Below the pieces are notes generated by a model, which saw only the letters and a program-made list of their open reading frames with translations, did not search any database and was not told where the DNA came from. Positions 1-64,000 of a stretch of DNA of 64,000 nt are shown here, piece after piece. How positions within the stretch are numbered: the first letter of the stretch is position 1; the number at the start of each line of letters is the position of its first letter. The position numbers and the translations under genes were made by a program. Location of the stretch: sequence record OR258281.1. One strand, given 5' to 3'.

Positions 1-2
1 GC

Positions 3-1028
3 CTTGCAAGCTATACTGATTTCTGCCAGCCAAGTGCATTGGAATGTCGTGGAACTATGTTTGAAGTTACGGAAAATGGTGAGTTTATTAAACTTGCAGC
101 CCGTACAATGGACAAGTTCTTTAACTATGGTGAAAATCCATTTACTATGTTTGACCAGAATATTTCAAGTTCAGAAATTGAAATGGCAATCGATAAACTG
201 GATGGTTCATTGATTAGTACTTTCATGAATGGTGATGTTCGTGTTCAGTGTAAATCTAAAGGTTCACTGTCATCTGACCATGCAGTACTGGCTAATAAAT
301 TACTACATAATGATCAGAAGAAAGAAAATGAAGTAGCTATTCTGGAGTCCTATGGGTATACAGTTAACTTCGAACTTCTTTCTCCTGAGTTACGTATTGT
401 TGTTCCTTACCAGAAAGATGAATTACGTTTCCTGAATGCACGTCATCGTATTAGTGGTGAATATCTTCCAATGGAAGAATTAAAAGAAAACTATCCAGAA
501 CTGTATAGTACTTCAGTATATCAGGATGGTTATATTTCTAAAGATGTACCAATGAAAGAAACATTACATCAAACAGTACTAGCAGTCCGAGAGATGAAGG
601 GTGATATTGAAGGTTTTGTATTCAAGTTAAAATCCGGTACATTCTTTAAGGTTAAAACTGATAAGTACTGTGCTTTACATCACACAAAAGATTCAATTAA
701 TGTTGACTCTAATCTTTTTAACGCAGTACTTGAGGGTGCAACAGATGATCTACGTCAATTGTTTGCAACGGATGAGTACTGTATTACTAAAATAAAAAAG
801 ATGGAACACTTGGTGTTCTCGACCTATAATAACATTATAGATGTTGTGACTAAGTTTTACGAAAGCAACAAACATCTTGAGCGAAAGGAATTCGCTTTGA
901 AGGTCCAGAAAGAATTAGATCCATCAATCGGAAAACATGGTTTAGCATTCATTATGTACTCAGGCAACACGCCGGATTATAAACTAGTAATGCAGAAAAA
1001 CATGAAATACATTCTAGAAGGGTTTTAA
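3..1028 (+). CDS. rnlA: RNA ligase 1 (T4 Rnl1-like), 5'-truncated by window edge
   Basis: Frame is open from base 3 (LASYTDFCQPSALECRGTMFE, like the T4 Rnl1 N-terminus); motif I KLDGSL, motif IV EGFV, motif V FKVKTDKY. Confidence 0.93.
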   Translation, partial: LASYTDFCQPSALECRGTMFEVTENGEFIKLAARTMDKFFNYGENPFTMFDQNISSSEIEMAIDKLDGSLISTFMNGDVRVQCKSKGSLSSDHAVLANKLLHNDQKKENEVAILESYGYTVNFELLSPELRIVVPYQKDELRFLNARHRISGEYLPMEELKENYPELYSTSVYQDGYISKDVPMKETLHQTVLAVREMKGDIEGFVFKLKSGTFFKVKTDKYCALHHTKDSINVDSNLFNAVLEGATDDLRQLFATDEYCITKIKKMEHLVFSTYNNIIDVVTKFYESNKHLERKEFALKVQKELDPSIGKHGLAFIMYSGNTPDYKLVMQKNMKYILEGF

Positions 1029-1053
1029 TACATAAGCCAGACAGGGAGTAGTT

Positions 1054-1347
1054 ATGGCTGAACCTAAGTATAAATTGAAAAAAGGTACTGTTAGAACACC
1101 AGAAGAACATAGAATGATACTTCAGGAAATAGACACGTTACATAAGAAAAAATCTGCTGTAGGTGTACATAAATCTAAAAAGAGAATCTATAACACTTTT
1201 GGTATTAGCAGTACTAAGTACAAAAAGACAAAGAAACCCCAAGAGCAAAAAGAACGTGTTCACATGCGAGAGATCTACGGATCGGATTTCTCAAATAATG
1301 TTAAACACACTGAAGACCTTACTTATAGAAAGAAAAAGTTCATATGA
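1054..1347 (+). CDS. Hypothetical basic protein
   Basis: 97 aa ORF, GGGAG SD, Lys-rich. Confidence 0.75.
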   Translation: MAEPKYKLKKGTVRTPEEHRMILQEIDTLHKKKSAVGVHKSKKRIYNTFGISSTKYKKTKKPQEQKERVHMREIYGSDFSNNVKHTEDLTYRKKKFI

Positions 1348-1568
1348 GAAAGCGTGTTAAAATGCTTACCCTTACTGTTAATGATAAACAGTACGTTATG
1401 CTTAAGCAGGACGGGTTCAATAACAAAACAGTACTTAACAATATCGTAGTAACTTTATGTGAGAATGGTGAAGAATATTATATTCTTGACCAGGATAAAA
1501 TCTTTGTAACCAAAACCGGAATGTTCCATCTTGAGATGGAATTGAGTTCCGAAATCGAATTTTACTAA
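1344..1568 (+). CDS. Hypothetical protein
   Basis: 74 aa, ATGA overlap with upstream stop. Confidence 0.75.
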   Translation: MRKRVKMLTLTVNDKQYVMLKQDGFNNKTVLNNIVVTLCENGEEYYILDQDKIFVTKTGMFHLEMELSSEIEFY

Positions 1569-1580
1569 GAGGATATAAAA

Positions 1581-1808
1581 GTGAACGTTCAGACAATTCA
1601 TAGCGTAGTTCAAGATGAAACAGTACTTAAATTCAACTCACTGAAAGATTACTTCAGATGTATTGAGTTTCTTGATGAACGAAATTTAAAATGGACACCA
1701 CTCACTTATAGTTCACTAAAAGATAAAGCAAGTATTCGTGTTGCAGAACATGAACTAATTATTATAACAAATAGATTTGGAATGGATAAATGGCTAAAAT
1801 CGTATTAA
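1581..1808 (+). CDS. Hypothetical protein
   Basis: 75 aa, GTG start with GAGGA SD. Confidence 0.7.
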   Translation: MNVQTIHSVVQDETVLKFNSLKDYFRCIEFLDERNLKWTPLTYSSLKDKASIRVAEHELIIITNRFGMDKWLKSY

Positions 1809-2758
1809 CTTACGGTCCACCCGGATGTGGAAAAAGTACTTGGGCTGTACAAAAGCTTTCTAAAATGAAAGGTAAAACAGTAATCGTGAATCTTGATGAT
1901 TTACGTTCTACTATGTTTGGTTCCCTAGATAATTACAAGTACAATAACGATAATGAGAAGTACGTAAGAACAGTACAGTGCTCTCAGGTTGAAGAACTTG
2001 TAAAAAAAGGAACTAACGTAATTATTGCCGATACAAACATGAATCCTAAAGTACTTAACTACTGGACAGGATTTGCTAAGGCTAATAATTGTATCATCGA
2101 TGTTCATGACTTCTTTGAAGAGTACCTAAAAGAAGAACTCATAAATGAAATGAAGAAAGTAGCTTCTGGTGCTAAACCAACAACCAGTGCTACAGAACAT
2201 GAGTACTTCTATCTCAAGAAGTTCAGAAAACGCTGTAAAGAATGGAACCTGAAACGTAGAGATTCAGTACCTGATGAAATCATTGACATGATGGTAGATA
2301 AGTACTTACTGCCTAATTATATGCTAAAACAACATGTATATGATCCTGCACTTCCATGGTGCGTTGTTTCAGACGTTGATGGTACTTTAATGCATATGGG
2401 TGATCGCAACCCATTTGATGAATCGTGTGTTATCAACGATACCCCTGATTATGCTGTATGTAACTCAGTACAACGAGACTTCGCAGAACATCATGGGTTT
2501 GTATTCAGTGGACGTCATGAGGGCTGTAAAGCTGATACGCTAACAAGTTTGTCTAATGCAGGAGTGATCCCGCATGAGATTTGCATGAGAGCCGATGATG
2601 ATAGCCGTTCTGATGATATTGTTAAGTACGAACTGTACCTTAAACATATCCACGGTAAGTACAACATTCTTCGCTGGTATGATGACCGTGACCAAGTAGT
2701 ACGGATGTTGCGTGATGTAGGTATTAAAGTATACCAGGTAGCTCCTGGAAACTTTTAA
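1790..2758 (+). CDS. pseT: Polynucleotide 5'-kinase/3'-phosphatase (PNKP)
   Basis: N-terminal P-loop GPPGCGKST and C-terminal HAD phosphatase SDVDGTL...DDR; near the Rnl1 gene. Confidence 0.95.
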   Translation: MAKIVLTYGPPGCGKSTWAVQKLSKMKGKTVIVNLDDLRSTMFGSLDNYKYNNDNEKYVRTVQCSQVEELVKKGTNVIIADTNMNPKVLNYWTGFAKANNCIIDVHDFFEEYLKEELINEMKKVASGAKPTTSATEHEYFYLKKFRKRCKEWNLKRRDSVPDEIIDMMVDKYLLPNYMLKQHVYDPALPWCVVSDVDGTLMHMGDRNPFDESCVINDTPDYAVCNSVQRDFAEHHGFVFSGRHEGCKADTLTSLSNAGVIPHEICMRADDDSRSDDIVKYELYLKHIHGKYNILRWYDDRDQVVRMLRDVGIKVYQVAPGNF

Positions 2759-2762
2759 ATTC

Positions 2763-2786
2763 AAGGGGAATTATATTCCCCTTTTT
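2763..2786 (+). terminator. Intrinsic terminator
   Basis: AAGGGGAAT-TAT-ATTCCCCTT then T run. Confidence 0.85.
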
Positions 2787-2805
2787 AATTAAAACTGGAA
2801 GTAAT

Positions 2806-3243
2806 ATGTATAAATTAACACATTCTGATGTACTGAGGATGATTGAAAATAAAAATCCACATCATCTCTTCGATTACATTAATGCAAAAGTACTACCAGA
2901 TAGTAATAATAAAATACTATTATCACATCTGAGAGAAACAATAAATTTACGTAATTCTGTAACATACTTTGGTATTTTCATTCCAGTAGAAAATATAATG
3001 GATTTAAAAGCACCAAAGGTATTCAACCTACTTGATGATGGTACTATTTTACATAATTCATATAGTACAACGATGGTAAGAGAGTCTCATTATTTTGATC
3101 CTGAAGATAAAGGTACTCAATTTAATTTTAACTTTATGTTCCCTGAACTTGGTATAAGTCTAGATGAAATTAACAAATTACTTGTGTTTTTAAAACATGT
3201 CCAAGTTAACATATTTTGCACATACGAGACAAAAAACAAATGA
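2806..3243 (+). CDS. FN-motif family small protein
   Basis: 145 aa; KGTQFNFNFMFPELGISLDEI motif near C-terminus. Confidence 0.75.
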   Translation: MYKLTHSDVLRMIENKNPHHLFDYINAKVLPDSNNKILLSHLRETINLRNSVTYFGIFIPVENIMDLKAPKVFNLLDDGTILHNSYSTTMVRESHYFDPEDKGTQFNFNFMFPELGISLDEINKLLVFLKHVQVNIFCTYETKNK

Positions 3244-3461
3244 AAATCCGAGTAGTTGAATATATCAGAGCACATGATGAAAAAGTATGGTACGTACCTC
3301 AGTACCGAAGATGCTTTATATGGTTCAGGGTTCCTAGTTATGGAGAGTTTTGCAAATTCTATAAAACTTTTGAAACAAAAGAAGAAGCATTAGCCCATGC
3401 TAAATTTATTTTCAGGGATAATTCAGTCATCAAACGGGTAGTATGTAATGGGAATGACTAG
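3240..3461 (+). CDS. Hypothetical protein
   Basis: Start moved to ATG 3240 (ATGA overlap); 73 aa. Confidence 0.7.
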   Translation: MKIRVVEYIRAHDEKVWYVPQYRRCFIWFRVPSYGEFCKFYKTFETKEEALAHAKFIFRDNSVIKRVVCNGND

Positions 3462-3999
3462 AGACAAAGTACGAGAAATACTTTATTCAGCTAATGATTT
3501 ATCATGGAATCTATATCCACTCCAAGTAAAAGATACCAGAATAAATGAATTATTTGAGTACTTTAATTCTATTTGCAGTACAAAATTTAAACCTATCAAA
3601 GATCCTTGTGAGTTTGATATTCTATATGATCTTCATATTAGTAGTTCTATAGAAGGATTGCACGAGGAAAATGAATATGATGAATATGGCATGAAAATAC
3701 ACGATAGTTATGACAGTACTAAGTTTTTTATTTCTTGGATTGATATTAAAGATGATAATGTTTTACATATCATGGATCAAGATGAGAACCAGCATACATT
3801 CAGTATAGCTGATGATGAATTTAGCATTTTACTGGTTTTGAGTTCAATTTCCAGTGTAAACATTTCTTTTCAGGACTTGGTTACTTCATGTCGTGAAACT
3901 AAAAAACTTGAACTATTAATCTCTGCTGAAATAAGAAAAGAAATTGATAATACACTTCTAGGTGCAATAAAAAATTATCAAAAGAAGTTACAGAAATGA
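3448..3999 (+). CDS. Hypothetical protein (possible divergent FN-family member)
   Basis: 183 aa; DDEFSILLVLSSISSVNISFQDL weakly resembles the family motif. Confidence 0.7.
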   Translation: MGMTRDKVREILYSANDLSWNLYPLQVKDTRINELFEYFNSICSTKFKPIKDPCEFDILYDLHISSSIEGLHEENEYDEYGMKIHDSYDSTKFFISWIDIKDDNVLHIMDQDENQHTFSIADDEFSILLVLSSISSVNISFQDLVTSCRETKKLELLISAEIRKEIDNTLLGAIKNYQKKLQK

Positions 4000-4452
4000 C
4001 TTATCTAGAATTGTTTTTAGCAGCGGCTGAAGAACCAGAATTAACATTATATGATACTCTTATTCAAAAAATAAGATCGGATTGTGATATTAATGACCAT
4101 GAGTATATCTTAAAGTTCAACTATACAGATAAAACTATGATGAGAAGTCAGGTACAATATTACACTGGTAGTTCTGGAGTTAGGCTTAGATCATTTACCC
4201 ATAACCTAAGTTATCAGCTTCATTATTTTGAAGAAACCAATTCTTTATTTTTCTTTGATTATACTTATAATTTAAAAAAAAGGAAGAAATTATGAAGGTT
4301 TCTTTAATACCGAAAGTATTGCCGAAATAAGCTTCAACTTCAATATATTGTTTCCAGAAGTACCTTTCGACTTTGAAGTACTACTTAAATTGGCAAAAAT
4401 ATCATCTGAGGTTGGTTACAAGATGTGGTACGGATATGAGAAAAAAGACTAA
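3996..4452 (+). pseudogene. FN-motif family gene split by a frameshift at an A8 run (4274-4281)
   Basis: Removing one A fuses ORF 3996-4295 to the +1 frame YEGFFNTESIAEISFNFNILFPEVPFDFEVLLKL...KKD*, giving a 151 aa family member. Confidence 0.75.
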
Positions 4453-4651
4453 AAAGATTTTAATTGTAAAAGGAGTACTAAAATCTAACGGAAAAGTAAT
4501 GTATACAGCTATGCATAAAACAATATTTGGTTGGAAATTTGTTAGTTCCGGTAGTTTTTGGTGGGATAGTGAAAGTAAAACATTAGATATTATGTCCCAA
4601 TACCTATCAGATTATGAAATTATCCATTGTGGTACAACAATACTAAATTAA
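4436..4651 (+). CDS. Hypothetical protein
   Basis: Likely ATG at 4436; 71 aa. Confidence 0.65.
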   Translation: MRKKTKKILIVKGVLKSNGKVMYTAMHKTIFGWKFVSSGSFWWDSESKTLDIMSQYLSDYEIIHCGTTILN

Positions 4652-4656
4652 AAAGG

Positions 4657-4686
4657 TGAAACATGTCGGCATTATATGCTATACTA
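4657..4686 (+). promoter_or_regulatory. Phage promoter TGAAAC(G/A)-N16-TATACTA (copy 1)
   Basis: TGAAACA 4657-4663, TATACT 4680-4685, same spacing as four other copies. Confidence 0.65.
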
Positions 4687-4815
4687 CTAATACTTGTTTG
4701 GGTTTACGCTGATAAATCAGGCCGTGAACCTTTACTATGGTTGATCGGTGCATTTATATTCACTCCCGTTGGTGCACTTATTCTAATTACATTATTCAAT
4801 CTATTTGAGGTTTAA
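4663..4815 (+). CDS. Small membrane protein (50 aa, not in ORF track)
   Basis: MSALYAILLILVWVYADKSGREPLLWLIGAFIFTPVGALILITLFNLFEV; AAGG SD; two hydrophobic segments; overlaps promoter copy 1. Confidence 0.55.
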   Translation: MSALYAILLILVWVYADKSGREPLLWLIGAFIFTPVGALILITLFNLFEV

Positions 4816-4816
4816 A

Positions 4817-5026
4817 GTGCGTGATATTTTTTGTGCAATGTTTCTTGTATTCATTGCACTGTTTTTATTTTTTATGGATTTTACAAACACAGATACTCTT
4901 ACAGATCAGGAAGTAGCTATGAAAATTCAGGCTTGCAAAAATGAATCTGGAGAATACACCTTAGTACTGGATAAAAATAATGTTCAAGTCCTGTACGTAA
5001 CCTGTAGTACTCACGTGAAACAATAA
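4817..5026 (+). CDS. Small membrane-anchored protein with Cys pair
   Basis: N-terminal TM; C..ESGEYTLV...VTC. Confidence 0.7.
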   Translation: MRDIFCAMFLVFIALFLFFMDFTNTDTLTDQEVAMKIQACKNESGEYTLVLDKNNVQVLYVTCSTHVKQ

Positions 5027-5027
5027 T

Positions 5028-5468
5028 ATGAACCGTAATGATAATGAACGTATTCGCAAATGCATCTCAGAAATGTATAAGCGTCAGTACCATAGTCCTT
5101 TCGAACCTAAGAAAGAGAGTATGAAAGTGCGGATTTTAACTGCCATTGCACTTTTCCTATTCTATGCTTTGATATTTTTAATGGTTGTTGGGTTTATAAA
5201 ATACATTGCTGGTATCAGTACTAATGACCATGTTATCACATTAAAAGAAATTCAAACTAATGAAATTCAGTGCATAGCTAATAATGGTACATTTGAAGTT
5301 AACATTAAAACTATTTCTGATAAAGAAAGTAATAAAACCATTTATAAAGATTACAACTGTTGGTTCCAAGATGAGCAAAAGGATGATAGTTCATTATTTG
5401 ATGATGATACACCAGTAACTTCAGGTGGGATGCCTAGTATGTCTGGATTACCCGGAGGTCCATTTTGA
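5028..5468 (+). CDS. Membrane-anchored protein with Cys pair
   Basis: Internal TM; QCIANNGTFEV...YNC. Confidence 0.75.
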   Translation: MNRNDNERIRKCISEMYKRQYHSPFEPKKESMKVRILTAIALFLFYALIFLMVVGFIKYIAGISTNDHVITLKEIQTNEIQCIANNGTFEVNIKTISDKESNKTIYKDYNCWFQDEQKDDSSLFDDDTPVTSGGMPSMSGLPGGPF

Positions 5469-5692
5469 AATATCTAATTATGTTAGTCTTGTCTTTTATT
5501 CTGGTCGGTTGTTATGATTCAAGTGATGAATGTTCTGTCGTACCCACACGGTCACAAATGGAACAGGGTTCCAGATTTTGTTTAGGTAATTATAATGTAA
5601 AATCTTTCACAACTGGCGAAAATAGTTCGTTTAAAGTTGTATGTAATAATGGCAACAGTGCTGAAGTAATTGTTAAATTAGGAACAGAATAA
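5465..5692 (+). CDS. Putative lipoprotein
   Basis: Lipobox ILVGC; further Cys pair FCLGNYNV...VVC. Confidence 0.7.
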   Translation: MKYLIMLVLSFILVGCYDSSDECSVVPTRSQMEQGSRFCLGNYNVKSFTTGENSSFKVVCNNGNSAEVIVKLGTE

Positions 5693-6846
5693 TGTCTTAT
5701 ATTCCAGAAAAATATTATGTAGGATTTCAATCTAGAGGGCAGGATTCGCTTCTAGGCTTCTTTACTCCAGATGATGGTGATTCTGCTAGTACTAAGCGTA
5801 AAGTTACAGTCGATAAGTGGTCCAGTGATAAAATCAAATCCGCTGAGATTACTAATACCCCGCGTACAGGATTCCGAATTGTAGATACTGCAAGACGTGG
5901 GCGAACTAATAATGTATTGTTCCGTATTATTCATCCAGAAGTAAATGCTGAATTCGAAATCAGTGCTGAAAACCTTAATGAAATCCACCAGCATAATATT
6001 ATTGAATATGGTGAGATTAAGCGTGAAATGGTTCTGGTGCGTAATGGTACTGAAAATTACCTAACTCACGTAGGTTCAACTCAGTACAATCGTGCAATTG
6101 CTGATATGAAAAAAGAAAAAGAACGTAAAGAACAGATCAGTAGTATTTCTAAAAAGGATGTTAAGGTACTTGATACTGTTACCCTTGCATCTGATAGTTA
6201 TCACAAATACATTTATCTTGGTCACACAGAGCTTTCGTGGCTGGAAATTGAACAAAAGTACTCAAGACATAATTATTATTCACATAATCCAACAATTCTT
6301 GATATTCCTACGTTTAACAGTATTGAAAAACATTATATGTTTTATTGTCCAACCAATTATCAACTAAAAGTACTAAAGTCATTTCCTAAGATTGTTGAAG
6401 TAACTTCTGGTAATAATAAATTTTCTGATATATCTGAATTACAAGATATAAAGGTAAAAATGATTATTAAAGGTGCATCTGATTATATCCATAAACCAAT
6501 GTTTTTATCATTTAGCTCCAGAACAAAAGATGATTATGTGATTGAAATCGTCGAGAAAACAGATTCTATGGCTAACGATGGTCTTTATATTAAACCAGAT
6601 TTATATGATTACCACGGGTTAATGTGTCAGGTTCAAACTGAACGTAATTACCAAAATGTTACTATTACTACAGCACAGAATGTTTATAGTGTACAAGACA
6701 ATGAACTAAAAATGGAAGAAATTCGATTTAGTAATGCTGATAGTTATCATGAACCTATTAAAACTTTAATCAAGAAAAATAAATCATTTGAAATTGATAT
6801 TACTAATGCAAAAACTTATATTGTTAAAATCAGTGAGAAAAAATAA
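5692..6846 (+). CDS. Tandem paralog 1 of 4, unknown function
   Basis: 384 aa; shared N-terminal NTP-x-GF...IHP...EISAENL...GEI module. Confidence 0.85.
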   Translation: MSYIPEKYYVGFQSRGQDSLLGFFTPDDGDSASTKRKVTVDKWSSDKIKSAEITNTPRTGFRIVDTARRGRTNNVLFRIIHPEVNAEFEISAENLNEIHQHNIIEYGEIKREMVLVRNGTENYLTHVGSTQYNRAIADMKKEKERKEQISSISKKDVKVLDTVTLASDSYHKYIYLGHTELSWLEIEQKYSRHNYYSHNPTILDIPTFNSIEKHYMFYCPTNYQLKVLKSFPKIVEVTSGNNKFSDISELQDIKVKMIIKGASDYIHKPMFLSFSSRTKDDYVIEIVEKTDSMANDGLYIKPDLYDYHGLMCQVQTERNYQNVTITTAQNVYSVQDNELKMEEIRFSNADSYHEPIKTLIKKNKSFEIDITNAKTYIVKISEKK

Positions 6847-7901
6847 TGGCATATATCCCTAACAAATTATATTGTGGTTTTAAATCTGAAAGTTCAGATT
6901 CACTTGTTGCATTTATGACCCCTATGGCTGAAGATTCAGCCTTTGCTAAACGCAAGAGTTCTGTTGATTCGTGGCGTGATAATAATTTACAAACACTTGA
7001 ATTAGATAACACTCCAATGCTGGGTTTCCGCTTTGTAGATACTTCCCGCCGCTGGAATAGTAATAATGTAGTTTTTCGTGTTATTCATCCGGGTGCTGGT
7101 GCAGAATTTGAAATCAGTGCTGAAAATCTTTGTATGCTAATGGAAACATGCGATATTATTAAAGGTGAGATTACTACTAAACTACTACTAATTCGTGATG
7201 GTTCTAAAAATGTTTTAGTACCAGAGAATTCAACTCTACATTTAGGTGCAGCTAAAGTAGATGCAAAAGGACGTGAGATTTACGTAGATAAATCACTTGT
7301 AAAAGTGGGAAGTGCTATTACCGTTAAAAGTTATGGTAAAGTTGTGAACTTTGATAAAGAACAGATTCATACTGTTCGTGTTGAAGTTAAAGAAACACGT
7401 AATAGCCTTAATCAGAGTTATAGTTATGGTATGACCAGATATTATGACTTCATTATTTCGGAACGAACTATTAACGAATTTATTATGTTTGATGAAAAGT
7501 CCAAGATTGTTAAGACATTGACAACTAGACCTAAAGTACTTGCACTTGAAGGTCAGACTTCATTAACCAAGGACGATTTAATTGGTAAAAGCTATTTGTA
7601 CTATGGTGAACATGTTTATGCTTATGGTGATATTAGTACTAAACAATTCAAATATGAATTAGTTAAATTTGATCCAACTACCGAAAGCCATAATCATAGT
7701 TATATTATTTTGAAAACCAATACTGGTGAAATGCATATTGGTTCATATAACAAATGGCATAAAAGATTTGATTCTTTTGGTGAAGTTGTTTTTGATGAAA
7801 ATTCTGGTGAACTTCTTCCAAAAAATGGCAATTTTGCATATGGTACACCAGCTTTAGTACTAAGTGGCGACTATTATTATATTGCTAAGGTTGAGGTATA
7901 A
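6846..7901 (+). CDS. Tandem paralog 2 of 4
   Basis: 351 aa; NTPMLGFRFVDTSRRWNSNNVVFRVIHPGAGAEFEISAENL. Confidence 0.85.
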   Translation: MAYIPNKLYCGFKSESSDSLVAFMTPMAEDSAFAKRKSSVDSWRDNNLQTLELDNTPMLGFRFVDTSRRWNSNNVVFRVIHPGAGAEFEISAENLCMLMETCDIIKGEITTKLLLIRDGSKNVLVPENSTLHLGAAKVDAKGREIYVDKSLVKVGSAITVKSYGKVVNFDKEQIHTVRVEVKETRNSLNQSYSYGMTRYYDFIISERTINEFIMFDEKSKIVKTLTTRPKVLALEGQTSLTKDDLIGKSYLYYGEHVYAYGDISTKQFKYELVKFDPTTESHNHSYIILKTNTGEMHIGSYNKWHKRFDSFGEVVFDENSGELLPKNGNFAYGTPALVLSGDYYYIAKVEV

Positions 7902-8971
7902 TGAAAACTCCACAGAAACTATATTTCGCTCTTAACTACAATTACGAAGCTATTCGTGGATATGTTGTTATTGCTGATAAACAACATACTAAAGGTTATC
8001 TGGATAAAAAAGCCCGTGCTGATCGTTCTGCTGGTCAGAATTGTAAAGAACTATTCCTTGATAATACACCAAGTGATGGCTTTCGTGTAAGTGATTTTGA
8101 TTATAGCGGGATGTTCTGGATTGAACATCCACAAGGGTTTAACGTAAGTATTACTGCAAGAAATATGTATGATTTAATGCGTACCAGTACCATCATTAAT
8201 GGTGAAATACAAAATAAACTTTATTTTGATATGGATTTGAATCTTATTTCTGAAGTTTCAGAAATTCTTGCTAGTAATGTTGCAGTTGAAGAGAAACGTC
8301 AAGCCCAGCAGAAAGCAGCTAAAGAACTAAAACTCAATCAGAAGTTTAGTATTCCAACTTACAATGGAAGTAATGAATATATCTTTATCTCTCGCCTGCA
8401 TGTAATGGAAGCTACTAAAGAAGGTGGAACCTTGCCACCAAGCACTTCTAAACTACAATATTTGTACTTTGACCCAATTAAAAGCGTATTCATTACGAAT
8501 ACGGAATTAAACATTACGTTACAGGATAGCTATGAAGATAGCTTACATTTCAGATCCTTAGAACATGCACTGCGTGAGTTCAAAAACTTTAATATAAGTT
8601 CAAGTAATAATATAATTGCTGTAAGTGCAAAACCAATTAAGTACAAAGATATCAAAACCCGATTCGTTGAAACTCCACTAAGTGAATTAGTATTTTCAAA
8701 TAACTACCCACGTCTTTCAGTAATTGAAGAGAATGGTAATTATAGATTTTTAGGCAGAATTAATAATAAGAATGGTCAAAACATTACATATGACCAAGCA
8801 CTAAAAGAATTTGCTGTTGTATTTGACGTTTTCCATTTAGTTGAAGAAGATGGTTTGACATTACGTACTCGTAACTATTGGTATTATTCAAGAAGTTCTA
8901 ATAATTGTATCACAGTTAATGATGTTGAAAAGTTACCATTTAAAACAGGATATTTAGAATACTATATATGA
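7901..8971 (+). CDS. Tandem paralog 3 of 4
   Basis: 356 aa; NTPSDGF...IEHPQGFNVSITARNM...INGEI. Confidence 0.85.
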   Translation: MKTPQKLYFALNYNYEAIRGYVVIADKQHTKGYLDKKARADRSAGQNCKELFLDNTPSDGFRVSDFDYSGMFWIEHPQGFNVSITARNMYDLMRTSTIINGEIQNKLYFDMDLNLISEVSEILASNVAVEEKRQAQQKAAKELKLNQKFSIPTYNGSNEYIFISRLHVMEATKEGGTLPPSTSKLQYLYFDPIKSVFITNTELNITLQDSYEDSLHFRSLEHALREFKNFNISSSNNIIAVSAKPIKYKDIKTRFVETPLSELVFSNNYPRLSVIEENGNYRFLGRINNKNGQNITYDQALKEFAVVFDVFHLVEEDGLTLRTRNYWYYSRSSNNCITVNDVEKLPFKTGYLEYYI

Positions 8972-10047
8972 AAAAGACACAATTTATTCCAGACTTAGTT
9001 GGATTTAGCGTTACCAACGACCGATATAAAGACCTACCAACTGCGTCACCAGTACCAATGTCTAATGTTAAAGAAGTACAGAAATTAATCAACAAAACCA
9101 TCTATTTTAATGGTTCAATTAAGTACAAAAATACCCCTACGAAGGGGTATCATGCAATGCTTGTTGGTGAAAAACTAGAACTTTGTCATCCTGATGGTTA
9201 TACAATTACGGTAACTGAATATAATCTTGGTGTAATTATCAGAGAAGGAAATCTCAATAATGGTATGATTGAAGATGAATTAGTATTTGCTTTCGATAGT
9301 ACCTTCCGAGAATTCCTACTGCTTCCATATGGCAAAGATACATATAATGAAATTAAGAAACAAAGTGATGAGTACTTTGCTGCTAAATCAGGCGAGACTA
9401 AACTGGAACCTGGTTGTAATGTAGTTTTTGATGGTTGTGAATTTGAGTACTTGGGTGAAGTATATTATGCAGTACTCAAATATGATCGATACGAGTATAC
9501 AATGGGTATTATTGTAGCTAAACGTATGGTAATGAAGAAAGATGATCAGTACTTGATTATGCCTCCACGTAAACCGGACAGTATCACTGCTGGGAATGGT
9601 CCGGTGTTAAGTACTGATGAAGTTGCAGATATTTGTAGAAATGATAATAAAATAAGATATATCAGAAAGTTCAACAAAAACGGTCATTATAATTCTTGCC
9701 AGTTTGGTGATGTTCATTTAGTTAGCTCAAAGAAAATTACTAAGGCTGATGTTGAAATAAAATACGTTAAAACCAGTAAAACTCATTTATATCATTTCCC
9801 ATTATTCCGTGATACTAATGGTGAATTGTTCCTTCAAGTAGAAAGAGAACGTTTTAGTTCTTATAGAAACTATTCCACATCTTGGACTCTTGATAGTAAA
9901 AATCTAGGAACAAAAGTAAACGGCGTACCATATAATGAAAGTACTCATTCACCTGACCTTACTATTGATAGAAGCCGAGTAACGTTTAATAACGTAGTAG
10001 AAGTAAAAACTAAAGAAATACTGACCCCTATTCTGGAGATGAAATAA
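8968..10047 (+). CDS. Tandem paralog 4 of 4
   Basis: 359 aa; NTPTKGY...CHPDGYTITVTEYNL...NNGMI. Confidence 0.8.
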   Translation: MKKTQFIPDLVGFSVTNDRYKDLPTASPVPMSNVKEVQKLINKTIYFNGSIKYKNTPTKGYHAMLVGEKLELCHPDGYTITVTEYNLGVIIREGNLNNGMIEDELVFAFDSTFREFLLLPYGKDTYNEIKKQSDEYFAAKSGETKLEPGCNVVFDGCEFEYLGEVYYAVLKYDRYEYTMGIIVAKRMVMKKDDQYLIMPPRKPDSITAGNGPVLSTDEVADICRNDNKIRYIRKFNKNGHYNSCQFGDVHLVSSKKITKADVEIKYVKTSKTHLYHFPLFRDTNGELFLQVERERFSSYRNYSTSWTLDSKNLGTKVNGVPYNESTHSPDLTIDRSRVTFNNVVEVKTKEILTPILEMK

Positions 10048-10048
10048 T

Positions 10049-11485
10049 ATGGAAGTTTACGATATTCTTAAATTACTTAAAGCTACAACAAAAACTAACG
10101 AGAAGAAAAAGATTCTCGAAAGTAATAAAGATAATGAACTTCTCAAAAAGACTATTCGTCTGGCATTACATCCACAACTTCAAAGTGGAATTAAAAAAGT
10201 CCCACAGGAAGCCTTTTTTGAACGTAATGATTTTCCGTCATTGACGCTGAACGAAGCATTAGATACAATGCAGGAGTTTTATGACTCCAAGATCACGGGC
10301 AATGCAGCCCGTCAAAAACTGTACGATATGCTGGTAAGTCTAAGCAAAGAAGATGCTTTAGTACTGGAACGTGTAGTAATGAAGGATCTTGATTGTGGAG
10401 TACAGGAAAGTACCGCTAATGCTGTCCTCGGTAAGAACTTCATTCCAGAACAACCTTATATGCGTTGTTCTCTGGTCACTGAAAAAACCATCAAGAACAT
10501 TACTTCTTTAACTGATCCTGTTTATAACTATACTGCTGTATCAGAAGTTAAGATGGATGGTCAGTATCTTGATCATGTTATTCGTGAAAATACTTATGTA
10601 AGTACTTCACGTAATGGTAAAGTATATGACTTCTTGGGTACTAAAGATGCAGAAGCATATGCACTTGCTGCTGAACTTAAACGTTTAGATCCAGTATTTG
10701 ATACTGGTGTAGCACTTAATGGTGAAGCACTTGCTACTGATAAGTCCGGTACTATTCATAAACGTGAAACCAGTAACGGTATTGTACAGAAAGCAGGTAA
10801 AGATTCTATTTCTGATGAAGAAGCAGAAAGCGTAATTTTTGTTGTATGGGATGTATTACCATATGATAAATTCGTTGATGGTGAATGGAAAAAAGAACGT
10901 AAGTATCGCCGTGAGATTCTAGAGAAAGCAATTAATAATCTGAATTTAAAGTACTTCCGCATGGTTGAATATAAAGTAGTCAACAGTATTGATGAAGCAT
11001 TTGACTATAATGAAGAAGTAATTAACCGTGGTGAAGAAGGTACTATTCTTAAATGTGAAAGTGCTATCTGGAAATTCCATACTTCACCTAAACAGTTAAA
11101 AATGAAACTAGAAATGGATATTGATCTTATCATTACTGGTTTTAATTATGGTGAATCAGATGGTAAGTTCTCTAATACTATTGGTTCAATCAAAGCGGAA
11201 AGTGCTGATGGTTTAATCAAAGTAAATGTAAGTGGATTTAAAGAAAAAGATGATGAATGGACACGTGATGAAATTCTTCGTCGATGGAATGAGATTGAAG
11301 ATACTATTATGACGGTAACTACTACTGAACTTACCCGAGATAAACGTACAGGACAGCGTAGCATCTTCCTTCCACGTTACAAAGAATTCCGTTTTGATAA
11401 AGATACTGCTGATACATATGAACGTATTCTAGAAATTCGTAAATCTGCAATTAAAGTACTAAAAGAAAAACTGAAACGCAAATGA
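10049..11485 (+). CDS. lig: ATP-dependent DNA ligase (T4 gp30-like)
   Basis: Motif I EVKMDG, III NGEAL, IIIa FVVWDVL, IV EEGTILK, V KMK, C-terminal LPRYKEFRFDK. Confidence 0.95.
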   Translation: MEVYDILKLLKATTKTNEKKKILESNKDNELLKKTIRLALHPQLQSGIKKVPQEAFFERNDFPSLTLNEALDTMQEFYDSKITGNAARQKLYDMLVSLSKEDALVLERVVMKDLDCGVQESTANAVLGKNFIPEQPYMRCSLVTEKTIKNITSLTDPVYNYTAVSEVKMDGQYLDHVIRENTYVSTSRNGKVYDFLGTKDAEAYALAAELKRLDPVFDTGVALNGEALATDKSGTIHKRETSNGIVQKAGKDSISDEEAESVIFVVWDVLPYDKFVDGEWKKERKYRREILEKAINNLNLKYFRMVEYKVVNSIDEAFDYNEEVINRGEEGTILKCESAIWKFHTSPKQLKMKLEMDIDLIITGFNYGESDGKFSNTIGSIKAESADGLIKVNVSGFKEKDDEWTRDEILRRWNEIEDTIMTVTTTELTRDKRTGQRSIFLPRYKEFRFDKDTADTYERILEIRKSAIKVLKEKLKRK

Positions 11486-11841
11486 ATACAAAATATCTTC
11501 TAGTATATAATGTTGATGGTATTAAGTACTTTCACATTGCCAGCCCATCAAAAAACGGTGAAATAGAATTATATCGTGATGGATTTCGTACTGTTGCACA
11601 TGCAACTACGGTTGTAAGATTCACGGATGGTAAAAGTCCCGAAATAATCAAAGACCGTGGATGGTCTGATATGTCAGTACTTAAACATATAGACAGTATT
11701 GAGCACTATATACAAATATACAACTTAAGATGTGGATATTTCCTTAATGGTAAATTAGTATACAAGGGTTCTACTTGTTCTAACCCTTGTGATTTATTTC
11801 AAGAGATTAAATCTATATTCGGAGACCCAATATATGATTAA
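11482..11841 (+). CDS. Hypothetical protein
   Basis: 119 aa, ATGA overlap. Confidence 0.75.
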   Translation: MNTKYLLVYNVDGIKYFHIASPSKNGEIELYRDGFRTVAHATTVVRFTDGKSPEIIKDRGWSDMSVLKHIDSIEHYIQIYNLRCGYFLNGKLVYKGSTCSNPCDLFQEIKSIFGDPIYD

Positions 11842-12211
11842 GAAATTAATGAAGATCTTTGAAGCTAAGATTCGAAATAAAAGTACTATTAGTGTAAACG
11901 ACCAACAATTTAATTCCAATGATAAAATTGTTATTATGGGTTCGGGTTCATATAACGAAGTTATTATTGACGGTGAAGTAGTATTCAGTTCAAACGTTAA
12001 ACTAAAAGTTAGTATTAATGGTGATTGTAGTAATGTAAGTACTACCAGTGGTAACATTTCAGTACAAGGTAATACTAATAATATTAGTACTACAAGTGGA
12101 GATGTTATAGTCCATGGTGGTGCTAATTCAGTATCTACGACTTCAGGTGACGTTAATGCAGGTAGCATTAGCGGCCCCGTCAAGACTGTTTCTGGTGACG
12201 TCCGGGTTTAA
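11834..12211 (+). CDS. Beta-solenoid repeat protein (DUF4097/adhesin-like)
   Basis: Repeated (V/I)STTSG(N/D)(I/V) units; ATG 11834 with GGAG SD. Confidence 0.7.
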   Translation: MIKKLMKIFEAKIRNKSTISVNDQQFNSNDKIVIMGSGSYNEVIIDGEVVFSSNVKLKVSINGDCSNVSTTSGNISVQGNTNNISTTSGDVIVHGGANSVSTTSGDVNAGSISGPVKTVSGDVRV

Positions 12212-12218
12212 ATTTAGC

Positions 12219-12248
12219 TGAAACGCTGAGAATTTGTGTCCTATACTA
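12219..12248 (+). promoter_or_regulatory. Phage promoter (copy 2), upstream of clpP
   Basis: TGAAACG 12219-12225, N16, TATACT 12242-12247. Confidence 0.8.
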
Positions 12249-12284
12249 CAGATGTGATTAACTACCAATTTAAAGGTTTATATA

Positions 12285-12929
12285 ATGAGCATTATGCCAA
12301 TTGTTGTTGAAAAAAGTCATGAAGGTGAACGTTCTTACGATTTAGTATCTCGCCTGATGAAAGATCGTGTCATCCTTATTGATGGTGGTGTTAATACTAA
12401 TTTAGCACATGTAGTTTCTGCACAGCTACTGTACCTTGAATCACAAAGTTCTGATGATATTACTATGTACATTAACTCCCCTGGCGGTTCAGTACATGAT
12501 GGTCTGAAGATTACAGATACTATGGATATGATTCGTTGTGATGTTCGTACTATCTGTTCCGGTATGGGTGCTTCAATGGGTTGCTATCTGACTGCTAAAG
12601 GTACACCAGGTAAACGTTTCATGACCAAAAATGCATCACTTATGGCACATCAGGTATCAGCAGGTGCACAGGGTCATGTTGCAGATATGCGAGTATCATT
12701 TGCACATACTGAATTCCTGAACAATAAACTGATGGGCGATCTTGCTAAAATTGTAGGAAAAGATTTTGAACAGTTCATGTATGACTGTAACCGTGATTTG
12801 TGGATGACTGCTGAAGAAGCACGTGATTACGGCACTAACGGTTTTATCGATGCAGTTATTCTTGATAAAGATAAGAATACTTCAGAACTGATTGTGGAAT
12901 ATCGTGGTGGTAAAGAGGGTCGTGTGTAA
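12285..12929 (+). CDS. clpP: ClpP-like ATP-dependent protease proteolytic subunit
   Basis: SYDLVSRLMKDRVI, YINSPGGSV, catalytic Ser in GASMG, His in AHQ. Confidence 0.93.
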   Translation: MSIMPIVVEKSHEGERSYDLVSRLMKDRVILIDGGVNTNLAHVVSAQLLYLESQSSDDITMYINSPGGSVHDGLKITDTMDMIRCDVRTICSGMGASMGCYLTAKGTPGKRFMTKNASLMAHQVSAGAQGHVADMRVSFAHTEFLNNKLMGDLAKIVGKDFEQFMYDCNRDLWMTAEEARDYGTNGFIDAVILDKDKNTSELIVEYRGGKEGRV

Positions 12930-13207
12930 TGTTACTGCGTGATAAGGTACAAAGTAAAAGTACTGAATTATCAGGAACAGAATTCTCAGAAAAAGTACTG
13001 GAACAAATTTCCAGTACAGTTCTGAACCTCAATAATCGTACTGAATCATCTGAAGTACTTGATGACTTAAGTGATGTACTTGAACTGCTTAATTGCTATA
13101 TGAGTACACAAAATATTAAACCTAGTATTGTATTAGAACATGCCAGTTCCCTTCGTAATGAACTCGGTTCGTACAGTAAAAAACGTCTACGTGTAGAAGG
13201 AGAATAA
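12929..13207 (+). CDS. Degenerate all-alpha NTP pyrophosphatase (MazG/PRA-PH-like)
   Basis: MLLRDKV start and DLSDVLELL...ELGSYSKKRL resemble the KLVRDKI...ELADVLEV...RGGF family; first EExxE motif is missing. Confidence 0.5.
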   Translation: MLLRDKVQSKSTELSGTEFSEKVLEQISSTVLNLNNRTESSEVLDDLSDVLELLNCYMSTQNIKPSIVLEHASSLRNELGSYSKKRLRVEGE

Positions 13208-13208
13208 A

Positions 13209-13652
13209 ATGGCTGGTATTGATCAATATGCACTAGGTTACACAGCGTATAAAGCTGACAGTAATATGTCTCCTGAAATGCTTAAGTCACAACATACATT
13301 ATTCCGTAGTGGTTATCGTAAAGCACAACAAGATGCCAATAAACGTGACCAGGTACTTCTACCACATGAACTGTGGCCGGTAACAAAACGTACCCATGTT
13401 TTCGTACCTACATGGAATGATATTCTGGCAGCTACCCGCCGACCACGCTATCGCAAACTGCATCATTCATATATGAAACCAATGTTATTTGCGGTAATTC
13501 GTACAGTAGAAGAGAAAGCACATGAACTACATTCTTTCTCTATGGTACGAGCAGAAGTAGACAAAGTATTTGATTCGATTCTCCAGTACTCTTTCGAGCA
13601 AGGTATTCTAACAGAATCTGATTTGAAAAAATTTGACTACGAACCAAAATAA
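13209..13652 (+). CDS. Hypothetical protein
   Basis: 147 aa, GGAG SD. Confidence 0.8.
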   Translation: MAGIDQYALGYTAYKADSNMSPEMLKSQHTLFRSGYRKAQQDANKRDQVLLPHELWPVTKRTHVFVPTWNDILAATRRPRYRKLHHSYMKPMLFAVIRTVEEKAHELHSFSMVRAEVDKVFDSILQYSFEQGILTESDLKKFDYEPK

Positions 13653-13662
13653 TATCAAATTA

Positions 13663-13690
13663 GGGTCGGATATATCCGGCCCCTTTTTTT
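13663..13690 (+). terminator. Intrinsic terminator
   Basis: GGGTCGGA-TATA-TCCGGCCC then T7. Confidence 0.85.
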
Positions 13691-13703
13691 AAGGGTACTT
13701 TAT

Positions 13704-14219
13704 ATGAATTACGGTGAGTGGACTCAGCAAGAGATTACGAATGCTCGTACTAAAGCTGAATATTACATGGAATTGCACGAAGCAGTTTGGAATGAAATTG
13801 ATAAAATTAATATGAACATGTACAGGCATTATGTTGAAAGTCATACTTCTAAGTTTGCAAAGTTCAGAATTCTGGCTCCTAAAGTAAAAGAACCTGTACA
13901 GTACTTTAACCAAATTGAATGTGTAGCTCATAAACTGTATGAAAAGAATTTACTGGTTTATGTAATTCATGGTGATTATTATAAGAAGTATGATGTTAAT
14001 ATTAGTACTAATGAATTGCGGTTTATGAACTTCTTTCTCCTTAACGTTGCATACCAAAAAACGTATAAAGAATGTCAGTCTTTTATCAAACGTCTCCAGT
14101 ACTGTATTGGTGGTGAAGTTGGCGTAGATGATGTATATCTTCTTTGTGATATTGATATTGGTATCAAGTTATTAGAAGAAGAACTCAAACATTTCAATAA
14201 TGAGAAGCAGGTACTATGA
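13704..14219 (+). CDS. Hypothetical protein
   Basis: 171 aa. Confidence 0.75.
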   Translation: MNYGEWTQQEITNARTKAEYYMELHEAVWNEIDKINMNMYRHYVESHTSKFAKFRILAPKVKEPVQYFNQIECVAHKLYEKNLLVYVIHGDYYKKYDVNISTNELRFMNFFLLNVAYQKTYKECQSFIKRLQYCIGGEVGVDDVYLLCDIDIGIKLLEEELKHFNNEKQVL

Positions 14220-14752
14220 ATTCATATACGTTAGTTAAAACTTCCGAACTTAACGCATTGTACTGTATTTTTAATAATTACGAAAGTAAAGATAGAGAAT
14301 TTATAGACAATGTAGTAAATGTTCTTATGAATGATTATTATAAAAACCCTGAAAAAGAAGGATTTATTTTTAAATTTAAAATACCTTTTCATCGAAGTTC
14401 ATTTCATGCAAACTCTAGCGAAGATATTATTCATACCGGATTACGTAATGAGTTGAATACCAAATACGGTATTACTATTTTGATTAGAAATGATGATTTT
14501 GATGGTAACTGGATTCTTAACGAACATAAAGTGCCAGCACATATTGATGCAGAACGGTTTAATCTAGCAAAGCGTTTGCGTAATGAATTACCTAAAAAGG
14601 TCAAAGATTCGTTAATTGTACTTTCCACCAGTACAGAAGAAACACAATATGTTGATACTTATAATTTCCTAATGATTAAGCAGTACTGTGTTTATCTATC
14701 GCATGTTTATCTTGAATCGGAAAAAGTTGATGAAATTCAAAGTACTAACTGA
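14216..14752 (+). CDS. Hypothetical protein
   Basis: 178 aa, ATGA overlap. Confidence 0.75.
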   Translation: MNSYTLVKTSELNALYCIFNNYESKDREFIDNVVNVLMNDYYKNPEKEGFIFKFKIPFHRSSFHANSSEDIIHTGLRNELNTKYGITILIRNDDFDGNWILNEHKVPAHIDAERFNLAKRLRNELPKKVKDSLIVLSTSTEETQYVDTYNFLMIKQYCVYLSHVYLESEKVDEIQSTN

Positions 14753-15230
14753 AACTGAAACCTCAAATCATCTGATGCTTCATACTTCATTTTGTGTAAA
14801 TGTTGACCTGATTAATCAGATGGCCTATGATGTTCTTAAGGATCATTATAATGAGTACTTGAAGAATTTCAGAACTAAAATTCTGATGTTCACCCGTACT
14901 CCCAAAGATTTTGATACCTTTATCACTGGCAGTATGGCTCATTATGCTTTTGTTCAGGTACTTCGTGGTAAACCTTATATTGGTCATACATATAATTATC
15001 AGGTATCTGCTAAGCATCATCCTAAGTTGAGTGCTAAAGAAAAAGAACTACTTGCTATTGCAGCTAAGTACTCTAGAGCAAGATTTTTGTACGATAAGTA
15101 CATTAACCGGATTAAAAAGTACGCAGAATATCCTTACCAATTACACGAAGAAGATATTAAGAATTTTGAATACTTCGACGAAAGTAATAATGAAATAGTT
15201 GAGTTTGTCAAGAACTATAACACTCCATAG
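14730..15230 (+). CDS. Hypothetical protein
   Basis: Likely ATG 14730; 166 aa. Confidence 0.7.
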   Translation: MKFKVLTETETSNHLMLHTSFCVNVDLINQMAYDVLKDHYNEYLKNFRTKILMFTRTPKDFDTFITGSMAHYAFVQVLRGKPYIGHTYNYQVSAKHHPKLSAKEKELLAIAAKYSRARFLYDKYINRIKKYAEYPYQLHEEDIKNFEYFDESNNEIVEFVKNYNTP

Positions 15231-15238
15231 GTGATGAG

Positions 15239-15493
15239 ATGCAACCGCATAAAAGTACTGTTCCTCCGACTAAACCACTTAAAACAAGAAAAAAACGTAC
15301 TGGACCAATGACCAAAGAAAAACTTGGTTCTGAATTACGTATTGGTGAATATGTTCAGAGACCTGACGGTACTTTTATGAACATTTCAGATATTGAAAAT
15401 AAGTACTTCTATCTCATTGTACGGACCTTTACTGGTGATAAACTAAAAATTGGCACTGATGAGGTTGTAGTAGTACAAATATACAAGGAATAG
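15239..15493 (+). CDS. Hypothetical basic protein
   Basis: 84 aa, GGTGA SD. Confidence 0.7.
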   Translation: MQPHKSTVPPTKPLKTRKKRTGPMTKEKLGSELRIGEYVQRPDGTFMNISDIENKYFYLIVRTFTGDKLKIGTDEVVVVQIYKE

Positions 15494-15494
15494 T

Positions 15495-15977
15495 ATGAAG
15501 CATACTACATGGATGGCTATTGCGAATGTAATCGCACAAGAAGAAAGTAAATGTATATCGCATAAGGTTGGTGCTGTTATTGTAAAAGATAACCGGATCG
15601 TAAGTACCGGATATAATGGCACCCCAACTAAGCAACCAAATTGTTGTGATGTTAACGAGCACCTGGTACATAATGGTGAATTCCAGAACTTTGTTTCTGA
15701 AGAAGCAAAACATGAACATCATACATGGTCAGTACTTAATGAACTACATGCAGAGCATAATGCTATTATGTATGCATCTCCTGAAGACCGTAAAGGTGCA
15801 ACGTTATATTGTACTTTACAGCCATGTCAGCAATGTTCAGTACTGATTGCAGGTTCTGGTATTACTAAAGTAATTTATGAAACAGAATATCACCGTACTC
15901 CATCACAAAGTTTAGAAGTACTTAAACGTGCTGGAATTGAAGTACTGAAACTTGAAGAAATAAAAAAGGACTCGTAA
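15495..15977 (+). CDS. cd: dCMP deaminase
   Basis: KVGAVIVKDNRIVSTGYNG, HAEHNA, PCQQC zinc motifs. Confidence 0.95.
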   Translation: MKHTTWMAIANVIAQEESKCISHKVGAVIVKDNRIVSTGYNGTPTKQPNCCDVNEHLVHNGEFQNFVSEEAKHEHHTWSVLNELHAEHNAIMYASPEDRKGATLYCTLQPCQQCSVLIAGSGITKVIYETEYHRTPSQSLEVLKRAGIEVLKLEEIKKDS

Positions 15978-15988
15978 GAGTCCTTTTT
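15963..15988. terminator. Bidirectional intrinsic terminator
   Basis: AAAAAGGACTC-GTAA-GAGTCCTTTTT between convergent genes. Confidence 0.85.
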
Positions 15989-15992
15989 GTTA

Positions 15993-16667
15993 TTAGGCTG
16001 CTGCCGTTACGGTTACAGTAACAGTGTCAGTCTTTGAACCATCAGCAGTAGTAACAGTGATGGTAGCAGTACCAGCAGAAACACCAGTGATAACAGCGAT
16101 GTTGCCAGCACCAGATTTAGGTGCTACAGTGGCTACCGCTGCGTTTGAAGTGGTGAAGGTACGTGAAAGGTTAGTTGCATTAGACGGTGTAACAGCACTT
16201 GAATCTTCAACAGTACTACCAACAACAACGGTTGCAGTTTTGTTAACGAATGCAATACTCTGTACATGGATAATACCATCAGTACCTTTTGAATAATCCA
16301 TGTCATAAACAGCAGTACCGTCAGAAACGATTACCTTGTTTAGCTGGAAACGAATTACTAGACCTTCCTGAACACTAGCAGAGTTAACTGCACGAACAAA
16401 GAACGTGCCTGGTGCTAATAGTGAAGCTAGTTCTGCATCAGTTTTAGATTTATCAAGTTCTACACCATTTGCATCTTTAGTACTGATTAGTAGTTTAGAA
16501 AAAAGGCTTGAATCTGATGGATCTAATAGATCGAAACGAATTACACTGCATTGTTTACTGATACGTAGACCAGTTTTAACAGTACCGTCAGCCAGTTTAG
16601 CACCAGCAACGACAATACCCGTAGGACCGAATGGGAATTTGTCTCGTCCCGCAATAGGTTTACCCAT
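15993..16667 (-). CDS. Virion structural protein with C-terminal bacterial Ig-like (Big_2) domain
   Basis: Start reassigned to MGKPIAG (AGGAG SD), 224 aa; VTPSNAT...TSNAAVATV...GVSAGTATITVTT Ig-like motif; only minus-strand gene. Confidence 0.8.
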   Translation of the reverse strand: MGKPIAGRDKFPFGPTGIVVAGAKLADGTVKTGLRISKQCSVIRFDLLDPSDSSLFSKLLISTKDANGVELDKSKTDAELASLLAPGTFFVRAVNSASVQEGLVIRFQLNKVIVSDGTAVYDMDYSKGTDGIIHVQSIAFVNKTATVVVGSTVEDSSAVTPSNATNLSRTFTTSNAAVATVAPKSGAGNIAVITGVSAGTATITVTTADGSKTDTVTVTVTAAA

Positions 16668-16683
16668 TTTAAATCTCCTATAT

Positions 16684-17259
16684 ATGAAACTATTAAAGTA
16701 TATTGTTACTGTATTTATTTTTACCCTTTCAATATCATCAGCCAATGCTGGAAGCGTGATACAACGGGACAAGCAAACTGCATATTTCAACGGTACTATT
16801 ATGCCTAAAGATATGAGTGATCTTTATGATGAATTTGATAAAGAACCATTCAGTACTTTAATACTCACTTCAGGTGGTGGTGATTATGCTGAAGGTATTA
16901 AACTGGCTAGGTTTGTACAGGCGAATAATATTACAGTACGAGTAAGTAAAGTATGTGCCAGTGCTTGTACCTTTGCTTTCTTCATGGCACCCAATAAACT
17001 TATGGATGATAATGCGTATTTACTACTGCACAACATAAGTATGTACAGTACTGATGCAAAAGACGATGATGTTATATCAGTTCTACAGGCTAAACAGTAC
17101 TCAGAACAGGCGGCGATAGCCAGTTCAAGAATGATACTAATTTATGCTCGTGCTGGAATTCCACTATCAGTACTGGACCTTGTTGCTTCAAGTACCGGGA
17201 AAAATAAAGTACTAATCAACAAAGAAGATTTGATTCGTTTTAAAATTTTGAAAAACTGA
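16684..17259 (+). CDS. Exported ClpP/crotonase-fold (periplasmic peptidase-like) protein
   Basis: Start reassigned to MKLLKYIVTVFIFTLSISSANA (signal peptide); LTSGGG, CASAC, LLH motifs; 191 aa. Confidence 0.7.
   Translation: MKLLKYIVTVFIFTLSISSANAGSVIQRDKQTAYFNGTIMPKDMSDLYDEFDKEPFSTLILTSGGGDYAEGIKLARFVQANNITVRVSKVCASACTFAFFMAPNKLMDDNAYLLLHNISMYSTDAKDDDVISVLQAKQYSEQAAIASSRMILIYARAGIPLSVLDLVASSTGKNKVLINKEDLIRFKILKN
16712..16717 (-). promoter_or_regulatory. Putative T4-type late promoter (TAAATA) for the Ig-like gene
   Basis: TAAATA on - strand 45 nt before the ATG; same hexamer precedes phoH (25168), 49780 (49744), tail genes (50062) and the ferritin-like gene (56017); weak alone in AT-rich DNA. 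Confidence 0.4.
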
Positions 17260-17260
17260 G

Positions 17261-17290
17261 TGAAACGAATTAACAATGTGTTCTATACTA
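17261..17290 (+). promoter_or_regulatory. Phage promoter (copy 3), upstream of the NAD salvage genes
   Basis: TGAAACG 17261-17267, N16, TATACT 17284-17289. Confidence 0.8.
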
Positions 17291-17335
17291 TAGACACAAG
17301 CACAAAGAGGTCATTTTGACCTTCTAAACTTAACT

Positions 17336-17357
17336 CTAAGGGAGTCTTAGATATGAA
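17336..17357 (+). promoter_or_regulatory. 22-nt RBS hairpin, identical at nadM and nadV
   Basis: CTAAGGGAGTCTTAGATATGAA = CTAAG-GGAGT-CTTAG inverted repeat; identical copy at 19030-19051. Confidence 0.7.
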
Positions 17358-18447
17358 TAACGAAAATGTTTATGTATACATCGGGCGTTTCCAAACCGCT
17401 CACATCGGGCATGAAGCCACAATCAAACATGCAATGCAGAATTGCGACCGTTTAGTACTGCTTGTCGGTTCATCCGAATTAGCACGTGACCCAAAGAATC
17501 CATTTACCTTTAATGAACGTTTCCAGATCCTGGATGCAGTATGTAATCGTATTGCTTCTGAAGAATGGGCTAAAGGTCGTAAAGTCAAATACAATATTAA
17601 ACCGCTACATGATTTTGTATACGACAATACTAAATGGCTGAAAGAAGTACAGTCACAAGTACTATCCTGTACTAAAAGTTCTAATATTACTATTACTGGT
17701 TGTCGTAAAGATGGTGATGTAAGTACGTACTACCTTGAGTTCTTCCCACAGTGGAAACAGGACTTCATTTCCGAAATGAAAGGTGCACGTGATAAGTACG
17801 GAGTTCCACATGTTAATGTAACAGTTAACAGTACTGCTATTCGTAAAGAATATCTTGATAACTGTGTAGTTAACAAGTTGGTACTGGTTCCTGAAGCTTC
17901 AGAGTTTCTTGAGAAGTTCATTAAACTTAACCTTGAAACCTTTGAACTACTCCAGAAAGAACACAAGTTCGTAGAACAGTACAAAGCTGATATGAAAGCT
18001 AAACTGCCATACGATAACATCCCGTTCCTTACTGGTGATGCGTTAGTTGTAAGTGCAGGTCATGTACTACTGGTTAAGCGTAAAACTTTCCCAGGTAAAG
18101 GTTTGTATGCACTTCCCGGCGGTTTCTTTGATGCATGGAAAGATCAGTCTCAAGTAGATACTGCCATTCGTGAATTACAAGAAGAAACTCGCATTAAAGT
18201 ACCAGAGAAAGTACTTCGTGGAAGTATTCGTAAGTCAGAAGAATTCGGTGATATGAATCGTTCTCTTCGCTGGCGTATCATTACTAAGTGTGTACACATT
18301 CAGTTACCTGATAATACACTACCTAAAGTAAAAGGTGCTGATGATGCGGAGAAAGCATTCTGGATGCCATTAGGTGATGTACTTAAGAACCGTGACAAGT
18401 TCTTTGAAGACCACTTTAGCATTATGGATCATTTCTTAAGCCTGTAA
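17353..18447 (+). CDS. nadM: Bifunctional NMN adenylyltransferase / Nudix (ADP-ribose) hydrolase
   Basis: GRFQTAHIGH (HxGH), KNPFTFNER, NSTAIR; Nudix box GGFFD...AIRELQEETRI. Confidence 0.93.
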   Translation: MNNENVYVYIGRFQTAHIGHEATIKHAMQNCDRLVLLVGSSELARDPKNPFTFNERFQILDAVCNRIASEEWAKGRKVKYNIKPLHDFVYDNTKWLKEVQSQVLSCTKSSNITITGCRKDGDVSTYYLEFFPQWKQDFISEMKGARDKYGVPHVNVTVNSTAIRKEYLDNCVVNKLVLVPEASEFLEKFIKLNLETFELLQKEHKFVEQYKADMKAKLPYDNIPFLTGDALVVSAGHVLLVKRKTFPGKGLYALPGGFFDAWKDQSQVDTAIRELQEETRIKVPEKVLRGSIRKSEEFGDMNRSLRWRIITKCVHIQLPDNTLPKVKGADDAEKAFWMPLGDVLKNRDKFFEDHFSIMDHFLSL

Positions 18448-18454
18448 GTAATTC

Positions 18455-18480
18455 AGAGTACCATATATTGGTACTCTTTT
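18455..18480 (+). terminator. Intrinsic terminator
   Basis: AGAGTACCA-TATAT-TGGTACTCT then TTT. Confidence 0.75.
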
Positions 18481-18495
18481 AATTGGAACTGTAAA

Positions 18496-18987
18496 ATGAA
18501 AGTACTTTGTCCTGATAATGAAATGATGTCTACTTTAAGGACTCATAATAGTCTTAATTTTACCTTTAAATTAGTACCTGAGATTGAAAATAAAAATCAA
18601 TATAGCCTTCTTGATTATATAACAAAAATTTCAGAGTACTTTGACGAATATAATTCAAATCGCATATGTTTTAAATTTTATTCGAAAAACGGCGATGACT
18701 TACCATCTAACTATATGATGGGTGGTAAATTAAGTAGTTCTTATTATGGAACATTAAATGTATGTACTCTTCTATTAGGTACTGATACCTTAACTGTTTT
18801 CGTTAAGTCAATAGTGGCAACTATCATTAATAAAGAAACAGTATATCAGTATATAAATGAAGATTATGAATTAGAATTAAATTCAGAACTTAAAACTGAG
18901 TACTTTGATTTATTCAATCAAAAATTATGTGGTGGTGATGAACCTACATTTATTATACCAACACAACTAATACCAACTTTGGCATAA
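18496..18987 (+). CDS. Hypothetical protein between nadM and nadV
   Basis: 163 aa AT-rich ORF. Confidence 0.7.
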   Translation: MKVLCPDNEMMSTLRTHNSLNFTFKLVPEIENKNQYSLLDYITKISEYFDEYNSNRICFKFYSKNGDDLPSNYMMGGKLSSSYYGTLNVCTLLLGTDTLTVFVKSIVATIINKETVYQYINEDYELELNSELKTEYFDLFNQKLCGGDEPTFIIPTQLIPTLA

Positions 18988-19029
18988 TGCCAATACCAAA
19001 ACTGTAGCGTTGTAGCTACTTTATATTAA

Positions 19030-19051
19030 CTAAGGGAGTCTTAGATATGAA
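19030..19051 (+). promoter_or_regulatory. 22-nt RBS hairpin (second copy)
   Basis: Identical to 17336-17357. Confidence 0.7.
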
Positions 19052-20531
19052 ACACAATAATCACAAACTAGAACGTAACATTATCCTCGATGCAGATTCT
19101 TATAAAAATGACCATGGCAGAATGCTAAAATATGGTGTTGAGTTTATGGAATCCAGTATCGTACCTCGTAAGCCAAGTAAAACTGCAACTCATGTTGTTG
19201 CTACTGGTCATCAGTACTTAATTAAAGCGTACCTAACACAACGCCTTACTAAAGAAATGATTGATGAAGCACAAGTAGAGATTGAAGAACAGGGTTACGA
19301 ATTCGACCGTGAACGTTGGGAATATATTCTCGATAAGTATGATGGTAAATTGCCACTACTAGTACGTGCTGTACCGGAAGGTACTGTATTACCAGTTGGT
19401 ACTCCAGTAGTACGTATCGTGAATACTGACCGTAAATGTGCATGGTTAGTCAGCTATATTGAAACTATGTTCCAGCGTGGTATTTGGTATGCAACAACTG
19501 TTGCAAGTATTGCTCGTGAACTGAAAGAATTCATGCAGGAAACAATGCTTCGTCATAGTGGTGAATCTTTTGTAGATTATCACCTTCATAACTTCGGTTC
19601 TCGCGGTTGTGATAGCTATGAAGATGATATTACTTCTAGTATGGCTCATGCACTTCTGTTCAATGGTTCAGACAGTATGCAGGCGAACCGTAATATTAAG
19701 TTCTACTACAATACTAATAAAGCATATACTTCATCAGTAATTGCAACTGAACATTCCGTTACCTGTTCAAACAGTAATGCTGCTACACGTGATGATTTCG
19801 CAATGGCTGAAAAAGCTATTCGTCTTCTTGAGCAAGCTGTTATCCGTTTTGAGAAAACCGGTAAAGGTGTACCAATTGTATCAGTAGTAATTGATACATA
19901 TGATGCGTATCGTTTTGTTCGTGAATTTATCGGTACTCGTCTAAGAAATGCACTTATTGAATTAGGTAAACGTGGTGGTCGTTTAGTACTTCGTCCTGAC
20001 AGCGGTAATGCTACAACAATGCCAATCGACATTATTAAAATTGCGATGGAGAAGTTTGGTTATACCATAAATGCACAGGGTTATAAAGTACTTCCATCAT
20101 ACATTGGAGTACTTCAGGGTGATGGCATCAATCAGGAAAGTATTCGTGAAATTGTTGCTAATCTGGATAAAGAACAAATCAGTATTCAGAACCTGTTGTT
20201 TGGTATGGGTGGTAAACTTACTCATCCAGAAGGTGGTCGTGATCATTTCTCATTTGCAATGAAAGCTACTGCTCAGTACTCAAAAGATGATGGCTGGGAA
20301 GACCTGTTCAAAGACCCAATTACTGATGTTGGTAAACGTAGTCTCAAAGGTCGTGTAACTACCTTTAAATGTAATCAGTCCGGTAAGATCTTTGCTGAAC
20401 GTGTAGAACTTCAAGAAGTTAACAAGTTCATTACTGATATGATGGTTGATTGTTATAAAGATGGTGAAGCAATGAATGAAAGTACTTTCGATGAAAGTCG
20501 TGTTCGTGCTAATCATGGCCTAGCGGCATAA
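19047..20531 (+). CDS. nadV: Nicotinamide phosphoribosyltransferase (NAMPT)
   Basis: DADSYK, LHNFGSRG, ATEHS, VIDTYD, RPDSG, QGDGI, FGMGG, KRSLKGR. Confidence 0.95.
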   Translation: MKHNNHKLERNIILDADSYKNDHGRMLKYGVEFMESSIVPRKPSKTATHVVATGHQYLIKAYLTQRLTKEMIDEAQVEIEEQGYEFDRERWEYILDKYDGKLPLLVRAVPEGTVLPVGTPVVRIVNTDRKCAWLVSYIETMFQRGIWYATTVASIARELKEFMQETMLRHSGESFVDYHLHNFGSRGCDSYEDDITSSMAHALLFNGSDSMQANRNIKFYYNTNKAYTSSVIATEHSVTCSNSNAATRDDFAMAEKAIRLLEQAVIRFEKTGKGVPIVSVVIDTYDAYRFVREFIGTRLRNALIELGKRGGRLVLRPDSGNATTMPIDIIKIAMEKFGYTINAQGYKVLPSYIGVLQGDGINQESIREIVANLDKEQISIQNLLFGMGGKLTHPEGGRDHFSFAMKATAQYSKDDGWEDLFKDPITDVGKRSLKGRVTTFKCNQSGKIFAERVELQEVNKFITDMMVDCYKDGEAMNESTFDESRVRANHGLAA

Positions 20532-20538
20532 AATAACA

Positions 20539-20564
20539 AGGGCAGTTCAGTACTGCCCTATTTT
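20539..20564 (+). terminator. Intrinsic terminator
   Basis: AGGGCAGT-TCAGT-ACTGCCCT then ATTTT. Confidence 0.8.
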
Positions 20565-20772
20565 AATTTAGACATAAGGTTTCAATATGATTGGTATTAT
20601 TGCATTTTGGTGTATTACTGCTTATCCGAATATAGGATTATACATGTGTGCTATATTATGTCAGCACAAACAGGCTCTATTCCAAAAGAAATGAAAATCC
20701 CATTAATTTGCATTGCATTATGGTTCTTTTTCTGCTATATTGGCTTTCCAATTTTACTATTTTGCTTATAAT

Positions 20773-21276
20773 ATGACAAACATTTCCGAGATAACCATGG
20801 CTTTGCTAAGGTTTAAGTCCAATAGCAAAAATTGTGTGCCAGAGAATGAGATTAGTTCATTTTCTAGCATTCTTGATAAAAATAAGCATACCAAAGATAG
20901 AGTTAAGAACATGAAGCATTTCAGAAAATCTGATGCTGATTGGGAATATATTGATAAGTGGTATGATAAACGTTTCAGAATTCCGTATAAACCTGCTCAC
21001 ATTAGAGGTAAGTACAAATTAGTTATCATGCAATTTATTGATGATATATGTTATACATACACAATTACCCCAAAGAAATTTGAAATAACTTACGAAAATA
21101 ATAAAACTGATTATATACTTATTTCTAAACATTCTTATCAAGCAATAAGTACTGAAGAGTTGTTTAATATAAGATTAGGGCATAATATTTTGGATGTTAG
21201 TACTGAAAATATTAATAACATCAGAAGTATTATGTGTAAGAAAAAACGTGCAAATTATACTGTAATTTTAAATTAA
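20773..21276 (+). CDS. FN-motif family small protein
   Basis: STEELFNIRLGHNILDVSTENI; likely ATG 20773. Confidence 0.75.
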   Translation: MTNISEITMALLRFKSNSKNCVPENEISSFSSILDKNKHTKDRVKNMKHFRKSDADWEYIDKWYDKRFRIPYKPAHIRGKYKLVIMQFIDDICYTYTITPKKFEITYENNKTDYILISKHSYQAISTEELFNIRLGHNILDVSTENINNIRSIMCKKKRANYTVILN

Positions 21277-21293
21277 TTAAAAAGGTACTAATA

Positions 21294-22451
21294 ATGTCTT
21301 TTAAAATCTCTGATCTTACAAAGAATTCAAAATGGAAACTTACTAAAGAAGTACCATTTTATCCAGTAGTCGGATTTAGTTTTGGTTCATGTGATTACGG
21401 TAATACGGTAAGTAATTCCCCGATTGGCACTGAATTTACTGTGCCTATGAAACGTCAATCTATTGATATTAGTGATCGTGTATGGAACCGAGCTAAAAAA
21501 GAATATGAATTTACTTGGGAAAAGAAAGGAGTATGCTTCGAAATTGTAGTTAATGGTGCTAAGGGTATCGTATTCTTCGATGACATTAAAGATAGTATTG
21601 AAGTACTTGAACAGCCAAAAGATATTGCTTATGTTATTAAAGATACAGCAACTGATACTTATTTCAAAGAAACTATCTTTATGGGATGGCGGTATTATAA
21701 TGAAGATGAACCACAGAAGATTGAACTTGACAATGATTACATTGCTAAATTGAAAAGTTCTGAGAGTGTACAAAATGTTGATGGAGTAAACCTATTGTTT
21801 TCAAATACTCCATTATCAGGAAAAGTACTTAAGACTTTAGCACAAGCTAAACAGAAACTGATGGTTATCTGTGGTTATTATAACAACTCCAATGCTGATA
21901 TGCTACATTGCCACGCACCTCTTTCTTCTATTCCTAAAACTTGGGTACTTGTTGCTTATGATCGTACTTCTAAAACCGAAGAAGTACTTGATGTTAATTG
22001 TACTGAGTTTATTAAACATGCTTTTGAATTGCAGAAACTGACTACTAACTATGGATCAGCCGTTCGTGATTTATACAGTAAGTTAGAGAAAAAAGGTGAA
22101 CTTGAAAAGTACAAGCATTTTTTAATCTTCACCCCTGGTGATTTGAAACAGAAAGCACTTTCTGAGTACTTACATACCGACAATCCATTGATTGAAGATT
22201 GTTCTGAAGAAATGGCTTATTATGGCGATCAAGATTTACCAGGCCGTTATCAGATCAAGAAAGAAGAAGTAAAAACTGTTAAAGAATTAGTACATAAAGA
22301 TATGAAAAAGTCTTTCAAGTACGATAGTATTTGTGTTGCTATTGAAGATAAAATTGAAGCAACTGAACTAACATTTACATACTACGGTAATCTTTCAAGT
22401 ACCTTAATTGATATGAGTACGTTGACTGAAATCGTAGTACCCAAGAAATAA
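21294..22451 (+). CDS. Hypothetical protein
   Basis: 385 aa, AAGG SD. Confidence 0.85.
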   Translation: MSFKISDLTKNSKWKLTKEVPFYPVVGFSFGSCDYGNTVSNSPIGTEFTVPMKRQSIDISDRVWNRAKKEYEFTWEKKGVCFEIVVNGAKGIVFFDDIKDSIEVLEQPKDIAYVIKDTATDTYFKETIFMGWRYYNEDEPQKIELDNDYIAKLKSSESVQNVDGVNLLFSNTPLSGKVLKTLAQAKQKLMVICGYYNNSNADMLHCHAPLSSIPKTWVLVAYDRTSKTEEVLDVNCTEFIKHAFELQKLTTNYGSAVRDLYSKLEKKGELEKYKHFLIFTPGDLKQKALSEYLHTDNPLIEDCSEEMAYYGDQDLPGRYQIKKEEVKTVKELVHKDMKKSFKYDSICVAIEDKIEATELTFTYYGNLSSTLIDMSTLTEIVVPKK

Positions 22452-22512
22452 TGTTATGTATTGAAGTACTACTGCTATGGTATGTAGTACTTCCTTTATT
22501 GTGGAGTATAAT

Positions 22513-23070
22513 ATGGCGTATCTTTTAGCTAATTTAAGTGCTGATGTTATAATTAAAGGTTTAGCTAATCATAAGAGACGTTCTTTTTCTAACAGGGACA
22601 GAAAAGAAAGTGATTTGATTGAATTTCAGAACATGGGTATTTCCAGATACAATAACAAACAGTTTCAGAAAATCTATAGACATTTTGGTTCTCATGATAA
22701 AGCAGCAACTTACTATAATAAACATAATGCATGGTTCAGAAACAAACATTATAAGCTAAACATGGGTACTGACAAATATCAATTTCATATAGTTGATATT
22801 TTCGATAAAAAAGCGATTTACTACACCTTTACGGCTAAGTACTTTGAAATAGTATTGAGTGAAGATAGTAAAAGTGAAGAAGAATGCTTAATTCGAATCG
22901 ATAATTATAACGATATAGATATGGATTTATTGTTTAACTTATCATTAATGCATGATGTTATTCTATTCAAACCACAAGACATTATTACAGTAAAGAAAAT
23001 TTTGGAACAAAAGCCAAAAGGAATCTATACTATCTGTAGTACACAAAAATGTGTTGACCCTTGGGATTAA
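22513..23070 (+). CDS. FN-motif family small protein
   Basis: DMDLLFNLSLMHDVILFKPQDI; ATG 22513 with GGAG SD. Confidence 0.75.
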   Translation: MAYLLANLSADVIIKGLANHKRRSFSNRDRKESDLIEFQNMGISRYNNKQFQKIYRHFGSHDKAATYYNKHNAWFRNKHYKLNMGTDKYQFHIVDIFDKKAIYYTFTAKYFEIVLSEDSKSEEECLIRIDNYNDIDMDLLFNLSLMHDVILFKPQDIITVKKILEQKPKGIYTICSTQKCVDPWD

Positions 23071-23071
23071 A

Positions 23072-23488
23072 ATGAACTTACTTAAAGATTACATTACAAA
23101 AATCATTGATGTTTATAAGAATAATTCAAGTACTAATATTATTCGTAACACTGATAAAAAAAGCAAACAAAATATATTAAGTACCTTACATATAAGTACG
23201 TTCTATTATCCATATATTGTTAAAATTGATTTTCATAATTCTAATAGTATGGTTATTATTAAGTCAGATAAAGTTACTATTTCAAATTCATTGATGGATG
23301 AAGTACTAGTCGAAGATGATTCTGATATTTTTAACCTTTCATTAGAACGGACTGTACCTGAGATTAATTTTGAAATTATCAATTCAATCAGGGAAAATAT
23401 GAAAGACTTTTCATGTGATTCATTAATTGATATTGCGATTTGTTTGGATATTGAATATTACACTGAAGATAAAGTAGAGGTAAATTAA
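23072..23488 (+). CDS. FN-motif family small protein
   Basis: DDSDIFNLSLERTVPEINFEII. Confidence 0.75.
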   Translation: MNLLKDYITKIIDVYKNNSSTNIIRNTDKKSKQNILSTLHISTFYYPYIVKIDFHNSNSMVIIKSDKVTISNSLMDEVLVEDDSDIFNLSLERTVPEINFEIINSIRENMKDFSCDSLIDIAICLDIEYYTEDKVEVN

Positions 23489-23815
23489 ATGCAAATGTTT
23501 ATTCCTTCAATTGGCACTGAGATAGTACTGACAAAAGATTGGAAATTTAAATTATTTTTTGAGCACCGTAACGATTCTCTAGTTGAGTACTTTAAGCTAA
23601 CAGCCCCAAGTGGTTCCCGTTATATATGGGATGAGTATGAAGAAGTAACATTACCTGAAGGTACTGAAATTAAAATCGACCGTCTTTATATTAAGAAAGG
23701 TAATTCATGTTATGATAGTGTTAGTGTGTATGCCAAAATCCCCGGAGAAAAGAGAAAACGACGTTTTTGGGTTAAGTTGCATGATTTTAATACAATTATT
23801 TGCGATGTAATTTAA
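23489..23815 (+). CDS. Hypothetical protein
   Basis: 108 aa, GAGG SD. Confidence 0.8.
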   Translation: MQMFIPSIGTEIVLTKDWKFKLFFEHRNDSLVEYFKLTAPSGSRYIWDEYEEVTLPEGTEIKIDRLYIKKGNSCYDSVSVYAKIPGEKRKRRFWVKLHDFNTIICDVI

Positions 23816-24234
23816 TGAAATTCAAAGAAGTACTTCATATTCTTCATAAAATAAAAAAGAACGGTAAATCCTATTTTCGAAATTCATATGATGAAGATGA
23901 TACTATATTTCCACGTGGATATTCATTAGTAAATCAAAATTCTTTGGGACCAAGAAAGTTCTATCTTGAAATACTTGAAAGTCATTCATCAGGATTCATT
24001 ATAACTAATAAGTACATTAAGTACTTGAATAAAGATACAGTAGCTTTTGATAGCACTACAATGAACGATGAAGATTACTTCAACTTGATGTTAATTAAGC
24101 CAGATATTCTATCACTGGACGAAGTTAAATACATTCAGAAGTACGCACGTTCATTTAAACCAAAATTTTATTATGTTACCTATACTTTTTTAATGGGACA
24201 GAAGTTTTGTGATTTGCTAAAGCAGGAATATTAA
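23815..24234 (+). CDS. FN-motif family small protein
   Basis: NDEDYFNLMLIKPDILSLDEV. Confidence 0.75.
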   Translation: MKFKEVLHILHKIKKNGKSYFRNSYDEDDTIFPRGYSLVNQNSLGPRKFYLEILESHSSGFIITNKYIKYLNKDTVAFDSTTMNDEDYFNLMLIKPDILSLDEVKYIQKYARSFKPKFYYVTYTFLMGQKFCDLLKQEY

Positions 24235-24236
24235 TT

Positions 24237-24536
24237 ATGGCACTGGATTTAGAAAAGAAAGAAGATCAGAAAAAGAAAGAATCAGTAAAAGAAAAAGTAG
24301 TAGATGTTCTGGATGATGTTGCAGATGTATTGCCTATTCCACTACCTATTAACGTAGATACAGAATTATGTAATAATCCATTAGTACCAGTTGATGAATC
24401 ATTGCTTTCTGGTGTTACTGAAACTCTAGGTGACGCATTAGATGCAGTTGGTGACGCACTTGGTACAATTGGTGAGGTTATCGGTGATGTTGGTGAAGCA
24501 CTTGGTGACTTTCTTGGGTCGTTAGGAGATCTCTAA
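24237..24536 (+). CDS. Acidic low-complexity protein with (V/L/I)G(D/E) repeats
   Basis: C-terminal LGDALDAVGDALGTIGEVIGDVGEALGDFLGSLGDL. Confidence 0.7.
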   Translation: MALDLEKKEDQKKKESVKEKVVDVLDDVADVLPIPLPINVDTELCNNPLVPVDESLLSGVTETLGDALDAVGDALGTIGEVIGDVGEALGDFLGSLGDL

Positions 24537-24553
24537 TTACTTGGTAATTAAAA

Positions 24554-24874
24554 ATGTATAAGTTATTTCTGGATGATGACCGTTGTCCGGTAAAAGTATA
24601 CGGAAGCGATGAGTATATTATTGCCCGTAGTTACGATGAAGCCGTACAGATAGTACTTGAACGTGGTATCCCTGAGTTTGTTGGGTTTGACCATGATTTA
24701 GGTGATACTGTATTTGTTCCTGAAAAGAATGGGTACTTGTTTGCTAAGTACTTAATTGATTATATGCTGGACAATAATATTAAAGTTCCTTTCAGGTTTA
24801 ATGTTCATAGTGCGAATCCCGAAGGAGCAAAAAATATTACTTTGTTCCTTCAAAATGGATTCAAACATTTATGA
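24554..24874 (+). CDS. Cyclic-phosphate-processing receiver-like domain protein
   Basis: LFLDDDR, FDHDLG, NGY, HSANPEG motifs. Confidence 0.7.
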   Translation: MYKLFLDDDRCPVKVYGSDEYIIARSYDEAVQIVLERGIPEFVGFDHDLGDTVFVPEKNGYLFAKYLIDYMLDNNIKVPFRFNVHSANPEGAKNITLFLQNGFKHL

Positions 24875-25170
24875 ATTTAGACAGAATAAGTTTACAAAAC
24901 TTCTTCTATGTTGAAAAACTTGATCAGCTAATTCCGTTTTATAATGGTAAAAATACGGAATTAGCTCTCAATGTGCATCTACAAGATAAGATAGTAGAAT
25001 TAGTACTAAGGTCTAACCATAGTGGCGATATACTTCCTATCAGAACCGAGTTTGACATAGCAGCACTAAAAGGTGACCAAATAGTAATCCGTACTATTGA
25101 ACGCCTCGTGTCCTACCTGGAATCACAAGGAGTGATTTCGGTTAAAATAATGCCGTTTTACATTGAATAA
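24871..25170 (+). CDS. Hypothetical protein
   Basis: 99 aa, ATGA overlap. Confidence 0.7.
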   Translation: MNLDRISLQNFFYVEKLDQLIPFYNGKNTELALNVHLQDKIVELVLRSNHSGDILPIRTEFDIAALKGDQIVIRTIERLVSYLESQGVISVKIMPFYIE

Positions 25171-25211
25171 ATATTTTTGTAATCAAAACGGTTTATACCC
25201 CAATAATAAGG

Positions 25212-26552
25212 ATGTTTATGAAAAAATACGTACTTGACACCAATGTTCTAATTTCGGACCCAACCTCCATTTTTAACTTCGAAGACAATCAGGTTATCAT
25301 TCCTTTCCCTGCTCTTGAAGAATTAGATCACATTAAATCCAAGGGGCTAGACGTATCACGTGATGCTCGTCTTGCTATTCGTAATATTGCTGAAGTTATC
25401 AGTGACAGTACATATGAGGAACTATCTGAAACTGGTATTAACCTCTCAGAAATCCGTAAGAGTGTAAGTACCGCTGGTACTCTACTTGTAGTACAATATA
25501 AAGGCGATTTAGTATTCGACCTAGCACATCAGGACGATAAAATCATTGCAATCGCTATGCAGGAAGATGCAGTACTTGTAACACGTGATATTAACATGCG
25601 TATCAAGGCACTAAGTCAGGGCTGCAAAGTACAAGATTATCAACACGACCATACTCTTTCTGATGCGGATCTAATCCATGTTGGTCATAGTAAAGTACAG
25701 AATGATTTCTGGAATACATTAAGCAGTATCACTTATGATAAAGAGACTGCAATTATTCCACTACAGGATTTTCCTGAAGATTGTAAACTGTATAAAAATG
25801 ACTTTCTTTATAATGACGAAGGAATTGTTGGTAAAGTACTTAACACCTATAACGGTCATGCTTATATTAAACCTCTTACTGACAAAACAGTAATGAATAA
25901 GAAAGCATGGGGTATTACACCTAACGACATTTATCAGGGTATGGTATTCAACTCCCTAATGAATGAAGATATTGATATTAATATCCTATTAGGACCAGCA
26001 GGTACTGGTAAGACGTTTATTACTCTTGCTGCTGCACTGGAACTTACAGTAGAAAAACATCTTTACAAGCGTATTATCTTTACACGTAGTATGGATTCAC
26101 AGTTTGAAGAAATCGGTTTCCTACCTGGTACTGAGTACGAGAAAATGGCTCCATGGGTAGGCGGTGCATTCGACAGCTTAGAACAGCTACATAAGAAAGA
26201 TGCAAAAGGTCCAGAAGAAAGTATTAAGTACTTACTGGAAAAGAACTATATCATGTTTAAAGCACTTAACTTTATTCGTGGTCGTAGTTTCAACGATACG
26301 ATCCTGATCATCGATGAAGCACAGAACCTTACTGCCTCACAGATGAAAACCATCATCACACGCTGTGGTGAGAACTGTAAGATTGTCCTCATGGGTAACC
26401 TTGCTCAGATCGATAACCGCTTTGTAACCCCTACAAACAGCGGCCTGACTTACGTAGCTGAGAAGCTAAAAGATTGGGAGCACTCATCTGTTGTACAGCT
26501 ACAGAACATCCACCGTTCACGTCTGGCTGAATACGCAGAGACAAATCTATAA
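25212..26552 (+). CDS. phoH: PIN-domain plus PhoH-family ATPase (PhoH2/YlaK type)
   Basis: YVLDTNVL and VTRDINMRIKA PIN motifs; GPAGTGKT, IRGRS, IIDEAQN, GNLAQID. Confidence 0.93.
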   Translation: MFMKKYVLDTNVLISDPTSIFNFEDNQVIIPFPALEELDHIKSKGLDVSRDARLAIRNIAEVISDSTYEELSETGINLSEIRKSVSTAGTLLVVQYKGDLVFDLAHQDDKIIAIAMQEDAVLVTRDINMRIKALSQGCKVQDYQHDHTLSDADLIHVGHSKVQNDFWNTLSSITYDKETAIIPLQDFPEDCKLYKNDFLYNDEGIVGKVLNTYNGHAYIKPLTDKTVMNKKAWGITPNDIYQGMVFNSLMNEDIDINILLGPAGTGKTFITLAAALELTVEKHLYKRIIFTRSMDSQFEEIGFLPGTEYEKMAPWVGGAFDSLEQLHKKDAKGPEESIKYLLEKNYIMFKALNFIRGRSFNDTILIIDEAQNLTASQMKTIITRCGENCKIVLMGNLAQIDNRFVTPTNSGLTYVAEKLKDWEHSSVVQLQNIHRSRLAEYAETNL

Positions 26553-26556
26553 AAAT

Positions 26557-26578
26557 AATGCCCCGAAAGGGGCATTTT
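26557..26578 (+). terminator. Intrinsic terminator (GAAA tetraloop)
   Basis: AATGCCCC-GAAA-GGGGCATT then TT. Confidence 0.85.
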
Positions 26579-26593
26579 ACATGGAAGAATAAT

Positions 26594-27022
26594 ATGATAA
26601 CAGCAGAATCATTTAAGAAAAAGATTAAAGAACGCGAAGATAAACTACGCAATGATATTGACGTACTTGTTCAGAATGCTCTTAAACATGAACTCGATAA
26701 AGATCACGTTTCAGTACCATTTACATTGACAATCAAAACAGATGCAGATAATACTGATATTGTAAAACAAGTACTTAATACTTGCGGATTTAACAGTAAT
26801 GTAGTACCGTCAGTAGAAGGTGTTATAACTGTTGAAGTAATGTTCCTTGATGTTAAAGGTACTGATGATTTTGAGGAAAAATACCGTAATGAACTCTTCC
26901 TTAAGTTGAGACAGACTTCTATTGGTAACGATAACAACCCAATGATTACTATGTATCCAAGTCATCATAGCATATATCAGAATTATACCAATACTGGAGG
27001 CTGTAATTCATCCGGTATTTGA
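26594..27022 (+). CDS. Hypothetical protein
   Basis: Start moved past the terminator to ATG 26594; 142 aa. Confidence 0.7.
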   Translation: MITAESFKKKIKEREDKLRNDIDVLVQNALKHELDKDHVSVPFTLTIKTDADNTDIVKQVLNTCGFNSNVVPSVEGVITVEVMFLDVKGTDDFEEKYRNELFLKLRQTSIGNDNNPMITMYPSHHSIYQNYTNTGGCNSSGI

Positions 27023-27023
27023 T

Positions 27024-27305
27024 ATGTATTTTGACGTTTTAAGTACTATATACAATAAACGTAAAGTACATTTAAGCAAGCATAAAATTTGCATACAGTT
27101 TTATTCCCCGGTATCACATAAGACCGTACAAAATTTAATCACCCATGATTTTCTTAGTAAAAAGTTTTCATTCTCTCTTGATTTTGACCATATGGGTGCG
27201 TATTATCATTACCACCTTGAGGATGATATAGACTTGGTAAGGTGTGATTACACCTTAGACTGGATTGATCTTGAGATTGCATTAAAAAATCCTGAAACGA
27301 TGTAG
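27024..27305 (+). CDS. Hypothetical protein
   Basis: 93 aa. Confidence 0.65.
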   Translation: MYFDVLSTIYNKRKVHLSKHKICIQFYSPVSHKTVQNLITHDFLSKKFSFSLDFDHMGAYYHYHLEDDIDLVRCDYTLDWIDLEIALKNPETM

Positions 27306-27322
27306 ATAAATGTCCTATACTA
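27293..27322 (+). promoter_or_regulatory. Phage promoter (copy 4)
   Basis: TGAAACG 27293-27299, N16, TATACT 27316-27321. Confidence 0.8.
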
Positions 27323-27355
27323 CAGGTGTCAGAAATAAAACGTTAACCTAAAAAA

Positions 27356-27622
27356 GTGAGTATTAAGATGGCTAAAGAAGTTAAAGACGAAGTACAATCC
27401 CTACGTAAAGACAAACTGAGCAAAGCTGAACAGCTTTCAGAACTGAAAGAACTTCGCCGCAAAGGTGTTCTTTCACGTCAGTTGTTCCGTCTACTGACTT
27501 GGGACAAAGGTCTTCAGGGTAGTACTAAAGGTTCACCGGAAATTACTACCTACTCGTTCGATAAAGATAATGAAGTAGGTAAAGTAGTAGTTTCTAAAGT
27601 TGGACTTTGGAAACGTATTTAA
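27356..27622 (+). CDS. Small basic protein in its own transcription unit
   Basis: 88 aa (or from ATG 27368); flanked by promoter copy 4 and a terminator. Confidence 0.75.
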   Translation: MSIKMAKEVKDEVQSLRKDKLSKAEQLSELKELRRKGVLSRQLFRLLTWDKGLQGSTKGSPEITTYSFDKDNEVGKVVVSKVGLWKRI

Positions 27623-27705
27623 CAAACCATTGTTTCGAAGAACAATAAATAGTTGTACAATAATAAAGCTCTACGCGACTCCATGTTGTTCTTCGTGAAT
27701 ATTTT

Positions 27706-27732
27706 AAGGCATTCTATATGAATGCCTTTTTT
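27706..27732 (+). terminator. Intrinsic terminator
   Basis: AAGGCATTC-TATAT-GAATGCCTT then T run. Confidence 0.8.
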
Positions 27733-27751
27733 CTTTTCTGGAATCGGTAAA

Positions 27752-28429
27752 ATGAAGCTCAAGAAAGATGATTATCAGTACTTCATAAAAAGAACTCAGC
27801 ACGCATTTGGTAATAATGATACAGTTACTGGAAAGAGATTAAGTCAAAAATTTAATAGGTACTGTATTGTATATGGTTCATTGATTGAGGGGTCAATTGG
27901 GCTTAACGTGGAAGTAAAAGATATTGATGTAATGGTTTTACATAATGAAAAACCGTTAACTTCTCCTTCTTCTCCAGTACCATATGAATTACAGTACGTA
28001 ACATTAGATGATATTATTCATGAAATTCATAATGAACCTAAAATGTTACTGGTTAAAAGTAATTTAGATATTGAACCATACTTCGACCGTTCATTAGTAC
28101 GTTCATCAGTAAGTAATGTTTGTAGTAAAGCCTACAATAAAGGTAAGAAGAAACTTATCGTAGCAGATGATTATGATGAGTACCTTGGGTTGAAGAACCT
28201 TTATCATGCAATGAAGTTTCCGTACTTCGCTAAATGGAAATTCATTGATAACAATACATACCCACAAGAAGATATTGACTTCTTAAATGATACCAGAAAT
28301 AAAATATTCAGTTCTTATAAAGAAAGTACCGGTACGTTGGAAGAACGATTTGAAGCTGTAAATTCATGGCTTAAACCTCTTTTTAATTCCGTAATGACAG
28401 ATTTCCGTAAAAACTTCCCAAAGGAATAA
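27752..28429 (+). CDS. Pol-beta superfamily nucleotidyltransferase
   Basis: VYGS...KDIDV catalytic motif; helical C-terminus KNLYHAMK; start moved to ATG 27752. Confidence 0.65.
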   Translation: MKLKKDDYQYFIKRTQHAFGNNDTVTGKRLSQKFNRYCIVYGSLIEGSIGLNVEVKDIDVMVLHNEKPLTSPSSPVPYELQYVTLDDIIHEIHNEPKMLLVKSNLDIEPYFDRSLVRSSVSNVCSKAYNKGKKKLIVADDYDEYLGLKNLYHAMKFPYFAKWKFIDNNTYPQEDIDFLNDTRNKIFSSYKESTGTLEERFEAVNSWLKPLFNSVMTDFRKNFPKE

Positions 28430-28433
28430 TTAT

Positions 28434-28664
28434 ATGTTCTTTACTATTGTTGGTGTAATTGTAGTACTGATTATCTGCGTATATTGCCTGTTATTGGGAG
28501 TAACAATGTTTCTTGGTAATCTAGCATTAAGTAACAAGGGCGGTGAAATGTGGTTCGGGTTAGTACTGATTGTATCTAGTCTGTTCATAGGTTACGAGAC
28601 TATTCATAATAGTTTTAATATCAGTTTTTCAATGCAAACTACGGAAAGTTCTGGTACTAAATAA
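28434..28664 (+). CDS. Two-TM membrane protein
   Basis: Two long hydrophobic segments in 76 aa. Confidence 0.7.
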   Translation: MFFTIVGVIVVLIICVYCLLLGVTMFLGNLALSNKGGEMWFGLVLIVSSLFIGYETIHNSFNISFSMQTTESSGTK

Positions 28665-29134
28665 TGAAACATTTTTTTGAAATAGTAAAACTAATCAATA
28701 AACTTTCTTCTAAAAATCTTTATACAAGAAGAAAAATATCTAAAATGGGTTGGTGCCATTCAATACACTTCAAATATTTTGATTCGATTAAGAATAGATA
28801 TATTGGAGCTAAGTCTTGTAAGTTTGGACCTAAACTATATGATGTAGAAGTATATTTCTTGAATAATAAATTAGTTATTACTGGTCAAAATATTAGGGTA
28901 TACAAATTTGTAGAAAACAATAATTTGTTTATAGATGCAGATGCCGTGTGTATTTTTGATTCAAATGAATTTACGAAAAGTGATGAATTTAATCTGAATC
29001 TTAGTACTAATATGGAAATTAGTGCAGCAGAGATTATTGCACTTCGGGATTATATTCACAAAAATAAGAGACTTCATAATAAAAAGATTAACGTTTTTTA
29101 TTATGGAATTGACCACATAGTAGGATTGGTATGA
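28664..29134 (+). CDS. FN-motif family small protein
   Basis: TKSDEFNLNLSTNMEISAAEI. Confidence 0.75.
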   Translation: MKHFFEIVKLINKLSSKNLYTRRKISKMGWCHSIHFKYFDSIKNRYIGAKSCKFGPKLYDVEVYFLNNKLVITGQNIRVYKFVENNNLFIDADAVCIFDSNEFTKSDEFNLNLSTNMEISAAEIIALRDYIHKNKRLHNKKINVFYYGIDHIVGLV

Positions 29135-29580
29135 AAAATAAAATACTCAAACTGCTTAGAAGTACTCTCAAGAAAAATTATAAAGCTAACTATGATGAGT
29201 TCGAACCTGCCATAACTGTTAAGAAACATGGAAAATGTTACTTAGTCAGAGGCAAACCAAATAATTTATATATAGCATATAGGAAGCCAAAACTATTAAA
29301 ACTTGGTCCTATTAAGTACCAATTAAGAATAATCTTTGACAATAATACTATATCTATTAATGCTAAACATATAACAATAACTAATTCGTATAAAAGAATA
29401 TTTCATAATAGTACTATTAGTTCTGAAGACGTTTTTAATCTATCAATGCGATATAATCTTGAGTTTGACATTGATACTATAACTAATGTCATAAAAGAAA
29501 TATCTAGTAATAAAAAATATCATAATAAACTTATAGTAATATACATCGGAAAGTTCGGTGATGAACTTATACCAGCATAA
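29131..29580 (+). CDS. FN-motif family small protein
   Basis: SSEDVFNLSMRYNLEFDIDTI. Confidence 0.75.
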   Translation: MKNKILKLLRSTLKKNYKANYDEFEPAITVKKHGKCYLVRGKPNNLYIAYRKPKLLKLGPIKYQLRIIFDNNTISINAKHITITNSYKRIFHNSTISSEDVFNLSMRYNLEFDIDTITNVIKEISSNKKYHNKLIVIYIGKFGDELIPA

Positions 29581-29589
29581 GGAGTATGC

Positions 29590-30120
29590 ATGAAAGTTGT
29601 TAATTTAGTTGGTGGTCCATGTTGTGGTAAGAGTACTACAGCAGCGGGGTTGTTTGCCAAAATGAAATTGAGTATGCAGTACAAGTGTGAACTAGTTACT
29701 GAAGTAATTAAAGACTATGTTTATGATGAAGCACAAAAGCCGATGCAGGATCAGATACTACTTACTGCGGAGTCAAACCATAAACTATTTCGTCTAAATG
29801 GTAAGGTTGATTTTGCTATATCAGATGCAGCGTTGATTAATGGAGTCATTTACAACATTTTCTATAAATCTGAGGATGACGTTTCTGATAAATTAGCTCT
29901 TGATCTCTTTGGCAGATATGATAATCTAGTGTTTCTTCTCCCTCGTAAGCCGACTTATGACAAATACGGTCGCACTCAAACGGAAGATGAAGCAAAAGAT
30001 ATTGATGAACTGTTCATGACCGTACTTGAGTCGTATCGTATTGAGTACTATGACATGCGAGAATATACACATGAAGAAATGCCTGACCGCATTTTCCAAA
30101 TTATTCAGAACCTCCGTTGA
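29590..30120 (+). CDS. P-loop kinase/ATPase (NadR-type AAA_28-like)
   Basis: VNLVGGPCCGKST, ELVTE, ISD, RTQTEDEA. Confidence 0.75.
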   Translation: MKVVNLVGGPCCGKSTTAAGLFAKMKLSMQYKCELVTEVIKDYVYDEAQKPMQDQILLTAESNHKLFRLNGKVDFAISDAALINGVIYNIFYKSEDDVSDKLALDLFGRYDNLVFLLPRKPTYDKYGRTQTEDEAKDIDELFMTVLESYRIEYYDMREYTHEEMPDRIFQIIQNLR

Positions 30121-30205
30121 TAAGTACTTTGGATTGTATATTGTACTTGCAATGTTTTTGTGGTTCTGCATCTATAACGAAGTATGGAATACGGTGTTTA
30201 AATGA
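30071..30205 (+). CDS. Small membrane peptide (44 aa, not in ORF track)
   Basis: MKKCLTAFSKLFRTSVDKYFGLYIVLAMFLWFCIYNEVWNTVFK; stop overlaps next ATG (ATGA). Confidence 0.45.
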   Translation: MKKCLTAFSKLFRTSVDKYFGLYIVLAMFLWFCIYNEVWNTVFK

Positions 30206-30435
30206 GTACTACTTATTCAAATACTAAACTAATGCTTCGGGAAAAACGTTTAGAAAAGGTAAGAAGCCTTGCTTCCCGGATTTGTGCTATTTCCTATAAA
30301 ATCAAAAGATGTGGTCTTATGGGTGAATGGGAAACATTACAGTCCTTGAAAAAAGAATTTTATGATTTGAATCTTACTAAGGTAGAAATGAATAGATTCA
30401 AACTGTATCGTGCACAACAATCAATTAAGTACTGA
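30202..30435 (+). CDS. Hypothetical protein
   Basis: 77 aa. Confidence 0.7.
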   Translation: MSTTYSNTKLMLREKRLEKVRSLASRICAISYKIKRCGLMGEWETLQSLKKEFYDLNLTKVEMNRFKLYRAQQSIKY

Positions 30436-30442
30436 GGAATCT

Positions 30443-30625
30443 ATGTCTTTTCAAATTTTAGTTCGAAGTATTAATCGGAATTCTTCTACTACTGATGTAT
30501 CTGTTACTGTACTTAAGTTTGATACCAGTGAAGAAGCAGATATTGCCTTTGACCGTCTTGAATCTGATAAAAAGTCACTGTATGAACATGGTCGTATTGG
30601 CGAATATAGTACTAAACTTTATTAA
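30443..30625 (+). CDS. Hypothetical protein
   Basis: ATG 30443 with GAGGA SD; 60 aa. Confidence 0.7.
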   Translation: MSFQILVRSINRNSSTTDVSVTVLKFDTSEEADIAFDRLESDKKSLYEHGRIGEYSTKLY

Positions 30626-30698
30626 TATGGAGTACAAATGAAGAAATTAACAAAAGGTCGCATGTCATACCATTGAGTATCTTTAACTTAATGGAGAC

Positions 30699-31259
30699 AT
30701 GCACATGCTTAACTACAATGATAACTACATTGTTCACAAATATACTGGTGAAGTTTACAGCGTAACACTTAAAGAACTGTTTACCAATTTCAACGCATAC
30801 AACTTCTTACGTCAGTTCGGTTATGGTACTGATTTTGGTAAGTACTTATCCGCTTATAGTTCAGGGCGTAATGGTGAGTATTGTTTCAGTGCTCATGATG
30901 CAGTACATCGTGTGTACTACCAGTATCTTTTCTTTATCACTACTAATAATGGTAAGCTTCTTCAACCTGAACAGGTTCTTACTGAGTATTGCATCAAGTA
31001 CGATCCCAACAATTACTGGTACTCAGGACGTAGGCGTTATGTTAGTACTGGTCGTAAACGCCGCTTTGGTCATTGTTTTCGTCATATGAAAACTACTGCT
31101 GAACGCAGGGCAGCAGCCGGAGTACTGAAAGAAGAAGGTGAACCCGAATTTCGCGGTTCCAGAAAGAATTTACCATCTTGCTGGGATGATTATGGTATTA
31201 GTACCTCACGTTCCTGGAAGAAACAAACAAAACGCAAACATCAACACAAGGGGAGCTAA
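30699..31259 (+). CDS. Hypothetical protein with basic C-terminus
   Basis: 186 aa, GGAG SD; LPSCWDD...RSWKKQTKRKHQ. Confidence 0.8.
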   Translation: MHMLNYNDNYIVHKYTGEVYSVTLKELFTNFNAYNFLRQFGYGTDFGKYLSAYSSGRNGEYCFSAHDAVHRVYYQYLFFITTNNGKLLQPEQVLTEYCIKYDPNNYWYSGRRRYVSTGRKRRFGHCFRHMKTTAERRAAAGVLKEEGEPEFRGSRKNLPSCWDDYGISTSRSWKKQTKRKHQHKGS

Positions 31260-31271
31260 ACGCTCCCTTTT
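31251..31271 (+). terminator. Intrinsic terminator
   Basis: GGGAGC-TAAAC-GCTCCC then TTTT. Confidence 0.8.
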
Positions 31272-31287
31272 CTTATGGGTAACTAAA

Positions 31288-31500
31288 ATGAAAGTATTTG
31301 GTATTCAGGATTTGAATTTTTTCACTGACGAACATGAACTTAAAAATTATGTTCATTTTACTGACTCATTGGAAAAGGCACAAGAATATGTACTTAAAAA
31401 GTACGGGGTTCATTGTGAGTTAGATCATGCAGTAGACTATGATGATGATGAAGAATATGGTGACAGGTCTGTTATTATTCAGGAAATCAAGGTTCAATAA
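31288..31500 (+). CDS. Hypothetical acidic protein
   Basis: Start moved to ATG 31288, after the terminator; 70 aa. Confidence 0.7.
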   Translation: MKVFGIQDLNFFTDEHELKNYVHFTDSLEKAQEYVLKKYGVHCELDHAVDYDDDEEYGDRSVIIQEIKVQ

Positions 31501-31874
31501 TGACTGAAGAAAAGATCCTGTATCTTATTAAAGAAAATGGTGTTTTTGTTGAGAGTACTCCAGTACTAAGAAACAATGATTCTCTTTTTAATACACTTTA
31601 TGATATGGTTCATGTAAAAAAGTATATTACTTGGGACCAGAAAGGTGATTCAAAAGGCTGGATGTGTCATACGTACCGAATCACTAATTTAGGTTTACTG
31701 CGGTTAGCACTATATCGTTTTTCTTACGCTATTAGAAAAGATGCATCAATTGAAGAAAATCGGTTGACCGAGCTAAAGGAATTGGTTAAAATCCATGAAC
31801 AAGACGCTGTGCAGCTTAAAACCTTGCTAGGAAAGGCTACACGTAAACAATTTAATAAAGCATTTCAGGATTAA
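31500..31874 (+). CDS. Hypothetical protein
   Basis: 124 aa. Confidence 0.75.
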   Translation: MTEEKILYLIKENGVFVESTPVLRNNDSLFNTLYDMVHVKKYITWDQKGDSKGWMCHTYRITNLGLLRLALYRFSYAIRKDASIEENRLTELKELVKIHEQDAVQLKTLLGKATRKQFNKAFQD

Positions 31875-31876
31875 TT

Positions 31877-32626
31877 ATGGTCTTTACTAAAGAACAAATC
31901 ATCGAAGTTTCAAAAGTATTAAAATTTGGTGAGGCTGATTGTGGTGTATTTTCTCAAGATGATATTGATACATTATATAAGCATCGCGATTATATTTCAG
32001 AACAGTATAATAATCATATTGCTGATTCTGAAAACGAACAACTAAAACTAAATTTCAGAAATGCATATTTAAGTACTTACAACTTTTATAGTACTCATAA
32101 TCCTTGTTACTATGTTGCATTAGTTCGTTGCTTAACTTTAGTTAATGTAGCCATTACATATAAGGTAGTACCTGAATTTAGAAATCATGTTGAAATGCAT
32201 CGAAACTTACTTATCGTAAGTAGACTCGTAAAATTTGATGAGAATAAAGCAATTACTAATGAAGACGAAATTACTGATATTGTTAAACCTAATAATGCAC
32301 TCATTGATTTCAGTTCAGTACTGGAAGTCATTAAGTTCTCTAAAGAACTAGGTAATAAAGGTACTTCTCCTAAACGTGAACAATCTGCGGTTCAAGCTAA
32401 GCTGATTGAAGAAGTAGGGGAACACTCAGTTGAGATCCAAATTCAGAATGGGATCACATACAAAGACGCTGGAGTAGATGGTATTGCAGGTGAAGCCGTT
32501 GACATTGCTATCTGTGCAATTGACAGTTTCGCACTTGAATATCCAGATAAGTCACCAGAAGAAATCTTTGGCATGTTCCAGACATATATGAGTACTAAAT
32601 TAGCCAAATGGAAACGTACTGTATGA
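31877..32626 (+). CDS. Protein with C-terminal MazG-like NTP pyrophosphatase domain
   Basis: KLIEEVGE...GEAVDIAICAID all-alpha NTP-PPase signature. Confidence 0.65.
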   Translation: MVFTKEQIIEVSKVLKFGEADCGVFSQDDIDTLYKHRDYISEQYNNHIADSENEQLKLNFRNAYLSTYNFYSTHNPCYYVALVRCLTLVNVAITYKVVPEFRNHVEMHRNLLIVSRLVKFDENKAITNEDEITDIVKPNNALIDFSSVLEVIKFSKELGNKGTSPKREQSAVQAKLIEEVGEHSVEIQIQNGITYKDAGVDGIAGEAVDIAICAIDSFALEYPDKSPEEIFGMFQTYMSTKLAKWKRTV

Positions 32627-33510
32627 CACCTGAAGAAGCATGGAAGTACCGAAAACAGCCATTTTTGTATAATAACAGATTAATTAGTACTATTCGTGGT
32701 GATTTGATTAAGTACTTCAAAAAAAATAAACATAAAGTGGTAATTGAACAAGGTACTGGAAATTCACCTCAAACGTTACGTATTTGTGAAAGAAATATGG
32801 AACATGTCATTTCTAATTTCTTTACCGTTAAGGTTAATAACACGGATGGAAAAGAAGTATTTTATGACTATGAATCATTTATTAACGGTGATATAACAGT
32901 TCGAGGTAGGTCAAGTACATTTATTTGTGATTCATGTGGAGATTCACTGTATTACGACTTAAGTGTTAATAAAGTCCAACTTTCACATGTAAACGACGAT
33001 AAATGTTTTCATGATAAAGAATATGTAATCAATTTAGAAGTACCAGATAATGGTCTTATGGCTATTGCCGATTATATAGGTAGTATTTTGGTTGATCCAT
33101 CTGAAACTATTAGTATTAATAATACAAAGGGTCAAATTGCATATTCAAAAAATGCAGAGGAACAAGGGTTTATTCATTTTTATGTTTCAAACTCATCACC
33201 TAGCGTATTTAAGATTGATGAAGATACTATTGTGGTTTCCAGAAGTTCAGCTTTCGAAAATGAAGACCAAGTACTAGATACTAAAAAATATCCTAATATT
33301 AAAAAGCTAGGAAGTATCTGTACTGATTTTTGGTGGTTCACCATGGCAGCAAAAGATCATTGTGAGAAACTTGATAGTACTGGACATATGTATAACAAAG
33401 ATGATGTAGATATTATCGAAATGACTCCCGGAAAATGGACATGTACTGTCCATTTTCCTGATGATTATGATGACGCTGAAATCTTTGCTACTTTAAAGAG
33501 AGTAAAATGA
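32623..33510 (+). CDS. Hypothetical protein
   Basis: ~295 aa; CDSC motif. Confidence 0.8.
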   Translation: MTPEEAWKYRKQPFLYNNRLISTIRGDLIKYFKKNKHKVVIEQGTGNSPQTLRICERNMEHVISNFFTVKVNNTDGKEVFYDYESFINGDITVRGRSSTFICDSCGDSLYYDLSVNKVQLSHVNDDKCFHDKEYVINLEVPDNGLMAIADYIGSILVDPSETISINNTKGQIAYSKNAEEQGFIHFYVSNSSPSVFKIDEDTIVVSRSSAFENEDQVLDTKKYPNIKKLGSICTDFWWFTMAAKDHCEKLDSTGHMYNKDDVDIIEMTPGKWTCTVHFPDDYDDAEIFATLKRVK

Positions 33511-33893
33511 TACTTACAAGACAACAGATGATTGATATTGCAGTAATAATGCAATCTTCACTTGATGACCGAATGGAACACTTAGGGCGTACCATTTGCA
33601 AACAGATAGTACTTTTGTGTGATGAATATAAAGCATGTATTACCGTAAGTGAGAAACTTGCAGTGCATGATAAGATTTTTGAGTACCTTAATACTCTTGA
33701 GCCTTATCAAATGTTAGCATCTATTACAATGTTTATGCTTGATGGAGTAAAATTCATTGATATTACTTCACCTAAGTATCAAGCATTTGTCTCATTATTT
33801 GCACCAGTACTTGAAGAACAATCATATATAGATTCTAACCGAGTATCTGATATTGATTATGTTAATAGTCTTAACAACAAATATGAGTTCTAA
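33507..33893 (+). CDS. Hypothetical protein
   Basis: 128 aa. Confidence 0.75.
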   Translation: MILTRQQMIDIAVIMQSSLDDRMEHLGRTICKQIVLLCDEYKACITVSEKLAVHDKIFEYLNTLEPYQMLASITMFMLDGVKFIDITSPKYQAFVSLFAPVLEEQSYIDSNRVSDIDYVNSLNNKYEF

Positions 33894-34148
33894 ATGAAAA
33901 GTAAATTAAGCATAGATTTTGGTACTAAAACACTTGAATTAGATGTTGAGTGGGATGGTACTCAAGTAACTGGTATTGATACTGATATTTGTGAAGATTT
34001 ATTCTTTTCTGATAAGTATGAAGATTTGTGGGATAGTGGTGAACACCCTACAATGATTGTAGAATCTCATGACGGACAAAGTTCTGTTGTTAGATTTGAA
34101 GAAATGGCAGGCGAACTATTCTCTAATAACCCATATAAGGTACTGTAA
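33894..34148 (+). CDS. Hypothetical acidic protein
   Basis: 84 aa. Confidence 0.7.
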   Translation: MKSKLSIDFGTKTLELDVEWDGTQVTGIDTDICEDLFFSDKYEDLWDSGEHPTMIVESHDGQSSVVRFEEMAGELFSNNPYKVL

Positions 34149-34149
34149 A

Positions 34150-34704
34150 ATGAAACAGATTTTTGCTTTGGTAATTCTGTGTTTAGCTTTCACTCTTACT
34201 GGATGTGATGATCGTAATGATGTTGAAGTTGCGTTATTTGAACAATGTAGTAAAGCCAATAAAATCGAATGCATTACAGAATACCGCAGTACTCTAAAGT
34301 CGTTGGATTGTGACGGAAGTCAATGTAATCCAAAAGAAACACCATTTGCTAGATCAATTGATGTATTCAAAATTGATGATAGAATGTTTAAAATCCGTCA
34401 CCCTGAAATGAAATCTATTTCTGAGATCTACTTTGAAAGTACTGGAAATTCACTTTATTCGGGTGCAGCAGTAATCCATAGTTCAAGTACGGATGATGTG
34501 AAGAAAGTAGATAATACTTTTGTACTTTCACCTCAGATGTATGATGAACTGATTAATGCAGTTCGTACCTGTAACCGTGCGACTATCAGTGCTACTCAAT
34601 TTCCTATTGGTAGTAAGCTGTCTCCAGAAGATTATAACAAAGTAATGAATATTATTCTGGACTGCAAACAGTACCAACTGGACGAAGCAATTAACAAAAA
34701 GTAA
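34150..34704 (+). CDS. Putative lipoprotein
   Basis: MKQIFALVILCLAFTLTGC lipobox; several Cys. Confidence 0.75.
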   Translation: MKQIFALVILCLAFTLTGCDDRNDVEVALFEQCSKANKIECITEYRSTLKSLDCDGSQCNPKETPFARSIDVFKIDDRMFKIRHPEMKSISEIYFESTGNSLYSGAAVIHSSSTDDVKKVDNTFVLSPQMYDELINAVRTCNRATISATQFPIGSKLSPEDYNKVMNIILDCKQYQLDEAINKK

Positions 34705-34713
34705 GGGTTTAAT

Positions 34714-35013
34714 ATGAAAGGAATTAAACATTCTATAGATATTGGTTCTCACGTAAGATACATTTCAAGTCAATCCCTCGAAAAAGGTACAGTTATTGAG
34801 GTTAATAAAAGTACCTTTACTATCAAAACCAGTACGGGGGATTTGAGAGTCAATAAAGAAAAAGTTGTTTCTGTTCGGGATATTTGTACTGTAGTATGTG
34901 ATTCATCTAAAGATAAAAATGGAAATAGTTGTTATTTTGATTATGACAATTATCCAAATCTCAATAAGATGGTTACTTATTTTAAAGAGCCAAGCTTATA
35001 TCATGTAATTTAA
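34714..35013 (+). CDS. Hypothetical protein
   Basis: 99 aa. Confidence 0.7.
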   Translation: MKGIKHSIDIGSHVRYISSQSLEKGTVIEVNKSTFTIKTSTGDLRVNKEKVVSVRDICTVVCDSSKDKNGNSCYFDYDNYPNLNKMVTYFKEPSLYHVI

Positions 35014-35016
35014 GGG

Positions 35017-35625
35017 TTGATCATGTCAGCAATTGATTGTGGTAATGTAGTACATGTTGCAGAGTATTATGATATTTCATTGTACTGGCCTATTGAAGAA
35101 CAGAATCGAGGTGCAGTTACTGATTTACCATATGACAAAGGGTTAGTACTCAATAAGAATCAGATTGTTATTGGCGGTGGTTCTGGTGAACATCCCGCTA
35201 TGGTAATTGATATTGACTACGCTATTAGTACTTTAGCCACTATTCAAGACTCAAGATACTTTGGGGTTCGCGGTCATGTAGATAAAGGTTCTTGGCGAGT
35301 GCAGGATTTAATGAGACTATATCAAAAGATGGGTCTTAATGATGAATCCGATTCTTTTGAATGTACTATACTACTGGATATAGCAACTTTTGTTATTGCT
35401 GAACTTCCTTTGGAAGAATGTATTGTTAATCCAGAAGTACTTAAGTACGCACAGAATAAGAAGCAAAACTTCTCATGGGAGTTCTTCAGAGGTTTTACTG
35501 GTGTACTTAATTGCTGTAAAGAAGGTCGAACTACTGTACCTGATCCCAATGAACCAAGTGGCCGTAAGGTAATATGGGGTTATTCACTTGAAGATTGGTA
35601 TAAAGATAATGGTGGTCGTAAATGA
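35017..35625 (+). CDS. Hypothetical protein
   Basis: ~200 aa. Confidence 0.75.
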   Translation: MIMSAIDCGNVVHVAEYYDISLYWPIEEQNRGAVTDLPYDKGLVLNKNQIVIGGGSGEHPAMVIDIDYAISTLATIQDSRYFGVRGHVDKGSWRVQDLMRLYQKMGLNDESDSFECTILLDIATFVIAELPLEECIVNPEVLKYAQNKKQNFSWEFFRGFTGVLNCCKEGRTTVPDPNEPSGRKVIWGYSLEDWYKDNGGRK

Positions 35626-36023
35626 AAGAGTTTCTAATCGGTTTAGTATTACTTGTTATTAGCGGATTAAGTACCTTAGCTTACAACTACTATACTGCAC
35701 CACTTAAAGGTAATGTACAGGAACGTCAGCTTATTGAATCCGGTTCTAATCGCATTGAACAGTATGAATCTTACTTTAATCAATGCGTGGCAATTCAGGG
35801 GTATGAAGGTTCTATTGATGTTCAAAAAGATTTACTTAAGTCTGAAACTGATAAAGAAAACATTCAACATATCAAAACTGTGATTGCTGGTATCTCTGCA
35901 CAACGTGTTCGTGCTATTGCACAATATAATGCAGATGTTGTTAAGTTAACAAAAAGCAAATATATCGATACATCTCTTCCTAATTATATTAATACTGAAG
36001 GTAAAACAAAATGCGTAAACTGA
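35622..36023 (+). CDS. Membrane-anchored coiled-coil protein
   Basis: N-terminal TM; overlaps the following lipoprotein gene. Confidence 0.75.
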   Translation: MKEFLIGLVLLVISGLSTLAYNYYTAPLKGNVQERQLIESGSNRIEQYESYFNQCVAIQGYEGSIDVQKDLLKSETDKENIQHIKTVIAGISAQRVRAIAQYNADVVKLTKSKYIDTSLPNYINTEGKTKCVN

Positions 36024-36538
36024 TTAAAGTACTTCTTACTTCTCTTGCAGTTCTTTCTTTAACTGCATGTGATGTACAACCATCATCACGTGATGTAAAT
36101 ATGCAGCAACAGGAAGATGTTATGACACGTGCAACTCATGCTGTACCTGTACCACAGGTTAGTAACTTTCTTGCTCGGGAAGCTGTTGCTAAACAGGTAC
36201 GCCGGTTAGACGAAAAAGGTAAGCTATTCTACGTATATGTTACAACTCCAATGGGTCAAATTATGGGTTATTATGTAAGTAATACCCGGCCAGTTGCAAC
36301 TTGCTCATTACTTACCCCACCAGAAGAACAGGAAGGTAATGGCAATGGTGCAAACGTAATGAAAACTCCAGGACTTGGTGGTACGTATTCACCTAATCCA
36401 AGTTGCGGTGGTGTATTCTTCTTTGATGCAGAAACTGATGCATATATTGAAATCAGTGGACTTTCATACTTTGTTTCTGATCAGCCTTTATCATTAAAAG
36501 CTGAACCAATTAAAGTACAACAGAAACAGGATCATTAA
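36011..36538 (+). CDS. Putative lipoprotein
   Basis: LAVLSLTAC lipobox. Confidence 0.8.
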   Translation: MRKLIKVLLTSLAVLSLTACDVQPSSRDVNMQQQEDVMTRATHAVPVPQVSNFLAREAVAKQVRRLDEKGKLFYVYVTTPMGQIMGYYVSNTRPVATCSLLTPPEEQEGNGNGANVMKTPGLGGTYSPNPSCGGVFFFDAETDAYIEISGLSYFVSDQPLSLKAEPIKVQQKQDH

Positions 36539-36540
36539 TA

Positions 36541-36864
36541 ATGAGAAAAGAAAAGATAAATGTCGTTACTATTGACGATTATTTTTATGGCGTGCCGGTA
36601 TTTGTTACTGATTGGATTACATCTGAACCACCTGAAGATGATACAACTGATGAAGAAATTCCAGAAGAAGTACTTGAATACTTAGAAATTGATGAAAGTG
36701 ACGATGATAGTGTTATTTGTGTAAGTACTTTGAATCATCAGAATGATCGAGCATTAGTACTTCTTTCATACGGAATATCTTTTGATAGTATTGAAGAACT
36801 CAAAGATTATTTTGACGAAGACAAATACGAAATTGGTGATGAGTTTCATTACGTAGACTATTAA
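36541..36864 (+). CDS. Highly acidic small protein
   Basis: About 32 D/E versus 6 K/R in 107 aa. Confidence 0.75.
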   Translation: MRKEKINVVTIDDYFYGVPVFVTDWITSEPPEDDTTDEEIPEEVLEYLEIDESDDDSVICVSTLNHQNDRALVLLSYGISFDSIEELKDYFDEDKYEIGDEFHYVDY

Positions 36865-36867
36865 AAA

Positions 36868-36895
36868 TAATAGTACTGGAAATCCAGTACTATTA
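36868..36895. repeat. Perfect 12-bp inverted repeat built from two AGTACT sites
   Basis: TAATAGTACTGG-AAAT-CCAGTACTATTA; no T tract. Confidence 0.8.
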
Positions 36896-36920
36896 ACCAA
36901 CCATGAGAAATTTATTCTTC

Positions 36921-37097
36921 ATGAAAAAAGCTTTAATTGCGTTGACTCTACTGCTTGTAGGTTGTAAGATGGACGGTACATATCGTGAAGAATATCTTCC
37001 GGTTTATCTAGAAACTGGCACAGAATGTGCACAGATGGAGCCAACAGTTTATCTGATTAATGGCATCCCAAATTTCAAATACATCTGCTATCGGTAA
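36921..37097 (+). CDS. Small putative lipoprotein
   Basis: MKKALIALTLLLVGC lipobox. Confidence 0.7.
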   Translation: MKKALIALTLLLVGCKMDGTYREEYLPVYLETGTECAQMEPTVYLINGIPNFKYICYR

Positions 37098-37100
37098 TAT

Positions 37101-38357
37101 ATGAAACTGAATCCAAAAGAAGTACTCTTTGAAGTTACTGAACCAACTGCAACCGAAAATCTTACAGTTGCAGTACATGCACTTAACGATAATGATGGTG
37201 AATGTGACGAAGATATTTGTCCAAATGAAAACTTCACTGGATTAAATCATAAAGGTTCTAATCTAATTTTTTCTGATGAAGGTTATGGTGCGTGGTCAGT
37301 AGAAACACGTGACGGAACCGAACCAACACGTCATCAAGTAATTGAGTACTTACAGGATTACGGTTTCACTTATTGTACAGCAGATGATTTGAGTACTTAT
37401 AAGGCTGGTACAATTGGAAAAGTACCACTTGAAAGTACCTATCTGGTACTGAGTAAAATGTCTGATGTTCTCATTGAACTCGTGCCAGTAATCAATACAA
37501 GATGTATCAGGAAACCAACCCTAATGTATGTAGCATCGGCTAAGTTTAGTCATGATACTACAGTTGGTGCTGTAATTGAAGATGTTCACTATAATTCAGG
37601 TGAGAAAATCTTTGGTTCTGATTGTCATTCAGTATATAACATTTTTGGCGATACTGATGATGTCAAGGGTATGATCCAAGATTTAGCACAAGAAATATTA
37701 CGTGATAGTACTTCAGTACATAATCTTCATTCTGATATTGGTGATTATATTGTTTTATCTATGTGGGAAAAGGATGGTAAAGCATTCGGTACTATAAGTA
37801 TGGACTGTGAATACGTTTCTGACGCCTATAATGCAGTACTTGACTCTAATGATAAAGTACAAGCTGTACATGGCGGTGCTGCATGTGATGATCTTGATTT
37901 AACATATGCTATCATGCAGTATCTGAAAGTTGATGAGTATGACGAAGAAGAAGATGATGACGATGAAGATGAAGATCTAATTGAGTTCTTTAAAAATAAT
38001 GATATTGTAGATTACAATACTTGTTTTGAACTGATGAAATTTGTAGTGCGTAATGTACTTACAATTCAGATGGACGATGATATGAAACTTGGTCTTAAAG
38101 TTAAACTGGCAATGGATAAACATGAAGTTAAAATGTCCGGGTCATCTTATAGTCCAGTACGTTTAACTTATAATGCTGGTGCTTCATCTAAAGAATATAA
38201 CTTAGAAATTCAGGGTACTACCCTGATCACCAAATACGGCAAGATTGGTAAAGCTCTAAAAGTAGAAGAAAAAGACTTAGGTACTGAAGAAAAAGTACTT
38301 AAAGAATATACCAAAAAGCTTAACTCAAAAGTTAAGTCAGGTTATCAAATTTCTTAA
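37101..38357 (+). CDS. Acidic protein with C-terminal WGR domain
   Basis: SSKEYNLEI...ITKYGKIG...KLNSKVKSGY WGR pattern; poly-D/E tract. Confidence 0.7.
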   Translation: MKLNPKEVLFEVTEPTATENLTVAVHALNDNDGECDEDICPNENFTGLNHKGSNLIFSDEGYGAWSVETRDGTEPTRHQVIEYLQDYGFTYCTADDLSTYKAGTIGKVPLESTYLVLSKMSDVLIELVPVINTRCIRKPTLMYVASAKFSHDTTVGAVIEDVHYNSGEKIFGSDCHSVYNIFGDTDDVKGMIQDLAQEILRDSTSVHNLHSDIGDYIVLSMWEKDGKAFGTISMDCEYVSDAYNAVLDSNDKVQAVHGGAACDDLDLTYAIMQYLKVDEYDEEEDDDDEDEDLIEFFKNNDIVDYNTCFELMKFVVRNVLTIQMDDDMKLGLKVKLAMDKHEVKMSGSSYSPVRLTYNAGASSKEYNLEIQGTTLITKYGKIGKALKVEEKDLGTEEKVLKEYTKKLNSKVKSGYQIS

Positions 38358-38367
38358 GGAACTAATA

Positions 38368-38535
38368 ATGATTCGTGCATATGTTAAAAAATCCATCGTT
38401 GCTATTGCATTATCGGTGATCTTTATTATTGCAGGGCATCTGTCACTAGAAATTATCTTTCTATTAAGTGTACTCATTGCATTGATTGCGGATTTCAATA
38501 TTGAATTTAATGGTTTTACAATCGGTAAAAAGTAA
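38368..38535 (+). CDS. Small two-TM membrane protein (55 aa, not in ORF track)
   Basis: AAGGA SD; MIRAYVKKSIVAIALSVIFIIAGHLSLEIIFLLSVLIALIADF... Confidence 0.65.
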   Translation: MIRAYVKKSIVAIALSVIFIIAGHLSLEIIFLLSVLIALIADFNIEFNGFTIGKK

Positions 38536-38543
38536 TAAGAACT

Positions 38544-38659
38544 GAAAGTACTAAAGCCGTGCCTTTGGGTAACATCAATATAAGCCCGTACACTGTAAAT
38601 GTTAATTCTGGATATTTCCTTACTCGAAAATACCATACATCCAGGGCGTTAGTACTTTC
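38544..38659 (+). ncRNA. Putative small structured RNA (multi-branch fold)
   Basis: 11-bp closing stem GAAAGTACTAA/TTAGTACTTTC enclosing GCCT/GGGC, TAACAT/ATGTTA and CTGGAT/ATCCAG stems; no ORF; strand uncertain. Confidence 0.35.
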
Positions 38660-38687
38660 CTTAATTTAGACAACAAAGAGAAAAAGT

Positions 38688-38939
38688 ATGATTACATTTC
38701 TAGTATTGAATAGTTTAATCGTTGGCATCTGGACTTTATATGCAGTTAACAAGGCAGATAACGAGTTAAGATCGGACTTTCATCGATATATGTTTATCGA
38801 TAAAAATGGTAATGGTATTAAAGCGTTAAGTTTTAAAACTCCACTACGAATGAAATTACTGCTTATTTTTGGGTTCGTTCCGTTCGTTAACTTCGTCTAT
38901 TTGATGGTTCTTGTATTGGACCTATTCAGAGAAAAATAA
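38688..38939 (+). CDS. Membrane protein
   Basis: Two hydrophobic segments in 83 aa. Confidence 0.7.
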   Translation: MITFLVLNSLIVGIWTLYAVNKADNELRSDFHRYMFIDKNGNGIKALSFKTPLRMKLLLIFGFVPFVNFVYLMVLVLDLFREK

Positions 38940-39017
38940 TGAAAGCTAAAGAACTTGCAAATTTTTTACTTCAGCATCCAGAAGCTGAAATCGTAAAGGA
39001 AATAATTGTATTGATAA

Positions 39018-39386
39018 ATGGACATTGAAAAACTAATAAAGAAAGCAATACAAGTCCCTGACCCTCCTAAAAGTACTTCCTCACGAAAACGACATAAACT
39101 ATTAGCATGTGCACTTGACAAAAAAGGTCGAGTGCTTGCTATTCGTAGTAATGATTATGAATGTTCTCATCCTGTGCAGAAGTACTTCGCTGAAAAAGTT
39201 GGAAGACCTAATGCAATTTATCTTCATGCGGAGATAAGTTGTCTTGTTGCTTCTAAAAAAGATGTATATAAAATGATAGTGGTTAGGGTAGATTCTGACG
39301 GTAATCCGGTACTGGCTAAACCTTGTAGTATATGTCAGGCAGCTATGAAAGAATACGGAGTGAAGGTAATTGAGTACACTATCTGA
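39018..39386 (+). CDS. Zn-dependent cytidine/deoxycytidylate deaminase-like protein
   Basis: LHAE...AKPCSIC motif; 122 aa. Confidence 0.75.
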   Translation: MDIEKLIKKAIQVPDPPKSTSSRKRHKLLACALDKKGRVLAIRSNDYECSHPVQKYFAEKVGRPNAIYLHAEISCLVASKKDVYKMIVVRVDSDGNPVLAKPCSICQAAMKEYGVKVIEYTI

Positions 39387-39810
39387 ATTTTATAATGAAC
39401 TGTACAAAATAATGATTTTTCTTGCTGAGACTGATTTTCAGAAAGAAAAGTTAATTAGAAATGAGTACGGTTATAGCGTCGTTTATGATAATGATTTTAT
39501 TAAGATTAGTAGTACCAGAGGACTTATTACAGTCGAAAATAACGTTAATCATGATCACACTAGAGTTTTTAGAAATGAAATAATAACAGGCATAAAACCT
39601 GATATGTATATTACCTCATGGGAAACTAATATACGTGAGTTTGATGATGATGTTTATTTTAATCTCAGTTTATTAGGTGAAATTCCCACGAAGGAACATA
39701 TTGATTTTGCATTAAAATTGCATAATTATGGTTATATCCATGATAAAACTTTTATAGTTTACCCTAAATTTATCAATATTGAGACGTTGAGAAATACAAA
39801 GTATGAATGA
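39370..39810 (+). CDS. FN-motif family small protein
   Basis: DDDVYFNLSLLGEIPTKEHI; start uncertain. Confidence 0.7.
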   Translation: MSTLSEFYNELYKIMIFLAETDFQKEKLIRNEYGYSVVYDNDFIKISSTRGLITVENNVNHDHTRVFRNEIITGIKPDMYITSWETNIREFDDDVYFNLSLLGEIPTKEHIDFALKLHNYGYIHDKTFIVYPKFINIETLRNTKYE

Positions 39811-40366
39811 TGAAATTATGCAAGAAATATTACGTATATATAATTCATATCATCATAGTACATATATCGATCCGCGAAGATATGACAAAATGTCTTTATC
39901 AAAAATGTACAAATTTGATAATTCTTATAGAATTGAAGTACGGAAAGGATTGATACTTGGTAACGTAGTTAACATTTATAATGATGACGATAAAAAATTA
40001 ATACAAATGTATACACGTGAAATGTTAATAGATCGTAATAGGTATTGGTACTTACTACCAGATTATTTTAAATTTGGTCCACCAAGATTACCATTACGTA
40101 CAAAAGGTTTAGATGAAGATTTTATTATAACTAATGAATTAACCAAAGATGAATACTTTAATATATCCCTTGTTAATAGCATTACATCTTTTGACAATAT
40201 ACAATCAGTACTAAAATTTAATACTCCTGAATATTTTAATAATCCAAAATTATTTGGAATTATTGCTTTTGACGGATATGATTTAGAAAAACTAAAAAAT
40301 ACAACATTAGAGGATTTAGATGAAAGAGTTGGAAACAGAATTGTCGCGAGTAGTAAAGTATTTTAA
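39803..40366 (+). CDS. FN-motif family small protein
   Basis: TKDEYFNISLVNSITSFDNI. Confidence 0.75.
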   Translation: MNDEIMQEILRIYNSYHHSTYIDPRRYDKMSLSKMYKFDNSYRIEVRKGLILGNVVNIYNDDDKKLIQMYTREMLIDRNRYWYLLPDYFKFGPPRLPLRTKGLDEDFIITNELTKDEYFNISLVNSITSFDNIQSVLKFNTPEYFNNPKLFGIIAFDGYDLEKLKNTTLEDLDERVGNRIVASSKVF

Positions 40367-40805
40367 CCACGTAGTGAATAATATTGTAGATTGGAAGCCA
40401 AACGGTTCTGTACAGTCATGTGTTATCGAAACTGAAGGATATACAATTCAGTTCGACCGTAAGGTAATTAATGGTGAAATTCAAATGGAACTAATGGATA
40501 AGTACACAACGTTTCTAACTGTTACTAAGCCAAAAAAGAAGAATATTTTCATTGATAATAAAGTAGCACGTGCTGAATATGGCAAGCTTCTGAAGTTCAA
40601 ACTTGGTACTAAAGAATTACGGGTAACTGCTAATATTACTCCTGATGAAATTTTCAACCTTAGTCTGATGCATAATATTGAAATCAACGCAGAATCAGTA
40701 AAATACTCAATGATTGTTAAGAATGTTGCTAACAGTACTAAAAAATTCATCGAAATGAATCTGAATTTAGATTTAGATATGCTCAAAAAGACGATTATTG
40801 TTTGA
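40320..40805 (+). CDS. FN-motif family small protein
   Basis: TPDEIFNLSLMHNIEINAESV. Confidence 0.75.
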   Translation: MKELETELSRVVKYFNHVVNNIVDWKPNGSVQSCVIETEGYTIQFDRKVINGEIQMELMDKYTTFLTVTKPKKKNIFIDNKVARAEYGKLLKFKLGTKELRVTANITPDEIFNLSLMHNIEINAESVKYSMIVKNVANSTKKFIEMNLNLDLDMLKKTIIV

Positions 40806-40909
40806 ACTAAATAATATCGTTATACGAGAAGACTTATACTAATTACAAAGTTCTCCATAATACCTCGGGAAAGGAAATTATTATTTAATTATATGGAGTA
40901 TAAAAAACC

Positions 40910-41848
40910 ATGGAAAAGTTACACGTCATTACAGTAATTAGTAACCCTGTAAGATACCAAAGCAGATATAAGTTGTACAAGAATTTTGAGAAGTACATGA
41001 ACTCAAATCCTAACGTAGTGTTATATACGGCAGAAATGGCATACGGTGATCGTCCCTTTGAGGTTACTGAAGCAAATAACCCGAATCATCTTCAATTACG
41101 TTCGTCTGATGAGTTATGGCATAAAGAAAATATGATGAACCTGGTACTACATAAGCTTCCGAACGATTGGAAGTACGTAGCATGGGTTGATGCTGATGTT
41201 ATTTTTAGCAGACCTGATTGGGCTGAAGAAACTATTCACCAGTTACAGCATTATCATGTAGTACAGATGTTTAGTGAATGCCGAGATTTAGATGATAAGT
41301 ACTCAGGTGTTCCAGGTTCAGATATGAAAGGAATGATCTGGTGCCATTATAATATGGAACAAAGTAATTCAGATAAAGCATATGGTAAACGTCAGGGACA
41401 CTGTGGTTATGCATGGGCTGCTCGTCGAGAAACATTGGAATTTACTGGTGGTTTTCTTGATGTAAGTATTCTAGGAAGTGGTGATTACCAGATGGCTACT
41501 GCATTCTTAGGTAATATCAGTACTTCAATTGGTGGTGTTAAATATCATCCTGATTATATTAAAGCACTTCATAATTGGGGCGAGAAAGCTAAAAAGATCC
41601 GAAATAATGTAGGATATGTTGAAGGGCTATTGCTTCACAACTGGCATGGTGCTAAACTAAATCGTGGCTATAAAGACCGCTGGAAGATTCTGGTAGAACA
41701 TAAGTACAATCCACTTACTGACATTGAACGCGACTGGCAGGGGCTATACAAGCTCGTAGACAACGGTTCTAAGAAGTATATCGGACTACGAGACGACTTA
41801 CGTACATACTTCCGTGCACGTGACGAAGACAACAAAAGACAGCGTTAA
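40910..41848 (+). CDS. GT-A fold glycosyltransferase-like protein
   Basis: WHKENMMN, YVAWVDADV (DxD), GYAWA, LGSGD, HNWHG. Confidence 0.7.
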   Translation: MEKLHVITVISNPVRYQSRYKLYKNFEKYMNSNPNVVLYTAEMAYGDRPFEVTEANNPNHLQLRSSDELWHKENMMNLVLHKLPNDWKYVAWVDADVIFSRPDWAEETIHQLQHYHVVQMFSECRDLDDKYSGVPGSDMKGMIWCHYNMEQSNSDKAYGKRQGHCGYAWAARRETLEFTGGFLDVSILGSGDYQMATAFLGNISTSIGGVKYHPDYIKALHNWGEKAKKIRNNVGYVEGLLLHNWHGAKLNRGYKDRWKILVEHKYNPLTDIERDWQGLYKLVDNGSKKYIGLRDDLRTYFRARDEDNKRQR

Positions 41849-41856
41849 TTATATAC

Positions 41857-41880
41857 TGGCACTCATTTGAGTGCCATTTT
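41857..41880 (+). terminator. Intrinsic terminator
   Basis: TGGCACTC-ATTT-GAGTGCCA then TTTT. Confidence 0.8.
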
Positions 41881-41895
41881 CATTTGGGAGTACTT

Positions 41896-42228
41896 ATGAA
41901 TCAAACTGATTTTACGACTCATAATATTATTAAATGGTTATTTAAAGAACATCATAGTACTGGATTTATCCCCGAATGGTATATCAGTAACCTTAGTGGT
42001 GTAATGGTTAGAAACAATAACAGATTTACATCTTTAATTATGATGAATGATGAATTAACAGTTGAAATACGACCTGATGTTATATTCATCAACGAGCATA
42101 GAATTGAATCAAAAGAAGACTTCTTTAATGTCTATCTAATGTTCGATTTAAATGAATATGAGTACTATACTGAATTAAAGAATTATTTGTCACATTACTA
42201 TGGACAAACCTTCAGGTTTAAAATATGA
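41896..42228 (+). CDS. FN-motif family small protein
   Basis: SKEDFFNVYLMFDL; ATG 41896 with GGGAG SD. Confidence 0.7.
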   Translation: MNQTDFTTHNIIKWLFKEHHSTGFIPEWYISNLSGVMVRNNNRFTSLIMMNDELTVEIRPDVIFINEHRIESKEDFFNVYLMFDLNEYEYYTELKNYLSHYYGQTFRFKI

Positions 42229-42647
42229 ATATTACTAATTATCACAGGTGTCATAATGCTATAAGGAGTACTCTTAGTATTTTAAACGTACCGGAAGTAC
42301 TTGGTAAGTACACTTTACATTCAAAACAATTAAAATATGAAGACGATAATATTTGTATTATTGGTTCTAAAAATGGGTGTTTGCATTCATTATTGAAAAT
42401 AAATTCGGGCATGGTATATCGTGCTTTTAGCTATGATTGTGTTATAGAATTTCTTTTTGGTTCAGACGAAGTTTTTCTTACAATTAAAGGAAAACAACAA
42501 ATAATGAACTTTAACGATTTTGACAAAGAGATACTTTTCAATCTAAATTTAAGCTATGATATTCCGGTAAGTATAGAACAAGTACTTAAACTAAAAGAAA
42601 CGTTCATCAAAATTGAAAGTATAGATATTGGATTAACATTCAAATGA
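42225..42647 (+). CDS. FN-motif family small protein
   Basis: DKEILFNLNLSYDIPVSIEQV. Confidence 0.75.
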   Translation: MNITNYHRCHNAIRSTLSILNVPEVLGKYTLHSKQLKYEDDNICIIGSKNGCLHSLLKINSGMVYRAFSYDCVIEFLFGSDEVFLTIKGKQQIMNFNDFDKEILFNLNLSYDIPVSIEQVLKLKETFIKIESIDIGLTFK

Positions 42648-43036
42648 AAATGTCAGATTTAATAACATGTATAAATGCAATAAATGAAGCACTGGAAATT
42701 ATCAACTTCGATGTTCTAGATTTTGATTATGAAGTTAATGGCCCTTCTATTGAAGCTATTAGTAACAGTACAAGATTGCTAATTTGCAGAAGAAGTTCCA
42801 GTACTGATGTTAGGCTTAGGGTGTTTCTAAATTACCAGAACTATATAAAATTAGACGCATGGGACCGGTTCACAGTATGTGATAAATTAGGCGAAGAACA
42901 TGAAGTAAATCATGAAAATATATTTCATCTTATGATGGATAATGATCATATACTTGACCATACTCAGATTAAAAATCTGGAAAAGCTTTCCAATAAAATC
43001 GATGGATTCAGCATAAAAATCTACCTCAATAACTGA
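42644..43036 (+). CDS. FN-motif family small protein (FH variant)
   Basis: NHENIFHLMMDNDHILDHTQI. Confidence 0.65.
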   Translation: MKMSDLITCINAINEALEIINFDVLDFDYEVNGPSIEAISNSTRLLICRRSSSTDVRLRVFLNYQNYIKLDAWDRFTVCDKLGEEHEVNHENIFHLMMDNDHILDHTQIKNLEKLSNKIDGFSIKIYLNN

Positions 43037-43126
43037 TTAGAAATGCTTGACTGTTCAACGCTAAAAGATTAGAATCGACCTGTAGATTGAATTTGATTTA
43101 AAATAATAAAAAGGTCAGGGATTCAG

Positions 43127-43510
43127 ATGGACATTAATGTATTGCGTAAATTAATACGTAAACCACACAAATTAGTACCACTTACCCTTCCATGGGTATT
43201 TAAACGTACAAGACATGTTAATTTGTACAAGGGTAAAATTAAACTTTCACCAATAAGTTTTGGTCCTGAAAAGTACTTAGTAAAGATTACTAATAAAGGC
43301 GGTACTACATTTGTATATAAGAATCGTATTGTATACAATATAGCGAATACCGATGGATATACCAAAATCTTTGATATGAAGAACTTTGATCAAGCTGAGT
43401 ACTTTAATTATACAGTACTGTATAGTAACTTACCTGATTTTGAGTTTATATCCCAAATCAGAGTCTTAATGAATGATCAAAAAAATGTGATTTATCACAT
43501 TTACTTCTGA
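43127..43510 (+). CDS. FN-motif family small protein
   Basis: DQAEYFNYTVLYSNLPDFEFI. Confidence 0.7.
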   Translation: MDINVLRKLIRKPHKLVPLTLPWVFKRTRHVNLYKGKIKLSPISFGPEKYLVKITNKGGTTFVYKNRIVYNIANTDGYTKIFDMKNFDQAEYFNYTVLYSNLPDFEFISQIRVLMNDQKNVIYHIYF

Positions 43511-43557
43511 TAATGAGTGTGCAATAATGCACATTCATAACTTTAATGGTGTGTTAA

Positions 43558-43797
43558 ATGAAAAAGTCAATTTTCGCAGTGCTGATGGTTCTTGGTCTTT
43601 CTTCATGCAACGTTGAAGCCAACGCCTCTTGGAATCCGAGGTTTAAAATTGATTGCATTAATGGTGATGACAGAACACGGATCACTGTTTACGTAGAAGA
43701 CTTCAACTTTGGTGAATCGGTACTGTACTTCAAAGATAAAGATGACAAAAAACATTGGATAACTCTAAGTAATCAATGTCATGTATCTGAGTTGTAA
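43558..43797 (+). CDS. Putative lipoprotein
   Basis: MKKSIFAVLMVLGLSSC lipobox. Confidence 0.7.
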   Translation: MKKSIFAVLMVLGLSSCNVEANASWNPRFKIDCINGDDRTRITVYVEDFNFGESVLYFKDKDDKKHWITLSNQCHVSEL

Positions 43798-43845
43798 TGT
43801 ATTTTGGTCAAACAATAACTTTAAAATTAATATATAAGGTACTTT

Positions 43846-44580
43846 ATGCAACTCGGTGATCGTATCAAGTCTTATGAAAAGGCTGAAACTTCTGGTAGAT
43901 TTCTGCCAGGTCTTCCAATTTATGCACGTATCGATGGTCGTTCCTTCAGTAACTTTACTCGTAAGATGAGTAAACCATACGACGAAAAAATGAGTCGTAT
44001 TATGCAGGAAGTTACTGCATTTTTGGTAAAAGAATGTTCAGCTAAGATTGGATATACTCAATCTGACGAAATTTCACTACTGTTTTATGCTGAAGGAGAT
44101 AGTTCTGTATTCTTCGACGGTAAGAAACAGAAAATGGTATCAGTAATTGCTGGTTTAACTAGTGCAAAGTTCATGCAATTAGCACTCAAAGAGTTTCCAG
44201 AACTTTGTGAAAAGACAGTACCATCATTTGACTGTCGCGTATTCCAAGTACCTAATAAAACAGAAGCAATGAACTGTTTTCTGTGGCGTGTGCAGGATGC
44301 TGTAAAGAACAGTATTTCAATGGCAGCACATGAAATGTTCGGTCATAAGAAACTTCATGGTAAATCAAGTAATGATAAACTTGATATGCTTATTGCTGAA
44401 GGTACTAACTGGAATGATTATCCTAAGTACTTCAAAGAAGGTACTTTCTGGCAACGTGTCACATATGAACGTGAACCTGGTATTATTCGTTCTAAGATCG
44501 ATGAAGTAATTCCGGCACTGAAGTTTGAAGATCTTAATACTGAAGCCCGAATTAATTTAGTATTTGGTGATTATGTATGA
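43846..44580 (+). CDS. thg1: tRNA(His) guanylyltransferase / Thg1-like 3'-5' polymerase
   Basis: ARIDGRSFSNFT, YTQSDEISL, FDGKKQK, FDCR, WRVQDAVKNS. Confidence 0.93.
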   Translation: MQLGDRIKSYEKAETSGRFLPGLPIYARIDGRSFSNFTRKMSKPYDEKMSRIMQEVTAFLVKECSAKIGYTQSDEISLLFYAEGDSSVFFDGKKQKMVSVIAGLTSAKFMQLALKEFPELCEKTVPSFDCRVFQVPNKTEAMNCFLWRVQDAVKNSISMAAHEMFGHKKLHGKSSNDKLDMLIAEGTNWNDYPKYFKEGTFWQRVTYEREPGIIRSKIDEVIPALKFEDLNTEARINLVFGDYV

Positions 44581-44960
44581 CTAACATGTTAACTTACATT
44601 AAAGATAAAAGTAATAATCATAAAATTATGTATTTTAGTGATTATAACAATGAAGATCTTAAATTCCGTGCTGAAGCTAATATCAAACCGTGCAAAGTGC
44701 AATTCTTTGCTGCTGAAGAATTAGAAGGTTATGGAATTCCAAAGTACTTTACTGATCTAGTAATGGTATTTCTTGATAAAAAGGGTAATCCTAGCAAGAA
44801 GTACAAAATTCATTATCATATGACTTCAGCAATCTTTGATACATCAGCAGAAGCTGCTGAACACTATAATAATTGTATTGATCAGTTTGTTGAGTTAATG
44901 AATACTAAATGTAATGAGTTTAATACTAAACTGTTAAATTCAAAAATTAAGGTAAAATAA
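44577..44960 (+). CDS. Hypothetical protein, paralog of next gene
   Basis: YFSDYNNEDLKFRAEANIKPCKV. Confidence 0.75.
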   Translation: MTNMLTYIKDKSNNHKIMYFSDYNNEDLKFRAEANIKPCKVQFFAAEELEGYGIPKYFTDLVMVFLDKKGNPSKKYKIHYHMTSAIFDTSAEAAEHYNNCIDQFVELMNTKCNEFNTKLLNSKIKVK

Positions 44961-44961
44961 C

Positions 44962-45330
44962 ATGCATTTTAATGATATCACCAATGATTTAACAAATGTA
45001 GGTAAAATCTTTTATATGTCAGGTTATGAAAATAACAATTTAAGAAAAAGACCTGCAACTAATACTAAGCCTACTAAAGTAAGTATGGAATTGTTTAGTA
45101 AGTTGTATCCACAACATGCACAATATTTCCCAGAACATGTTCTTCCAGTTAAAATTAACAAAGATGGATCTATCACTACAGAACATTTAGTTATCTATAC
45201 TGATGTACATCATTTTTTTGATAACGAAAAAGAAAGTATTGCATGGTACAATGAGAGTATTGAAAAAGTTTTAACTTTGATTGACGCATTCAAAGAAAAG
45301 ACAAGTACCATGAAGATTAAAATTAAGTAG
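44962..45330 (+). CDS. Hypothetical protein, paralog of previous gene
   Basis: YMSGYENNNLRKRPATNTKPTKV. Confidence 0.75.
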   Translation: MHFNDITNDLTNVGKIFYMSGYENNNLRKRPATNTKPTKVSMELFSKLYPQHAQYFPEHVLPVKINKDGSITTEHLVIYTDVHHFFDNEKESIAWYNESIEKVLTLIDAFKEKTSTMKIKIK

Positions 45331-45338
45331 AGGTACTT

Positions 45339-45656
45339 ATGTGCAAGGACGCACCTATAGTAGTTAATAAATACAAGTCCGAATATGACGTGTATATCGG
45401 TAGAGGTTCAGTATGGGGTAATCCTTTCACTCATATTAAAGACCGTAATACTAAAGCTGAATTTATTGTAGAAACCCGTGAAGAAAGTATTGAAAAATAC
45501 AGGGAATACATATACAGTAAAATTAGTACTGGTGAGATTTCAATGGACGATTTGAGGTCTCTAATTGGGAAAAGGCTAGGATGTTTCTGTAAGCCTAAAA
45601 GCTGCCATGGTGATATATTGGTAGAGATCGTCAGTATAATAATTAAAGGTGATTGA
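45339..45656 (+). CDS. DUF4326-family protein
   Basis: YDVYIGRGSVWGNPF...LGCFCKPKSCHGDIL. Confidence 0.85.
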   Translation: MCKDAPIVVNKYKSEYDVYIGRGSVWGNPFTHIKDRNTKAEFIVETREESIEKYREYIYSKISTGEISMDDLRSLIGKRLGCFCKPKSCHGDILVEIVSIIIKGD

Positions 45657-46345
45657 TGTTAATTATTTCAAAGTTCCATGATTTTTATGATCACGTATCG
45701 AAAGTGGGTGTGGATAAGCATGTAGTACTGCAACGTAAGCAGGAACTTGTTGATATTCCATCCGGGCTAAAGTTCCGTCCAATGGATCTTGCACGTGTTG
45801 CCTCGGTAAGTAATGAACGTGGTCGATTCTTAGAAGGTCGAGTATATGTACTGGATTGGGTATATTTCTGCGGAAAAGCATATCCGGGCATTCGTTCATA
45901 CTTTTTAAAAGATGAAGTAAAATCCGATTTCCAGCAACATACAAAAGAAGATCTGGAAAGTAGAATTCCACTAAACTCCAGATACTATAAATCAGATTGG
46001 CATAATGGGTTAACTCCACAGCAGGAGCTAAATCAAGCATTACAGGGTAAAAATGAAATCCCGGCAGAAGTATTTCAGAAATTGAAAGTACCATACTTCG
46101 GTTTTAATGAAGTTGTTGATACCAGTGGTCGTTGGATTCACAGAAGAAACAAATTAATAGTATTTCCGAATCTCAAGGATTATACCTCGTTCCTGAAGAT
46201 GGATGCATATACCGTATATCAGGAAATTGAAATGTACTGTTCAGGTGTTCTTGGAGTCGGTGAACCAGAAACCATCGAAGTGTCAGATATTTCGAAACGT
46301 GACAGTAAAGGATTCGATGAATTCAGTTTTAAACATCGTAAATAA
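45653..46345 (+). CDS. Hypothetical protein
   Basis: 230 aa; FHDFYD start, KGFDEFSFKHR end. Confidence 0.8.
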   Translation: MMLIISKFHDFYDHVSKVGVDKHVVLQRKQELVDIPSGLKFRPMDLARVASVSNERGRFLEGRVYVLDWVYFCGKAYPGIRSYFLKDEVKSDFQQHTKEDLESRIPLNSRYYKSDWHNGLTPQQELNQALQGKNEIPAEVFQKLKVPYFGFNEVVDTSGRWIHRRNKLIVFPNLKDYTSFLKMDAYTVYQEIEMYCSGVLGVGEPETIEVSDISKRDSKGFDEFSFKHRK

Positions 46346-46346
46346 C

Positions 46347-46375
46347 AAAAAAGGCACTCAAATGAGTGCCTTTTT
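46347..46375 (+). terminator. Intrinsic terminator (A-tract/T-tract flanked)
   Basis: AAAAAAGGCACTC-AAAT-GAGTGCCTTTTT. Confidence 0.85.
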
Positions 46376-46389
46376 GCATGGAATTAATT

Positions 46390-46839
46390 ATGAAAGAATC
46401 AGCTTTTAAGTACTTTGAAGATATTATTAGAATGTACAACACCAATGATTTTCCTAAAAATTTTGAGTACAATGGGTGCAATCTTGATTATGATGGTATT
46501 TGTGTTGCTGGAAATACCAATACTCTTGGTGAACACTATACTTCTGACCGCATTAAGTTTTTTAATAACTGTGGAAATGGCATATATGAAGAATTAAAAC
46601 CGCTTATTTCATTTAAGGATGATACCATTACTGGAATTTATCTTAAAGAAGATAGTGATGAAATTGATTATGAAGTACCTATTGATAATGAGGCAGATTG
46701 GTTCAACATCATCACTAGTGTACAAGGGTATGCTATTAGTTACGATGAAATTCTGAGAATTCGTGAAATTATCCAGAAATGTGATAGTTTTATTGAAATT
46801 CGTTATGGATTTGGTGAAGAAGAAGAATATGGATATTGA
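46390..46839 (+). CDS. FN-motif family small protein
   Basis: NEADWFNIITSVQGYAISYDEI. Confidence 0.75.
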   Translation: MKESAFKYFEDIIRMYNTNDFPKNFEYNGCNLDYDGICVAGNTNTLGEHYTSDRIKFFNNCGNGIYEELKPLISFKDDTITGIYLKEDSDEIDYEVPIDNEADWFNIITSVQGYAISYDEILRIREIIQKCDSFIEIRYGFGEEEEYGY

Positions 46840-47263
46840 TAAAGCAAAGTATATTGAATTTTTGAATGAAATGGGATTATTAGATTCATTTGAATATTTG
46901 TTCGATGACGGTACTGTATTATGTAAAGACGAAACCTTTATGGAACTTGGAGACAGAACTGTTGCACATTGTACAAATGATAAAATAATTATTCATGTTT
47001 GTACTGAATCTTACGGACAGGTAGAACTTTCTAGATTAGGTTATGTATTTGCGGAAAATGATACAAAGGTCGTAAAAAATAATACGGAGTACTCTATTAA
47101 TAATAAAGAAGAGTACTTCAATGCCAGTATTTTACTGGATCTTACGTTTTCTTATGATGAAATTCAGTACCTATCAAAATATTATAATGATAGACTAATA
47201 GGTGCCACTTTTTATTATATTGAAGGAGACGAAAAATATACAGGAAACTATCATGAATATTGA
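46829..47263 (+). CDS. FN-motif family small protein
   Basis: NKEEYFNASILLDLTFSYDEI. Confidence 0.75.
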   Translation: MDIDKAKYIEFLNEMGLLDSFEYLFDDGTVLCKDETFMELGDRTVAHCTNDKIIIHVCTESYGQVELSRLGYVFAENDTKVVKNNTEYSINNKEEYFNASILLDLTFSYDEIQYLSKYYNDRLIGATFYYIEGDEKYTGNYHEY

Positions 47264-47699
47264 TCTATTCATTAAGTACTGCAAAGTGCTATCAGAGTGT
47301 GCTAATAATCAATTTACACATAAAATTGACGATAATTTAAGAATTGAATATGGTGATACTACTGTCAATCTATTAAATTTAAACAAAATCGAATCTAAAT
47401 TAGGTACTGATAGTGACACTTTCCGAATAACAGTTTGTGTTGAAACTTCTGATTTCGGGATTTACGATTCTCCCTGCATTTATATATTCGATGAAGATCA
47501 AATTATATTATCGTGTGATAATAATGAGATACATTCTATTGATTCGAAAGATGATTTATTCAATCTTAATCTTCAGTACGAAAATCTCACATTTACATAT
47601 GATGATTTATTAAAGATCCAAGAGGCGAATAGAAAACACAATTTTAAAATAAACATGTTTTTTACTGTAGGGGAGGAAGAATATGCGTCTAACTGTTAG
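47253..47699 (+). CDS. FN-motif family small protein
   Basis: SKDDLFNLNLQYENLTFTYDDL. Confidence 0.75.
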   Translation: MNIDLFIKYCKVLSECANNQFTHKIDDNLRIEYGDTTVNLLNLNKIESKLGTDSDTFRITVCVETSDFGIYDSPCIYIFDEDQIILSCDNNEIHSIDSKDDLFNLNLQYENLTFTYDDLLKIQEANRKHNFKINMFFTVGEEEYASNC

Positions 47700-48219
47700 T
47701 GACCAAATATTTTTAACAGAAATGATGTACTTTACAGTAAATGCTAGAGATATGGCGAAGAAGTCTATTTTAACATTCAATAAAAACTTCTATTATCATG
47801 ATAATACTGTAAGTGGTACTAAATTAAATCTAGAATCTTATAGTTTTGAAAATATTATCTGTAACGGGCCAACATCTGATTATATATTTTTTGAAACTGC
47901 TATTGTAGAAAAAAGTAATAACCCAATTAGCAAAAGTTTGATAATTTATGATGACCAATATATTCCAGAAAATATAACATTTAAATTTGATAATGATAAG
48001 ATAACTTGCCTTAGAACTGTTCACACAAGCGAAATTACTGAAGAACTTATCGTATTAGAATCTTCTTCTGATTTTTTTAATGTAGTTATGACAAATGAAA
48101 GCACTTTAACTTATGATGATCTTCATTTTTTCAAAGAATTATTCAAACAAATTGAAGACCCATTTGAATTAAGATACTTACCACATGAACAATACAAATA
48201 TGGATGGATAGATGAATAA
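47683..48219 (+). CDS. FN-motif family small protein
   Basis: SSSDFFNVVMTNESTLTYDDL. Confidence 0.75.
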   Translation: MRLTVSDQIFLTEMMYFTVNARDMAKKSILTFNKNFYYHDNTVSGTKLNLESYSFENIICNGPTSDYIFFETAIVEKSNNPISKSLIIYDDQYIPENITFKFDNDKITCLRTVHTSEITEELIVLESSSDFFNVVMTNESTLTYDDLHFFKELFKQIEDPFELRYLPHEQYKYGWIDE

Positions 48220-49507
48220 TCAAAATACTGATCAAGTAGAAAAACAAATTGTAAAACATTATGCTGGAAGTATTGCATATGGTACTAACACACCATCATC
48301 AGACACCGACTTTCGTGGTATCTTTCTGGCACAGAAGAAATTTATTCTTACTCCGTTCTTTAATGTTCGTGAAGTACAAGATACTACTGAAGAAGATACA
48401 AAATTTTATGAACTGAATCAGTACATGAAACTTTATCTGGACGCAAACCCTAATATTCTTGAATCATTATGGGTTGATGACAAATTCATTACTCACCGAA
48501 CTCCAGAATATGACCTTCTTCGTTCCCATCGTGAGACACTGTTAAGTACTAAGCTGGCATTCACATACACGGGCTATGCACACAACCAAGCAACGCGTAT
48601 GAAGAATCACCACGGATGGATGGATAAAGAGCGTAAAGGCGTACAGGAGCTACAGGCTATTGTAGATTCAATGCCATGTATTCAAATTATGGAATGGATT
48701 AAAGATACATTCCCTGAATATGTATTCAAGCAGGTTAACTTTGATAAAGCAAAAGACAAATATGTTAAGACTGTGGTTAAAACAGAAAAATACATGCGTA
48801 TTCATGCATTACAAATGCTTAGCCTTCAGCCATTACAACAGTACCATTTTATTAAGCTAGTACATAACTATCTTCCACATCAGGTACTGGACCGTGATTT
48901 CAGTATTATGGATTACAACTCAGGGTACGAACTAATTCCATATGGTGAAAACATTTTTGCAGTAGTACGAAAATCTGAAGGTAAATGTATTAACTCTGAC
49001 GGTAGTATTCATAAGATTGATACTTCCAATCGTTCACCTGAAGAAATTAAACAACAGCCATGCCTGATTGTCAAATTCAACAAAGATGAGTACCTGAAAA
49101 GTTCTGATAATCGTAAGAACTATCATCGATGGAAGGAAAACCGAAATTCAGATCGTGCAGTTCTTGAACTTGAAAATGGATATGATACTAAACATGCCAT
49201 GCATGTAGTACGTCTCATGCGTACTGCAAAAGAAGCATTGAGTACTGGAACCATTAATGTATTCCGTCCAGATGCTAAAGAACTTTTGGAAATCCGCAGT
49301 GGATCGTGGTCGTTTGATGAAATGATGCAGTACTGGAAGGAGATGGAAAATGAAATTCGTGAAGTTCATTATAAGAACTCTGTTCTTCCGTCTAAACCAA
49401 ATATCAAATTAGCTTCGAAAGTACTAATGGATATTCGTGAATTACAGTGGTACAGCAGTAATAAAACTACTTTTACTATTAAATTAAATAACATTTGGAG
49501 AAAGTAA
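48212..49507 (+). CDS. Pol-beta superfamily nucleotidyltransferase (RlaP/RNA-repair type)
   Basis: AGSIAYGTNTPSSDTDFRGIF, NPNILESL, YDTKHAMHVVRL, ELLEIRSG. Confidence 0.85.
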   Translation: MNNQNTDQVEKQIVKHYAGSIAYGTNTPSSDTDFRGIFLAQKKFILTPFFNVREVQDTTEEDTKFYELNQYMKLYLDANPNILESLWVDDKFITHRTPEYDLLRSHRETLLSTKLAFTYTGYAHNQATRMKNHHGWMDKERKGVQELQAIVDSMPCIQIMEWIKDTFPEYVFKQVNFDKAKDKYVKTVVKTEKYMRIHALQMLSLQPLQQYHFIKLVHNYLPHQVLDRDFSIMDYNSGYELIPYGENIFAVVRKSEGKCINSDGSIHKIDTSNRSPEEIKQQPCLIVKFNKDEYLKSSDNRKNYHRWKENRNSDRAVLELENGYDTKHAMHVVRLMRTAKEALSTGTINVFRPDAKELLEIRSGSWSFDEMMQYWKEMENEIREVHYKNSVLPSKPNIKLASKVLMDIRELQWYSSNKTTFTIKLNNIWRK

Positions 49508-49701
49508 TGAATACAAGTACAAAAAATTATGTTTTAGAGGATTGTGAAGCTGATGGTCCAGAAGTACCTGCCATCGAAAATGCTAAGTATTATATTACAG
49601 AAGCATATAAGTTCCAAGCTAAAAACAGTATTGAGCGTTATCAAGTAGCATATGAAATTGAAGAACTATTAAAACAGCTTCGTTCAGAAAATAAAGAGTA
49701 A
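49507..49701 (+). CDS. Hypothetical protein
   Basis: 64 aa from ATG 49507. Confidence 0.65.
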   Translation: MNTSTKNYVLEDCEADGPEVPAIENAKYYITEAYKFQAKNSIERYQVAYEIEELLKQLRSENKE

Positions 49702-49706
49702 TAAAT

Positions 49707-49731
49707 AACCCGGCATAGTCCGGGTTTTTTT
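49707..49731 (+). terminator. Intrinsic terminator
   Basis: AACCCGG-CATAGT-CCGGGTT then T run. Confidence 0.85.
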
Positions 49732-49779
49732 GTATGTACCTCATAAATATTTTTATAACAATTAATAGAGGGTACTATC

Positions 49780-50046
49780 ATGATGGTGTTTTTCAGTAAA
49801 ATATTAATCAAGGTACTTTTACACGTTCTTTTAAAGATCGTATACAGTATGGCGTCTGAACAGGTTATTTCTGGTCTAGTCTTCAAACTACTATATGCCC
49901 TTGCGAAGAAAACTAAAACTACTAAAGATGATGATTTCGTGAAAAAGGTAGAAGACTTGTATCATTCAATGTCTGATGTTACTGACAGCGAAGCTACACG
50001 TACAGTTGAAAAAATAAAGATCCTTAACGATAAGGACAGTCAATAA
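49780..50046 (+). CDS. Small membrane-associated late protein (holin candidate)
   Basis: Hydrophobic N-half, charged C-half, TAAATA upstream, near spanins; function call is weak. Confidence 0.5.
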   Translation: MMVFFSKILIKVLLHVLLKIVYSMASEQVISGLVFKLLYALAKKTKTTKDDDFVKKVEDLYHSMSDVTDSEATRTVEKIKILNDKDSQ

Positions 50047-50050
50047 CCGA

Positions 50051-50086
50051 ACTCCACATGGTAAATAGTATCATGTGGAGTTTTTT
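50051..50086 (+). terminator. Terminator hairpin with TAAATA late-promoter hexamer in its loop
   Basis: ACTCCACATG-GTAAATAGTAT-CATGTGGAGT then T5. Confidence 0.7.
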
Positions 50087-50101
50087 ATTAAGGAAAATTT
50101 A

Positions 50102-50674
50102 ATGGCACATAAAGTTATAGGAGACCTATCGGTAGAAGGTACTCTTTCGGTACAAGGGAAAAATGTTGGTACTACAATTAATGGTACTAAAGTAGATTCA
50201 AGCGGTAACATTAATTTAGACTTTTATACATTAGACGAATTACGTGAAATGATCAGTGTACTCCCGGTAACTAAGTTTGTAGCTAGTACTTATAGTTCAA
50301 GTGCATTTGTACTCACTATTACTAACCCTAGTACATTATTCATGGCAGGCCAAGTACTAACTATACCAAGTCTTACTATCAATTTGGCTACAGTAGATCC
50401 AGCACCAGCAAATAAAACCTTTTATGTCTATGTTATTCTAAATCAGGGTGTTGCTTCTTATAATTTTACAACTGTACCTCTTTCTGAGTCAGTTAACTCC
50501 AACTTTGGAGTTTTATATGTTGGTAATGTAATAACTGACAGTACTAAGATTCTTCAGTACGGTATTACTGATCGCGTCAGGCTTGACATTTATGCACCAT
50601 CAGTAAATGCTTCAGGATTATCATTCCCGGTTAGTACTGGATTTCCATCAAGTTCAGGTAATATAACATGGTAA
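50102..50674 (+). CDS. Tail-fibre/baseplate-associated protein, paralog A
   Basis: Start moved to MAHKVIG (AAGGA SD); shares PANKTFYVYV and FPVSTG.P modules with the next two genes. Confidence 0.7.
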   Translation: MAHKVIGDLSVEGTLSVQGKNVGTTINGTKVDSSGNINLDFYTLDELREMISVLPVTKFVASTYSSSAFVLTITNPSTLFMAGQVLTIPSLTINLATVDPAPANKTFYVYVILNQGVASYNFTTVPLSESVNSNFGVLYVGNVITDSTKILQYGITDRVRLDIYAPSVNASGLSFPVSTGFPSSSGNITW

Positions 50675-50683
50675 GGATAAAAT

Positions 50684-51268
50684 ATGTCTAAAAGTTATAG
50701 CGATTTAAAAGTAAGTGGTGATATTTCAATTCAAGGAAATAAAGTACTCAAATCAGTCAGTGCTAATGGTTCTACGCCTGTATTACCTGATAGTTCAGGA
50801 AAAGTTACACTGGATATTGTAGATAAAAATACAGTTAACAACTTTTTTGCTAATATACCATTATCAAGATATGGACTGCTTAATCAGTCTTCAAGTACTG
50901 CAACCGTTTCTAATTATGTAATAACGTTTTCTAACAGTACACCTGTATTTTTAAATGGAATATATTACGAGTTTCCTGCTAATATAGCAGTGGACCTTAA
51001 ATTAGTAGATGCATCCCCAGCAAATAAAACATTTTACGTATATGTAAGGAATGTATCGGGTACACTAATGTATGTTGCAAGTACTACTGAAGTAGCAGAA
51101 AGCGAATCAAATATGTATATTTTCAAGTACTTAGCAGATGGAACTGCATCAATTACAGTACCATTTGTTTCAAGATTGTACGTATACCGACCATCATTAA
51201 CACAAATTGGATCAGCATTTCCGGTAAGTACTGGAAATCCATCAGGTACTGGTGCAATTGGCTGGTAA
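50684..51268 (+). CDS. Tail-fibre/baseplate-associated protein, paralog B
   Basis: PANKTFYVYV, SRLYVYRPS, FPVSTGNP. Confidence 0.7.
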   Translation: MSKSYSDLKVSGDISIQGNKVLKSVSANGSTPVLPDSSGKVTLDIVDKNTVNNFFANIPLSRYGLLNQSSSTATVSNYVITFSNSTPVFLNGIYYEFPANIAVDLKLVDASPANKTFYVYVRNVSGTLMYVASTTEVAESESNMYIFKYLADGTASITVPFVSRLYVYRPSLTQIGSAFPVSTGNPSGTGAIGW

Positions 51269-51278
51269 AGGAATATAA

Positions 51279-54014
51279 ATGAAAAAAATTAAAGGGAATT
51301 TAGACAGCAAATCCAGTATAACTAGTGCATCATCTTCTGTAGTTACTGGTTTAAACAATGTTACACCAGACGGTGCTGGAAACATTAACTACCCTATGGT
51401 GAATAAAACTGATTTTACCAAAATGCTTAATATGTTACCAATTTCACGTGTTGGTACATTATCATATCTTCCAATGAACGTAAGTGGTTCATTTGAGGGT
51501 GGTACAACAATGTCATATCGTTCTTGTTTTCCAGGATTATTAGAAAATGACGGTACTTTGGTATTCCTACGTCCGGGAACGAATGGTAGTACTATTAACT
51601 ACTATTATTCTTATGTTAATAATGCACTAGGTACTAGTTCGTTAAAAGCTACACATACAAATAAAGGCTATTTTACATCAAGCTCAGATGATATTTGTAT
51701 GCTCAATTCTGATACACAGAATGTTTTGTTTTATCAGAATCAGACGAAAGGTACTATTGGTCTTATTTTAACAAATGGAACCATGGATCAACGCCAACAT
51801 GTTGGTGCAACTCTTCCAGTAAGTTCTATGCCGTATTATAACCAGTACGCTTTGAAAGTCGGAACATATATCTATGTTTTCTCTTTATATTCAAGTACTA
51901 TAAGTGCCACTGATATTAGTAATTATTATACTAATCTAACCGACCCATTCAAAATTATAGTATATCGTATTCCAGTATCTGAAATTCAATCAGGTACAAT
52001 TAATACAATTGAGCAGGTTTCTGGAATTACCGGTACTGACCTGTACGGTAACAGTACTAATTCTGATGGTATAATTATAGCACCTAAAGCACTATCTAAC
52101 AACTTGTCAGACCAAGCTTATGCGAAGTATGATACTAATATTGCAGGTGGTACAATTTGTGGGTATACATCCGTTGGTCTAAAAGCGGTGTATGATGGTA
52201 ATAATAGTATTAACTTATGCTGGACAAACAACTGTTATTTTACTAATAGTAATCAGCGTAAAGATACTTATGTAGGATTCAATACGTATTATAATGTAAG
52301 TTCAAAATCATATAGTACTAACCTTACAACTGGTTCTGCTATTACTGCTACTGCATCTTCCAGTACATCACCAATAACAATTAGTAATCCATATGAGATA
52401 ACTGGTAAACAGTTAGACGGGAATTATGATGTTATTTCTGATGGTGTGCAGGGTTCAGCTTTTATAAGTGATGGCGGTTACTTGTTTACTATAACTGATA
52501 AGTACGTACTGAGTGATTTTTATTTCATTATCAGAGCATCAATTCAAGGTTTTACTACCAAGTATAGTGCAATGAATGTTCGTTCAAGAACACTGAATAA
52601 TGTTATAAAGTATCAGCAACAATCATCATACGGTTCAGTAATAGGTGATAACCTTATAGGTGCAATTCCAGTGAGTTCAACTAAAGTACTGACTGCAAGT
52701 AATGGTACTTATAATGGCGTGAACTACAGTGCAAGTTCTTCTAAATCAGTTGCTGATTTTGGAACAACAAGAACATTCACATACAATTCAGTACAAAAAG
52801 GTACTAGAACTGGTTATGCACCTCAAGCAGACCGAGCACCAGTAACTGCTAACCCGGCGTATTTGACTTATGGCTTAGTATCTCTGATTGACGCTGCTGG
52901 TAACTGTCAGGCATATGGTACATCATTTGTCGAAGGATTCAAGAATTCTACCGGGATGGCGTTTAATGCAACTTCCAAAACATTTACTGGAGTACTTAAC
53001 GTTCAGCAAAGTGCATATGATAATGCAAGAAATGCGGTTATTAGTGCACAGAATATTTCTGGTTATACAACGACTAGACTTGCACTTTATTATGTTCCTG
53101 ATTCGTCATATACTTCCAGTATAGGTATGTTGTATGTAACTTATAGTAATATGGTAAGAATATATATTTTCGGTTGTACTTGTACAGTAAGTAACAGTAC
53201 TATTACTAACATAACTTACAATACTTTTTACAATATGGATCAGGTTTCTCCAGCATTTTCAGTTTCTAGTGGTTCACCATATTACAAAGGTGGTTTAGTA
53301 GTAGCAAAATACTCAGATTTCACTTTTATTGGATTTGATGGTACTTGTTCTCTTAATGTTCCTGGTGATACTAATGAAAGAACATATGCTTATAGTGCAA
53401 GTACGACAGGTGTAGTTGATAGTACTTCATTCCTAAGTCATAATTCTTATCATACTGCACAGCTTAGTGATAACTACTGGTATAGTGCAATACCTAACTA
53501 TGGATTTGGTTGTTTTATATTTGGTAATAATGACTTTGGTACTAAACTTATTTTCAGACAGTTTGGTAATACACAAAGTGCTTATGCTAATCTTAAAAAT
53601 TTAACCAATTATACCGATACTGTAATTCTGGCACAAGATGTAGCACAGGGTTTTCAAGTTTATTTTACTGAAGAAGTTCCAGTATTAGTGAGTGGAAGTT
53701 TCTACAAACTGCCAATCAGTACCATAGACTTACTTACTATAAAAGCTAATCCTGCAAACACTACATTCTATGGCTATGTTCAGATCGTAAACGGTGTATG
53801 TAAATACACTATCAGTACTACCGTTCTTCCTGAAGATCTTAACACTATATTTTTCTGTACTATTGTAACTGACGCAAGCCGTATAAGTTCTATAAGTGCA
53901 GAGAAAGTTACCAGATTCATGAATTATCGTCTTAGTACAACAAACAAGGGTTCGGCTATACCGGTAAGTACTGGTGCACCGACTGACAGTAACGTTACAA
54001 GATGGAAAAATTAA
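51279..54014 (+). CDS. Large tail fibre / receptor-binding protein, paralog C with ~700 aa insert
   Basis: 911 aa S/T/N/Y-rich beta protein; N- and C-terminal modules homologous to paralogs A and B (PANTTFYGYV, IPVSTGAP). Confidence 0.7.
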   Translation: MKKIKGNLDSKSSITSASSSVVTGLNNVTPDGAGNINYPMVNKTDFTKMLNMLPISRVGTLSYLPMNVSGSFEGGTTMSYRSCFPGLLENDGTLVFLRPGTNGSTINYYYSYVNNALGTSSLKATHTNKGYFTSSSDDICMLNSDTQNVLFYQNQTKGTIGLILTNGTMDQRQHVGATLPVSSMPYYNQYALKVGTYIYVFSLYSSTISATDISNYYTNLTDPFKIIVYRIPVSEIQSGTINTIEQVSGITGTDLYGNSTNSDGIIIAPKALSNNLSDQAYAKYDTNIAGGTICGYTSVGLKAVYDGNNSINLCWTNNCYFTNSNQRKDTYVGFNTYYNVSSKSYSTNLTTGSAITATASSSTSPITISNPYEITGKQLDGNYDVISDGVQGSAFISDGGYLFTITDKYVLSDFYFIIRASIQGFTTKYSAMNVRSRTLNNVIKYQQQSSYGSVIGDNLIGAIPVSSTKVLTASNGTYNGVNYSASSSKSVADFGTTRTFTYNSVQKGTRTGYAPQADRAPVTANPAYLTYGLVSLIDAAGNCQAYGTSFVEGFKNSTGMAFNATSKTFTGVLNVQQSAYDNARNAVISAQNISGYTTTRLALYYVPDSSYTSSIGMLYVTYSNMVRIYIFGCTCTVSNSTITNITYNTFYNMDQVSPAFSVSSGSPYYKGGLVVAKYSDFTFIGFDGTCSLNVPGDTNERTYAYSASTTGVVDSTSFLSHNSYHTAQLSDNYWYSAIPNYGFGCFIFGNNDFGTKLIFRQFGNTQSAYANLKNLTNYTDTVILAQDVAQGFQVYFTEEVPVLVSGSFYKLPISTIDLLTIKANPANTTFYGYVQIVNGVCKYTISTTVLPEDLNTIFFCTIVTDASRISSISAEKVTRFMNYRLSTTNKGSAIPVSTGAPTDSNVTRWKN

Positions 54015-54026
54015 GGATGAATTACT

Positions 54027-54389
54027 ATGGAAGTAATATATAAGTACTTTATAGCAGCAGGTCTTGGAGTTCTATACAGCATCCTTCTAGCCTTTGGTGG
54101 CTGGAAGGCCCACGTATGGTACACCGGGTATGAACAGAACAAATTAAGTGTAGTAAAAGATGCAGTACAGGAAACACGTACTTTAATAGTAAGTGAAATT
54201 GCTAAGAAGTTTGAAGATCAAAAAGTAGTACTTGAAAATAACAATGAAGATGTACGTCAGCAGCTAAAGAAAGTTACTGTAAAAAATGTATATCAGAATG
54301 TGTGTATTGATCAGGATGGAGTTGATATTTTGAAAACTCTTAAGTCAAAATCAAGTGCAGTTAGAGGGTTCACTGATGATAAAAAATAA
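54027..54389 (+). CDS. Inner-membrane spanin (Rz-like)
   Basis: N-terminal TM then coiled coil; overlaps a downstream lipoprotein gene. Confidence 0.75.
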   Translation: MEVIYKYFIAAGLGVLYSILLAFGGWKAHVWYTGYEQNKLSVVKDAVQETRTLIVSEIAKKFEDQKVVLENNNEDVRQQLKKVTVKNVYQNVCIDQDGVDILKTLKSKSSAVRGFTDDKK

Positions 54390-54687
54390 AATTTTAGGTT
54401 GCATTTTGGCAGGGATTTTCGTATTATCAGGGTGTTCAGAAAAGGTGACAGTTAACCCTGAGTCAAACATTATCCAAGAGAATCTTTTGGCACGTTGTAC
54501 TAAAGATACTCCGATTCCGGTTTCTGATAAAGTAGATAGTAATGGAACTCAGATATATGACGGAACGGTACTAATTGGTACTCTATCTGATTGGGATAAA
54601 GTTTACAACATTTGCAGTACTAAAGATGATGCATTAATTGATGCAATACGTAAGCTGCAAGCGAATAAAACTATCAAGGTGAAGTGA
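54376..54687 (+). CDS. Outer-membrane spanin lipoprotein (Rz1-like)
   Basis: MIKNKILGCILAGIFVLSGC lipobox; Cys pair; overlaps the Rz-like gene. Confidence 0.75.
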   Translation: MIKNKILGCILAGIFVLSGCSEKVTVNPESNIIQENLLARCTKDTPIPVSDKVDSNGTQIYDGTVLIGTLSDWDKVYNICSTKDDALIDAIRKLQANKTIKVK

Positions 54688-54688
54688 G

Positions 54689-55324
54689 ATGGGATATAAA
54701 AGTATCGCTAAATTCGAAGTTCAGGAAATCATTAAGTTAATCAACTCACCAGGGCAGGTGGCAATCATTAAAGGTCATCGCGTCCGTGTAAGTGGTGCAC
54801 GATTACAGAACTTTGCAGTTAACGGTACTGACTGTATCTGTTGTGGTGCAAAAGGTAAGTACTTTTCATTAGAATCTAATGGAGGTGGTTACCATCTTAA
54901 TTTATACGCAGTAAACCAGTATGGCAAAGAAGTTATGATGACTCGTGACCATATTAAACTTAAATCATTGGGTGGTCTTGATACTGTTGAGAACTATACC
55001 CCGATGTGTGACCAATGTAATAATAAAAGGGCTAATATCTACCCTGAGTTACAGGACTTTCTTAATGCATATCATAATGGTACTTTAATCACTCCGAAAG
55101 AACACAATCGGTTACTTAAAGGATTAGAACCCAAGAAACAAGACCACAGACCTAATTCTGAAAAATCATTTGAGGAACTTGGTAGTAGGGCACAAAGAGC
55201 AATGATCTATAAATGGAGAATTGCAAGCTGTTACTCTCATGTACCTTTGTACTGGCGACACGGTTATGGTCGTGAGAAAGAAGTACATGTTGAAGTACCA
55301 GAAAATTTAACTGAAACGTTTTAA
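54689..55324 (+). CDS. HNH endonuclease
   Basis: CICC...TRDHIKLKSLGGLDTVENYTPMCDQCNNKRAN. Confidence 0.85.
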   Translation: MGYKSIAKFEVQEIIKLINSPGQVAIIKGHRVRVSGARLQNFAVNGTDCICCGAKGKYFSLESNGGGYHLNLYAVNQYGKEVMMTRDHIKLKSLGGLDTVENYTPMCDQCNNKRANIYPELQDFLNAYHNGTLITPKEHNRLLKGLEPKKQDHRPNSEKSFEELGSRAQRAMIYKWRIASCYSHVPLYWRHGYGREKEVHVEVPENLTETF

Positions 55325-55341
55325 CAATATATTCTATACTA
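55312..55341 (+). promoter_or_regulatory. Phage promoter (copy 5), pointing into the non-coding region
   Basis: TGAAACG 55312-55318 (in the last HNH codons), N16, TATACT 55335-55340. Confidence 0.8.
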
Positions 55342-55342
55342 T

Positions 55343-55370
55343 AAGGGAGAAGGTAACACTTCTCCTTTTT
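55343..55370 (+). terminator. Terminator-like hairpin at the predicted transcription start
   Basis: AAGGGAGAAG-GTAACA-CTTCTCCTTTTT. Confidence 0.65.
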
Positions 55371-56040
55371 CAATTCTGACTGGTGTACCCGTTAGTCGTG
55401 TTAAGTACTTAAGAGCTAGTACTTAGTTGGTACAATATAATAAACCTGATCCTATCGAAAAGTAGATGGCAGATGAGTAGTCCAGACAGTACGATGAGCA
55501 AATAAAACCCGTGTAAATTACTCCAAGCGAATGCAGAGGCCACGGCAATCAGGCTCAATAAAGGCGAGAGAAAACATTATCGCCCTTGATAGAGATTTAG
55601 GTCTAAAACCCTACCATGTTGAAAGGGAACCAATACATTTATGTATTGGTATTATAAAGTACTGCTGAATTAGTATTTTATAAAAGCGTAGTGATGAGCT
55701 ACGACCGTTGTATAAGACCGAGGTAACTGGAAACCGGACAACCCGCCAGTGCCTGTAATTGGATAAGATAGATTCGTCCAAATATTACAGAATCCTTGAA
55801 TTCAGAATGTTAATGACTACCAACGTCAAATTATTGATTTCTTCCTCCTTGCGGGGGATGGAAATGTACAAACAAACCACGTCAAGTAGTAATTGCTGTT
55901 AAAGCTTTTAGTAGTTTTAAAATCAATTATAATGAATTGAATGAGAAATGAATGAACGTAGTGAATTCATTACGAATGAAAATTCTTGACTTACGTAGTA
56001 AGGCAATCAAAAAGGCTAAATAGTTCAGTACTAAAACTCC
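55371..56040 (+). ncRNA. Putative large structured non-coding RNA (alternatively replication origin)
   Basis: No ORF of 60 aa or more on either strand; 45-47% GC in sampled lines; at least seven hairpins, several needing G-U pairs; GAATGA-type iterations at 55931-55980. Confidence 0.5.
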
Positions 56041-56055
56041 TATGAGGTTTTAATA

Positions 56056-56496
56056 ATGGATGAATTTAACCCTAATGATCTTAGATCAATGATGGATTAT
56101 GTGGAACAAGAAGAGTCCAGTAATTCAGATGAAGCACTACTTAAATTTGTAGAGAACTCATTATTTCTTGAGTCACAAGCACACCACTGGCATCTGCAAT
56201 GTGGTAATTATGCTAAGCATATGGAACTTGATGAGTTCTACAAGGGATTCCCTGAATTTGTTGATACTTTTATTGAAGGTATGATGAATTCTCGTGGTCC
56301 TATACAAAGCACTGGAGCATCTTATGTGTTCCAGCCATTGAGTTCTGTTATTGAAGTACTTCAGAACTATAAGCAACAATGTGTAGCAGTACACGGCGTG
56401 TTAGAACAGGAAGAAGATTTTGGTTCAGTAAACGCCATTGAGGATATTATAAGTTTTGTTGACAGTATCCTATATAAACTAAAAGTACTAAAATAA
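56056..56496 (+). CDS. Ferritin/Dps-like four-helix protein (DUF5856-like)
   Basis: QAHHWHLQ...YAKHMELDEFY...DTFIE...YKL pattern. Confidence 0.75.
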   Translation: MDEFNPNDLRSMMDYVEQEESSNSDEALLKFVENSLFLESQAHHWHLQCGNYAKHMELDEFYKGFPEFVDTFIEGMMNSRGPIQSTGASYVFQPLSSVIEVLQNYKQQCVAVHGVLEQEEDFGSVNAIEDIISFVDSILYKLKVLK

Positions 56497-56500
56497 TATT

Positions 56501-56530
56501 AAGGACTCTATATGAGTCCTTTTCTTTTTT
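56501..56530 (+). terminator. Intrinsic terminator
   Basis: AAGGACTC-TATAT-GAGTCCTT then T-rich run. Confidence 0.8.
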
Positions 56531-56542
56531 GGAAAAATTATA

Positions 56543-56770
56543 ATGAACTATACTAAGAATACTGTATATATACTGAAAAACCGATACTTGACCCGTCAAG
56601 CATTTAAAATTGCTACATGCAAAGAAAAAGAATACCAAGTACTGATGTTTGATTTTCAATACGTGCTTGAAAAACTTATTCCTGAACTATATGGAAAAGA
56701 GTATCATTTAACATACACAAATCTTAAAATGGGTCATTATTCTAACTTCAGAGTAGTACTAAATGATTAA
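56543..56770 (+). CDS. Hypothetical protein
   Basis: 75 aa. Confidence 0.65.
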   Translation: MNYTKNTVYILKNRYLTRQAFKIATCKEKEYQVLMFDFQYVLEKLIPELYGKEYHLTYTNLKMGHYSNFRVVLND

Positions 56771-57176
56771 TTCACCAACGGCAGAACGTTTGATTTCTCG
56801 TGGTAAAAAAGTACTTCATATTAATACCCGTGAGTATTGTGATTTTCCATATGGAAGAACAGTACAGGATAGTCCTGATAGTTGTGGTACACTTTTCAGG
56901 GAATCAGTACTTATACCTGCAATCAAGGCTAATCCTGATATTCTTATCCTTGATTTCTCCGCACACATTATTACCCCAAGTGCAAGTTGGGTAGATGAAA
57001 TCTTTAAACTACGTAGTTCATATGAAATGTTCCTTACTAATCATTTGGTAGTTAAAGAATCGCATTTTAGCTTTACAACATACTTTCTTAAGAACCATAA
57101 AAATATAGTACTTAAGAAACAATCTCTTTTTGAAAGGGAGTTTTTAGATTTAAGAACAAAAAAGGTATTTGGATGA
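56763..57176 (+). CDS. STAS-like (DUF4325-type) protein
   Basis: PYGR...SCGTLFRESVLIP...LILDF...SASWVDEIF. Confidence 0.6.
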   Translation: MINSPTAERLISRGKKVLHINTREYCDFPYGRTVQDSPDSCGTLFRESVLIPAIKANPDILILDFSAHIITPSASWVDEIFKLRSSYEMFLTNHLVVKESHFSFTTYFLKNHKNIVLKKQSLFEREFLDLRTKKVFG

Positions 57177-57349
57177 CAAAAGAAGAAATTAATGCATTGA
57201 TAAAAGAGTACATAACTGAGAACTTAGATATTATTGTTACCACTAGTACTAGATCCGAGTATATGTACGGCGGCGGTTATGAAGATATTCCAACAGTAGA
57301 AGTGGAAATTCTACTTGACGGTGAAACCATTTGTAGCCATAAATCATAA
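57173..57349 (+). CDS. Hypothetical protein (58 aa, not in ORF track)
   Basis: MTKEEINALIKEYITENL...; ATGA overlap. Confidence 0.65.
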   Translation: MTKEEINALIKEYITENLDIIVTTSTRSEYMYGGGYEDIPTVEVEILLDGETICSHKS

Positions 57350-57358
57350 GGAAATGAT

Positions 57359-57562
57359 ATGTCAAAATATGAAATGGAATTCGAAGAACTAATTAATAGA
57401 ATTGTTTCTAAACGTATTGCACAGGAACTAAGTAAGCTAGAAGTTAAAGTTAATGGTTATGAATCCACTAACGATGGTTCTATCCGTATACATGCTAGTG
57501 TTTGTTTTAATGGAATACTCTATACTACTTCTTCTGGTATTATTGTAAAAAATAATGGCTAA
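57359..57562 (+). CDS. Hypothetical protein
   Basis: 67 aa, AAGGA SD. Confidence 0.65.
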   Translation: MSKYEMEFEELINRIVSKRIAQELSKLEVKVNGYESTNDGSIRIHASVCFNGILYTTSSGIIVKNNG

Positions 57563-58133
57563 GTTATACTATAGATATAGTGCGATGAATAGCGGAAAGT
57601 CGTCTAACCTTCTACAAACCGCTCATAACTATATGGAACTAGGCCATGAGGTGCGTATATACACCTCTGGTTTAGATGACAGATATGGTATAGGTAAAGT
57701 TACTTCAAGAATTGGATTAGAAAAACCTGCTGCTATAATATCACCCGGTGATAATGAAGTACTACATGAACTATTCAAAGAGTTACTGTATGCTAATGGC
57801 CCACACAAGATCAAAGCGGTTTTTGTTGATGAATGTCAGTTTTTGGACAAAGAACAGATTGATTTACTATCTGATTTAGTTGATAATCATGATGTTAGTG
57901 TATTCTGTTATGGAATTCGAACTGATTTTGAGTCTAAACTTTTTAGTGGAAGTTCCCGACTCTTTGAGATTGCTGATAAAATTGAAGAATTGCCAAACAT
58001 CTGCGAATGTGGAAGAAAGTCTATCATGAACGCAAGATTAGTAAACAGTACCGCTAAAGTACTTATTGGTGGTAATGATACATATAAAAGTATGTGTCGT
58101 AAATGTTTTAAACTTCATCAAAAAGGCAAATAA
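57555..58133 (+). CDS. tdk: Thymidine kinase
   Basis: YSAMNSGKS, VFVDECQFL, CYGIRTDF, CECG...CRKC. Confidence 0.96.
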   Translation: MAKLYYRYSAMNSGKSSNLLQTAHNYMELGHEVRIYTSGLDDRYGIGKVTSRIGLEKPAAIISPGDNEVLHELFKELLYANGPHKIKAVFVDECQFLDKEQIDLLSDLVDNHDVSVFCYGIRTDFESKLFSGSSRLFEIADKIEELPNICECGRKSIMNARLVNSTAKVLIGGNDTYKSMCRKCFKLHQKGK

Positions 58134-58135
58134 CT

Positions 58136-58393
58136 ATGTACATTACTCCGAAGAATGTAAAAATCAAATCCGGTACATCATTTACTTTTATAGATAAAAA
58201 GACAGTACTTAAGGAAGATGATTTAGTTCGGAGTACTGTTTATCTTGATGACTACTATTCACAAGATGCAGTAGATGATATGAACTGGCAACTAGTACGT
58301 GATCGGATGCCTGGATGGATAGGCCGTACTATTGAAGAATTTGAGAAATTTGCTAAAACCAAATCTCATATGGAAATAATCAGAATTAATTAA
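58136..58393 (+). CDS. Hypothetical protein
   Basis: 85 aa. Confidence 0.7.
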   Translation: MYITPKNVKIKSGTSFTFIDKKTVLKEDDLVRSTVYLDDYYSQDAVDDMNWQLVRDRMPGWIGRTIEEFEKFAKTKSHMEIIRIN

Positions 58394-58407
58394 CTCCAAG
58401 GTACAAA

Positions 58408-58602
58408 ATGAAAATCAAAGTATATAGCAAGAAAAGCCCAAATTTTACTATTCATGGTATTGGTGAGAATGGTGAAAGTTTCTACTTCAACGGTACTGCA
58501 TGGATTAAACTACATTCAGAATTAAGTACTAAAGAAATCGATCAAATGGTATTTGTCGATGAAACTATTATCACCCAAAATAACGGAGACATTTACTATT
58601 AA
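58408..58602 (+). CDS. Hypothetical protein
   Basis: 64 aa. Confidence 0.65.
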   Translation: MKIKVYSKKSPNFTIHGIGENGESFYFNGTAWIKLHSELSTKEIDQMVFVDETIITQNNGDIYY

Positions 58603-58931
58603 TGAAGAGAAAACTCATTAAGCGTAGTAAAAAGAAGTTCACCTATATCTTTGGATTAGGTAGATTCTGGTATGTGATGATGCACAGCCAGAAGAAAGAA
58701 ATGATGCTTGAAGCAAACAAACATAAGTACACTGAGGTACTAGATTACGATAATGCACATTATTTGCATCGTGATATGCTCGGTGTACCAGTTTTGCTTG
58801 TTGCAAAAAACAAAAAAAGTCGTATTCAACGGTACTGTAACAGTTATCTAGCAATGAGAATAAAAGAATACAACGAAGTTACAGGATATAATAAAACAAA
58901 AGAAGACTTTAAAAGCTTCATGGAGATGTAA
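58602..58931 (+). CDS. Hypothetical basic protein
   Basis: 109 aa. Confidence 0.7.
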   Translation: MKRKLIKRSKKKFTYIFGLGRFWYVMMHSQKKEMMLEANKHKYTEVLDYDNAHYLHRDMLGVPVLLVAKNKKSRIQRYCNSYLAMRIKEYNEVTGYNKTKEDFKSFMEM

Positions 58932-59275
58932 TGGCATTCAATAAAGTAACTGAAATTAAAACATATTCATGTACCCTGCATATTGCGGGGTCTTATGATG
59001 TAGCGGTACAGGTAGCTAAAGAATTTGCATATAATCATGGTATCTGTTTTCAGATCACAAAAACACAGTACGTATATACTGGTGGCACCGAAGAAGGTAT
59101 GACTGTTCGACTGATCGCATACCCGCGTTTCCCTAAATCACCATCCGTAATACTCGGTGAGATGGAACAGTTCGCAGAAATTCTTGCAGAAAAACTGTGT
59201 CAGAAGAGTTATACCATCGAAGATTCAACCATCACTAAGTACTATGAAAGTACTAATCCATTACATAAGAAATAA
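58931..59275 (+). CDS. Hypothetical protein
   Basis: 114 aa; YVYTGGTEEG...YPRFP. Confidence 0.8.
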   Translation: MAFNKVTEIKTYSCTLHIAGSYDVAVQVAKEFAYNHGICFQITKTQYVYTGGTEEGMTVRLIAYPRFPKSPSVILGEMEQFAEILAEKLCQKSYTIEDSTITKYYESTNPLHKK

Positions 59276-59283
59276 GGTACATT

Positions 59284-59853
59284 ATGCTAAAACATATACC
59301 AAAATCTTTCGTAACCAGACTTCGTTATGAAAGTTCAGACTTTGATCATTTCTGTAAGCAACATGGTAACGTAACTTCTAATGTACTAAAAGAGATTATT
59401 AGTGGTACTTATCTTGAAGAAGATGAAGAACTTTCTAAAACTACTATTAAAACTAGCACATATTTGGATTGTGAGATTTATGATAAGTTATCAGTCGAAG
59501 ACTACTTAACTAAGCTAAAGAATATGATTCAGGAAGCTCTTTCTCTAATAGGAATTTCAGAAGAAGATGTAGTTAGTATTCATTCTAAATACGGTAATTT
59601 AGAATTTGTTGTTTGTTACGAAAGACCTGAAACTGCCGCAGAAAAGTCCGAACGGTTACGTAAAGTTAAAATCCGAGCTAAACTATATGCTTTTTCTTCG
59701 CTTATTCGAAATTACTACAACGAATGGTATAGTGAACAGATCGAACAGGAACGTCTTGCTAAAATTGCTAAAAATCAAAAGCAGTTGGAAGGTCTAGAGA
59801 AACGTCAGGCTGAATTGCAAAAACAGATTGACATTCTTAAGTCTGGAGAGTAG
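59284..59853 (+). CDS. Coiled-coil-tailed paralog 1 of 3
   Basis: FDHFCKQHGNVTSNVLKEIISG...YERPET; C-terminal heptads. Confidence 0.75.
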   Translation: MLKHIPKSFVTRLRYESSDFDHFCKQHGNVTSNVLKEIISGTYLEEDEELSKTTIKTSTYLDCEIYDKLSVEDYLTKLKNMIQEALSLIGISEEDVVSIHSKYGNLEFVVCYERPETAAEKSERLRKVKIRAKLYAFSSLIRNYYNEWYSEQIEQERLAKIAKNQKQLEGLEKRQAELQKQIDILKSGE

Positions 59854-59858
59854 TCTTA

Positions 59859-60074
59859 ATGCATTACGAACATCCATCAGTTATAGGCTGTTCTAATCAC
59901 GGGTGTATTTTAAAACGTCCAGTAGGTATGGGTACTAACGGTACATGTAACTGTATAAGTACCCAAATGCATCGTTCGAAAGTACTAGATACAAAACGAA
60001 CTATCGACTACCTAAGACGTATGTTAAAAGAACGTGATTCTGAAATAACAGAACTTAAAGGTACTGCAAAGTGA
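59859..60074 (+). CDS. Small Cys/His-rich protein
   Basis: GCSNHGC...GTCNC. Confidence 0.7.
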   Translation: MHYEHPSVIGCSNHGCILKRPVGMGTNGTCNCISTQMHRSKVLDTKRTIDYLRRMLKERDSEITELKGTAK

Positions 60075-60619
60075 AAGATGATTTCTCAGAGTTTCTAAAG
60101 CTTAATGTTACTGAGTATAATACTCATGTCAGATTGTATGGAAGTATTGGTTCTAATCGTATAAAAAAGATGATCAATGGTGAAATGCAACCAAATGAAA
60201 GAAAAGAACCAGAACGTAAACTGAGCTATGACACGTTAACTAAGGATTTTACCGCAACAAGTAAAAATCCAGATGAACTTGTTGAGAAATTCAGTATTGC
60301 ACTTCTTCATTGTATTAATACTATTCGCAATGAATATAGTACTTTTAATGAAATTACTAACGTTAGCTTGAACCGTGGAATCAGTGTTTCTTTTACTTTT
60401 TATGAAAGTGAAGAGAGATACAAAGACAATATCAAAGAGTATCAGAGAGTAGAAAGTATTAATGCATTAGTACCATTAGTACAGAAGGCGTTTAAGGTTT
60501 TTACTGATAATAATGACAGACACGTAAGAAATATGCGGCGAGAACGCATTAAACGTCAGCTTACTGAACTGCAAGATGAACTTACTAAATTAGGTGAAGA
60601 AGAAAATGAACAACTTTGA
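60071..60619 (+). CDS. Coiled-coil-tailed paralog 2 of 3
   Basis: EYNTHVRLYGSIGSNRIKKMING...INALVPLVQK. Confidence 0.75.
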   Translation: MKDDFSEFLKLNVTEYNTHVRLYGSIGSNRIKKMINGEMQPNERKEPERKLSYDTLTKDFTATSKNPDELVEKFSIALLHCINTIRNEYSTFNEITNVSLNRGISVSFTFYESEERYKDNIKEYQRVESINALVPLVQKAFKVFTDNNDRHVRNMRRERIKRQLTELQDELTKLGEEENEQL

Positions 60620-61151
60620 TAAAAACTTTTTAAAGTACTTAAATGCAAATGTTCCTGAATTCAACTCCTTTGTACAAAAGTATGGTAAGCCTAGTGTATC
60701 AAGCATTAAACGTTTAATTGCTGGTGATATTATTAAAAATTCGTTTAAAACCGAACGTCAGACTGTAGTGAAAAAAGAAATCGCATATTTTACTGCATGT
60801 CATGGAATGAATGTCCCTCAATTCATTAGTAATGTGCAGGAAATTCTTGAAAATGCCGAGCGTAGTATTCGTAGTGAGAATAATGATTTCAAGCGTATAA
60901 ATGGCATTACTATGTGTTATAATAGTGCAGAAATTGAGTACGAAGTACTGGAAGATATGCATACCTTCAATATCCGCACAAAGGATATTCAGCGTAATGA
61001 TGAACTGAATGCACTAGCTCCATTATTGAAGAAAGGTCTTCAGGACTTCCAGACCAGTTTCAAAGAAAATATTAATGAAATTCGCAAGAAAGCTCTTAAA
61101 GAACAAATCGAATCAATGCAAAAAGAACTTCAAGAACTGGAATCCAATTAA
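60606..61151 (+). CDS. Coiled-coil-tailed paralog 3 of 3
   Basis: EFNSFVQKYGKPSVSSIKRLIAG...LNALAPLLKK. Confidence 0.75.
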   Translation: MNNFDKNFLKYLNANVPEFNSFVQKYGKPSVSSIKRLIAGDIIKNSFKTERQTVVKKEIAYFTACHGMNVPQFISNVQEILENAERSIRSENNDFKRINGITMCYNSAEIEYEVLEDMHTFNIRTKDIQRNDELNALAPLLKKGLQDFQTSFKENINEIRKKALKEQIESMQKELQELESN

Positions 61152-61462
61152 TGAGTAAAAACAAAAAGGTTCAGAAACTTAGTGAAGAAGAAATGCAGGA
61201 GAACATTAAGAAGTACTGTAACGGTACTCCATATGTTATCAAATCTGCATTAGAACTTATCGATGGTGTCGTATCTGAAGAACGTACTGCACTAATTGAA
61301 CTTGGTACTTTACAAAGTTTCGATATTATTGATGTTATCGAAATTTCCAAAAAGGAACGTGAATTCATTATTAAGTACAATAACGGTGAACGTTCTGTTA
61401 CTATCACTTACGGCTTTAAAGCAGGTGACCAATGGGTGAAGACCATCCAGAAATCCCTCTAG
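61151..61462 (+). CDS. Hypothetical protein
   Basis: 103 aa. Confidence 0.7.
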   Translation: MSKNKKVQKLSEEEMQENIKKYCNGTPYVIKSALELIDGVVSEERTALIELGTLQSFDIIDVIEISKKEREFIIKYNNGERSVTITYGFKAGDQWVKTIQKSL

Positions 61463-61992
61463 ATTATGCTCATTACAAGTTAATAAGTACTTTTCTTGAC
61501 GTAATTATTAATGGTTCTGGTATTAATAAAAGAAAAGCTATTCATGAATTGTATTGGAAGACATATCAGGTACAACTGAATACATTACATGATTTCTCAC
61601 TTGAATATCAGTATGATTCTTGGATTATGAATGTTTATGATTTTCATTACAACAAAGGGTTAAGTGAGTACTTTAAAGTTGAAATAAAAGAACATATCTA
61701 TAATTCTGTTGGTATATTTAACGGCAAAGACCAAAAATTATCCAATCTTTGGATAAGGCAGAATAATGTTTTTGTTTTCAGTGATGAAAATGACAATAAA
61801 AACAAATATTCTCCAAATTCAGCCTTGACTATTCCTGTTGATGATGGTCTAATTAATAAAGAAGACATGTTTAACATTTCAATGTTGTCTCCTGTATACT
61901 TTAGTCCTGAGCAGATTAATCTAGGTATTTTTCTGTACAAGTACTTAAAGAATAAAAATCAGAATTTTTTAATTAACTACTATATTGGGTGA
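61432..61992 (+). CDS. FN-motif family small protein
   Basis: NKEDMFNISMLSPVYFSPEQI; start uncertain. Confidence 0.7.
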   Translation: MGEDHPEIPLDYAHYKLISTFLDVIINGSGINKRKAIHELYWKTYQVQLNTLHDFSLEYQYDSWIMNVYDFHYNKGLSEYFKVEIKEHIYNSVGIFNGKDQKLSNLWIRQNNVFVFSDENDNKNKYSPNSALTIPVDDGLINKEDMFNISMLSPVYFSPEQINLGIFLYKYLKNKNQNFLINYYIG

Positions 61993-61995
61993 ACT

Positions 61996-62493
61996 ATGTT
62001 TAAGAAAATCGTAATGGTTACACTGGCAGTACTGGCAATCTCTGCATGTGACGACAAAAAGCAACAGAATGTACAACAGCAGTACCCACAGAATCAACAG
62101 GTGCAAAACCAGCAGTATCAAGATCAACAGCCACAGCAGGTATATGTACAGCAGCAGCCAGGACAGCAACCTGTAACTGTAATTAACCAGCAACCATCGC
62201 ACGATAATGGTTTGGCAACTGCGGTGGTAGCAGGAGCAGCGGGTTATTACATGGGCCGGAACAGTAATAACTCAAATTATGATCGTAACCGTTATGATGA
62301 CCGTGATCGTTCGTATAATAACCGTACTGTTAAGAACCGTACCGTAATTAATAACTATACAATTAATCAGGCTCCTAAACAGCAGAAGTCCAGTACTTAT
62401 TACGGTTCAAGTTCAAAAAGTACTACATCCGTCTCAAGTTCTAGCTCTAAACCACGTAGTGTTTACAGCAAAGTATTCAACAAGAGACGTTAA
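61996..62493 (+). CDS. Gln-rich lipoprotein with glycine-zipper segment
   Basis: LAISAC lipobox; Q-rich tract; AVVAGAAGYYMG; RYDDRDR and S-rich tail. Confidence 0.75.
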   Translation: MFKKIVMVTLAVLAISACDDKKQQNVQQQYPQNQQVQNQQYQDQQPQQVYVQQQPGQQPVTVINQQPSHDNGLATAVVAGAAGYYMGRNSNNSNYDRNRYDDRDRSYNNRTVKNRTVINNYTINQAPKQQKSSTYYGSSSKSTTSVSSSSSKPRSVYSKVFNKRR

Positions 62494-62495
62494 TT

Positions 62496-62915
62496 ATGAC
62501 TATTTTTAAAGTATGGCTAGTGTATGCTTTAATTCTAATAGGGTCTCTTTATGGTTGTTTTCATTTGATGCATAATGATCCAGATCGTATTGAACATCCA
62601 TACACAATGAAGGTACTACGAATCATCCAGGAAGACCATAAATCAAGTACTAACTATCGCGGAGTATTTCAGATGGAAAGCGGTAAAGTAGTAGATTTTA
62701 GTGTTACTGCGTCAGTATTCGTTAAGTACCAACCGGGTGATACTATTAGTTTTAACCTAAGTAACAGAGAACTAGGTATAGATAATAGTGAAAATAGTAC
62801 CTATGCCTTTTTTGTTTTTATTTGGTGCTTTATTTTCGGATTTTTTGGTGCTGTATTAATAACTGAAAAAATTGAACCCAAAATTACAAGAAAACGACTG
62901 TATAACAATAGATAA
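62496..62915 (+). CDS. Two-TM membrane protein with soluble beta domain
   Basis: N- and C-terminal TM segments. Confidence 0.75.
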   Translation: MTIFKVWLVYALILIGSLYGCFHLMHNDPDRIEHPYTMKVLRIIQEDHKSSTNYRGVFQMESGKVVDFSVTASVFVKYQPGDTISFNLSNRELGIDNSENSTYAFFVFIWCFIFGFFGAVLITEKIEPKITRKRLYNNR

Positions 62916-62918
62916 CTT

Positions 62919-62949
62919 AAAAAGGTACTCAAATTGAGTACCTTTTTTT
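62919..62949 (+). terminator. Intrinsic terminator
   Basis: AAAAAGGTACTCA-AAT-TGAGTACCTTTTTTT. Confidence 0.85.
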
Positions 62950-62967
62950 ATTGGAGAAAATATAATA

Positions 62968-64000
62968 ATGAATCTGATTAAAGACTCTCGGGCATTAGTA
63001 ACTGTACGTACTATTAACAAAATTCTTCCTATTCCTGGTGCTGACTTTATTATGGAAGCACATATTGACGGATGGAGTTGTGTAGTAAAGAAAGATGAAT
63101 TCAAAGAAGGTGATTACTGTTTGTACTTCGAAATTGATTCATTCCTTCCGGCTAATGATCCTAAATTCCTGTTCCTTCGTAAAAATGGTGTAAAAACTGA
63201 TGATACTGGTGCAGAACGTATTCGTCTTCGTTCTATTAAACTTAAAGGTATCATTTCTCAAGGATTAGCACTTCCTTTAACGGTACTTGACGAACAAACA
63301 GTTCAAGAACTACTAATGGTAGTGGATTATAGTTCATATGATACTATTGATAATCATGCTATTGATGCAATGTATGAAGCACTGGAAACTGAACGTTATG
63401 GTATTGAAGAATTCCTGAACGTTACTAAGTACGAACGTCCAGACGAAAAGAATGGTGGTGCTGGTAATGCTAAAACTGCTGGTAATTTCCCATTAAGTAT
63501 TCCTAAAACCGACGAAGATCGTTTGCAGAACGTATATGGAACTCTTAGTACTCATTTTCAGGATGTTTATTTTCGTCCTAGTCTCAAGCTTGATGGTAGC
63601 AGTATTACTATTGGGTACTTCAGTGACCCGAGTTATTTCCTTACTAAGCTTGATGATGAAATGATTACGTACAATGAAGAAAAACAAGAACTAGAATGTA
63701 CTCCAATTCCATATCCTCATAATTATGGTACTTCTCAGGTAATTGTATGTTCACGTAATCTTGCGTTGAAGTACACACCTGAATCGCGGTTCTGGCAGGG
63801 AGTAAACAATAATGATCTTGCCACTCGCCTAAAAGAGTACTGTGAAGAATATGATGTACAACTTGCAGTACAGGGTGAACTAATGGGTCCGGGGATTCAG
63901 GGTAACCGTGAAAAACTGGAACAGTACGACATTTATGCATTCCGTATTTGGGATATTACTAATAAATGCTTCCTTGATGATAGTGAATTCATGGAGACAT
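62968..64000 (+). CDS. RNA ligase (Rnl2/DRB0094-like) with N-terminal OB-fold, 3'-truncated by window edge (not in ORF track)
   Basis: My translation: MNLIKDSRALVTVRTI...YFEIDSFLP...IKLKGIISQGLALP...PKTDEDRLQN...KLDGSS...CSRNL...QGELMGPGIQGN. Confidence 0.9.
   Translation, partial: MNLIKDSRALVTVRTINKILPIPGADFIMEAHIDGWSCVVKKDEFKEGDYCLYFEIDSFLPANDPKFLFLRKNGVKTDDTGAERIRLRSIKLKGIISQGLALPLTVLDEQTVQELLMVVDYSSYDTIDNHAIDAMYEALETERYGIEEFLNVTKYERPDEKNGGAGNAKTAGNFPLSIPKTDEDRLQNVYGTLSTHFQDVYFRPSLKLDGSSITIGYFSDPSYFLTKLDDEMITYNEEKQELECTPIPYPHNYGTSQVIVCSRNLALKYTPESRFWQGVNNNDLATRLKEYCEEYDVQLAVQGELMGPGIQGNREKLEQYDIYAFRIWDITNKCFLDDSEFMET

Follow-up and report, generated by a model that had tools for sequence, protein, structure and literature searches.

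Chi (GCTGGTGG), KOPS and uptake sequences are asymmetric, orientation-biased words that are read by host machines. TF1 of phage SPO1 depends on hydroxymethyluracil DNA, and the stoperators of cluster A mycobacteriophages are asymmetric, oriented sites of 13-14 bp that number 20-35 per genome. The over-representation of CCWGG in E. coli, attributed to very-short-patch repair, is less than 2-fold and is accompanied by depleted neighbours. The function of HIP1 (GCGATCGC), the hyper-abundant palindrome of cyanobacteria, is debated, with nucleoid structure and methylation-dependent DNA uptake and recombination as the proposals (PMC5861425, PMC13756078). Palindrome avoidance is the general rule in phages (PMC6286503). 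Here we describe a palindrome, AGTACT, that is hyper-abundant in Xanthomonas phage XaC1 (OR258281.1). The window analysed comprises 64,000 nucleotides, bases 62001-126000 of the 349-kb genome. Searches of the accessible literature found no prior description of an excess of AGTACT, ScaI sites or GTAC in jumbo or Rak2-like phages.

Abundance of AGTACT and the level of selection

AGTACT occurs 235 times in the window, where base composition predicts 21.6 copies and dinucleotide frequencies 24.3 (a 9.7 fold excess over the latter), and ranks first by count among all 4096 hexamers. AGATCT and ACTAGT, palindromes of the same composition, occur 10 times each. In the complete genome there are 1356 copies where 118 are expected, an 11.5-fold excess. 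The description of AGTACT as highly iterated in the initial annotation is thus borne out, and its hand counts for two stretches (the first two entries below) are exact.

Sites recur about every 272 bp, evenly across the 118 genes and the spacers. Counts per gene vary slightly less than a Poisson process predicts (chi2 88.6, 117 df; 24 genes lack a site, 28 expected). Spacing is near-Poisson and also slightly too even (CV 0.91), with gaps of 40 bp or less scarce and a largest AGTACT-free gap of 1.7 kb. A metagene analysis of the window shows no bias to gene starts or ends. The individual loci considered are as follows.

1-3000, no strand: 15 AGTACT copies in the position list
50101-51300, no strand: nine AGTACT copies in the position list
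20541-20565, plus strand: terminator-like hairpin GGGCAGT-TCAGT-ACTGCCC, then TATTTT; AGTACT (20549) lies across loop and stem
22465-22491, no strand: AGTACT pair 21 bp apart (22465, 22486) immediately upstream of XaC1_165, with the spacing of the boxes of the early-promoter cassette
36868-36895, no strand: perfect intergenic hairpin TAATAGTACTGGA/TCCAGTACTATTA with a 12-bp stem and two AGTACT (36872, 36886)
38544-38659, plus strand: AGTACT pair 104 bp apart (38547/38651) with pairable flanks GAAAGTACTAA / TTAGTACTTTC; weak long-range stem (MFE -29.7 kcal/mol, z = -1.78)
55401-55424, no strand: AGTACT pair 14 bp apart (55404, 55418) that opens a 731-bp gap without genes
62916-62967, plus strand: terminator-like hairpin AAAGGTACTC-AAATT-GAGTACCTTTTTTT, both arms containing the GTAC core

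Of three intergenic hairpins proposed earlier, that at 36868-36895 is confirmed, its stem being formed from the two AGTACT copies. At 38544-38659 a stem is possible, but weak and long-range only. The AGTACT at 55401-55412 is present, as one member of the pair listed above. Rfam and tRNA scans of the 64-kb window returned nothing.

Flanking bases are mirror-symmetric (A at -1 in 44% and T at +1 in 43% of sites; T at -2, A at +2) and random past two bases on either side. The first base of the hexamer falls in frame 0 at 79 sites, frame 1 at 56 and frame 2 at 83, in agreement with the earlier statement that all frames are used. Coding DNA has 3.6 sites per kb and non-coding DNA 4.2. Density is unchanged in blocks of minus-strand genes, where small asymmetries among variants reverse with gene orientation, the behaviour to be expected of coding constraints. 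A synonymous-codon shuffle, which holds protein sequence, dipeptides and codon usage fixed within each gene, yields 62.6 +/- 6.6 copies in the window genes against 219 in the real ones (z = 23.7; highest of 500 shuffles, 90), and a whole-codon shuffle yields 33. The excess therefore outlives the codon- and dipeptide-preserving null that the initial annotation had set as its refuting check. Because it does so, and because spacers are as dense as genes, flanks are symmetric and gene orientation has no effect, DNA, not protein, is the level of selection for AGTACT, as had been proposed.

Proteins nevertheless carry the imprint. Ser-Thr and Val-Leu dipeptides are raised about 1.6-fold, which we attribute to AGTACT; the hexamer encodes 57% of Ser-Thr (19% expected) and 65% of Val-Leu dipeptides (32% expected). 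Selection per site is weak and targets density, with a scaled coefficient of about 1.4-1.7 from the usage of these two dipeptides.

It is highly improbable that the excess arose secondarily, whether from coding (a preference for codons or dipeptides, or the tRNA set of the phage), from RNA (an AGUACU signal in mRNA) or from repeats (copies of promoters, terminators or mobile repeats). Ser and Thr are most often encoded by AGT and ACT, XaC1 carries a tRNA-Ser reading AGU, and part of the sites lie in promoter cassettes and hairpins. However, the protein- and codon-preserving null fails (z = 24), and all frames and the spacers are enriched, which rules out codon, dipeptide and tRNA explanations. 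The randomness of the flanks past two bases and the near-Poisson spacing reject a tandem or dispersed repeat element. A directional RNA signal is disfavoured by the symmetric flanks and by the variant asymmetries that reverse with gene strand. Promoters and terminators are rejected as the origin of most sites, there being no metagene preference and only tens of the 1356 copies in promoter cassettes.

Motif shape, clade limits and turnover

The initial annotation had raised the specificity of AGTACT relative to other hexamers with a GTAC core. AGTACT is foremost, but the signal is graded around that core and not all-or-none, since other AGTAC-containing hexamers are also enriched (AGTACC, AGTACG and AGTACA, with GGTACT, are 1.6-2.3 fold up in the window). 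One-mismatch variants changed at central positions occur at about expectation and those changed at outer positions 1.1-2.3 fold above it, so that each of the 18 neighbours reaches at least its expected count and none is depleted. The deamination products AGTATT and AATACT occur as often as expected, and GGTACC and CGTACG do not occur. Across the genome, the 5' and 3' flanks of the core are independent (1318 AGTACT predicted, 1356 counted), and AGT and ACT are enriched as a pair at spacing 0 only, i.e., as the contiguous hexamer. AGTACT thus has dyad symmetry, its half-sites contribute additively and its flanks are graded. This specificity resembles a binding matrix more than an all-or-none enzyme site, and the graded pattern could also come from two overlapping strand-specific pentamers.

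The latter would fit an AGTAC pentamer that replication or recombination machinery reads single-stranded, whichever strand carries it, an explanation that we consider distinctly unlikely. The word might be a T4-type primase start (the hexamer being one cryptic 3' base plus a 5-nt primer template), a site-specific nick seeding recombination-dependent replication, or a Chi-like nuclease-taming word. As the core is self-complementary, copies on the two strands would overlap as AGTACT and be active in either fork or nuclease direction. No pentamers deviate more than AGTAC and GTACT (z = 23, 19.5), and the hexamer adds nothing beyond them, given the independent flanks and an order-4 Markov prediction of 230 copies against the 235 counted in the window. 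The even spread and the 1.7 kb maximum gap suit a need for regular sites, and XaC1 encodes a primase, a DnaB-like helicase, a RecA-like protein and gp46/47-like nucleases. However, known primases require just 3-5 bases, so no enrichment would be needed, and Okazaki spacing is much wider than the 260 bp per site seen here. The analysis identified no nicking enzyme, the orientation bias that is the hallmark of Chi cannot be shown by a palindrome, and the conserved placement of GTAC at -35 and -10 (see below) is left unexplained.

Comparison with relatives, sampled at 33-49 kb each, shows the excess to be common to all Rak2-like jumbo phages sampled. It is 3-9 fold in XaC1, XbC2, GAP32, 121Q, RaK2 and 11 IMG/VR loci, or 3-7 fold when XaC1 is set aside, and absent or reversed in PA5oct, SCTP-2, Atu_ph07 and 69 more distant loci (capsid protein 64-68% identical). 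The excess is therefore a heritable clade trait of the Rak2-like jumbo phages. Palindrome avoidance makes a sharper contrast than first claimed, as 23 of the 64 six-base palindromes are missing from the XaC1 genome. CGATCG occurs once in 349 kb and GCGC not at all (327 expected). Excess of AGTACT and total absence of GCGC are strictly coupled: both appear on one branch, and neither occurs without the other in any of the 8 reference phages or 80 metagenomic loci. An origin of GTAC by double deamination of methylated GCGC is rejected because the roughly 330 expected GCGC are too few for the surplus of about 2800 GTAC.

The coupling could be read as self-recognition of unmodified phage DNA by sequence alone, with AGTACT multiplied as 'self' and GCGC purged as 'non-self', which we hold to be quite doubtful. 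Phage factors would coat, transcribe or spare AGTACT-dense DNA, and phage nucleases would attack GCGC-bearing host DNA, a sequence-based counterpart of T4 hydroxymethylcytosine. AGTACT stands at one per 260 bp in the phage and at about one per 10 kb, estimated from composition, in a 65% GC host, and GCGC is frequent in host DNA.

Individual sites turn over. In 10 orthologous genes from 5 genera, 144 of 490 AGTACT (29%) are common between genera, compared with 84 (17%) expected from same-composition hexamers. Sites are thus retained 1.7 times better, a modest effect. The other 71% are unshared, and the partner sequences mostly differ by 2-4 letters. Density is kept; position is not.

New sites must thus arise continually in every lineage, as would also be expected of a neutral process, either context-dependent mutation bias or very-short-patch-like repair turning near-cognate words into AGTACT. 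We regard such a process as very unlikely. Of the mechanisms listed in the initial annotation, which also included an organising protein, a recombination hotspot and a decoy, biased repair is the one disfavoured; it predicts depleted neighbours, and none of the 18 is depleted, with AGTATT and AATACT at expectation. The better retention of AGTACT than of control hexamers and the altered amino-acid sequences also argue against neutrality, and no Vsr or cytosine methylase is present in the XaC1 annotation.

A putative docking site, early promoters and methylation

We tentatively favour, at a probability of about 0.4, AGTACT as the docking site of a putative clade-specific, phage-encoded, symmetric DNA-binding protein. 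Such a reader would be a symmetric dimer that binds duplex DNA, strict about the GTAC core and more tolerant of the purine/pyrimidine flanks, and weak selection would uphold AGTACT density in every Rak2-like jumbo phage, over more than 1300 positions. Genome-wide, the sites may mark or organise phage DNA. Each would add little, so that count and even spread would matter and exact position would not. More than 1300 sites per genome copy would demand a very abundant protein. In a Pfam scan of 19 of 550 proteins (ten around the early sigma factor, plus annotated methylases, nucleases and a 'regulator'), the sigma factor was the only protein with a DNA-binding domain, and no candidate reader emerged.

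The same putative protein could switch early transcription in the terminal repeat. This 32-kb repeat has a non-coding AGTACT density of 10.8 per kb and contains about 20 copies of an early-promoter cassette, AAAAGTAC(C/T)TTGCA-N13-(A/G)GTACTTTATAAT-GTACTTA, in which a GTAC or AGTACT box immediately precedes the -35 and the -10 hexamer of a sigma-70-type promoter. The same pair of GTAC boxes adjoins -35 and -10 in early promoters of XaC1, GAP32 and RaK2, representing three genera. The box upstream of -35 (AAAAGTA) also matches the proximal UP-element consensus, and so may just serve host RNA polymerase. Phasing of GTAC at about 11 bp (10.9 bp) is significant in the XaC1 terminal repeat only, was not seen in GAP32, RaK2 or the window, and probably reflects the repeated cassettes.

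Alternatively, AGTACT or its GTAC core may be the target of a phage DNA-modifying enzyme, the candidate being an orphan Dam-family N6-adenine methyltransferase conserved in the clade; we judge this unlikely. Modified AGTACT would serve strand discrimination, early-promoter timing or packaging. The initial annotation had suggested a search for a methyltransferase. XaC1_104, a PF05869 enzyme (Pfam), was the only DNA methyltransferase annotated in XaC1 (PMC11273794) to be followed across the enriched genera; it has orthologues of 47-55% identity in every one of them, mostly beside the same cytidyltransferase gene. Of the 75 records matching it at E <= 1e-32, about 66 belong to Rak2-like phages and the PA5oct group contributes none, an absence from outgroups that depends on the strict E-value. 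RaK2 DNA is reported to be methylated and resistant to many enzymes (PMC3622015), NdeI fails on XaC1 DNA despite 162 sites (PMC11273794), and HIP1 is also linked to two orphan methylases (PMC4390886, PMC13756078). However, the characterised member of the XaC1_104 family, M.Phi93DAM, methylates GATC (PMC4190342), not AGTACT, and the phyletic pattern of XaC1_104 is common to hundreds of other genes. An enzyme site should also be sharp, whereas outer one-off variants of AGTACT are enriched too. Finally, a plain methyl group shields its own site only and so gives no reason to multiply AGTACT.

Significance and comparison with known systems

Phages are textbook palindrome avoiders, yet a clade of extreme avoidance keeps one palindrome at ten times expectation, at the cost of altered protein sequences. 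The effect is large, reproducible and clade-defining. It points to a putative DNA-reading protein or modification in phages developed for biocontrol and therapy, whose target bacteria include E. coli, Klebsiella, Erwinia, Xanthomonas and others. Digests with ScaI, RsaI and TatI would be quick diagnostics of clade and modification state, and genome recoding or synthesis should treat AGTACT density as a constrained feature. The phages also provide a small, fast-evolving model for the thirty-year-old question of HIP1, the purpose of a hyper-abundant palindrome.

The comparison with HIP1 holds as phenomenology. Both are short palindromes that are hyper-abundant in genes and spacers, in all frames and clade-wide, and in both the sites are conserved beyond control words, modestly here (29% vs 17%) and more weakly than in HIP1. 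AGTACT differs in being a word of 6 rather than 8 bp that is neither HIP1 nor a close variant, in its 10-fold excess (15-300 fold for HIP1), in being carried by a virus rather than a cell, and in having no known cognate methylase.

Restriction-site avoidance is extreme in XaC1, and AGTACT runs counter to it; its excess is therefore no signature of such avoidance. CCWGG is also over-represented at the DNA level, as a methylase site; unlike CCWGG, AGTACT is in 10-fold excess and its neighbours are not depleted. Chi, KOPS and uptake sequences share with AGTACT a genome-wide excess and a value that lies in density, and Chi-type words mark DNA as 'self' for a processive machine, a role that AGTACT may share. 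Unlike Chi, AGTACT is a palindrome, thus orientation cannot be encoded, and it tracks the phage clade, whose hosts range from Xanthomonas to E. coli. The sites of SPO1 TF1 and the stoperators of cluster A mycobacteriophages resemble AGTACT in being many genome-wide sites for a phage protein (the reader being putative here), and those of TF1 also in their concentration at early promoters in a terminal repeat. AGTACT differs from both in comprising more than 1300 sites of six bases. As in repeated operators, the site is dyad-symmetric and graded, and its boxes adjoin promoter elements across relatives.

Excess of AGTACT in the window and the genome

The window matches bases 62001-126000 of Xanthomonas phage XaC1 (OR258281.1) exactly; XaC1 is a jumbo myovirus of X. 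vesicatoria with a genome of 348,967 bp (35% G+C) and a direct terminal repeat of 32,031 bp. AGTACT ranks first in frequency among all hexamers of the window, with 235 copies (21.6 are expected from base composition and 24.3 from dinucleotide composition). The palindromes of the same composition, AGATCT and ACTAGT, occur 10 times each. The initial annotation had counted by hand 15 copies in bases 1-3000 and 9 in 50101-51300, and both counts are exact. Using the coordinates of the deposited annotation (118 coding sequences), 218 copies are coding and 17 are non-coding (3.6 and 4.2 per kb, respectively). As was also claimed, the word occurs in all frames (79, 56 and 83 sites in frames 0, 1 and 2).

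The excess outlasts a codon- and dipeptide-preserving null model. When synonymous codons are permuted gene by gene, so that all proteins, all dipeptides and the codon usage of each gene are retained, 62.6 ± 6.6 copies result, compared to 219 observed (z = 23.7); permutation of whole codons yields 33. The synonymous null errs on the conservative side, since AGTACT has already inflated the codon usage retained by this null. The word has altered protein sequences: the window encodes 140 Ser-Thr dipeptides (87 expected) and 182 Val-Leu dipeptides (110 expected), and the reversed pairs, Thr-Ser and Leu-Val, are at expectation. AGTACT spells 57% of the Ser-Thr pairs (codon usage predicts 19%). An origin as a by-product of coding, RNA or repeats is the explanation that we rank fifth, and it is scarcely credible.

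A phage tRNA-Ser (L006:45983-46070, called by both ARAGORN and Rfam) carries an unusual anticodon, ACU (loop CUACUAA), and thereby reads AGU. This codon forms the first half of AGTACT and is the most frequent one for Ser (35%).

The complete XaC1 genome carries 1356 copies (118 expected), with 19-83 in each 10-kb bin, the minus-strand late structural genes included. Outside the terminal repeat, the spacing is near-Poisson and slightly too even (CV 0.91), with 95 gaps of ≤40 bp (141 expected) and a largest gap of 1.7 kb. Per-gene counts are under-dispersed, and no preference for gene starts or gene ends was identified. The few intergenic hairpins described in the initial annotation consist simply of two neighbouring copies of a self-complementary word.

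Nearly all genes of the window are on the plus strand, and they encode proteins of nucleotide metabolism and RNA repair, along with many unknown proteins. The sole annotated minus-strand gene ('major tail protein') lies amid plus-strand genes and overlaps plus-strand ORFs at 16024-16296 and 16405-17259, and its annotation looks doubtful. A (C/T)CTATACTA(C/T)AG box sits 45-70 nt upstream of four plus-strand genes (5 matches with at most one mismatch in the window, 1.9 expected) and may be a middle promoter. The most depleted hexamers under the synonymous null (all genes of the window) are TAAATA (9 vs. 56 expected) and TATTTA (9 vs. 43); this depletion is consistent with avoidance of ATAAATA, the T4-like late promoter that has been reported for CBB and GAP32. 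A 418-aa protein with a C-terminal WGR domain is encoded near genes for NAD+ salvage (nicotinamide phosphoribosyltransferase and an NMN adenylyltransferase-like protein), and a gene for a macro-domain ('ADP-ribose binding') protein is situated just beyond the window; together, these hint at ADP-ribose-related conflict functions.

Features of the window
15993-16667, minus strand: 'major tail protein'
12240-12251, 17282-17293, 27314-27325: (C/T)CTATACTA(C/T)AG box; variant near 57565
37101-38357, 19047-20531, 17353-18447: WGR-domain protein and NAD+ salvage genes
55325-56055: gap of 731 bp that starts with a double AGTACT; no annotated gene, tRNA or Rfam match

Form and turnover of the word

Under the synonymous null, the top deviant words are GTAC (4-mer), AGTAC and GTACT (5-mers) and AGTACT (6-mer), and the remaining top deviant words all overlap these. 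Across the XaC1 genome GTAC is 3.5-fold enriched, with A on its 5' side in 58% of cases and T on its 3' side in 58%. The flanks are independent, in that they predict 1318 copies of AGTACT (1356 observed), and the further flanks are weakly and symmetrically A/T, i.e., (T)(A)AGTACT(T)(A). The contiguous form alone counts: AGT-N(k)-ACT (k = 1 to 12) is about 1-2 times as frequent as expected, and ACTAGT is under-represented in the whole-genome comparison. A single change in any of the four central letters brings the count back near expectation; with a change in the outer letters, an excess of 1.1-2.3 fold remains.

Small asymmetries between variants (e.g., AGTACA vs. TGTACT) invert in minus-strand gene blocks, and are therefore attributed to coding constraints, not to a directional signal. 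That AGTAC could be a strand-level signal involved in priming, nicking or nuclease attenuation is the explanation that we rank third, and we consider it distinctly unlikely.

No depletion is seen for any of the 18 one-mismatch neighbours of AGTACT, and the ratio to expectation is 1.0 for both AGTATT and AATACT. We aligned ten orthologous genes of five genera by codon. Of 490 AGTACT sites, 144 (29%) are also AGTACT in the partner genome, compared to 84 (17%) predicted from hexamers of the same composition, and the partner sequence usually differs by 2-4 letters. Therefore, the sites are mildly protected yet mostly turning over, with the density held in every lineage. The occupied share of the available Ser-Thr and Val-Leu positions gives a scaled coefficient of selection (or bias) of about 1.4-1.7, the range typical for weak selection over many sites. 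Neutral bias or repair is ranked fourth and is highly unlikely. The patterns suggest that selection acts on double-stranded DNA and favours a dyad-symmetric word, the benefit of which would rise with copy number.

Clade limits, early promoters and candidate proteins

We compared relatives using 33-50 kb samples around the gene of the major capsid protein. AGTACT exceeds the number expected from base composition 8.7-fold in XaC1, 6.5-fold in XbC2, 5.9-fold in GAP32, 5.3-fold in 121Q and 5.7-fold in RaK2. According to the records, the hosts of these reference phages are Xanthomonas, Cronobacter, Escherichia and Klebsiella. There is no excess in the outgroup samples of PA5oct (0 copies vs. 14 expected), SCTP-2 (1.4-fold) and Atu_ph07 (0.2-fold). 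Among 80 IMG/VR loci, the 11 with capsid proteins at least 87% identical have 323 copies (62 expected), and the 69 with capsid proteins 64-68% identical have 167 (206 expected).

Exactly the same split is seen for GCGC, which is absent from the entire XaC1 genome (327 expected) and from every AGTACT-rich relative (0 vs. 214 expected in the 11 close loci), and is normal in all others (1114 vs. 1170 in the 69 distant loci). The AGTACT excess is a clade trait coupled to GCGC loss. Such absolute, host-independent avoidance may involve a phage-encoded GCGC-directed nuclease rather than host restriction alone. Also lacking from XaC1 are 23 of the 64 six-base palindromes, including GGTACC and CGTACG, for which the flank frequencies of GTAC predict about 100 and 18 copies. 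Thus, AGTACT is the single extreme exception in an extreme palindrome avoider.

Absent palindromes
Whole XaC1 genome (window included) and loci L009-L011, L013 and L018-L028: GCGC
Whole XaC1 genome: six-base palindromes including GGTACC, CGTACG, CTGCAG, CAGCTG, GGATCC and GTCGAC

The strict coupling of the excess to the GCGC purge suggests that Rak2-like phages might distinguish their own DNA from that of the host solely by its sequence, a proposal that we regard as unlikely. These phages are not known to carry a global base substitution, e.g., hydroxymethylcytosine (PMC3622015, PMC5259590).

AGTACT is twice as dense in the XaC1 terminal repeat as in the rest of the genome (10.8 per kb in the spacers of the repeat), and about three times denser in the RaK2 early region. 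A sigma-70-type promoter cassette, ATTAAAAGTAC(C/T)TTGCA - N13 - (A/G)GGTACTTTATAAT - GTACTTA, is present in the XaC1 repeat in about 20 copies, some of which have AGTACT in each of the two upstream boxes, at a distance of 21 bp. The early promoters of GAP32 have the form AAAAGTAC-TTGCAA/TTGACA ... GAGTAC-TTTATAAT and those of RaK2 the form (A)GTAC-TTGACAA ... CAGTACTG-TATAAT. Thus, GTAC boxes directly upstream of -35 and -10 are conserved across three genera, the core genes of which differ at a third of bases. The CBB paper called these promoters RpoD-like, noted an UP-like element in them and did not mention GTAC (PMC5259590).

GTAC-box promoter cassettes
L003:2400-26000: XaC1 terminal repeat
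L016:7700-15400: GAP32
L017:2200-9600: RaK2

A third GTAC/AGTACT box is often found at the start site of the early cassettes, and some XaC1 early promoters are preceded by AGTACTTAAAA repeats with 11-bp spacing.

We rank first, with a probability of roughly 40%, that AGTACT would serve as a docking site for a symmetric DNA-binding protein specific to the clade, which would also act at early promoters. Pfam searches for a sequence-specific DNA-binding candidate identified none among the annotated nucleases, a 'regulator' and the WGR-domain protein, or among ten proteins encoded near the early sigma factor.

Ranked second, and rather unlikely, is that AGTACT could be the target of a phage DNA-modifying enzyme, in the manner of HIP1. 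A Pfam scan identified XaC1_104 as an N6-adenine methyltransferase (PF05869, Dam-family). Orthologues are present in all enriched genera, usually adjoining the same cytidyltransferase gene, and none was found in the PA5oct group at E ≤ 1e-32. However, M.Phi93DAM, the characterised member of the family, methylates GATC (PMC4190342). The DNA of RaK2 is reported to be methylated (PMC3622015), and that of XaC1 is cut by EcoRI and not by EcoRV or NdeI (PMC11273794). Paucity of sites may explain the EcoRV result (27 vs. 118 expected), but NdeI sites are not scarce (162 in the genome), so some modification of XaC1 DNA is likely.

Dam-family methyltransferase genes
L008:1-546: XaC1_104
L016:36342-36884: GAP32_068

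Comparison with known systems

In the literature searched, we found no earlier account of these phages being enriched in AGTACT or GTAC (earlier mention is possible in subscription journals, which were outside the search). Chi-like words are defined by asymmetry, restriction avoidance by depletion and VSP-driven excess by depletion of neighbours, and AGTACT displays none of these. Among known phenomena, HIP1 of cyanobacteria comes closest: it is hyper-abundant, more conserved than expected under neutrality, associated with orphan methylases and of debated function (PMC5861425, PMC4390886, PMC13756078). AGTACT shares the phenomenology of HIP1. The word itself, the scale and the carrier are different, as is any proven link to a methylase, and we therefore do not class AGTACT as a HIP1 member.

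Follow-up and report, generated by a model that had tools for sequence, protein, structure and literature searches.

The window, a stretch of 64,000 nucleotides, corresponds to bases 62001–126000 of Xanthomonas phage XaC1 (OR258281.1) and holds 19 members of one family of small proteins (Table 1). The initial annotation had counted about 20 such genes, a figure that is right for the window and too low for the genome, where the family takes up at least 53 of the roughly 550 ORFs (~10% of genes). All members lie on the plus strand within the two accessory arms of the XaC1 genome, and a genome-wide hidden Markov model (HMM) search found none in the 126–300 kb structural and replication core. The proteins are 101–197 aa long (median, 148 aa), and their genes form tandem runs of two to five. 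No minus-strand or spurious ORF was among the 53 recovered by the HMM from the whole XaC1 genome, and about 10 further ORFs scored below threshold with the family motif in place.

Table 1. Family members in the window of phage XaC1, with the evidence for each (positions are those of the window; E, E-value).
Gene	Position	Strand	Evidence and remarks
XaC1_134, 145 aa	2806..3243	+	Iterative HMM; leave-one-out E 0.0022; FN 40 aa from C-end; weakly supported
XaC1_137 and downstream piece in another frame (putative decayed copy)	3996..4452	+	E 0.41 for N-part, E 0.0027 for motif part (separate searches); weak
XaC1_163	20773..21276	+	HMM; leave-one-out E 3.5e-6; GenBank start 20911
XaC1_165, 185 aa	22513..23070	+	HMM; leave-one-out E 5.6e-7; motif
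XaC1_166, 138 aa	23072..23488	+	HMM; leave-one-out E 9e-8; motif
XaC1_168, 139 aa	23815..24234	+	BLASTP subcluster; HMM; leave-one-out E 1e-9; motif
XaC1_178, 156 aa	28664..29134	+	BLASTP subcluster; HMM; E 1.6e-6; L014 positional orthologue, 26% identity
XaC1_179, 149 aa	29131..29580	+	BLASTP subcluster; HMM; E 4e-8; L014 positional orthologue, 39% identity
XaC1_202	39370..39810	+	HMM; weak leave-one-out E 0.062; motif in place; L002 orthologue; GenBank start 39412
XaC1_203, 187 aa	39803..40366	+	HMM; leave-one-out E 1.3e-5; L002 comparison
XaC1_204, 161 aa	40320..40805	+	HMM; leave-one-out E 9e-6; L002 comparison
XaC1_206, 110 aa	41896..42228	+	HMM; leave-one-out E 5e-6; L002 comparison
XaC1_207, 140 aa	42225..42647	+	HMM; leave-one-out E 3e-6; L002 comparison
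XaC1_208, 130 aa	42644..43036	+	FH for FN; HMM; weak leave-one-out E 0.016; orthologue P0006 also FH
XaC1_209, 127 aa	43127..43510	+	HMM; leave-one-out E 2.6e-4; AF2 model m74ea001017ea
XaC1_216, acidic subfamily	46390..46839	+	BLASTP subcluster; HMM; leave-one-out E 4e-7; pI 4.2
XaC1_217, acidic subfamily	46829..47263	+	BLASTP subcluster; HMM; leave-one-out E 8e-6; charge
XaC1_218, acidic subfamily	47253..47699	+	BLASTP subcluster; HMM; leave-one-out E 6e-8; AF2 model m1219d705ca61
XaC1_219, acidic subfamily	47683..48219	+	BLASTP subcluster; HMM; leave-one-out E 6e-5; charge
XaC1_244	61432..61992	+	HMM; leave-one-out E 0.0034; motif; GenBank start 61549

Because BLASTP alone joins merely three small subclusters of the family, profiles were needed to define membership. 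An iterative HMM seeded with four ORFs converged on exactly 19 of the 20 ORFs listed in the initial annotation and recruited none of the 79 minus-strand ORFs of the window. In leave-one-out searches, each of the 19 members scored above the best non-member; with the 53-member genome set, E-values were at or below 3e-4 for 15 of the 19, and the weakest scores were those of the ORFs at 39370, 42644, 61432 and 2806. A word-indexed protein search with two alignments returned 6–7 matches. The ORFs at 1344–1568 and 36541–36864, borderline in some runs, were rejected since they failed the final profile and lacked the motif. The grouping of the 20 ORFs into a single family therefore stands for 19, and the exception is the ORF at 3996, which had been described as frameshifted. 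A single frame change was indeed found there: ORF 3996–4295 alone was not significant against the family profile (E 0.4–0.95), and a collinear piece just downstream in another frame matched the motif part of the profile. On these weak matches, the locus looks like a decayed family copy. Some starts in Table 1 differ from those in GenBank. The start at 20773 is favoured by conservation of the N-terminus in the metagenomic orthologue P0038, and the start at 39370 is a TTG with a good ribosome-binding site. For the last member, the start at 61432 adds an N-terminal helix present in other members, and both it and the annotated one are candidates.

The motif near the C-terminus, which had drawn attention to these ORFs, was confirmed. 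Defined loosely as FN, hydrophobic, x, hydrophobic, placed 28–75 aa from the C-end, it occurred in 19 of 145 plus-strand and 0 of 79 minus-strand ORFs of the window, compared to a mean of 3.4 in shuffled proteins; 18 of these 19 ORFs were family members, the remaining one being 60594–61151. When the 19 members were aligned, Phe, located 34–69 residues before the C-end, was invariant and Asn was present in 18, with FH replacing FN in the member at 42644. Genome-wide, Phe was conserved at 100% and Asn at 96%, each residue of an acidic pair reached 81%, and the other polar columns around Phe included Lys (57%), Asp (60%) and Ser (53%). The motif was also considered as a possible N-x-S/T glycosylation sequon, an idea that was rejected because Ser reaches just 53% and the acidic residue does not fall in register.

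The motif lies in a C-terminal module of about 35–65 residues, in which an acidic cap precedes the helix that bears the invariant Phe-Asn, and another amphipathic helix and a closing strand follow. The hydrophobic spacing of the module's conserved columns is typical for two strands and two helices. The N-terminal parts, which share a short N-terminal amphipathic helix, are barely alignable, and hhalign comparisons between genome blocks aligned 34–63 columns, C-terminal ones only. Together with the lower identity of the N-terminal part between orthologues (see below), this bears out the earlier description of a conserved C-terminal module joined to a far more variable N-terminal part. The members span a pI range of 4.2 to 9.9. 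Strong acidity is confined to the four encoded at 46390–48219 (net charge −14 to −18), and DNA mimicry of the Ocr/ArdA anti-restriction type was rejected as a family-wide explanation, given this pI range and a charge that is not uniformly negative. No hydrophobic stretch long enough to span a membrane was found in the members, which are thus presumably soluble.

In agreement with the initial annotation, which could not name the family, no significant match was obtained in Pfam (nothing over the cut-off for 10 members searched), in PHROGs v4 (19 members; two single matches at E of about 0.003), in NCBIfam (a single match at E 0.009) or in a sequence profile search of the PDB (0 matches at E ≤ 10), and no description of the family was found in the literature. 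AlphaFold2 (AF2) models of two members with very different charge showed an identical order of elements, although the models are not independent, because they were built from overlapping alignments of 41–45 sequences. Overall pLDDT was moderate (67 and 72), and block means in the C-terminal half were 77–92 in one model and mostly 75–89 in the other. The variable region is predicted to be mostly beta-strand in both. With a fold match defined as a Foldseek E ≤ 0.001 or a TM above 0.5, the two moderate-confidence models gave best E-values of 0.17 and 0.19 (TM ≤ 0.29) against the PDB, and one model gave a best E of 0.083 (TM 0.42) against BFVD, to an unnamed protein. As for the conserved scaffold proposed earlier, structure prediction gave a common element order in two models and matched no known fold.

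Among 1.84 billion representatives only 33 matches were found, of which about half came from XaC1 or its close relatives. When 50,697 phage records were searched by tblastn, the metagenomic member P0025 matched XaC1 alone and the metagenomic member P0022 matched none. Three IMG/VR loci retrieved with a degenerate DNA pattern of the commonest motif had no HMM match and were discarded as chance matches. Judged from these sequence searches, the family is restricted to XaC1-like jumbo phages, known from few metagenomic contigs. The closest isolated relatives of XaC1, by PhoH (47% identity), are Cronobacter phage GAP32 and Rak2-like jumbo phages. XaC1 and GAP32 share synteny over ligase, ClpP, dCMP deaminase, a minus-strand tail protein, NMNAT, NAMPT, PhoH and a kinase, yet no family member was found in the 41-kb syntenic region of GAP32 (best E, 0.19; no ORF with the motif), and the stretch without members there holds six in XaC1.

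Compared to the close relative L002, family members had a median amino acid identity of 75% and an omega of 0.24, whereas their neighbours had 94% and 0.11 (Mann-Whitney p 0.011); XaC1_209 was unusually conserved, with 98% identity to its L002 orthologue. Against the distant relative L014, positional orthologues of the family were 23–39% identical and neighbours 50–83%. The N-terminal part (omega 0.27, 71% identity in the close relative) diverged more than the C-terminal module (omega 0.15, 80% identity). Omega ranged from 0.03 to 0.36 across all 11 orthologue pairs. The family changes at several times the rate of adjacent genes and remains under purifying selection. The rapid divergence implied by the word 'hypervariable' in the initial annotation was thus real, but the word overstates it, because omega was below 1 in every pair, which gives no direct arms-race signal. 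The best paralogue was the adjacent member in 15 of 53 cases, against 2.0 expected at random and a random maximum of 8. The expansion that had been supposed is therefore supported, with tandem duplication in both accessory arms accounting for part of the family's growth. Copy number at syntenic sites varies between relatives.

The late-promoter heptamer ATAAATA was present upstream of 17 of 22 structural genes, compared to just 2 of the 24 runs that contain family members (p 2.5e-6); the pair at 28664 and 29131 lies downstream of one heptamer (27645). Sigma-70-like sites did not exceed chance frequency in a consensus scan. Since the family runs lack the late-promoter heptamer, the members are probably made early or mid-infection, by analogy with T4-type late transcription and judged from one promoter motif. 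Neighbouring genes in XaC1 encode an NAD-salvage pair (NMNAT-Nudix and NAMPT), PNK, RNA ligases, RlaP and Thg1, and in relatives Acb1 and SIR2 sit between or directly beside family members. The location beside anti-defence or metabolic genes reported earlier is accordingly real, but lying next to a given class of gene says little, because the family makes up ~10% of all genes.

Our preferred reading, a tentative one with somewhat less than even confidence, is that the members are soluble, non-enzymatic binders, produced in the early or middle phase of infection, that serve host takeover or counter-defence. The C-terminal module would serve as a folding core or as a shared docking element, the variable part would give every copy its own partner, and the probable targets would be host proteins or nucleic acids. 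Host interaction, defence inhibition and decoy action, as suggested in the initial annotation, are likewise putative roles. Binders are likelier than enzymes because the conserved positions are mostly hydrophobic and the six polar or charged ones (Lys, two acidic residues, Asn, Ser and Glu) are unlike a catalytic set. Conserved polar positions do cluster from −5 to +3 around Phe, where Lys, Asp, Asp/Glu, Asn and Ser could form a small active or metal-binding site; however, only Asn is near-strict, Lys, Asp and Ser being kept in little more than half of the members, and His, Cys and Arg are not conserved. With no match to an enzyme family or fold, and a pI spread unusually large for one activity, we regard an enzyme family as very unlikely. 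That the copies are neutral, functionless, decaying duplicates would fit the decayed copy at 3996 and the differences in copy number between relatives, but is disfavoured as extremely improbable by the omega values of all 11 orthologue pairs, the retention of positional orthologues down to about 25% identity and the intact reading frames of 19 of 20 copies.

The confinement of conservation to the C-terminal module would also suit adaptor or specificity subunits, in which the module docks onto one phage or host machine and the variable part picks substrates; the members would then not be free-standing inhibitors. Conserved charged or polar positions flank Phe-Asn, some subfamilies have acidic-aromatic C-terminal tails of a kind that often mediates docking, and XaC1 annotates a ClpP (window 12285–12929), an ATP-dependent Lon-type protease and a ClpS-domain protein. 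We nevertheless consider adaptors unlikely, since the conserved columns are largely hydrophobic and look like a folding core, neither co-variation nor genomic linkage with a particular machine was found, and GAP32 shares ClpP and synteny without a family member in its syntenic region. The more specific form, modular adaptors of a new fold whose Phe-Asn module plugs into a shared machine (e.g., phage Clp/Lon/ClpS) and whose dozens of divergent N-domains would each capture a different host protein, is quite improbable. Similarly doubtful is a role as packaged internal or ejected virion proteins, comparable to the head-protein paralogues described in other giant phages. Giant phages are known to carry sets of such proteins (PMC5694885), two head proteases are annotated in XaC1, and the shared N-terminal amphipathic helix could be a targeting signal. 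By contrast, the heptamer distribution, which is indirect, promoter-based evidence, sets the family apart from structural genes; the family is absent from the structural and replication core, no member is annotated as structural, and an unsystematic look noticed no conserved protease site.

With many paralogues, tandem arrays, a narrow distribution and fast evolution, the family is a lineage-specific multigene expansion. In Bacillus phage G, a zinc-ribbon protein expansion of about 35 copies was called 'unprecedented' for a phage (PMC7824862). As there, one small-protein family of unknown function is multiplied within a single jumbo phage genome; the XaC1 family differs in its domain, with no Cys/His pattern, in its more numerous copies, and in being common to syntenic relatives with variable copy number. 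The accessory or anti-defence gene islands of T4-like and Rak2-like phages (Acb1, NAMPT with NMNAT, RNA repair) resemble it in neighbourhood and in probable non-late timing, but consist of unrelated single genes rather than dozens of paralogues, and no XaC1 member matches a known anti-defence family in Pfam or PHROGs. The ankyrin/PRANC families of poxviruses and the F-box, BTB and ankyrin families of giant viruses also occupy genome arms, duplicate in tandem and evolve fast, and in their proteins a variable binding part is joined to a short C-terminal module that is conserved. The likeness is an architectural analogy only, as the families are related in neither sequence nor fold and the XaC1 host is a bacterium, with no ubiquitin-like system.

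Jumbo phages consist mostly of genes without a known role, and here one unnamed family covers ~10% of those of XaC1. Its clade restriction, fast evolution and changing copy number are marks of virus–host interface genes. An adaptor repertoire, if true, would give a bacterial virus its equivalent of the F-box/PRANC substrate receptors of large eukaryotic viruses. The Phe-Asn module makes the family easily recognised, and a profile would put a name to 53 or more 'hypothetical proteins' of XaC1, together with those of its metagenomic relatives. For structural and expression studies, the family provides naturally occurring variants of one scaffold, in a defined set that can be aligned.

The initial annotation had placed 20 ORFs, named here by their start positions, in one family of small proteins with a C-terminal Phe-Asn motif. 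All 20 were open ORFs of the size reported there, and the quoted motifs were found. BLASTP among the window ORFs gave links in three small groups only. An HMM seeded with the four ORFs at 46390-48219 converged, after iteration, on 19 ORFs, none of them among the 79 minus-strand ORFs; a single family was thus recovered for the whole annotated list except ORF 3996. In leave-one-out searches with the window set, every member scored above the best non-member. With the 53-member set from the whole genome, 15 of the 19 window members reached E ≤ 3e-4, and the weakest four (39370, 42644, 61432 and 2806) scored above every spurious ORF and carried a correctly placed motif. A loose form of the motif at the proper distance from the C-terminus occurred in 19 of 145 plus-strand ORFs, 18 of which were family members, and in 0 of 79 minus-strand ORFs, with a mean of 3.4 for shuffled proteins.

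The description of ORF 3996 as frameshifted agreed with a short downstream piece in another frame that matched the motif part of the profile, both pieces being collinear with the model, but 3996 alone was non-significant against the family profile. These pieces weakly suggest that 3996 is a decayed family copy with one frame change. The GenBank starts of three members look doubtful. The longer form starting at 20773 (GenBank, 20911) is kept in a metagenomic orthologue; the start at 39370 (GenBank, 39412) is a TTG with a strong ribosome-binding site; and the longer form starting at 61432 (GenBank, 61549) restores the family-typical N-terminal helix, with a 31-nt overlap with the preceding gene.

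Xanthomonas phage XaC1, which infects X. vesicatoria, is a lytic jumbo myovirus whose 348,967-bp genome (OR258281.1; window on the plus strand) has a 32-kb terminal repeat set at the record start and 550 ORFs, 426 of them annotated as hypothetical; its description makes no mention of a paralogue family and includes neither a transcriptome nor a virion proteome (PMC11273794). The window was matched to this record over 12.6 kb at 100% identity. Its G+C content was 31-37%, whereas that of the Xanthomonas host is about 65% (PMC11273794). Throughout the window GC skew was positive, and almost all genes were on the plus strand. Upon iterating the HMM over 1,183 XaC1 ORFs of at least 50 aa, the search converged on 53 ORFs, every one on the plus strand, which account for 9.6% of XaC1 ORFs and 7.0% of the DNA. 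The earlier figure of about 20 members therefore fits the window but not the genome. Members lay in the two accessory arms, and the replication and structural core at 126-300 kb contained none. The residue pair at the motif was Phe-Asn in 51 members, Phe-His in one and Phe-Ser in one; about ten further ORFs were sub-threshold yet had a motif correctly spaced from the C-terminus.

Positions of family members, other paralogue sets and late-type heptamers in XaC1 (window coordinates unless the record is stated)
Feature	Position	Strand	Number	Basis
Left-arm members	37-62 kb of record, directly past terminal repeat	+	16	
Window members	record 62001-126000	+	19	
Right-arm members	302-335 kb of record	+	18	
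Three 350-384 aa paralogues before DNA ligase and an adjoining fourth of similar size	5692-10047			BLASTP
Three paralogues of ~185 aa	59284-61151			BLASTP
Two genes of ~195 aa, related to a 911-aa 'structural protein'	50075-54014			BLASTP
Paralogue pair of ~125 aa	44577-45330			BLASTP
ATAAATA	25167, 27645, 45367, 49701, 49743	+		window scan
ATAAATA	16712	-		window scan

In profile-profile comparisons, the window set aligned to the right-arm set over 34 columns (93.7% probability, E 2e-7) and to the left-arm set over 63 columns (95.8% probability, E 7e-9); because the alignments span just these columns, homology is demonstrable only via the C-terminal module. The best paralogue was the adjacent member in 15 of 53 cases (random mean 2.0, maximum 8) and lay within 3 kb in 22 of 53 (random mean 3.4). 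The other tandem paralogue sets of the window (Table) had no Pfam match.

In the 53-member alignment, numbered from the invariant Phe (0, 100%), the following positions were Asn (+1, 96%), hydrophobic (+2, 98%), Ser (+3, 53%), hydrophobic (+4, 96%) and, further on, Glu (+13, 53%), while those ahead of it were Lys (-4, 57%), Asp (-3, 60%; acidic, 81%), acidic (-2, 81%) and hydrophobic or aromatic (-1, 94%). Hydrophobic positions at +10, +12, +15, +18 and +21 had helical spacing, and those at -28/-26 and -21/-19 showed the alternation typical of strands. AlphaFold2 models of the acidic member 47253 (pLDDT 67, pTM 0.62) and the basic member 43127 (pLDDT 72, pTM 0.62) had the same predicted order of elements, an agreement that is not independent since the models share most of the alignment. 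The predicted order was an N-terminal helix, a meander of five to seven strands, the Phe-Asn helix, another helix and a final strand, with block-mean pLDDT in the C-terminal half of 77-92 for 47253 and mostly 75-89 for 43127. No member had a hydrophobic segment of membrane-span length, and pI ranged from 4.2 to 9.9. The acidic subfamily at 46390-48219 and its metagenomic relatives (P0034 and P0036) have short acidic-aromatic tails at the C-terminus, in which Gly is followed by acidic residues and then by Tyr-Gly-Tyr or similar; these tails may serve for docking.

Compared with a close relative (L002), 11 family orthologues had a median identity of 75%, dN of 0.138 and omega of 0.24, whereas 11 neighbour genes had 94%, 0.031 and 0.11, respectively (Mann-Whitney p = 0.011). 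Omega was below 0.4 in every family pair, indicating purifying selection on the family genes. The part before the motif evolved faster than the C-terminal module (identity, 71% versus 80%; omega, 0.27 versus 0.15). Against a distant relative (L014), neighbours were 50-83% identical (PhoH, 83%; kinase, 80%) and positional family orthologues 23-39%. Member 43127 (43127-43510) shared 98% identity with its L002 orthologue, at an omega of 0.03, compared with 55-86% for its family neighbours, and appears to be unusually constrained.

The initial annotation could not name the family, and our searches bear this out: sequence profile searches of Pfam, PHROGs, NCBIfam and PDB gave no significant match for family members, and Foldseek returned nothing significant against PDB (both models) or BFVD (47253). 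When 1.84 billion representative proteins were scanned exhaustively with the HMM, 33 matched at E ≤ 0.001, about half of them XaC1 proteins or close relatives and 15 of them divergent metagenomic proteins with local identity of at most 45%. The metagenomic matches come from contigs that are syntenic with XaC1 (the length of one is 349,780 bp) and occupy equivalent sites there, either amid the NAMPT-PhoH-kinase landmarks or flanked by DUF4326 and RlaP; the relatives differ in copy number at these sites. With two metagenomic members as queries, tblastn against 50,697 phage records found XaC1 alone or no match. The closest isolated relatives of XaC1 by PhoH (47% identity) are Rak2-like phages; a 41-kb syntenic region of one of them, Cronobacter phage GAP32, has no members, whereas XaC1 has six in the same stretch.

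XaC1 carries an NAD salvage pair, NMNAT-Nudix and NAMPT (17353-20531), and has a cREC_REC domain protein (24554-24874) as well as a PIN-PhoH protein next to this pair. At the same locus in related metagenomic phages, Acb1 and SIR2 genes are inserted between members (L014, 1835-4171; contigs L020/L021); XaC1 has neither.

Large viruses are known to carry multigene expansions. In a review covering 224 jumbo phages, the approximately 35 zinc ribbon copies of phage G were called 'unprecedented' (PMC7824862); the XaC1 family is unrelated to these and larger. No description of it was found in the XaC1 paper or other searched literature, and the family is without a detectable fold relative.

A T4-like late heptamer, ATAAATA, was present within 90 nt upstream of 17 of 22 XaC1 structural genes but was otherwise strongly avoided, with five copies on the plus and one on the minus strand of the window, where chance would give about 33 on each. 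The sole minus-strand copy lies a short way upstream of the only gene on that strand, 'major tail protein' (15993-16667). Among 24 runs holding family genes, two had the heptamer upstream (p = 2.5e-6). The rarity of this one motif before the runs, the late sigma factor annotated in XaC1 and the analogy with T4-type late transcription together make it probable that most members are not late genes. An 18-nt palindromic hairpin (GGCACTCATTTGAGTGCC and its reverse complement) occurs in two identical copies (41858-41875 and 46353-46370; chance expectation, 0.01), each followed by a T run and each in the short gap directly before a family run (those starting at 41896 and 46390). A terminator and a regulatory or recombination cassette are possible roles for it.

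The analysis shows that the family is real, very large, restricted to one clade and fast-evolving, and that its C-terminal module is conserved; several accounts of its function were considered. For genes under purifying selection, neutral duplication is scarcely credible. That the proteins, which match no Pfam entry, form an enzyme family is very improbable, and that they are packaged in the virion, with the late heptamer before so few of their runs, is improbable. The main rival, a repertoire of adaptors that all serve a single shared machine, would also give a common module to divergent proteins; we consider it unlikely.

Our tentative reading, to which we give somewhat less than an even chance, takes the members to be binding proteins without enzymatic activity that are made before the late phase. 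The C-terminal module would form their folding core or else a docking element common to all, the variable part would provide a partner-specific surface, and XaC1 may use this repertoire in host takeover or counter-defence.

Follow-up and report, generated by a model that had tools for sequence, protein, structure and literature searches.

What occupies the longest stretch without a gene in a 64,000-nt segment of the Xanthomonas jumbo phage XaC1 (OR258281.1; the whole segment is called the window below)? When ORFs of at least 60 aa on both strands are considered, this stretch covers 682 nt (55374-56055), and the sole other uncovered stretch is 63105-63492, where a + strand ORF begins that runs past the window end. 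GenBank OR258281.1 annotates no feature between the HNH endonuclease gene (54689-55324) and the dps/ferritin-like gene (56056-56496), both + strand ORFs; the former is the upstream neighbor, lies outside the unit described here and has a stop codon that overlaps the start of the putative promoter. A preliminary description had called this the only long gene-free stretch of the window, with a promoter at its start, and this held (55325-56055 is the longest ORF-free interval). Its reading of the region as GC-rich, from two sampled lines of 45-47% GC, held only locally, as the GC content of the region is 36.0% vs 33.8% for the window, with 100-nt bins from 26 to 44%. We lean towards the view that 55312-56009 is the gene for a large structured non-coding RNA (ncRNA), apparently undescribed, which is one of five paralogues in XaC1 and acts as a folded RNA; its transcription and function are inferred.

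The locus belongs to a family of non-coding units of ~600-720 nt, of which the window member (55312-56009) would yield an RNA of ~650-660 nt. Using blastn and nhmmer, 65 distinct full-length copies were found. The family is held by 70-71 of 50,697 GenBank phage records, all of them RaK2/121Q/GAP32-like jumbo phages, and also by metagenomic contigs. Hosts of these phages fall into nine genera, namely Escherichia, Klebsiella, Salmonella, Erwinia, Yersinia, Serratia, Cronobacter, Pectobacterium and Xanthomonas. Most records with full-length matches carry the unit at 4-5 places, and the four to five copies per genome are co-oriented, 34-94 kb apart and syntenic across genera. XaC1 has five, all on the + strand, at 14.8, 48.6, 117.3, 209.0 and 303.2 kb, and five copies each are also present in at least eight contigs of ~350-380 kb. 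The probability of a minimum gap at least as large was 0.001-0.02 in four genomes and 0.07 in XaC1, although these genomes share ancestry and the values thus amount to one observation only. Between XaC1 and the enterobacterial phages, DNA similarity spans the non-coding unit but not the flanking genes, and E. coli 121Q-like phages match the segment 55443-55512 with 90% identity. Some lineage-specific features are common to all five XaC1 copies, which indicates sequence exchange between copies. GenBank records for these loci are blank or filled with spurious small ORFs; all five loci of phage CBB, for example, are unannotated gaps of 660-790 nt. Among the 120 pattern matches examined from bacterial and archaeal genomes, which are only part of those genomes' possible matches, nhmmer recognized no true member, and absence is thus unproven; ACCCGT-N-ACGGCAAT proved insufficiently specific as a pattern, since it gave chance matches only.

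Selection acts on the folded + strand RNA, and maintains at least 16 helices, three pseudoknots and about a dozen invariant unpaired motifs. Across the 65 distinct copies, 16 helices comprising 74 pairs are 97.8% canonical, with compensatory changes at 52 pairs, against 33-42% pairing and 10-17 compensated pairs in slid-partner controls. An independent count on the 3′ core (32 sequences) agrees: pairing is 99.0% and 16 of 23 pairs have changed on both sides; its covariation score of 0.633 compares with 0.234 after shuffling, none of 500 shuffles equalled it, and slid partners reached at most 0.136. By mutual information, the 11 highest-ranked column pairs, and ~28 among the first 40, change as Watson-Crick swaps and stack into helices. 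Family-wide, G-U combinations fill 268 cells on the + strand and A-C combinations only 27, a ratio of about ten to one, and the + strand RNA is therefore the selected molecule; the proposal in the preliminary description that G-U pairs point to selection on RNA thus held across the family. The + strand also folds better than its shuffles (z = -4.56, with 0 of 100 as good), vs z = -2.38 for the - strand. Mutual information and per-helix counts were used in place of RNAalifold, which recovered few helices from the whole 35-sequence MAFFT alignment because variable hairpins misalign; because the RNA is AU-rich, simply seeking the longest duplex that two regions can form, G-U pairs included, told little. 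The entire unit, including its 3′ tail, behaves as RNA, and this conservation pattern implies that the phage needs the folded molecule.

Near the 5′ end, AAGGGAGAAG/CTTCTCCTTT make a hairpin with a U run behind it (55343-55368; inverted repeat and alignments); this element is variable and missing in some paralogues. The 5′ domain (55376-55492) was recognized first by mutual information and then by compensatory changes in its helices. Here, pseudoknot PK1 pairs CUGACUGG (55376-83) with CCAGACAG (55482-89) and has 4 covarying pairs, the latter strand being located in the loop of helix GUA/UAC (55477-79/55490-92; 2 covarying pairs). Within the same domain lie the expanded hairpin H2 (base 55384-87/55431-34; 4 covarying pairs) and hairpin H3 with loop GAAAAGUA (55446-48/55470-72 and 55454-56/55465-67; 5 covarying pairs). 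The central domain (55495-55613) has five helices, UGAGC/GCUCA (55495-99/55553-57), CCGU/ACGG (55509-12/55542-45), AUC/GAU (55548-50/55594-96), GGCGA/UCGCC (55563-67/55580-84) and UAGG/CCUA (55598-601/55610-13), joined by the invariant junctions ACGGCAAU, AUAAAG and GAUAGA; all five pairs of GGCGA/UCGCC show compensatory changes (111 cells). Next come a conserved AAAGGGA (55622-28), the hairpin ACCAAUACAU/AUGUAUUGGU (55629-50) and a 12-bp hairpin supported by both inverted repeat and covariation (55652-63/55672-83). The loop of this hairpin, CUGAAUU (55665-71), is the 5′ strand of PK3 and pairs with AAUUCAG (55799-805). This 7-bp loop-strand pairing occurs in 11 complementary variants in a hairpin-loop-anchored test, and its sequence differs in each of the five XaC1 copies.

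The 3′ core (55687-55805) consists of helix CGUAG/CUACG (55687-91/55699-703), pseudoknot PK2 (GUUGU/ACAAC, 55707-11/55738-42), helices CGAGG/CCUUG (55719-23/55794-98) and ACUGG/CCAGU (55726-30/55746-50), and the hairpin CUGUAAU-UGGA/UCCA-AUUACAG (55753-90), with the invariant motifs GACCGUUG and AACCCGC. Beyond it, the conserved GACUACCAACGUCAA (55815-29) and a second motif, ACAAACCACGUCAA (55872-85), supported by a direct repeat and alignments, flank a G/C hairpin, UCCUCC/GGGGGA with outer AUUUC/GAAAU (55837-65). The same interval, 55815-55885, is the site at which 40 of the 65 relatives have an inserted hairpin and U run, at least 22 of which resemble intrinsic terminators; it is degenerate in the window copy. 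The AU-rich 3′ tail (55886-56009), with 26% GC at 55912-56011, contains hairpins, AAUUCUUGAC, GGCAAUC, an 11-nt tandem of two copies (55934-55; TRF score 37) and the terminal hairpin CUUAC/GUAAG (55990-56002). As read by eye in alignments, the terminal hairpin covaries in the family (CAUUC/GAAUG, CUAAC/GUUAG, CUUGC/GCAAG, CAAUC/GAUUG, CUCGC/GCGAG). The preliminary description had placed seven hairpins in the region; all are present at those positions, and each has a counterpart at the equivalent place in homologues. Covariation backs five of them, by formal counts for GGCGA/TCGCC, the 55652-55683 hairpin, CGTAG/CTACG and CTGTAAT.../...ATTACAG and by eye for CTTAC/GTAAG; the counts left out ACCAATACAT/ATGTATTGGT (55629-55650) and the 55837-55865 hairpin.

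The putative promoter, TGAAACG-N16-TATACT (equivalently TGAAAC-N17-TATACT; 55312-55340, + strand), is inferred to be active from its motif. Matches to TGAAAC-N15-18-TATAMT number five on the + strand of the window vs 0.35 expected, and none of 100 shuffles reached five. The motif precedes all five XaC1 copies, and throughout the family the equivalent place is occupied by TGAAAC/TGGGAC-N16-17-(TGn)TATAAT. Most relatives have an extended -10 promoter. Transcription is predicted to start near 55346, an assignment made from sequence alone. No intrinsic terminator of the window copy itself was found ahead of the dps-like gene; the first one on the + strand past the promoter lies at 56501-56521, directly after that gene.

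None of the 4,227 models of Rfam 15, which include large ncRNAs, group I/II introns, RNase P, 6S, riboswitches and leaders, matched anywhere in the window at the gathering score; at E ≤ 10 the region gave only scattered matches of 17-22 bits (cut-offs 39-100), and at E ≤ 0.5 nothing was found inside the unit for all five classes of copy (fHe-Yen9-04 and 121Q). ARAGORN detected no tRNA or tmRNA gene in the window. A protein-coding gene was rejected: the longest ORFs are 45-56 aa, the four longest have no Pfam match, and indels that are not multiples of three shift the frame between close relatives. The small ORFs placed at these loci by annotators vary from record to record. A group I or II intron was likewise rejected, with separate complete genes as flanks at all loci examined and no model match, and where parts of the RNA looked by eye like the P7/R-S elements of group I, domain V of group II, box C/D or the T-loop, the necessary partner strands or covariation were lacking. 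No description of this RNA was found in the open-access literature searched, nor any expression data for phages of this clade; subscription-only literature was outside the search. The suggestion of the preliminary description that the locus encodes an undescribed phage ncRNA is thus supported, since covarying pairs are plentiful in homologues (52 of 74) and no Rfam family matches, leaving its novelty unrefuted, while the transcript itself remains inferred.

The best reading of the family is a new class of large structured ncRNA, with its promoter, start and ends inferred. Under this reading, host RNA polymerase would initiate at ~55346 from a sigma-70-like promoter, and the RNA would fold during synthesis into a compact tertiary structure. 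It would then work through its fold, as a protein scaffold, a self-associating particle or a catalyst, rather than serve as a site on the DNA or simply as the leader of an mRNA. In favor of this reading, one copy in each of 121Q, CBB and UE-S1 stands alone, as a + strand unit with a terminator of its own amid - strand genes. Copy-specific PK3 pairing may restrict each paralogue to pairing with itself. The XaC1 transcript would probably continue into the dps-like gene, because no terminator lies between them, and the RNA may also serve as the 5′ leader of that gene, since the first + strand terminator follows it. Several points weigh against the ncRNA reading. Without its own terminator before the dps-like gene, the window copy could be merely a leader, and the terminator-like insertions of at least 22 copies would remove the conserved 3′ part. 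No partner protein or target has been identified, and a free RNA leaves the syntenic, co-oriented and widely spaced retention of five copies unexplained.

The strongest rival, which we nevertheless regard as unlikely, holds that the units are RNA-primed replication origins, the five copies being five origins of a 350-kb genome. In its 3′ part, which is G-rich and AU-rich, the folded transcript would stay on its template as an R-loop, and the R-loop RNA would be processed to a primer for a T4-like replisome, much as ColE1 RNA II or the T4 oriF/oriG transcripts are. The layout speaks somewhat for an origin, with five spaced, co-oriented copies that are syntenic in every genus. Each is a promoter-driven non-coding unit in which ~500 nt of structure precede a conserved CCCC/GGGGGG and the AU-rich stretch (26% GC), genes for a recombination endonuclease and endonuclease VII always adjoin one copy, and one class needs no downstream gene. 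Against this, the hairpins of the AU-rich tail covary, so selection on the tail concerns the RNA as well as any ease of melting of the DNA, and no primer RNA is known to need as many as three pseudoknots and so many invariant nucleotides at junctions. Over 50-60 kb, the GC skew is positive and its cumulative value climbs steadily without an inflection at 55-56 kb, which is a weak test, as skew follows transcription. An iteron origin finds no support, there being no conserved array but only one 2-copy 11-nt tandem, which falls in the variable tail and is not conserved in relatives, and one two-copy 14-nt repeat. The GAATGA-like iterations reported earlier for 55931-55980 consist of this tandem and inverted-repeat arms, and are not iterons. 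The iteron origin that the preliminary description offered as its alternative is unsupported as stated, with neither conserved iterons nor a skew change, but we cannot exclude a transcript-primed origin free of iterons.

Marginally less likely is a cis-acting leader, in which the nascent fold would modify the polymerase (processive antitermination, of which HK022 put and the EAR element are examples) or control the stability or translation of the following genes, and in which the inserted hairpin and U run would be a terminator overridden or regulated by the RNA. In its favor, same-strand genes follow within 0-70 nt in four of the five classes, in class 2 the terminal hairpin, which has GGAG in its loop, borders immediately on the start codon, the terminator-like insertion lies directly past the core in 40 of 65 copies, and nothing stands between the RNA and the dps-like gene in XaC1. 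However, the class-3 copies of 121Q, CBB and UE-S1, each a + strand unit amid - strand genes that ends at a bidirectional terminator with no same-strand gene downstream, keep the full structure. Past the class 1 units lie a hairpin and a new TGTATAAT promoter that would serve the gene after it, and the downstream genes are unrelated from class to class. The unit is also 5-10 times larger than known antitermination RNAs and matches no Rfam cis-regulatory family.

We consider it very unlikely that the unit is a ribozyme or the relic of a mobile RNA, intron-like or associated with a homing endonuclease, that spread to five sites. Its many pseudoknots and invariant junctions do resemble those of large ribozymes, an HNH endonuclease gene lies immediately upstream in XaC1, and sequence has been exchanged among the XaC1 copies. 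However, no Rfam model matches, whether of group I, group II, RNase P, HEARO or another family, complete genes border the units and none is interrupted by them, and their positions are syntenic across genera, which rules out recent mobility. The HNH gene is missing at most other copies, and in phage Munch two genes separate it from the RNA. A non-functional spacer, decayed gene or set of chance hairpins, for which it could be said that annotators left the locus empty or put short hypothetical ORFs there, is all but excluded and is refuted by the covariation counts, given conservation in nine host genera, 52 compensated pairs, invariant motifs and no conserved reading frame.

A bolder reading joins three claims, and as a whole we hold it to be improbable: that the five copies mark out the phage chromosome as RNA-defined landmarks, each pseudoknotted nascent RNA acting at its own locus; that the RNA is the structured primer or licensing element of five origins, or a chromosome-organizing center; and that the copy-specific PK3 code stops cross-pairing among the five RNAs. 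To our knowledge, no such origin or organizer is known in any virus or cell.

For the preferred reading, a large structured ncRNA, the closest known counterparts are GOLLD, ROOL and OLE (PMC12286853, PMC9723947), which are likewise ~600 nt or more in length, have many helices, pseudoknots and conserved unpaired nucleotides, and have neither an ORF nor a known biochemical function; GOLLD and ROOL are also phage-associated. Loop-mediated RNA-RNA contacts matter in this group, and homo-oligomers form (PMC12286853). The jumbo-phage family differs in having no covariance-model match in Rfam 15, in residing in lytic jumbo phages that infect Enterobacterales and Xanthomonas, and in its four to five dispersed, diverged and co-oriented paralogues per genome, with their own promoters and a copy-specific pseudoknot code. 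ColE1 RNA II and the transcripts of T4 oriF (uvsY) and oriG (gene 34) are R-loop primers. Like the RNA proposed here, they are made from a promoter, do not code for protein and measure a few hundred nucleotides, and folding matters for RNA II; T4-like phages use several dispersed origins, and the phages of this family carry T4-like replication and recombination genes. However, no conserved pseudoknotted core is known to be common to those origins, whereas the jumbo-phage unit is conserved as RNA structure throughout, tail included. HK022 put and EAR share with most copies a structured RNA straight after the promoter and before a terminator-like hairpin and same-strand genes, but they measure ~70-120 nt against ~660 nt, and the jumbo-phage unit gives no model match and includes one class without a downstream same-strand gene.

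Putative lncRNAs have been annotated from RNA-seq in the related jumbo phage PA5oct (PMC7318152; MK797984). The PA5oct ncRNAs have no significant match to the family (best nhmmer E = 0.87) and none of its invariant motifs, and homology is not shown. The setting of one of them, ncRNA004, is nonetheless that of the class-3 copies: it is 619 nt long and free of ORFs, its + strand locus is bordered by genes of the - strand, and a CCC/GGG hairpin forms its end.

Large RNAs with such conserved tertiary architecture are rare, and each of RNase P, group I/II introns, tmRNA, OLE, GOLLD and ROOL either gave rise to a field or is still a prominent unsolved problem. We are not aware of another case in which concerted evolution of copies is combined with a copy-specific pseudoknot code, nor of one with regular spacing along a chromosome; this combination and the spacing hint at a function tied to very large phage genomes. 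Lytic jumbo phages that carry the family and infect E. coli, Klebsiella, Salmonella, Erwinia and Xanthomonas are under development for therapy and biocontrol, and the laboratory E. coli systems (121Q, PBECO4, EJP2) make the purpose of a large, ornate phage RNA directly testable by genetics. With five units of ~0.7 kb, ~1% of each 350-kb genome is given to this family.

The gene-free stretch between an HNH endonuclease gene (54689-55324, + strand; CxxC and HNH motifs) and a dps/ferritin-like gene (56056-56496, + strand) carries a structure that is selected on the + strand, as RNA. The evidence lies in its homologues, where compensatory changes on the + strand are abundant. APC-corrected mutual information was first used, without any assumed structure, to rank all column pairs of a 56-sequence alignment; the top 11 pairs and approximately 28 of the top 40 were Watson-Crick swaps stacking into antiparallel helices. 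Across 65 sequences, the 16 helices (74 pairs) were 97.8% canonical, with compensatory double changes at 52 of the 74 pairs (934 cells). With the 3' partner slid by 1-3 columns, pairing was only 33-42% and 10-17 pairs were compensated; shuffled partners gave at most 76.7% pairing and at most 41 compensated pairs. The 16 helices were chosen on the same data, which makes the pairing percentage circular in part but does not touch the mutual-information ranking or the compensatory counts. In a separately built 32-sequence alignment, the 3' core was 99.0% paired, 16 of its 23 pairs had changed on both sides, and its covariation score of 0.633 was reached by none of 500 shuffles (0.234 ± 0.014); slid partners scored no higher than 0.136. 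G-U cells outnumbered A-C cells by 268 to 27, which identifies the + strand as the selected one and favours RNA. The + strand RNA also folded 4.6 sd better than dinucleotide shuffles, and the - strand 2.4 sd better.

By blastn, the query region is 100% identical to Xanthomonas phage XaC1 (OR258281.1, 348,967 bp), a jumbo myovirus of the RaK2/121Q/GAP32 group; record position 117,312 corresponds to window position 55312. The preliminary description had presented the region as the only long gene-free stretch of the window, headed by an exact copy of a phage promoter and dense in hairpins, and all three points held: it is the longest ORF-free interval of the window (682 nt; ORFs of at least 60 aa), TGAAACG-N16-TATACT was found by motif search at 55312-55340 (+), and every hairpin proposed is present in the sequence. 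The claimed GC enrichment held only in part and locally (36.0% against 33.8% for the window, one 100-nt bin reaching 44%), and the "GAATGA iterations" failed as iterons, being a two-copy 11-mer and hairpin arms. The promoter motif occurs five times on the + strand of the window against 0.35 expected; the four other copies of TGAAAC-N17-(C/T)CTATACT lie at 4657, 12219, 17261 and 27293 (+). Judged from sequence alone, these copies would define a phage promoter class common to the RNA genes and to ordinary gene clusters. Every copy of the family is headed by the motif, with an extended -10 element (TGnTATAAT) and TGAAAC 16-17 nt upstream in most relatives.

On the + strand, the promoter is followed by a variable 5' hairpin (55343-68) and by pseudoknot PK1 (55376-83 with 55482-89), which encloses hairpins H2 and H3 of the 5' domain and is of the H type, since its 3' strand sits in the loop of helix 55477-79/55490-92. 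The helices of the central domain (55495-99/55553-57, 55509-12/55542-45, 55548-50/55594-96, 55563-67/55580-84 and 55598-601/55610-13) are followed by two hairpins (55629-50 and 55652-83) and by the 3' core, which consists of helices at 55687-703, 55719-23/55794-98, 55726-30/55746-50 and 55753-90 and contains pseudoknot PK2 (55707-11/55738-42). The third pseudoknot, PK3, joins the loop CUGAAUU (55665-71) to AAUUCAG (55799-805). The core is followed by the motif GACUACCAACGUCAA and a G/C hairpin (55837-65), and these by a second motif, ...ACCACGUCAA, and an AU-rich tail that contains hairpins. The terminal hairpin (55990-56002) covaries strongly across the family when read by eye. The entire unit of ~660 nt, and not the core alone, is therefore under RNA-level selection.

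PK3 was assessed in each sequence by locating the long hairpin upstream of GACCGUUG and checking its loop for complementarity to the post-core strand. A perfect 6-8-mer was present in nearly all copies, in 11 sequence versions that include UUCAUGU:ACAUGAA, AUUGUAU:AUACAAU, GUCGAAU:AUUCGAC and UUCAUACA:UGUAUGAA, and the loops seldom match the strand of copies with another version.

In 62 phage records, blastn matched the region but not its flanking genes. When further members of the family served as queries, 70-71 of 50,697 phage records gave a match, and most records with full-length matches had 4-5 matching places. The hosts are Escherichia, Klebsiella, Salmonella, Erwinia, Yersinia, Serratia, Cronobacter, Pectobacterium and Xanthomonas. 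The syntenic locus in EJP2, Munch, fHe-Yen9-04, XbC2, BF, CBB and GAP32 is either an unannotated gap of 650-700 nt or is filled with short, record-specific "hypothetical" ORFs. The best match in 121Q sits at a non-syntenic site, an 837-nt gap between the endonuclease VII and baseplate genes, and paralogues must therefore exist. Pattern scans of IMG/VR and metagenomes, filtered with nhmmer profiles, yielded 65 distinct full-length copies with a mean pairwise identity of 65% (minimum 51%). In a partial scan of bacterial and archaeal genomes, which does not prove absence, nhmmer confirmed none of at least 120 pattern hits as a true member.

At least eight contigs of 350-380 kb carry five copies each, all on one strand. 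Copies start at 24.5, 93.2, 174.2, 260.3 and 334.7 kb in fHe-Yen9-04 and at 32.3, 94.2, 174.4, 258.1 and 336.3 kb in CBB, where all five loci are unannotated gaps of 660-790 nt. In XaC1 they lie at 14.8, 48.6, 117.3 (the window copy, 55310-56004), 209.0 and 303.2 kb, all +; the paralogues occupy 14,779-15,376, 48,602-49,285, 208,965-209,687 and 303,169-303,901 of the record (loci L529, L528 and L527). The smallest distance between copies is larger than for five points placed at random on a circle (P = 0.001-0.02 in four genomes, 0.07 in XaC1); as the layout is inherited across genomes, this counts as one suggestive observation. Each paralogue class has constant neighbours across genera: class 1 is followed by a Dam methylase cluster and class 2, which includes the window copy, by the dps-like gene, and class 3 comes after endonuclease VII.

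The five XaC1 copies are 63-76% identical. They share features that are absent from other genera: in all five the H2 hairpin is expanded and contains conserved CCCG.UUAGU.GUG and UAAGAG, in four there is an insert in the ACCCGU...ACGG hairpin, and in three the 3' tail is near-identical. These common lineage-specific features indicate that the copies exchange sequence by gene conversion or co-evolve with a common partner. Despite them, the PK3 loop:strand pair differs in all five, which, judged from sequence, looks as if each RNA were selected to pair with itself alone or with its own kind.

A coding role finds no support: the longest ORFs of the unit (45-56 aa) had no match in Pfam, and the lengths of the indels that separate relatives are not divisible by three; in Munch, L049 and XaC1, for example, different frames come after the "start" GGGGGAUG... 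GenBank places short hypothetical ORFs of 27-39 aa on the RNA loci (L004 2244-2546, g159 and g160; L527 2450-2533, XaC1_451; also PHA46, SHEFM2K and other records), which are unconserved and likely mis-annotations, and part of the UE-S1 locus is marked "repeat_region" (L530 649-806). The preliminary description had recognised no tmRNA, RNase P or group I intron pattern, and this was borne out. Rfam 15 returned nothing for the window at gathering score (only noise at E ≤ 10) and nothing for copies of all five classes, and ARAGORN found nothing in the window; by sequence and structure, the RNA is not a member of any curated family. No description of it was found in the open-access literature searched. 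The only RNA-seq-annotated "lncRNAs" in the vicinity of the clade, those of the distantly related jumbo phage PA5oct, have no detectable homology. One of them, ncRNA004 (619-nt "putative lncRNA", MK797984 246,116-246,734; L525 817-1435), resembles a class-3 copy in lying on the + strand between - strand genes and ending in a CCC/GGG hairpin, but its sequence is not significantly similar (E = 0.87); either analogy or a very distant relationship is possible. GOLLD, ROOL and OLE are ornate large RNAs of comparable size and complexity. Because no curated family matches, and because the host range, dispersed multi-copy layout and copy-specific pseudoknot code have, to our knowledge, no counterpart, we rate the family as a new RNA class, its function unknown and its transcription only inferred.

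On balance we lean towards a stand-alone structured ncRNA acting as RNA or RNP, with transcription and function both inferred from sequence alone. The promoter would be used by host sigma-70 polymerase, probably at an early stage. The class-3 copy of 121Q, CBB and UE-S1 lies on the + strand, is flanked by - strand genes and ends at a bidirectional terminator. Class-1 copies end in a hairpin, after which the next gene has a fresh TGTATAAT promoter of its own. The unit can thus be a transcription unit by itself, which speaks against a mere leader. Pseudoknots and invariant junction nucleotides at this density are seen in RNAs that work through a precise three-dimensional fold. A diffusible RNA, however, gives no reason why five syntenic and co-oriented copies, spaced apart, are so strictly kept.

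That retention would be explained by a transcript-primed replication origin, in the manner of ColE1 RNA II or T4 oriF/oriG. The CCCC/GGGGGG element and AU-rich tail are compatible with it, but there are no iterons, a weak GC-skew test shows no change and the tail is kept as RNA hairpins, so we regard an origin as unlikely. We also doubt a cis-acting leader or antiterminator. It would fit the hairpin and U-run insertion that follows the core in 40 of 65 copies, the genes that abut most copies and the absence of a terminator between the XaC1 copy and the dps-like gene, but class 3 contradicts it. The neighbouring HNH gene is the sole positive evidence for a ribozyme or a relic of a mobile element, which we hold to be very improbable, and chance or junk is excluded.

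The stop codon of that HNH gene overlaps the start of the RNA promoter in XaC1. In Salmonella phage Munch two genes stand between it and the RNA, and other copies lack such a gene; it is likely a free-standing homing endonuclease unrelated to the RNA. A second ORF-free candidate (~63,050-64,000, +) was rejected, being a + strand ORF that continues past the end of the window; the ORF tool omits ORFs open at that end, and the stretch therefore appears gene-free. An RNA ligase gene lies just upstream of this ORF (61,886-63,028 of the XaC1 record).

In copies of classes 2 and 4, the hairpin that follows CCAGUG contains the conserved motif AUAGAUCCGUCCAAAAUUUGA (window 55768-55785, AGAUAGAUUCGUCCAAAU). 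Other classes have this motif upstream of the long PK3 hairpin, and it looks like a structural module moved or duplicated within the RNA. Two ...AYCA.CGUCAR motifs, 56 nt apart (55815-55829 and 55872-55885), have U in both (35 sequences) or C in both (21 sequences) at the Y position, a same-direction, non-complementary covariation that might reflect a common partner or mere clade history. Relatives have a gene of ~120 aa (GAP32_164 family) ahead of the dps-like gene, and it begins directly at the terminal hairpin of the RNA. In XaC1 this gene is missing and only ~50 nt are left (56003-56055); a hairpin in this remnant (56036-56054) takes in the GAGG of the ribosome-binding site of the dps-like gene.
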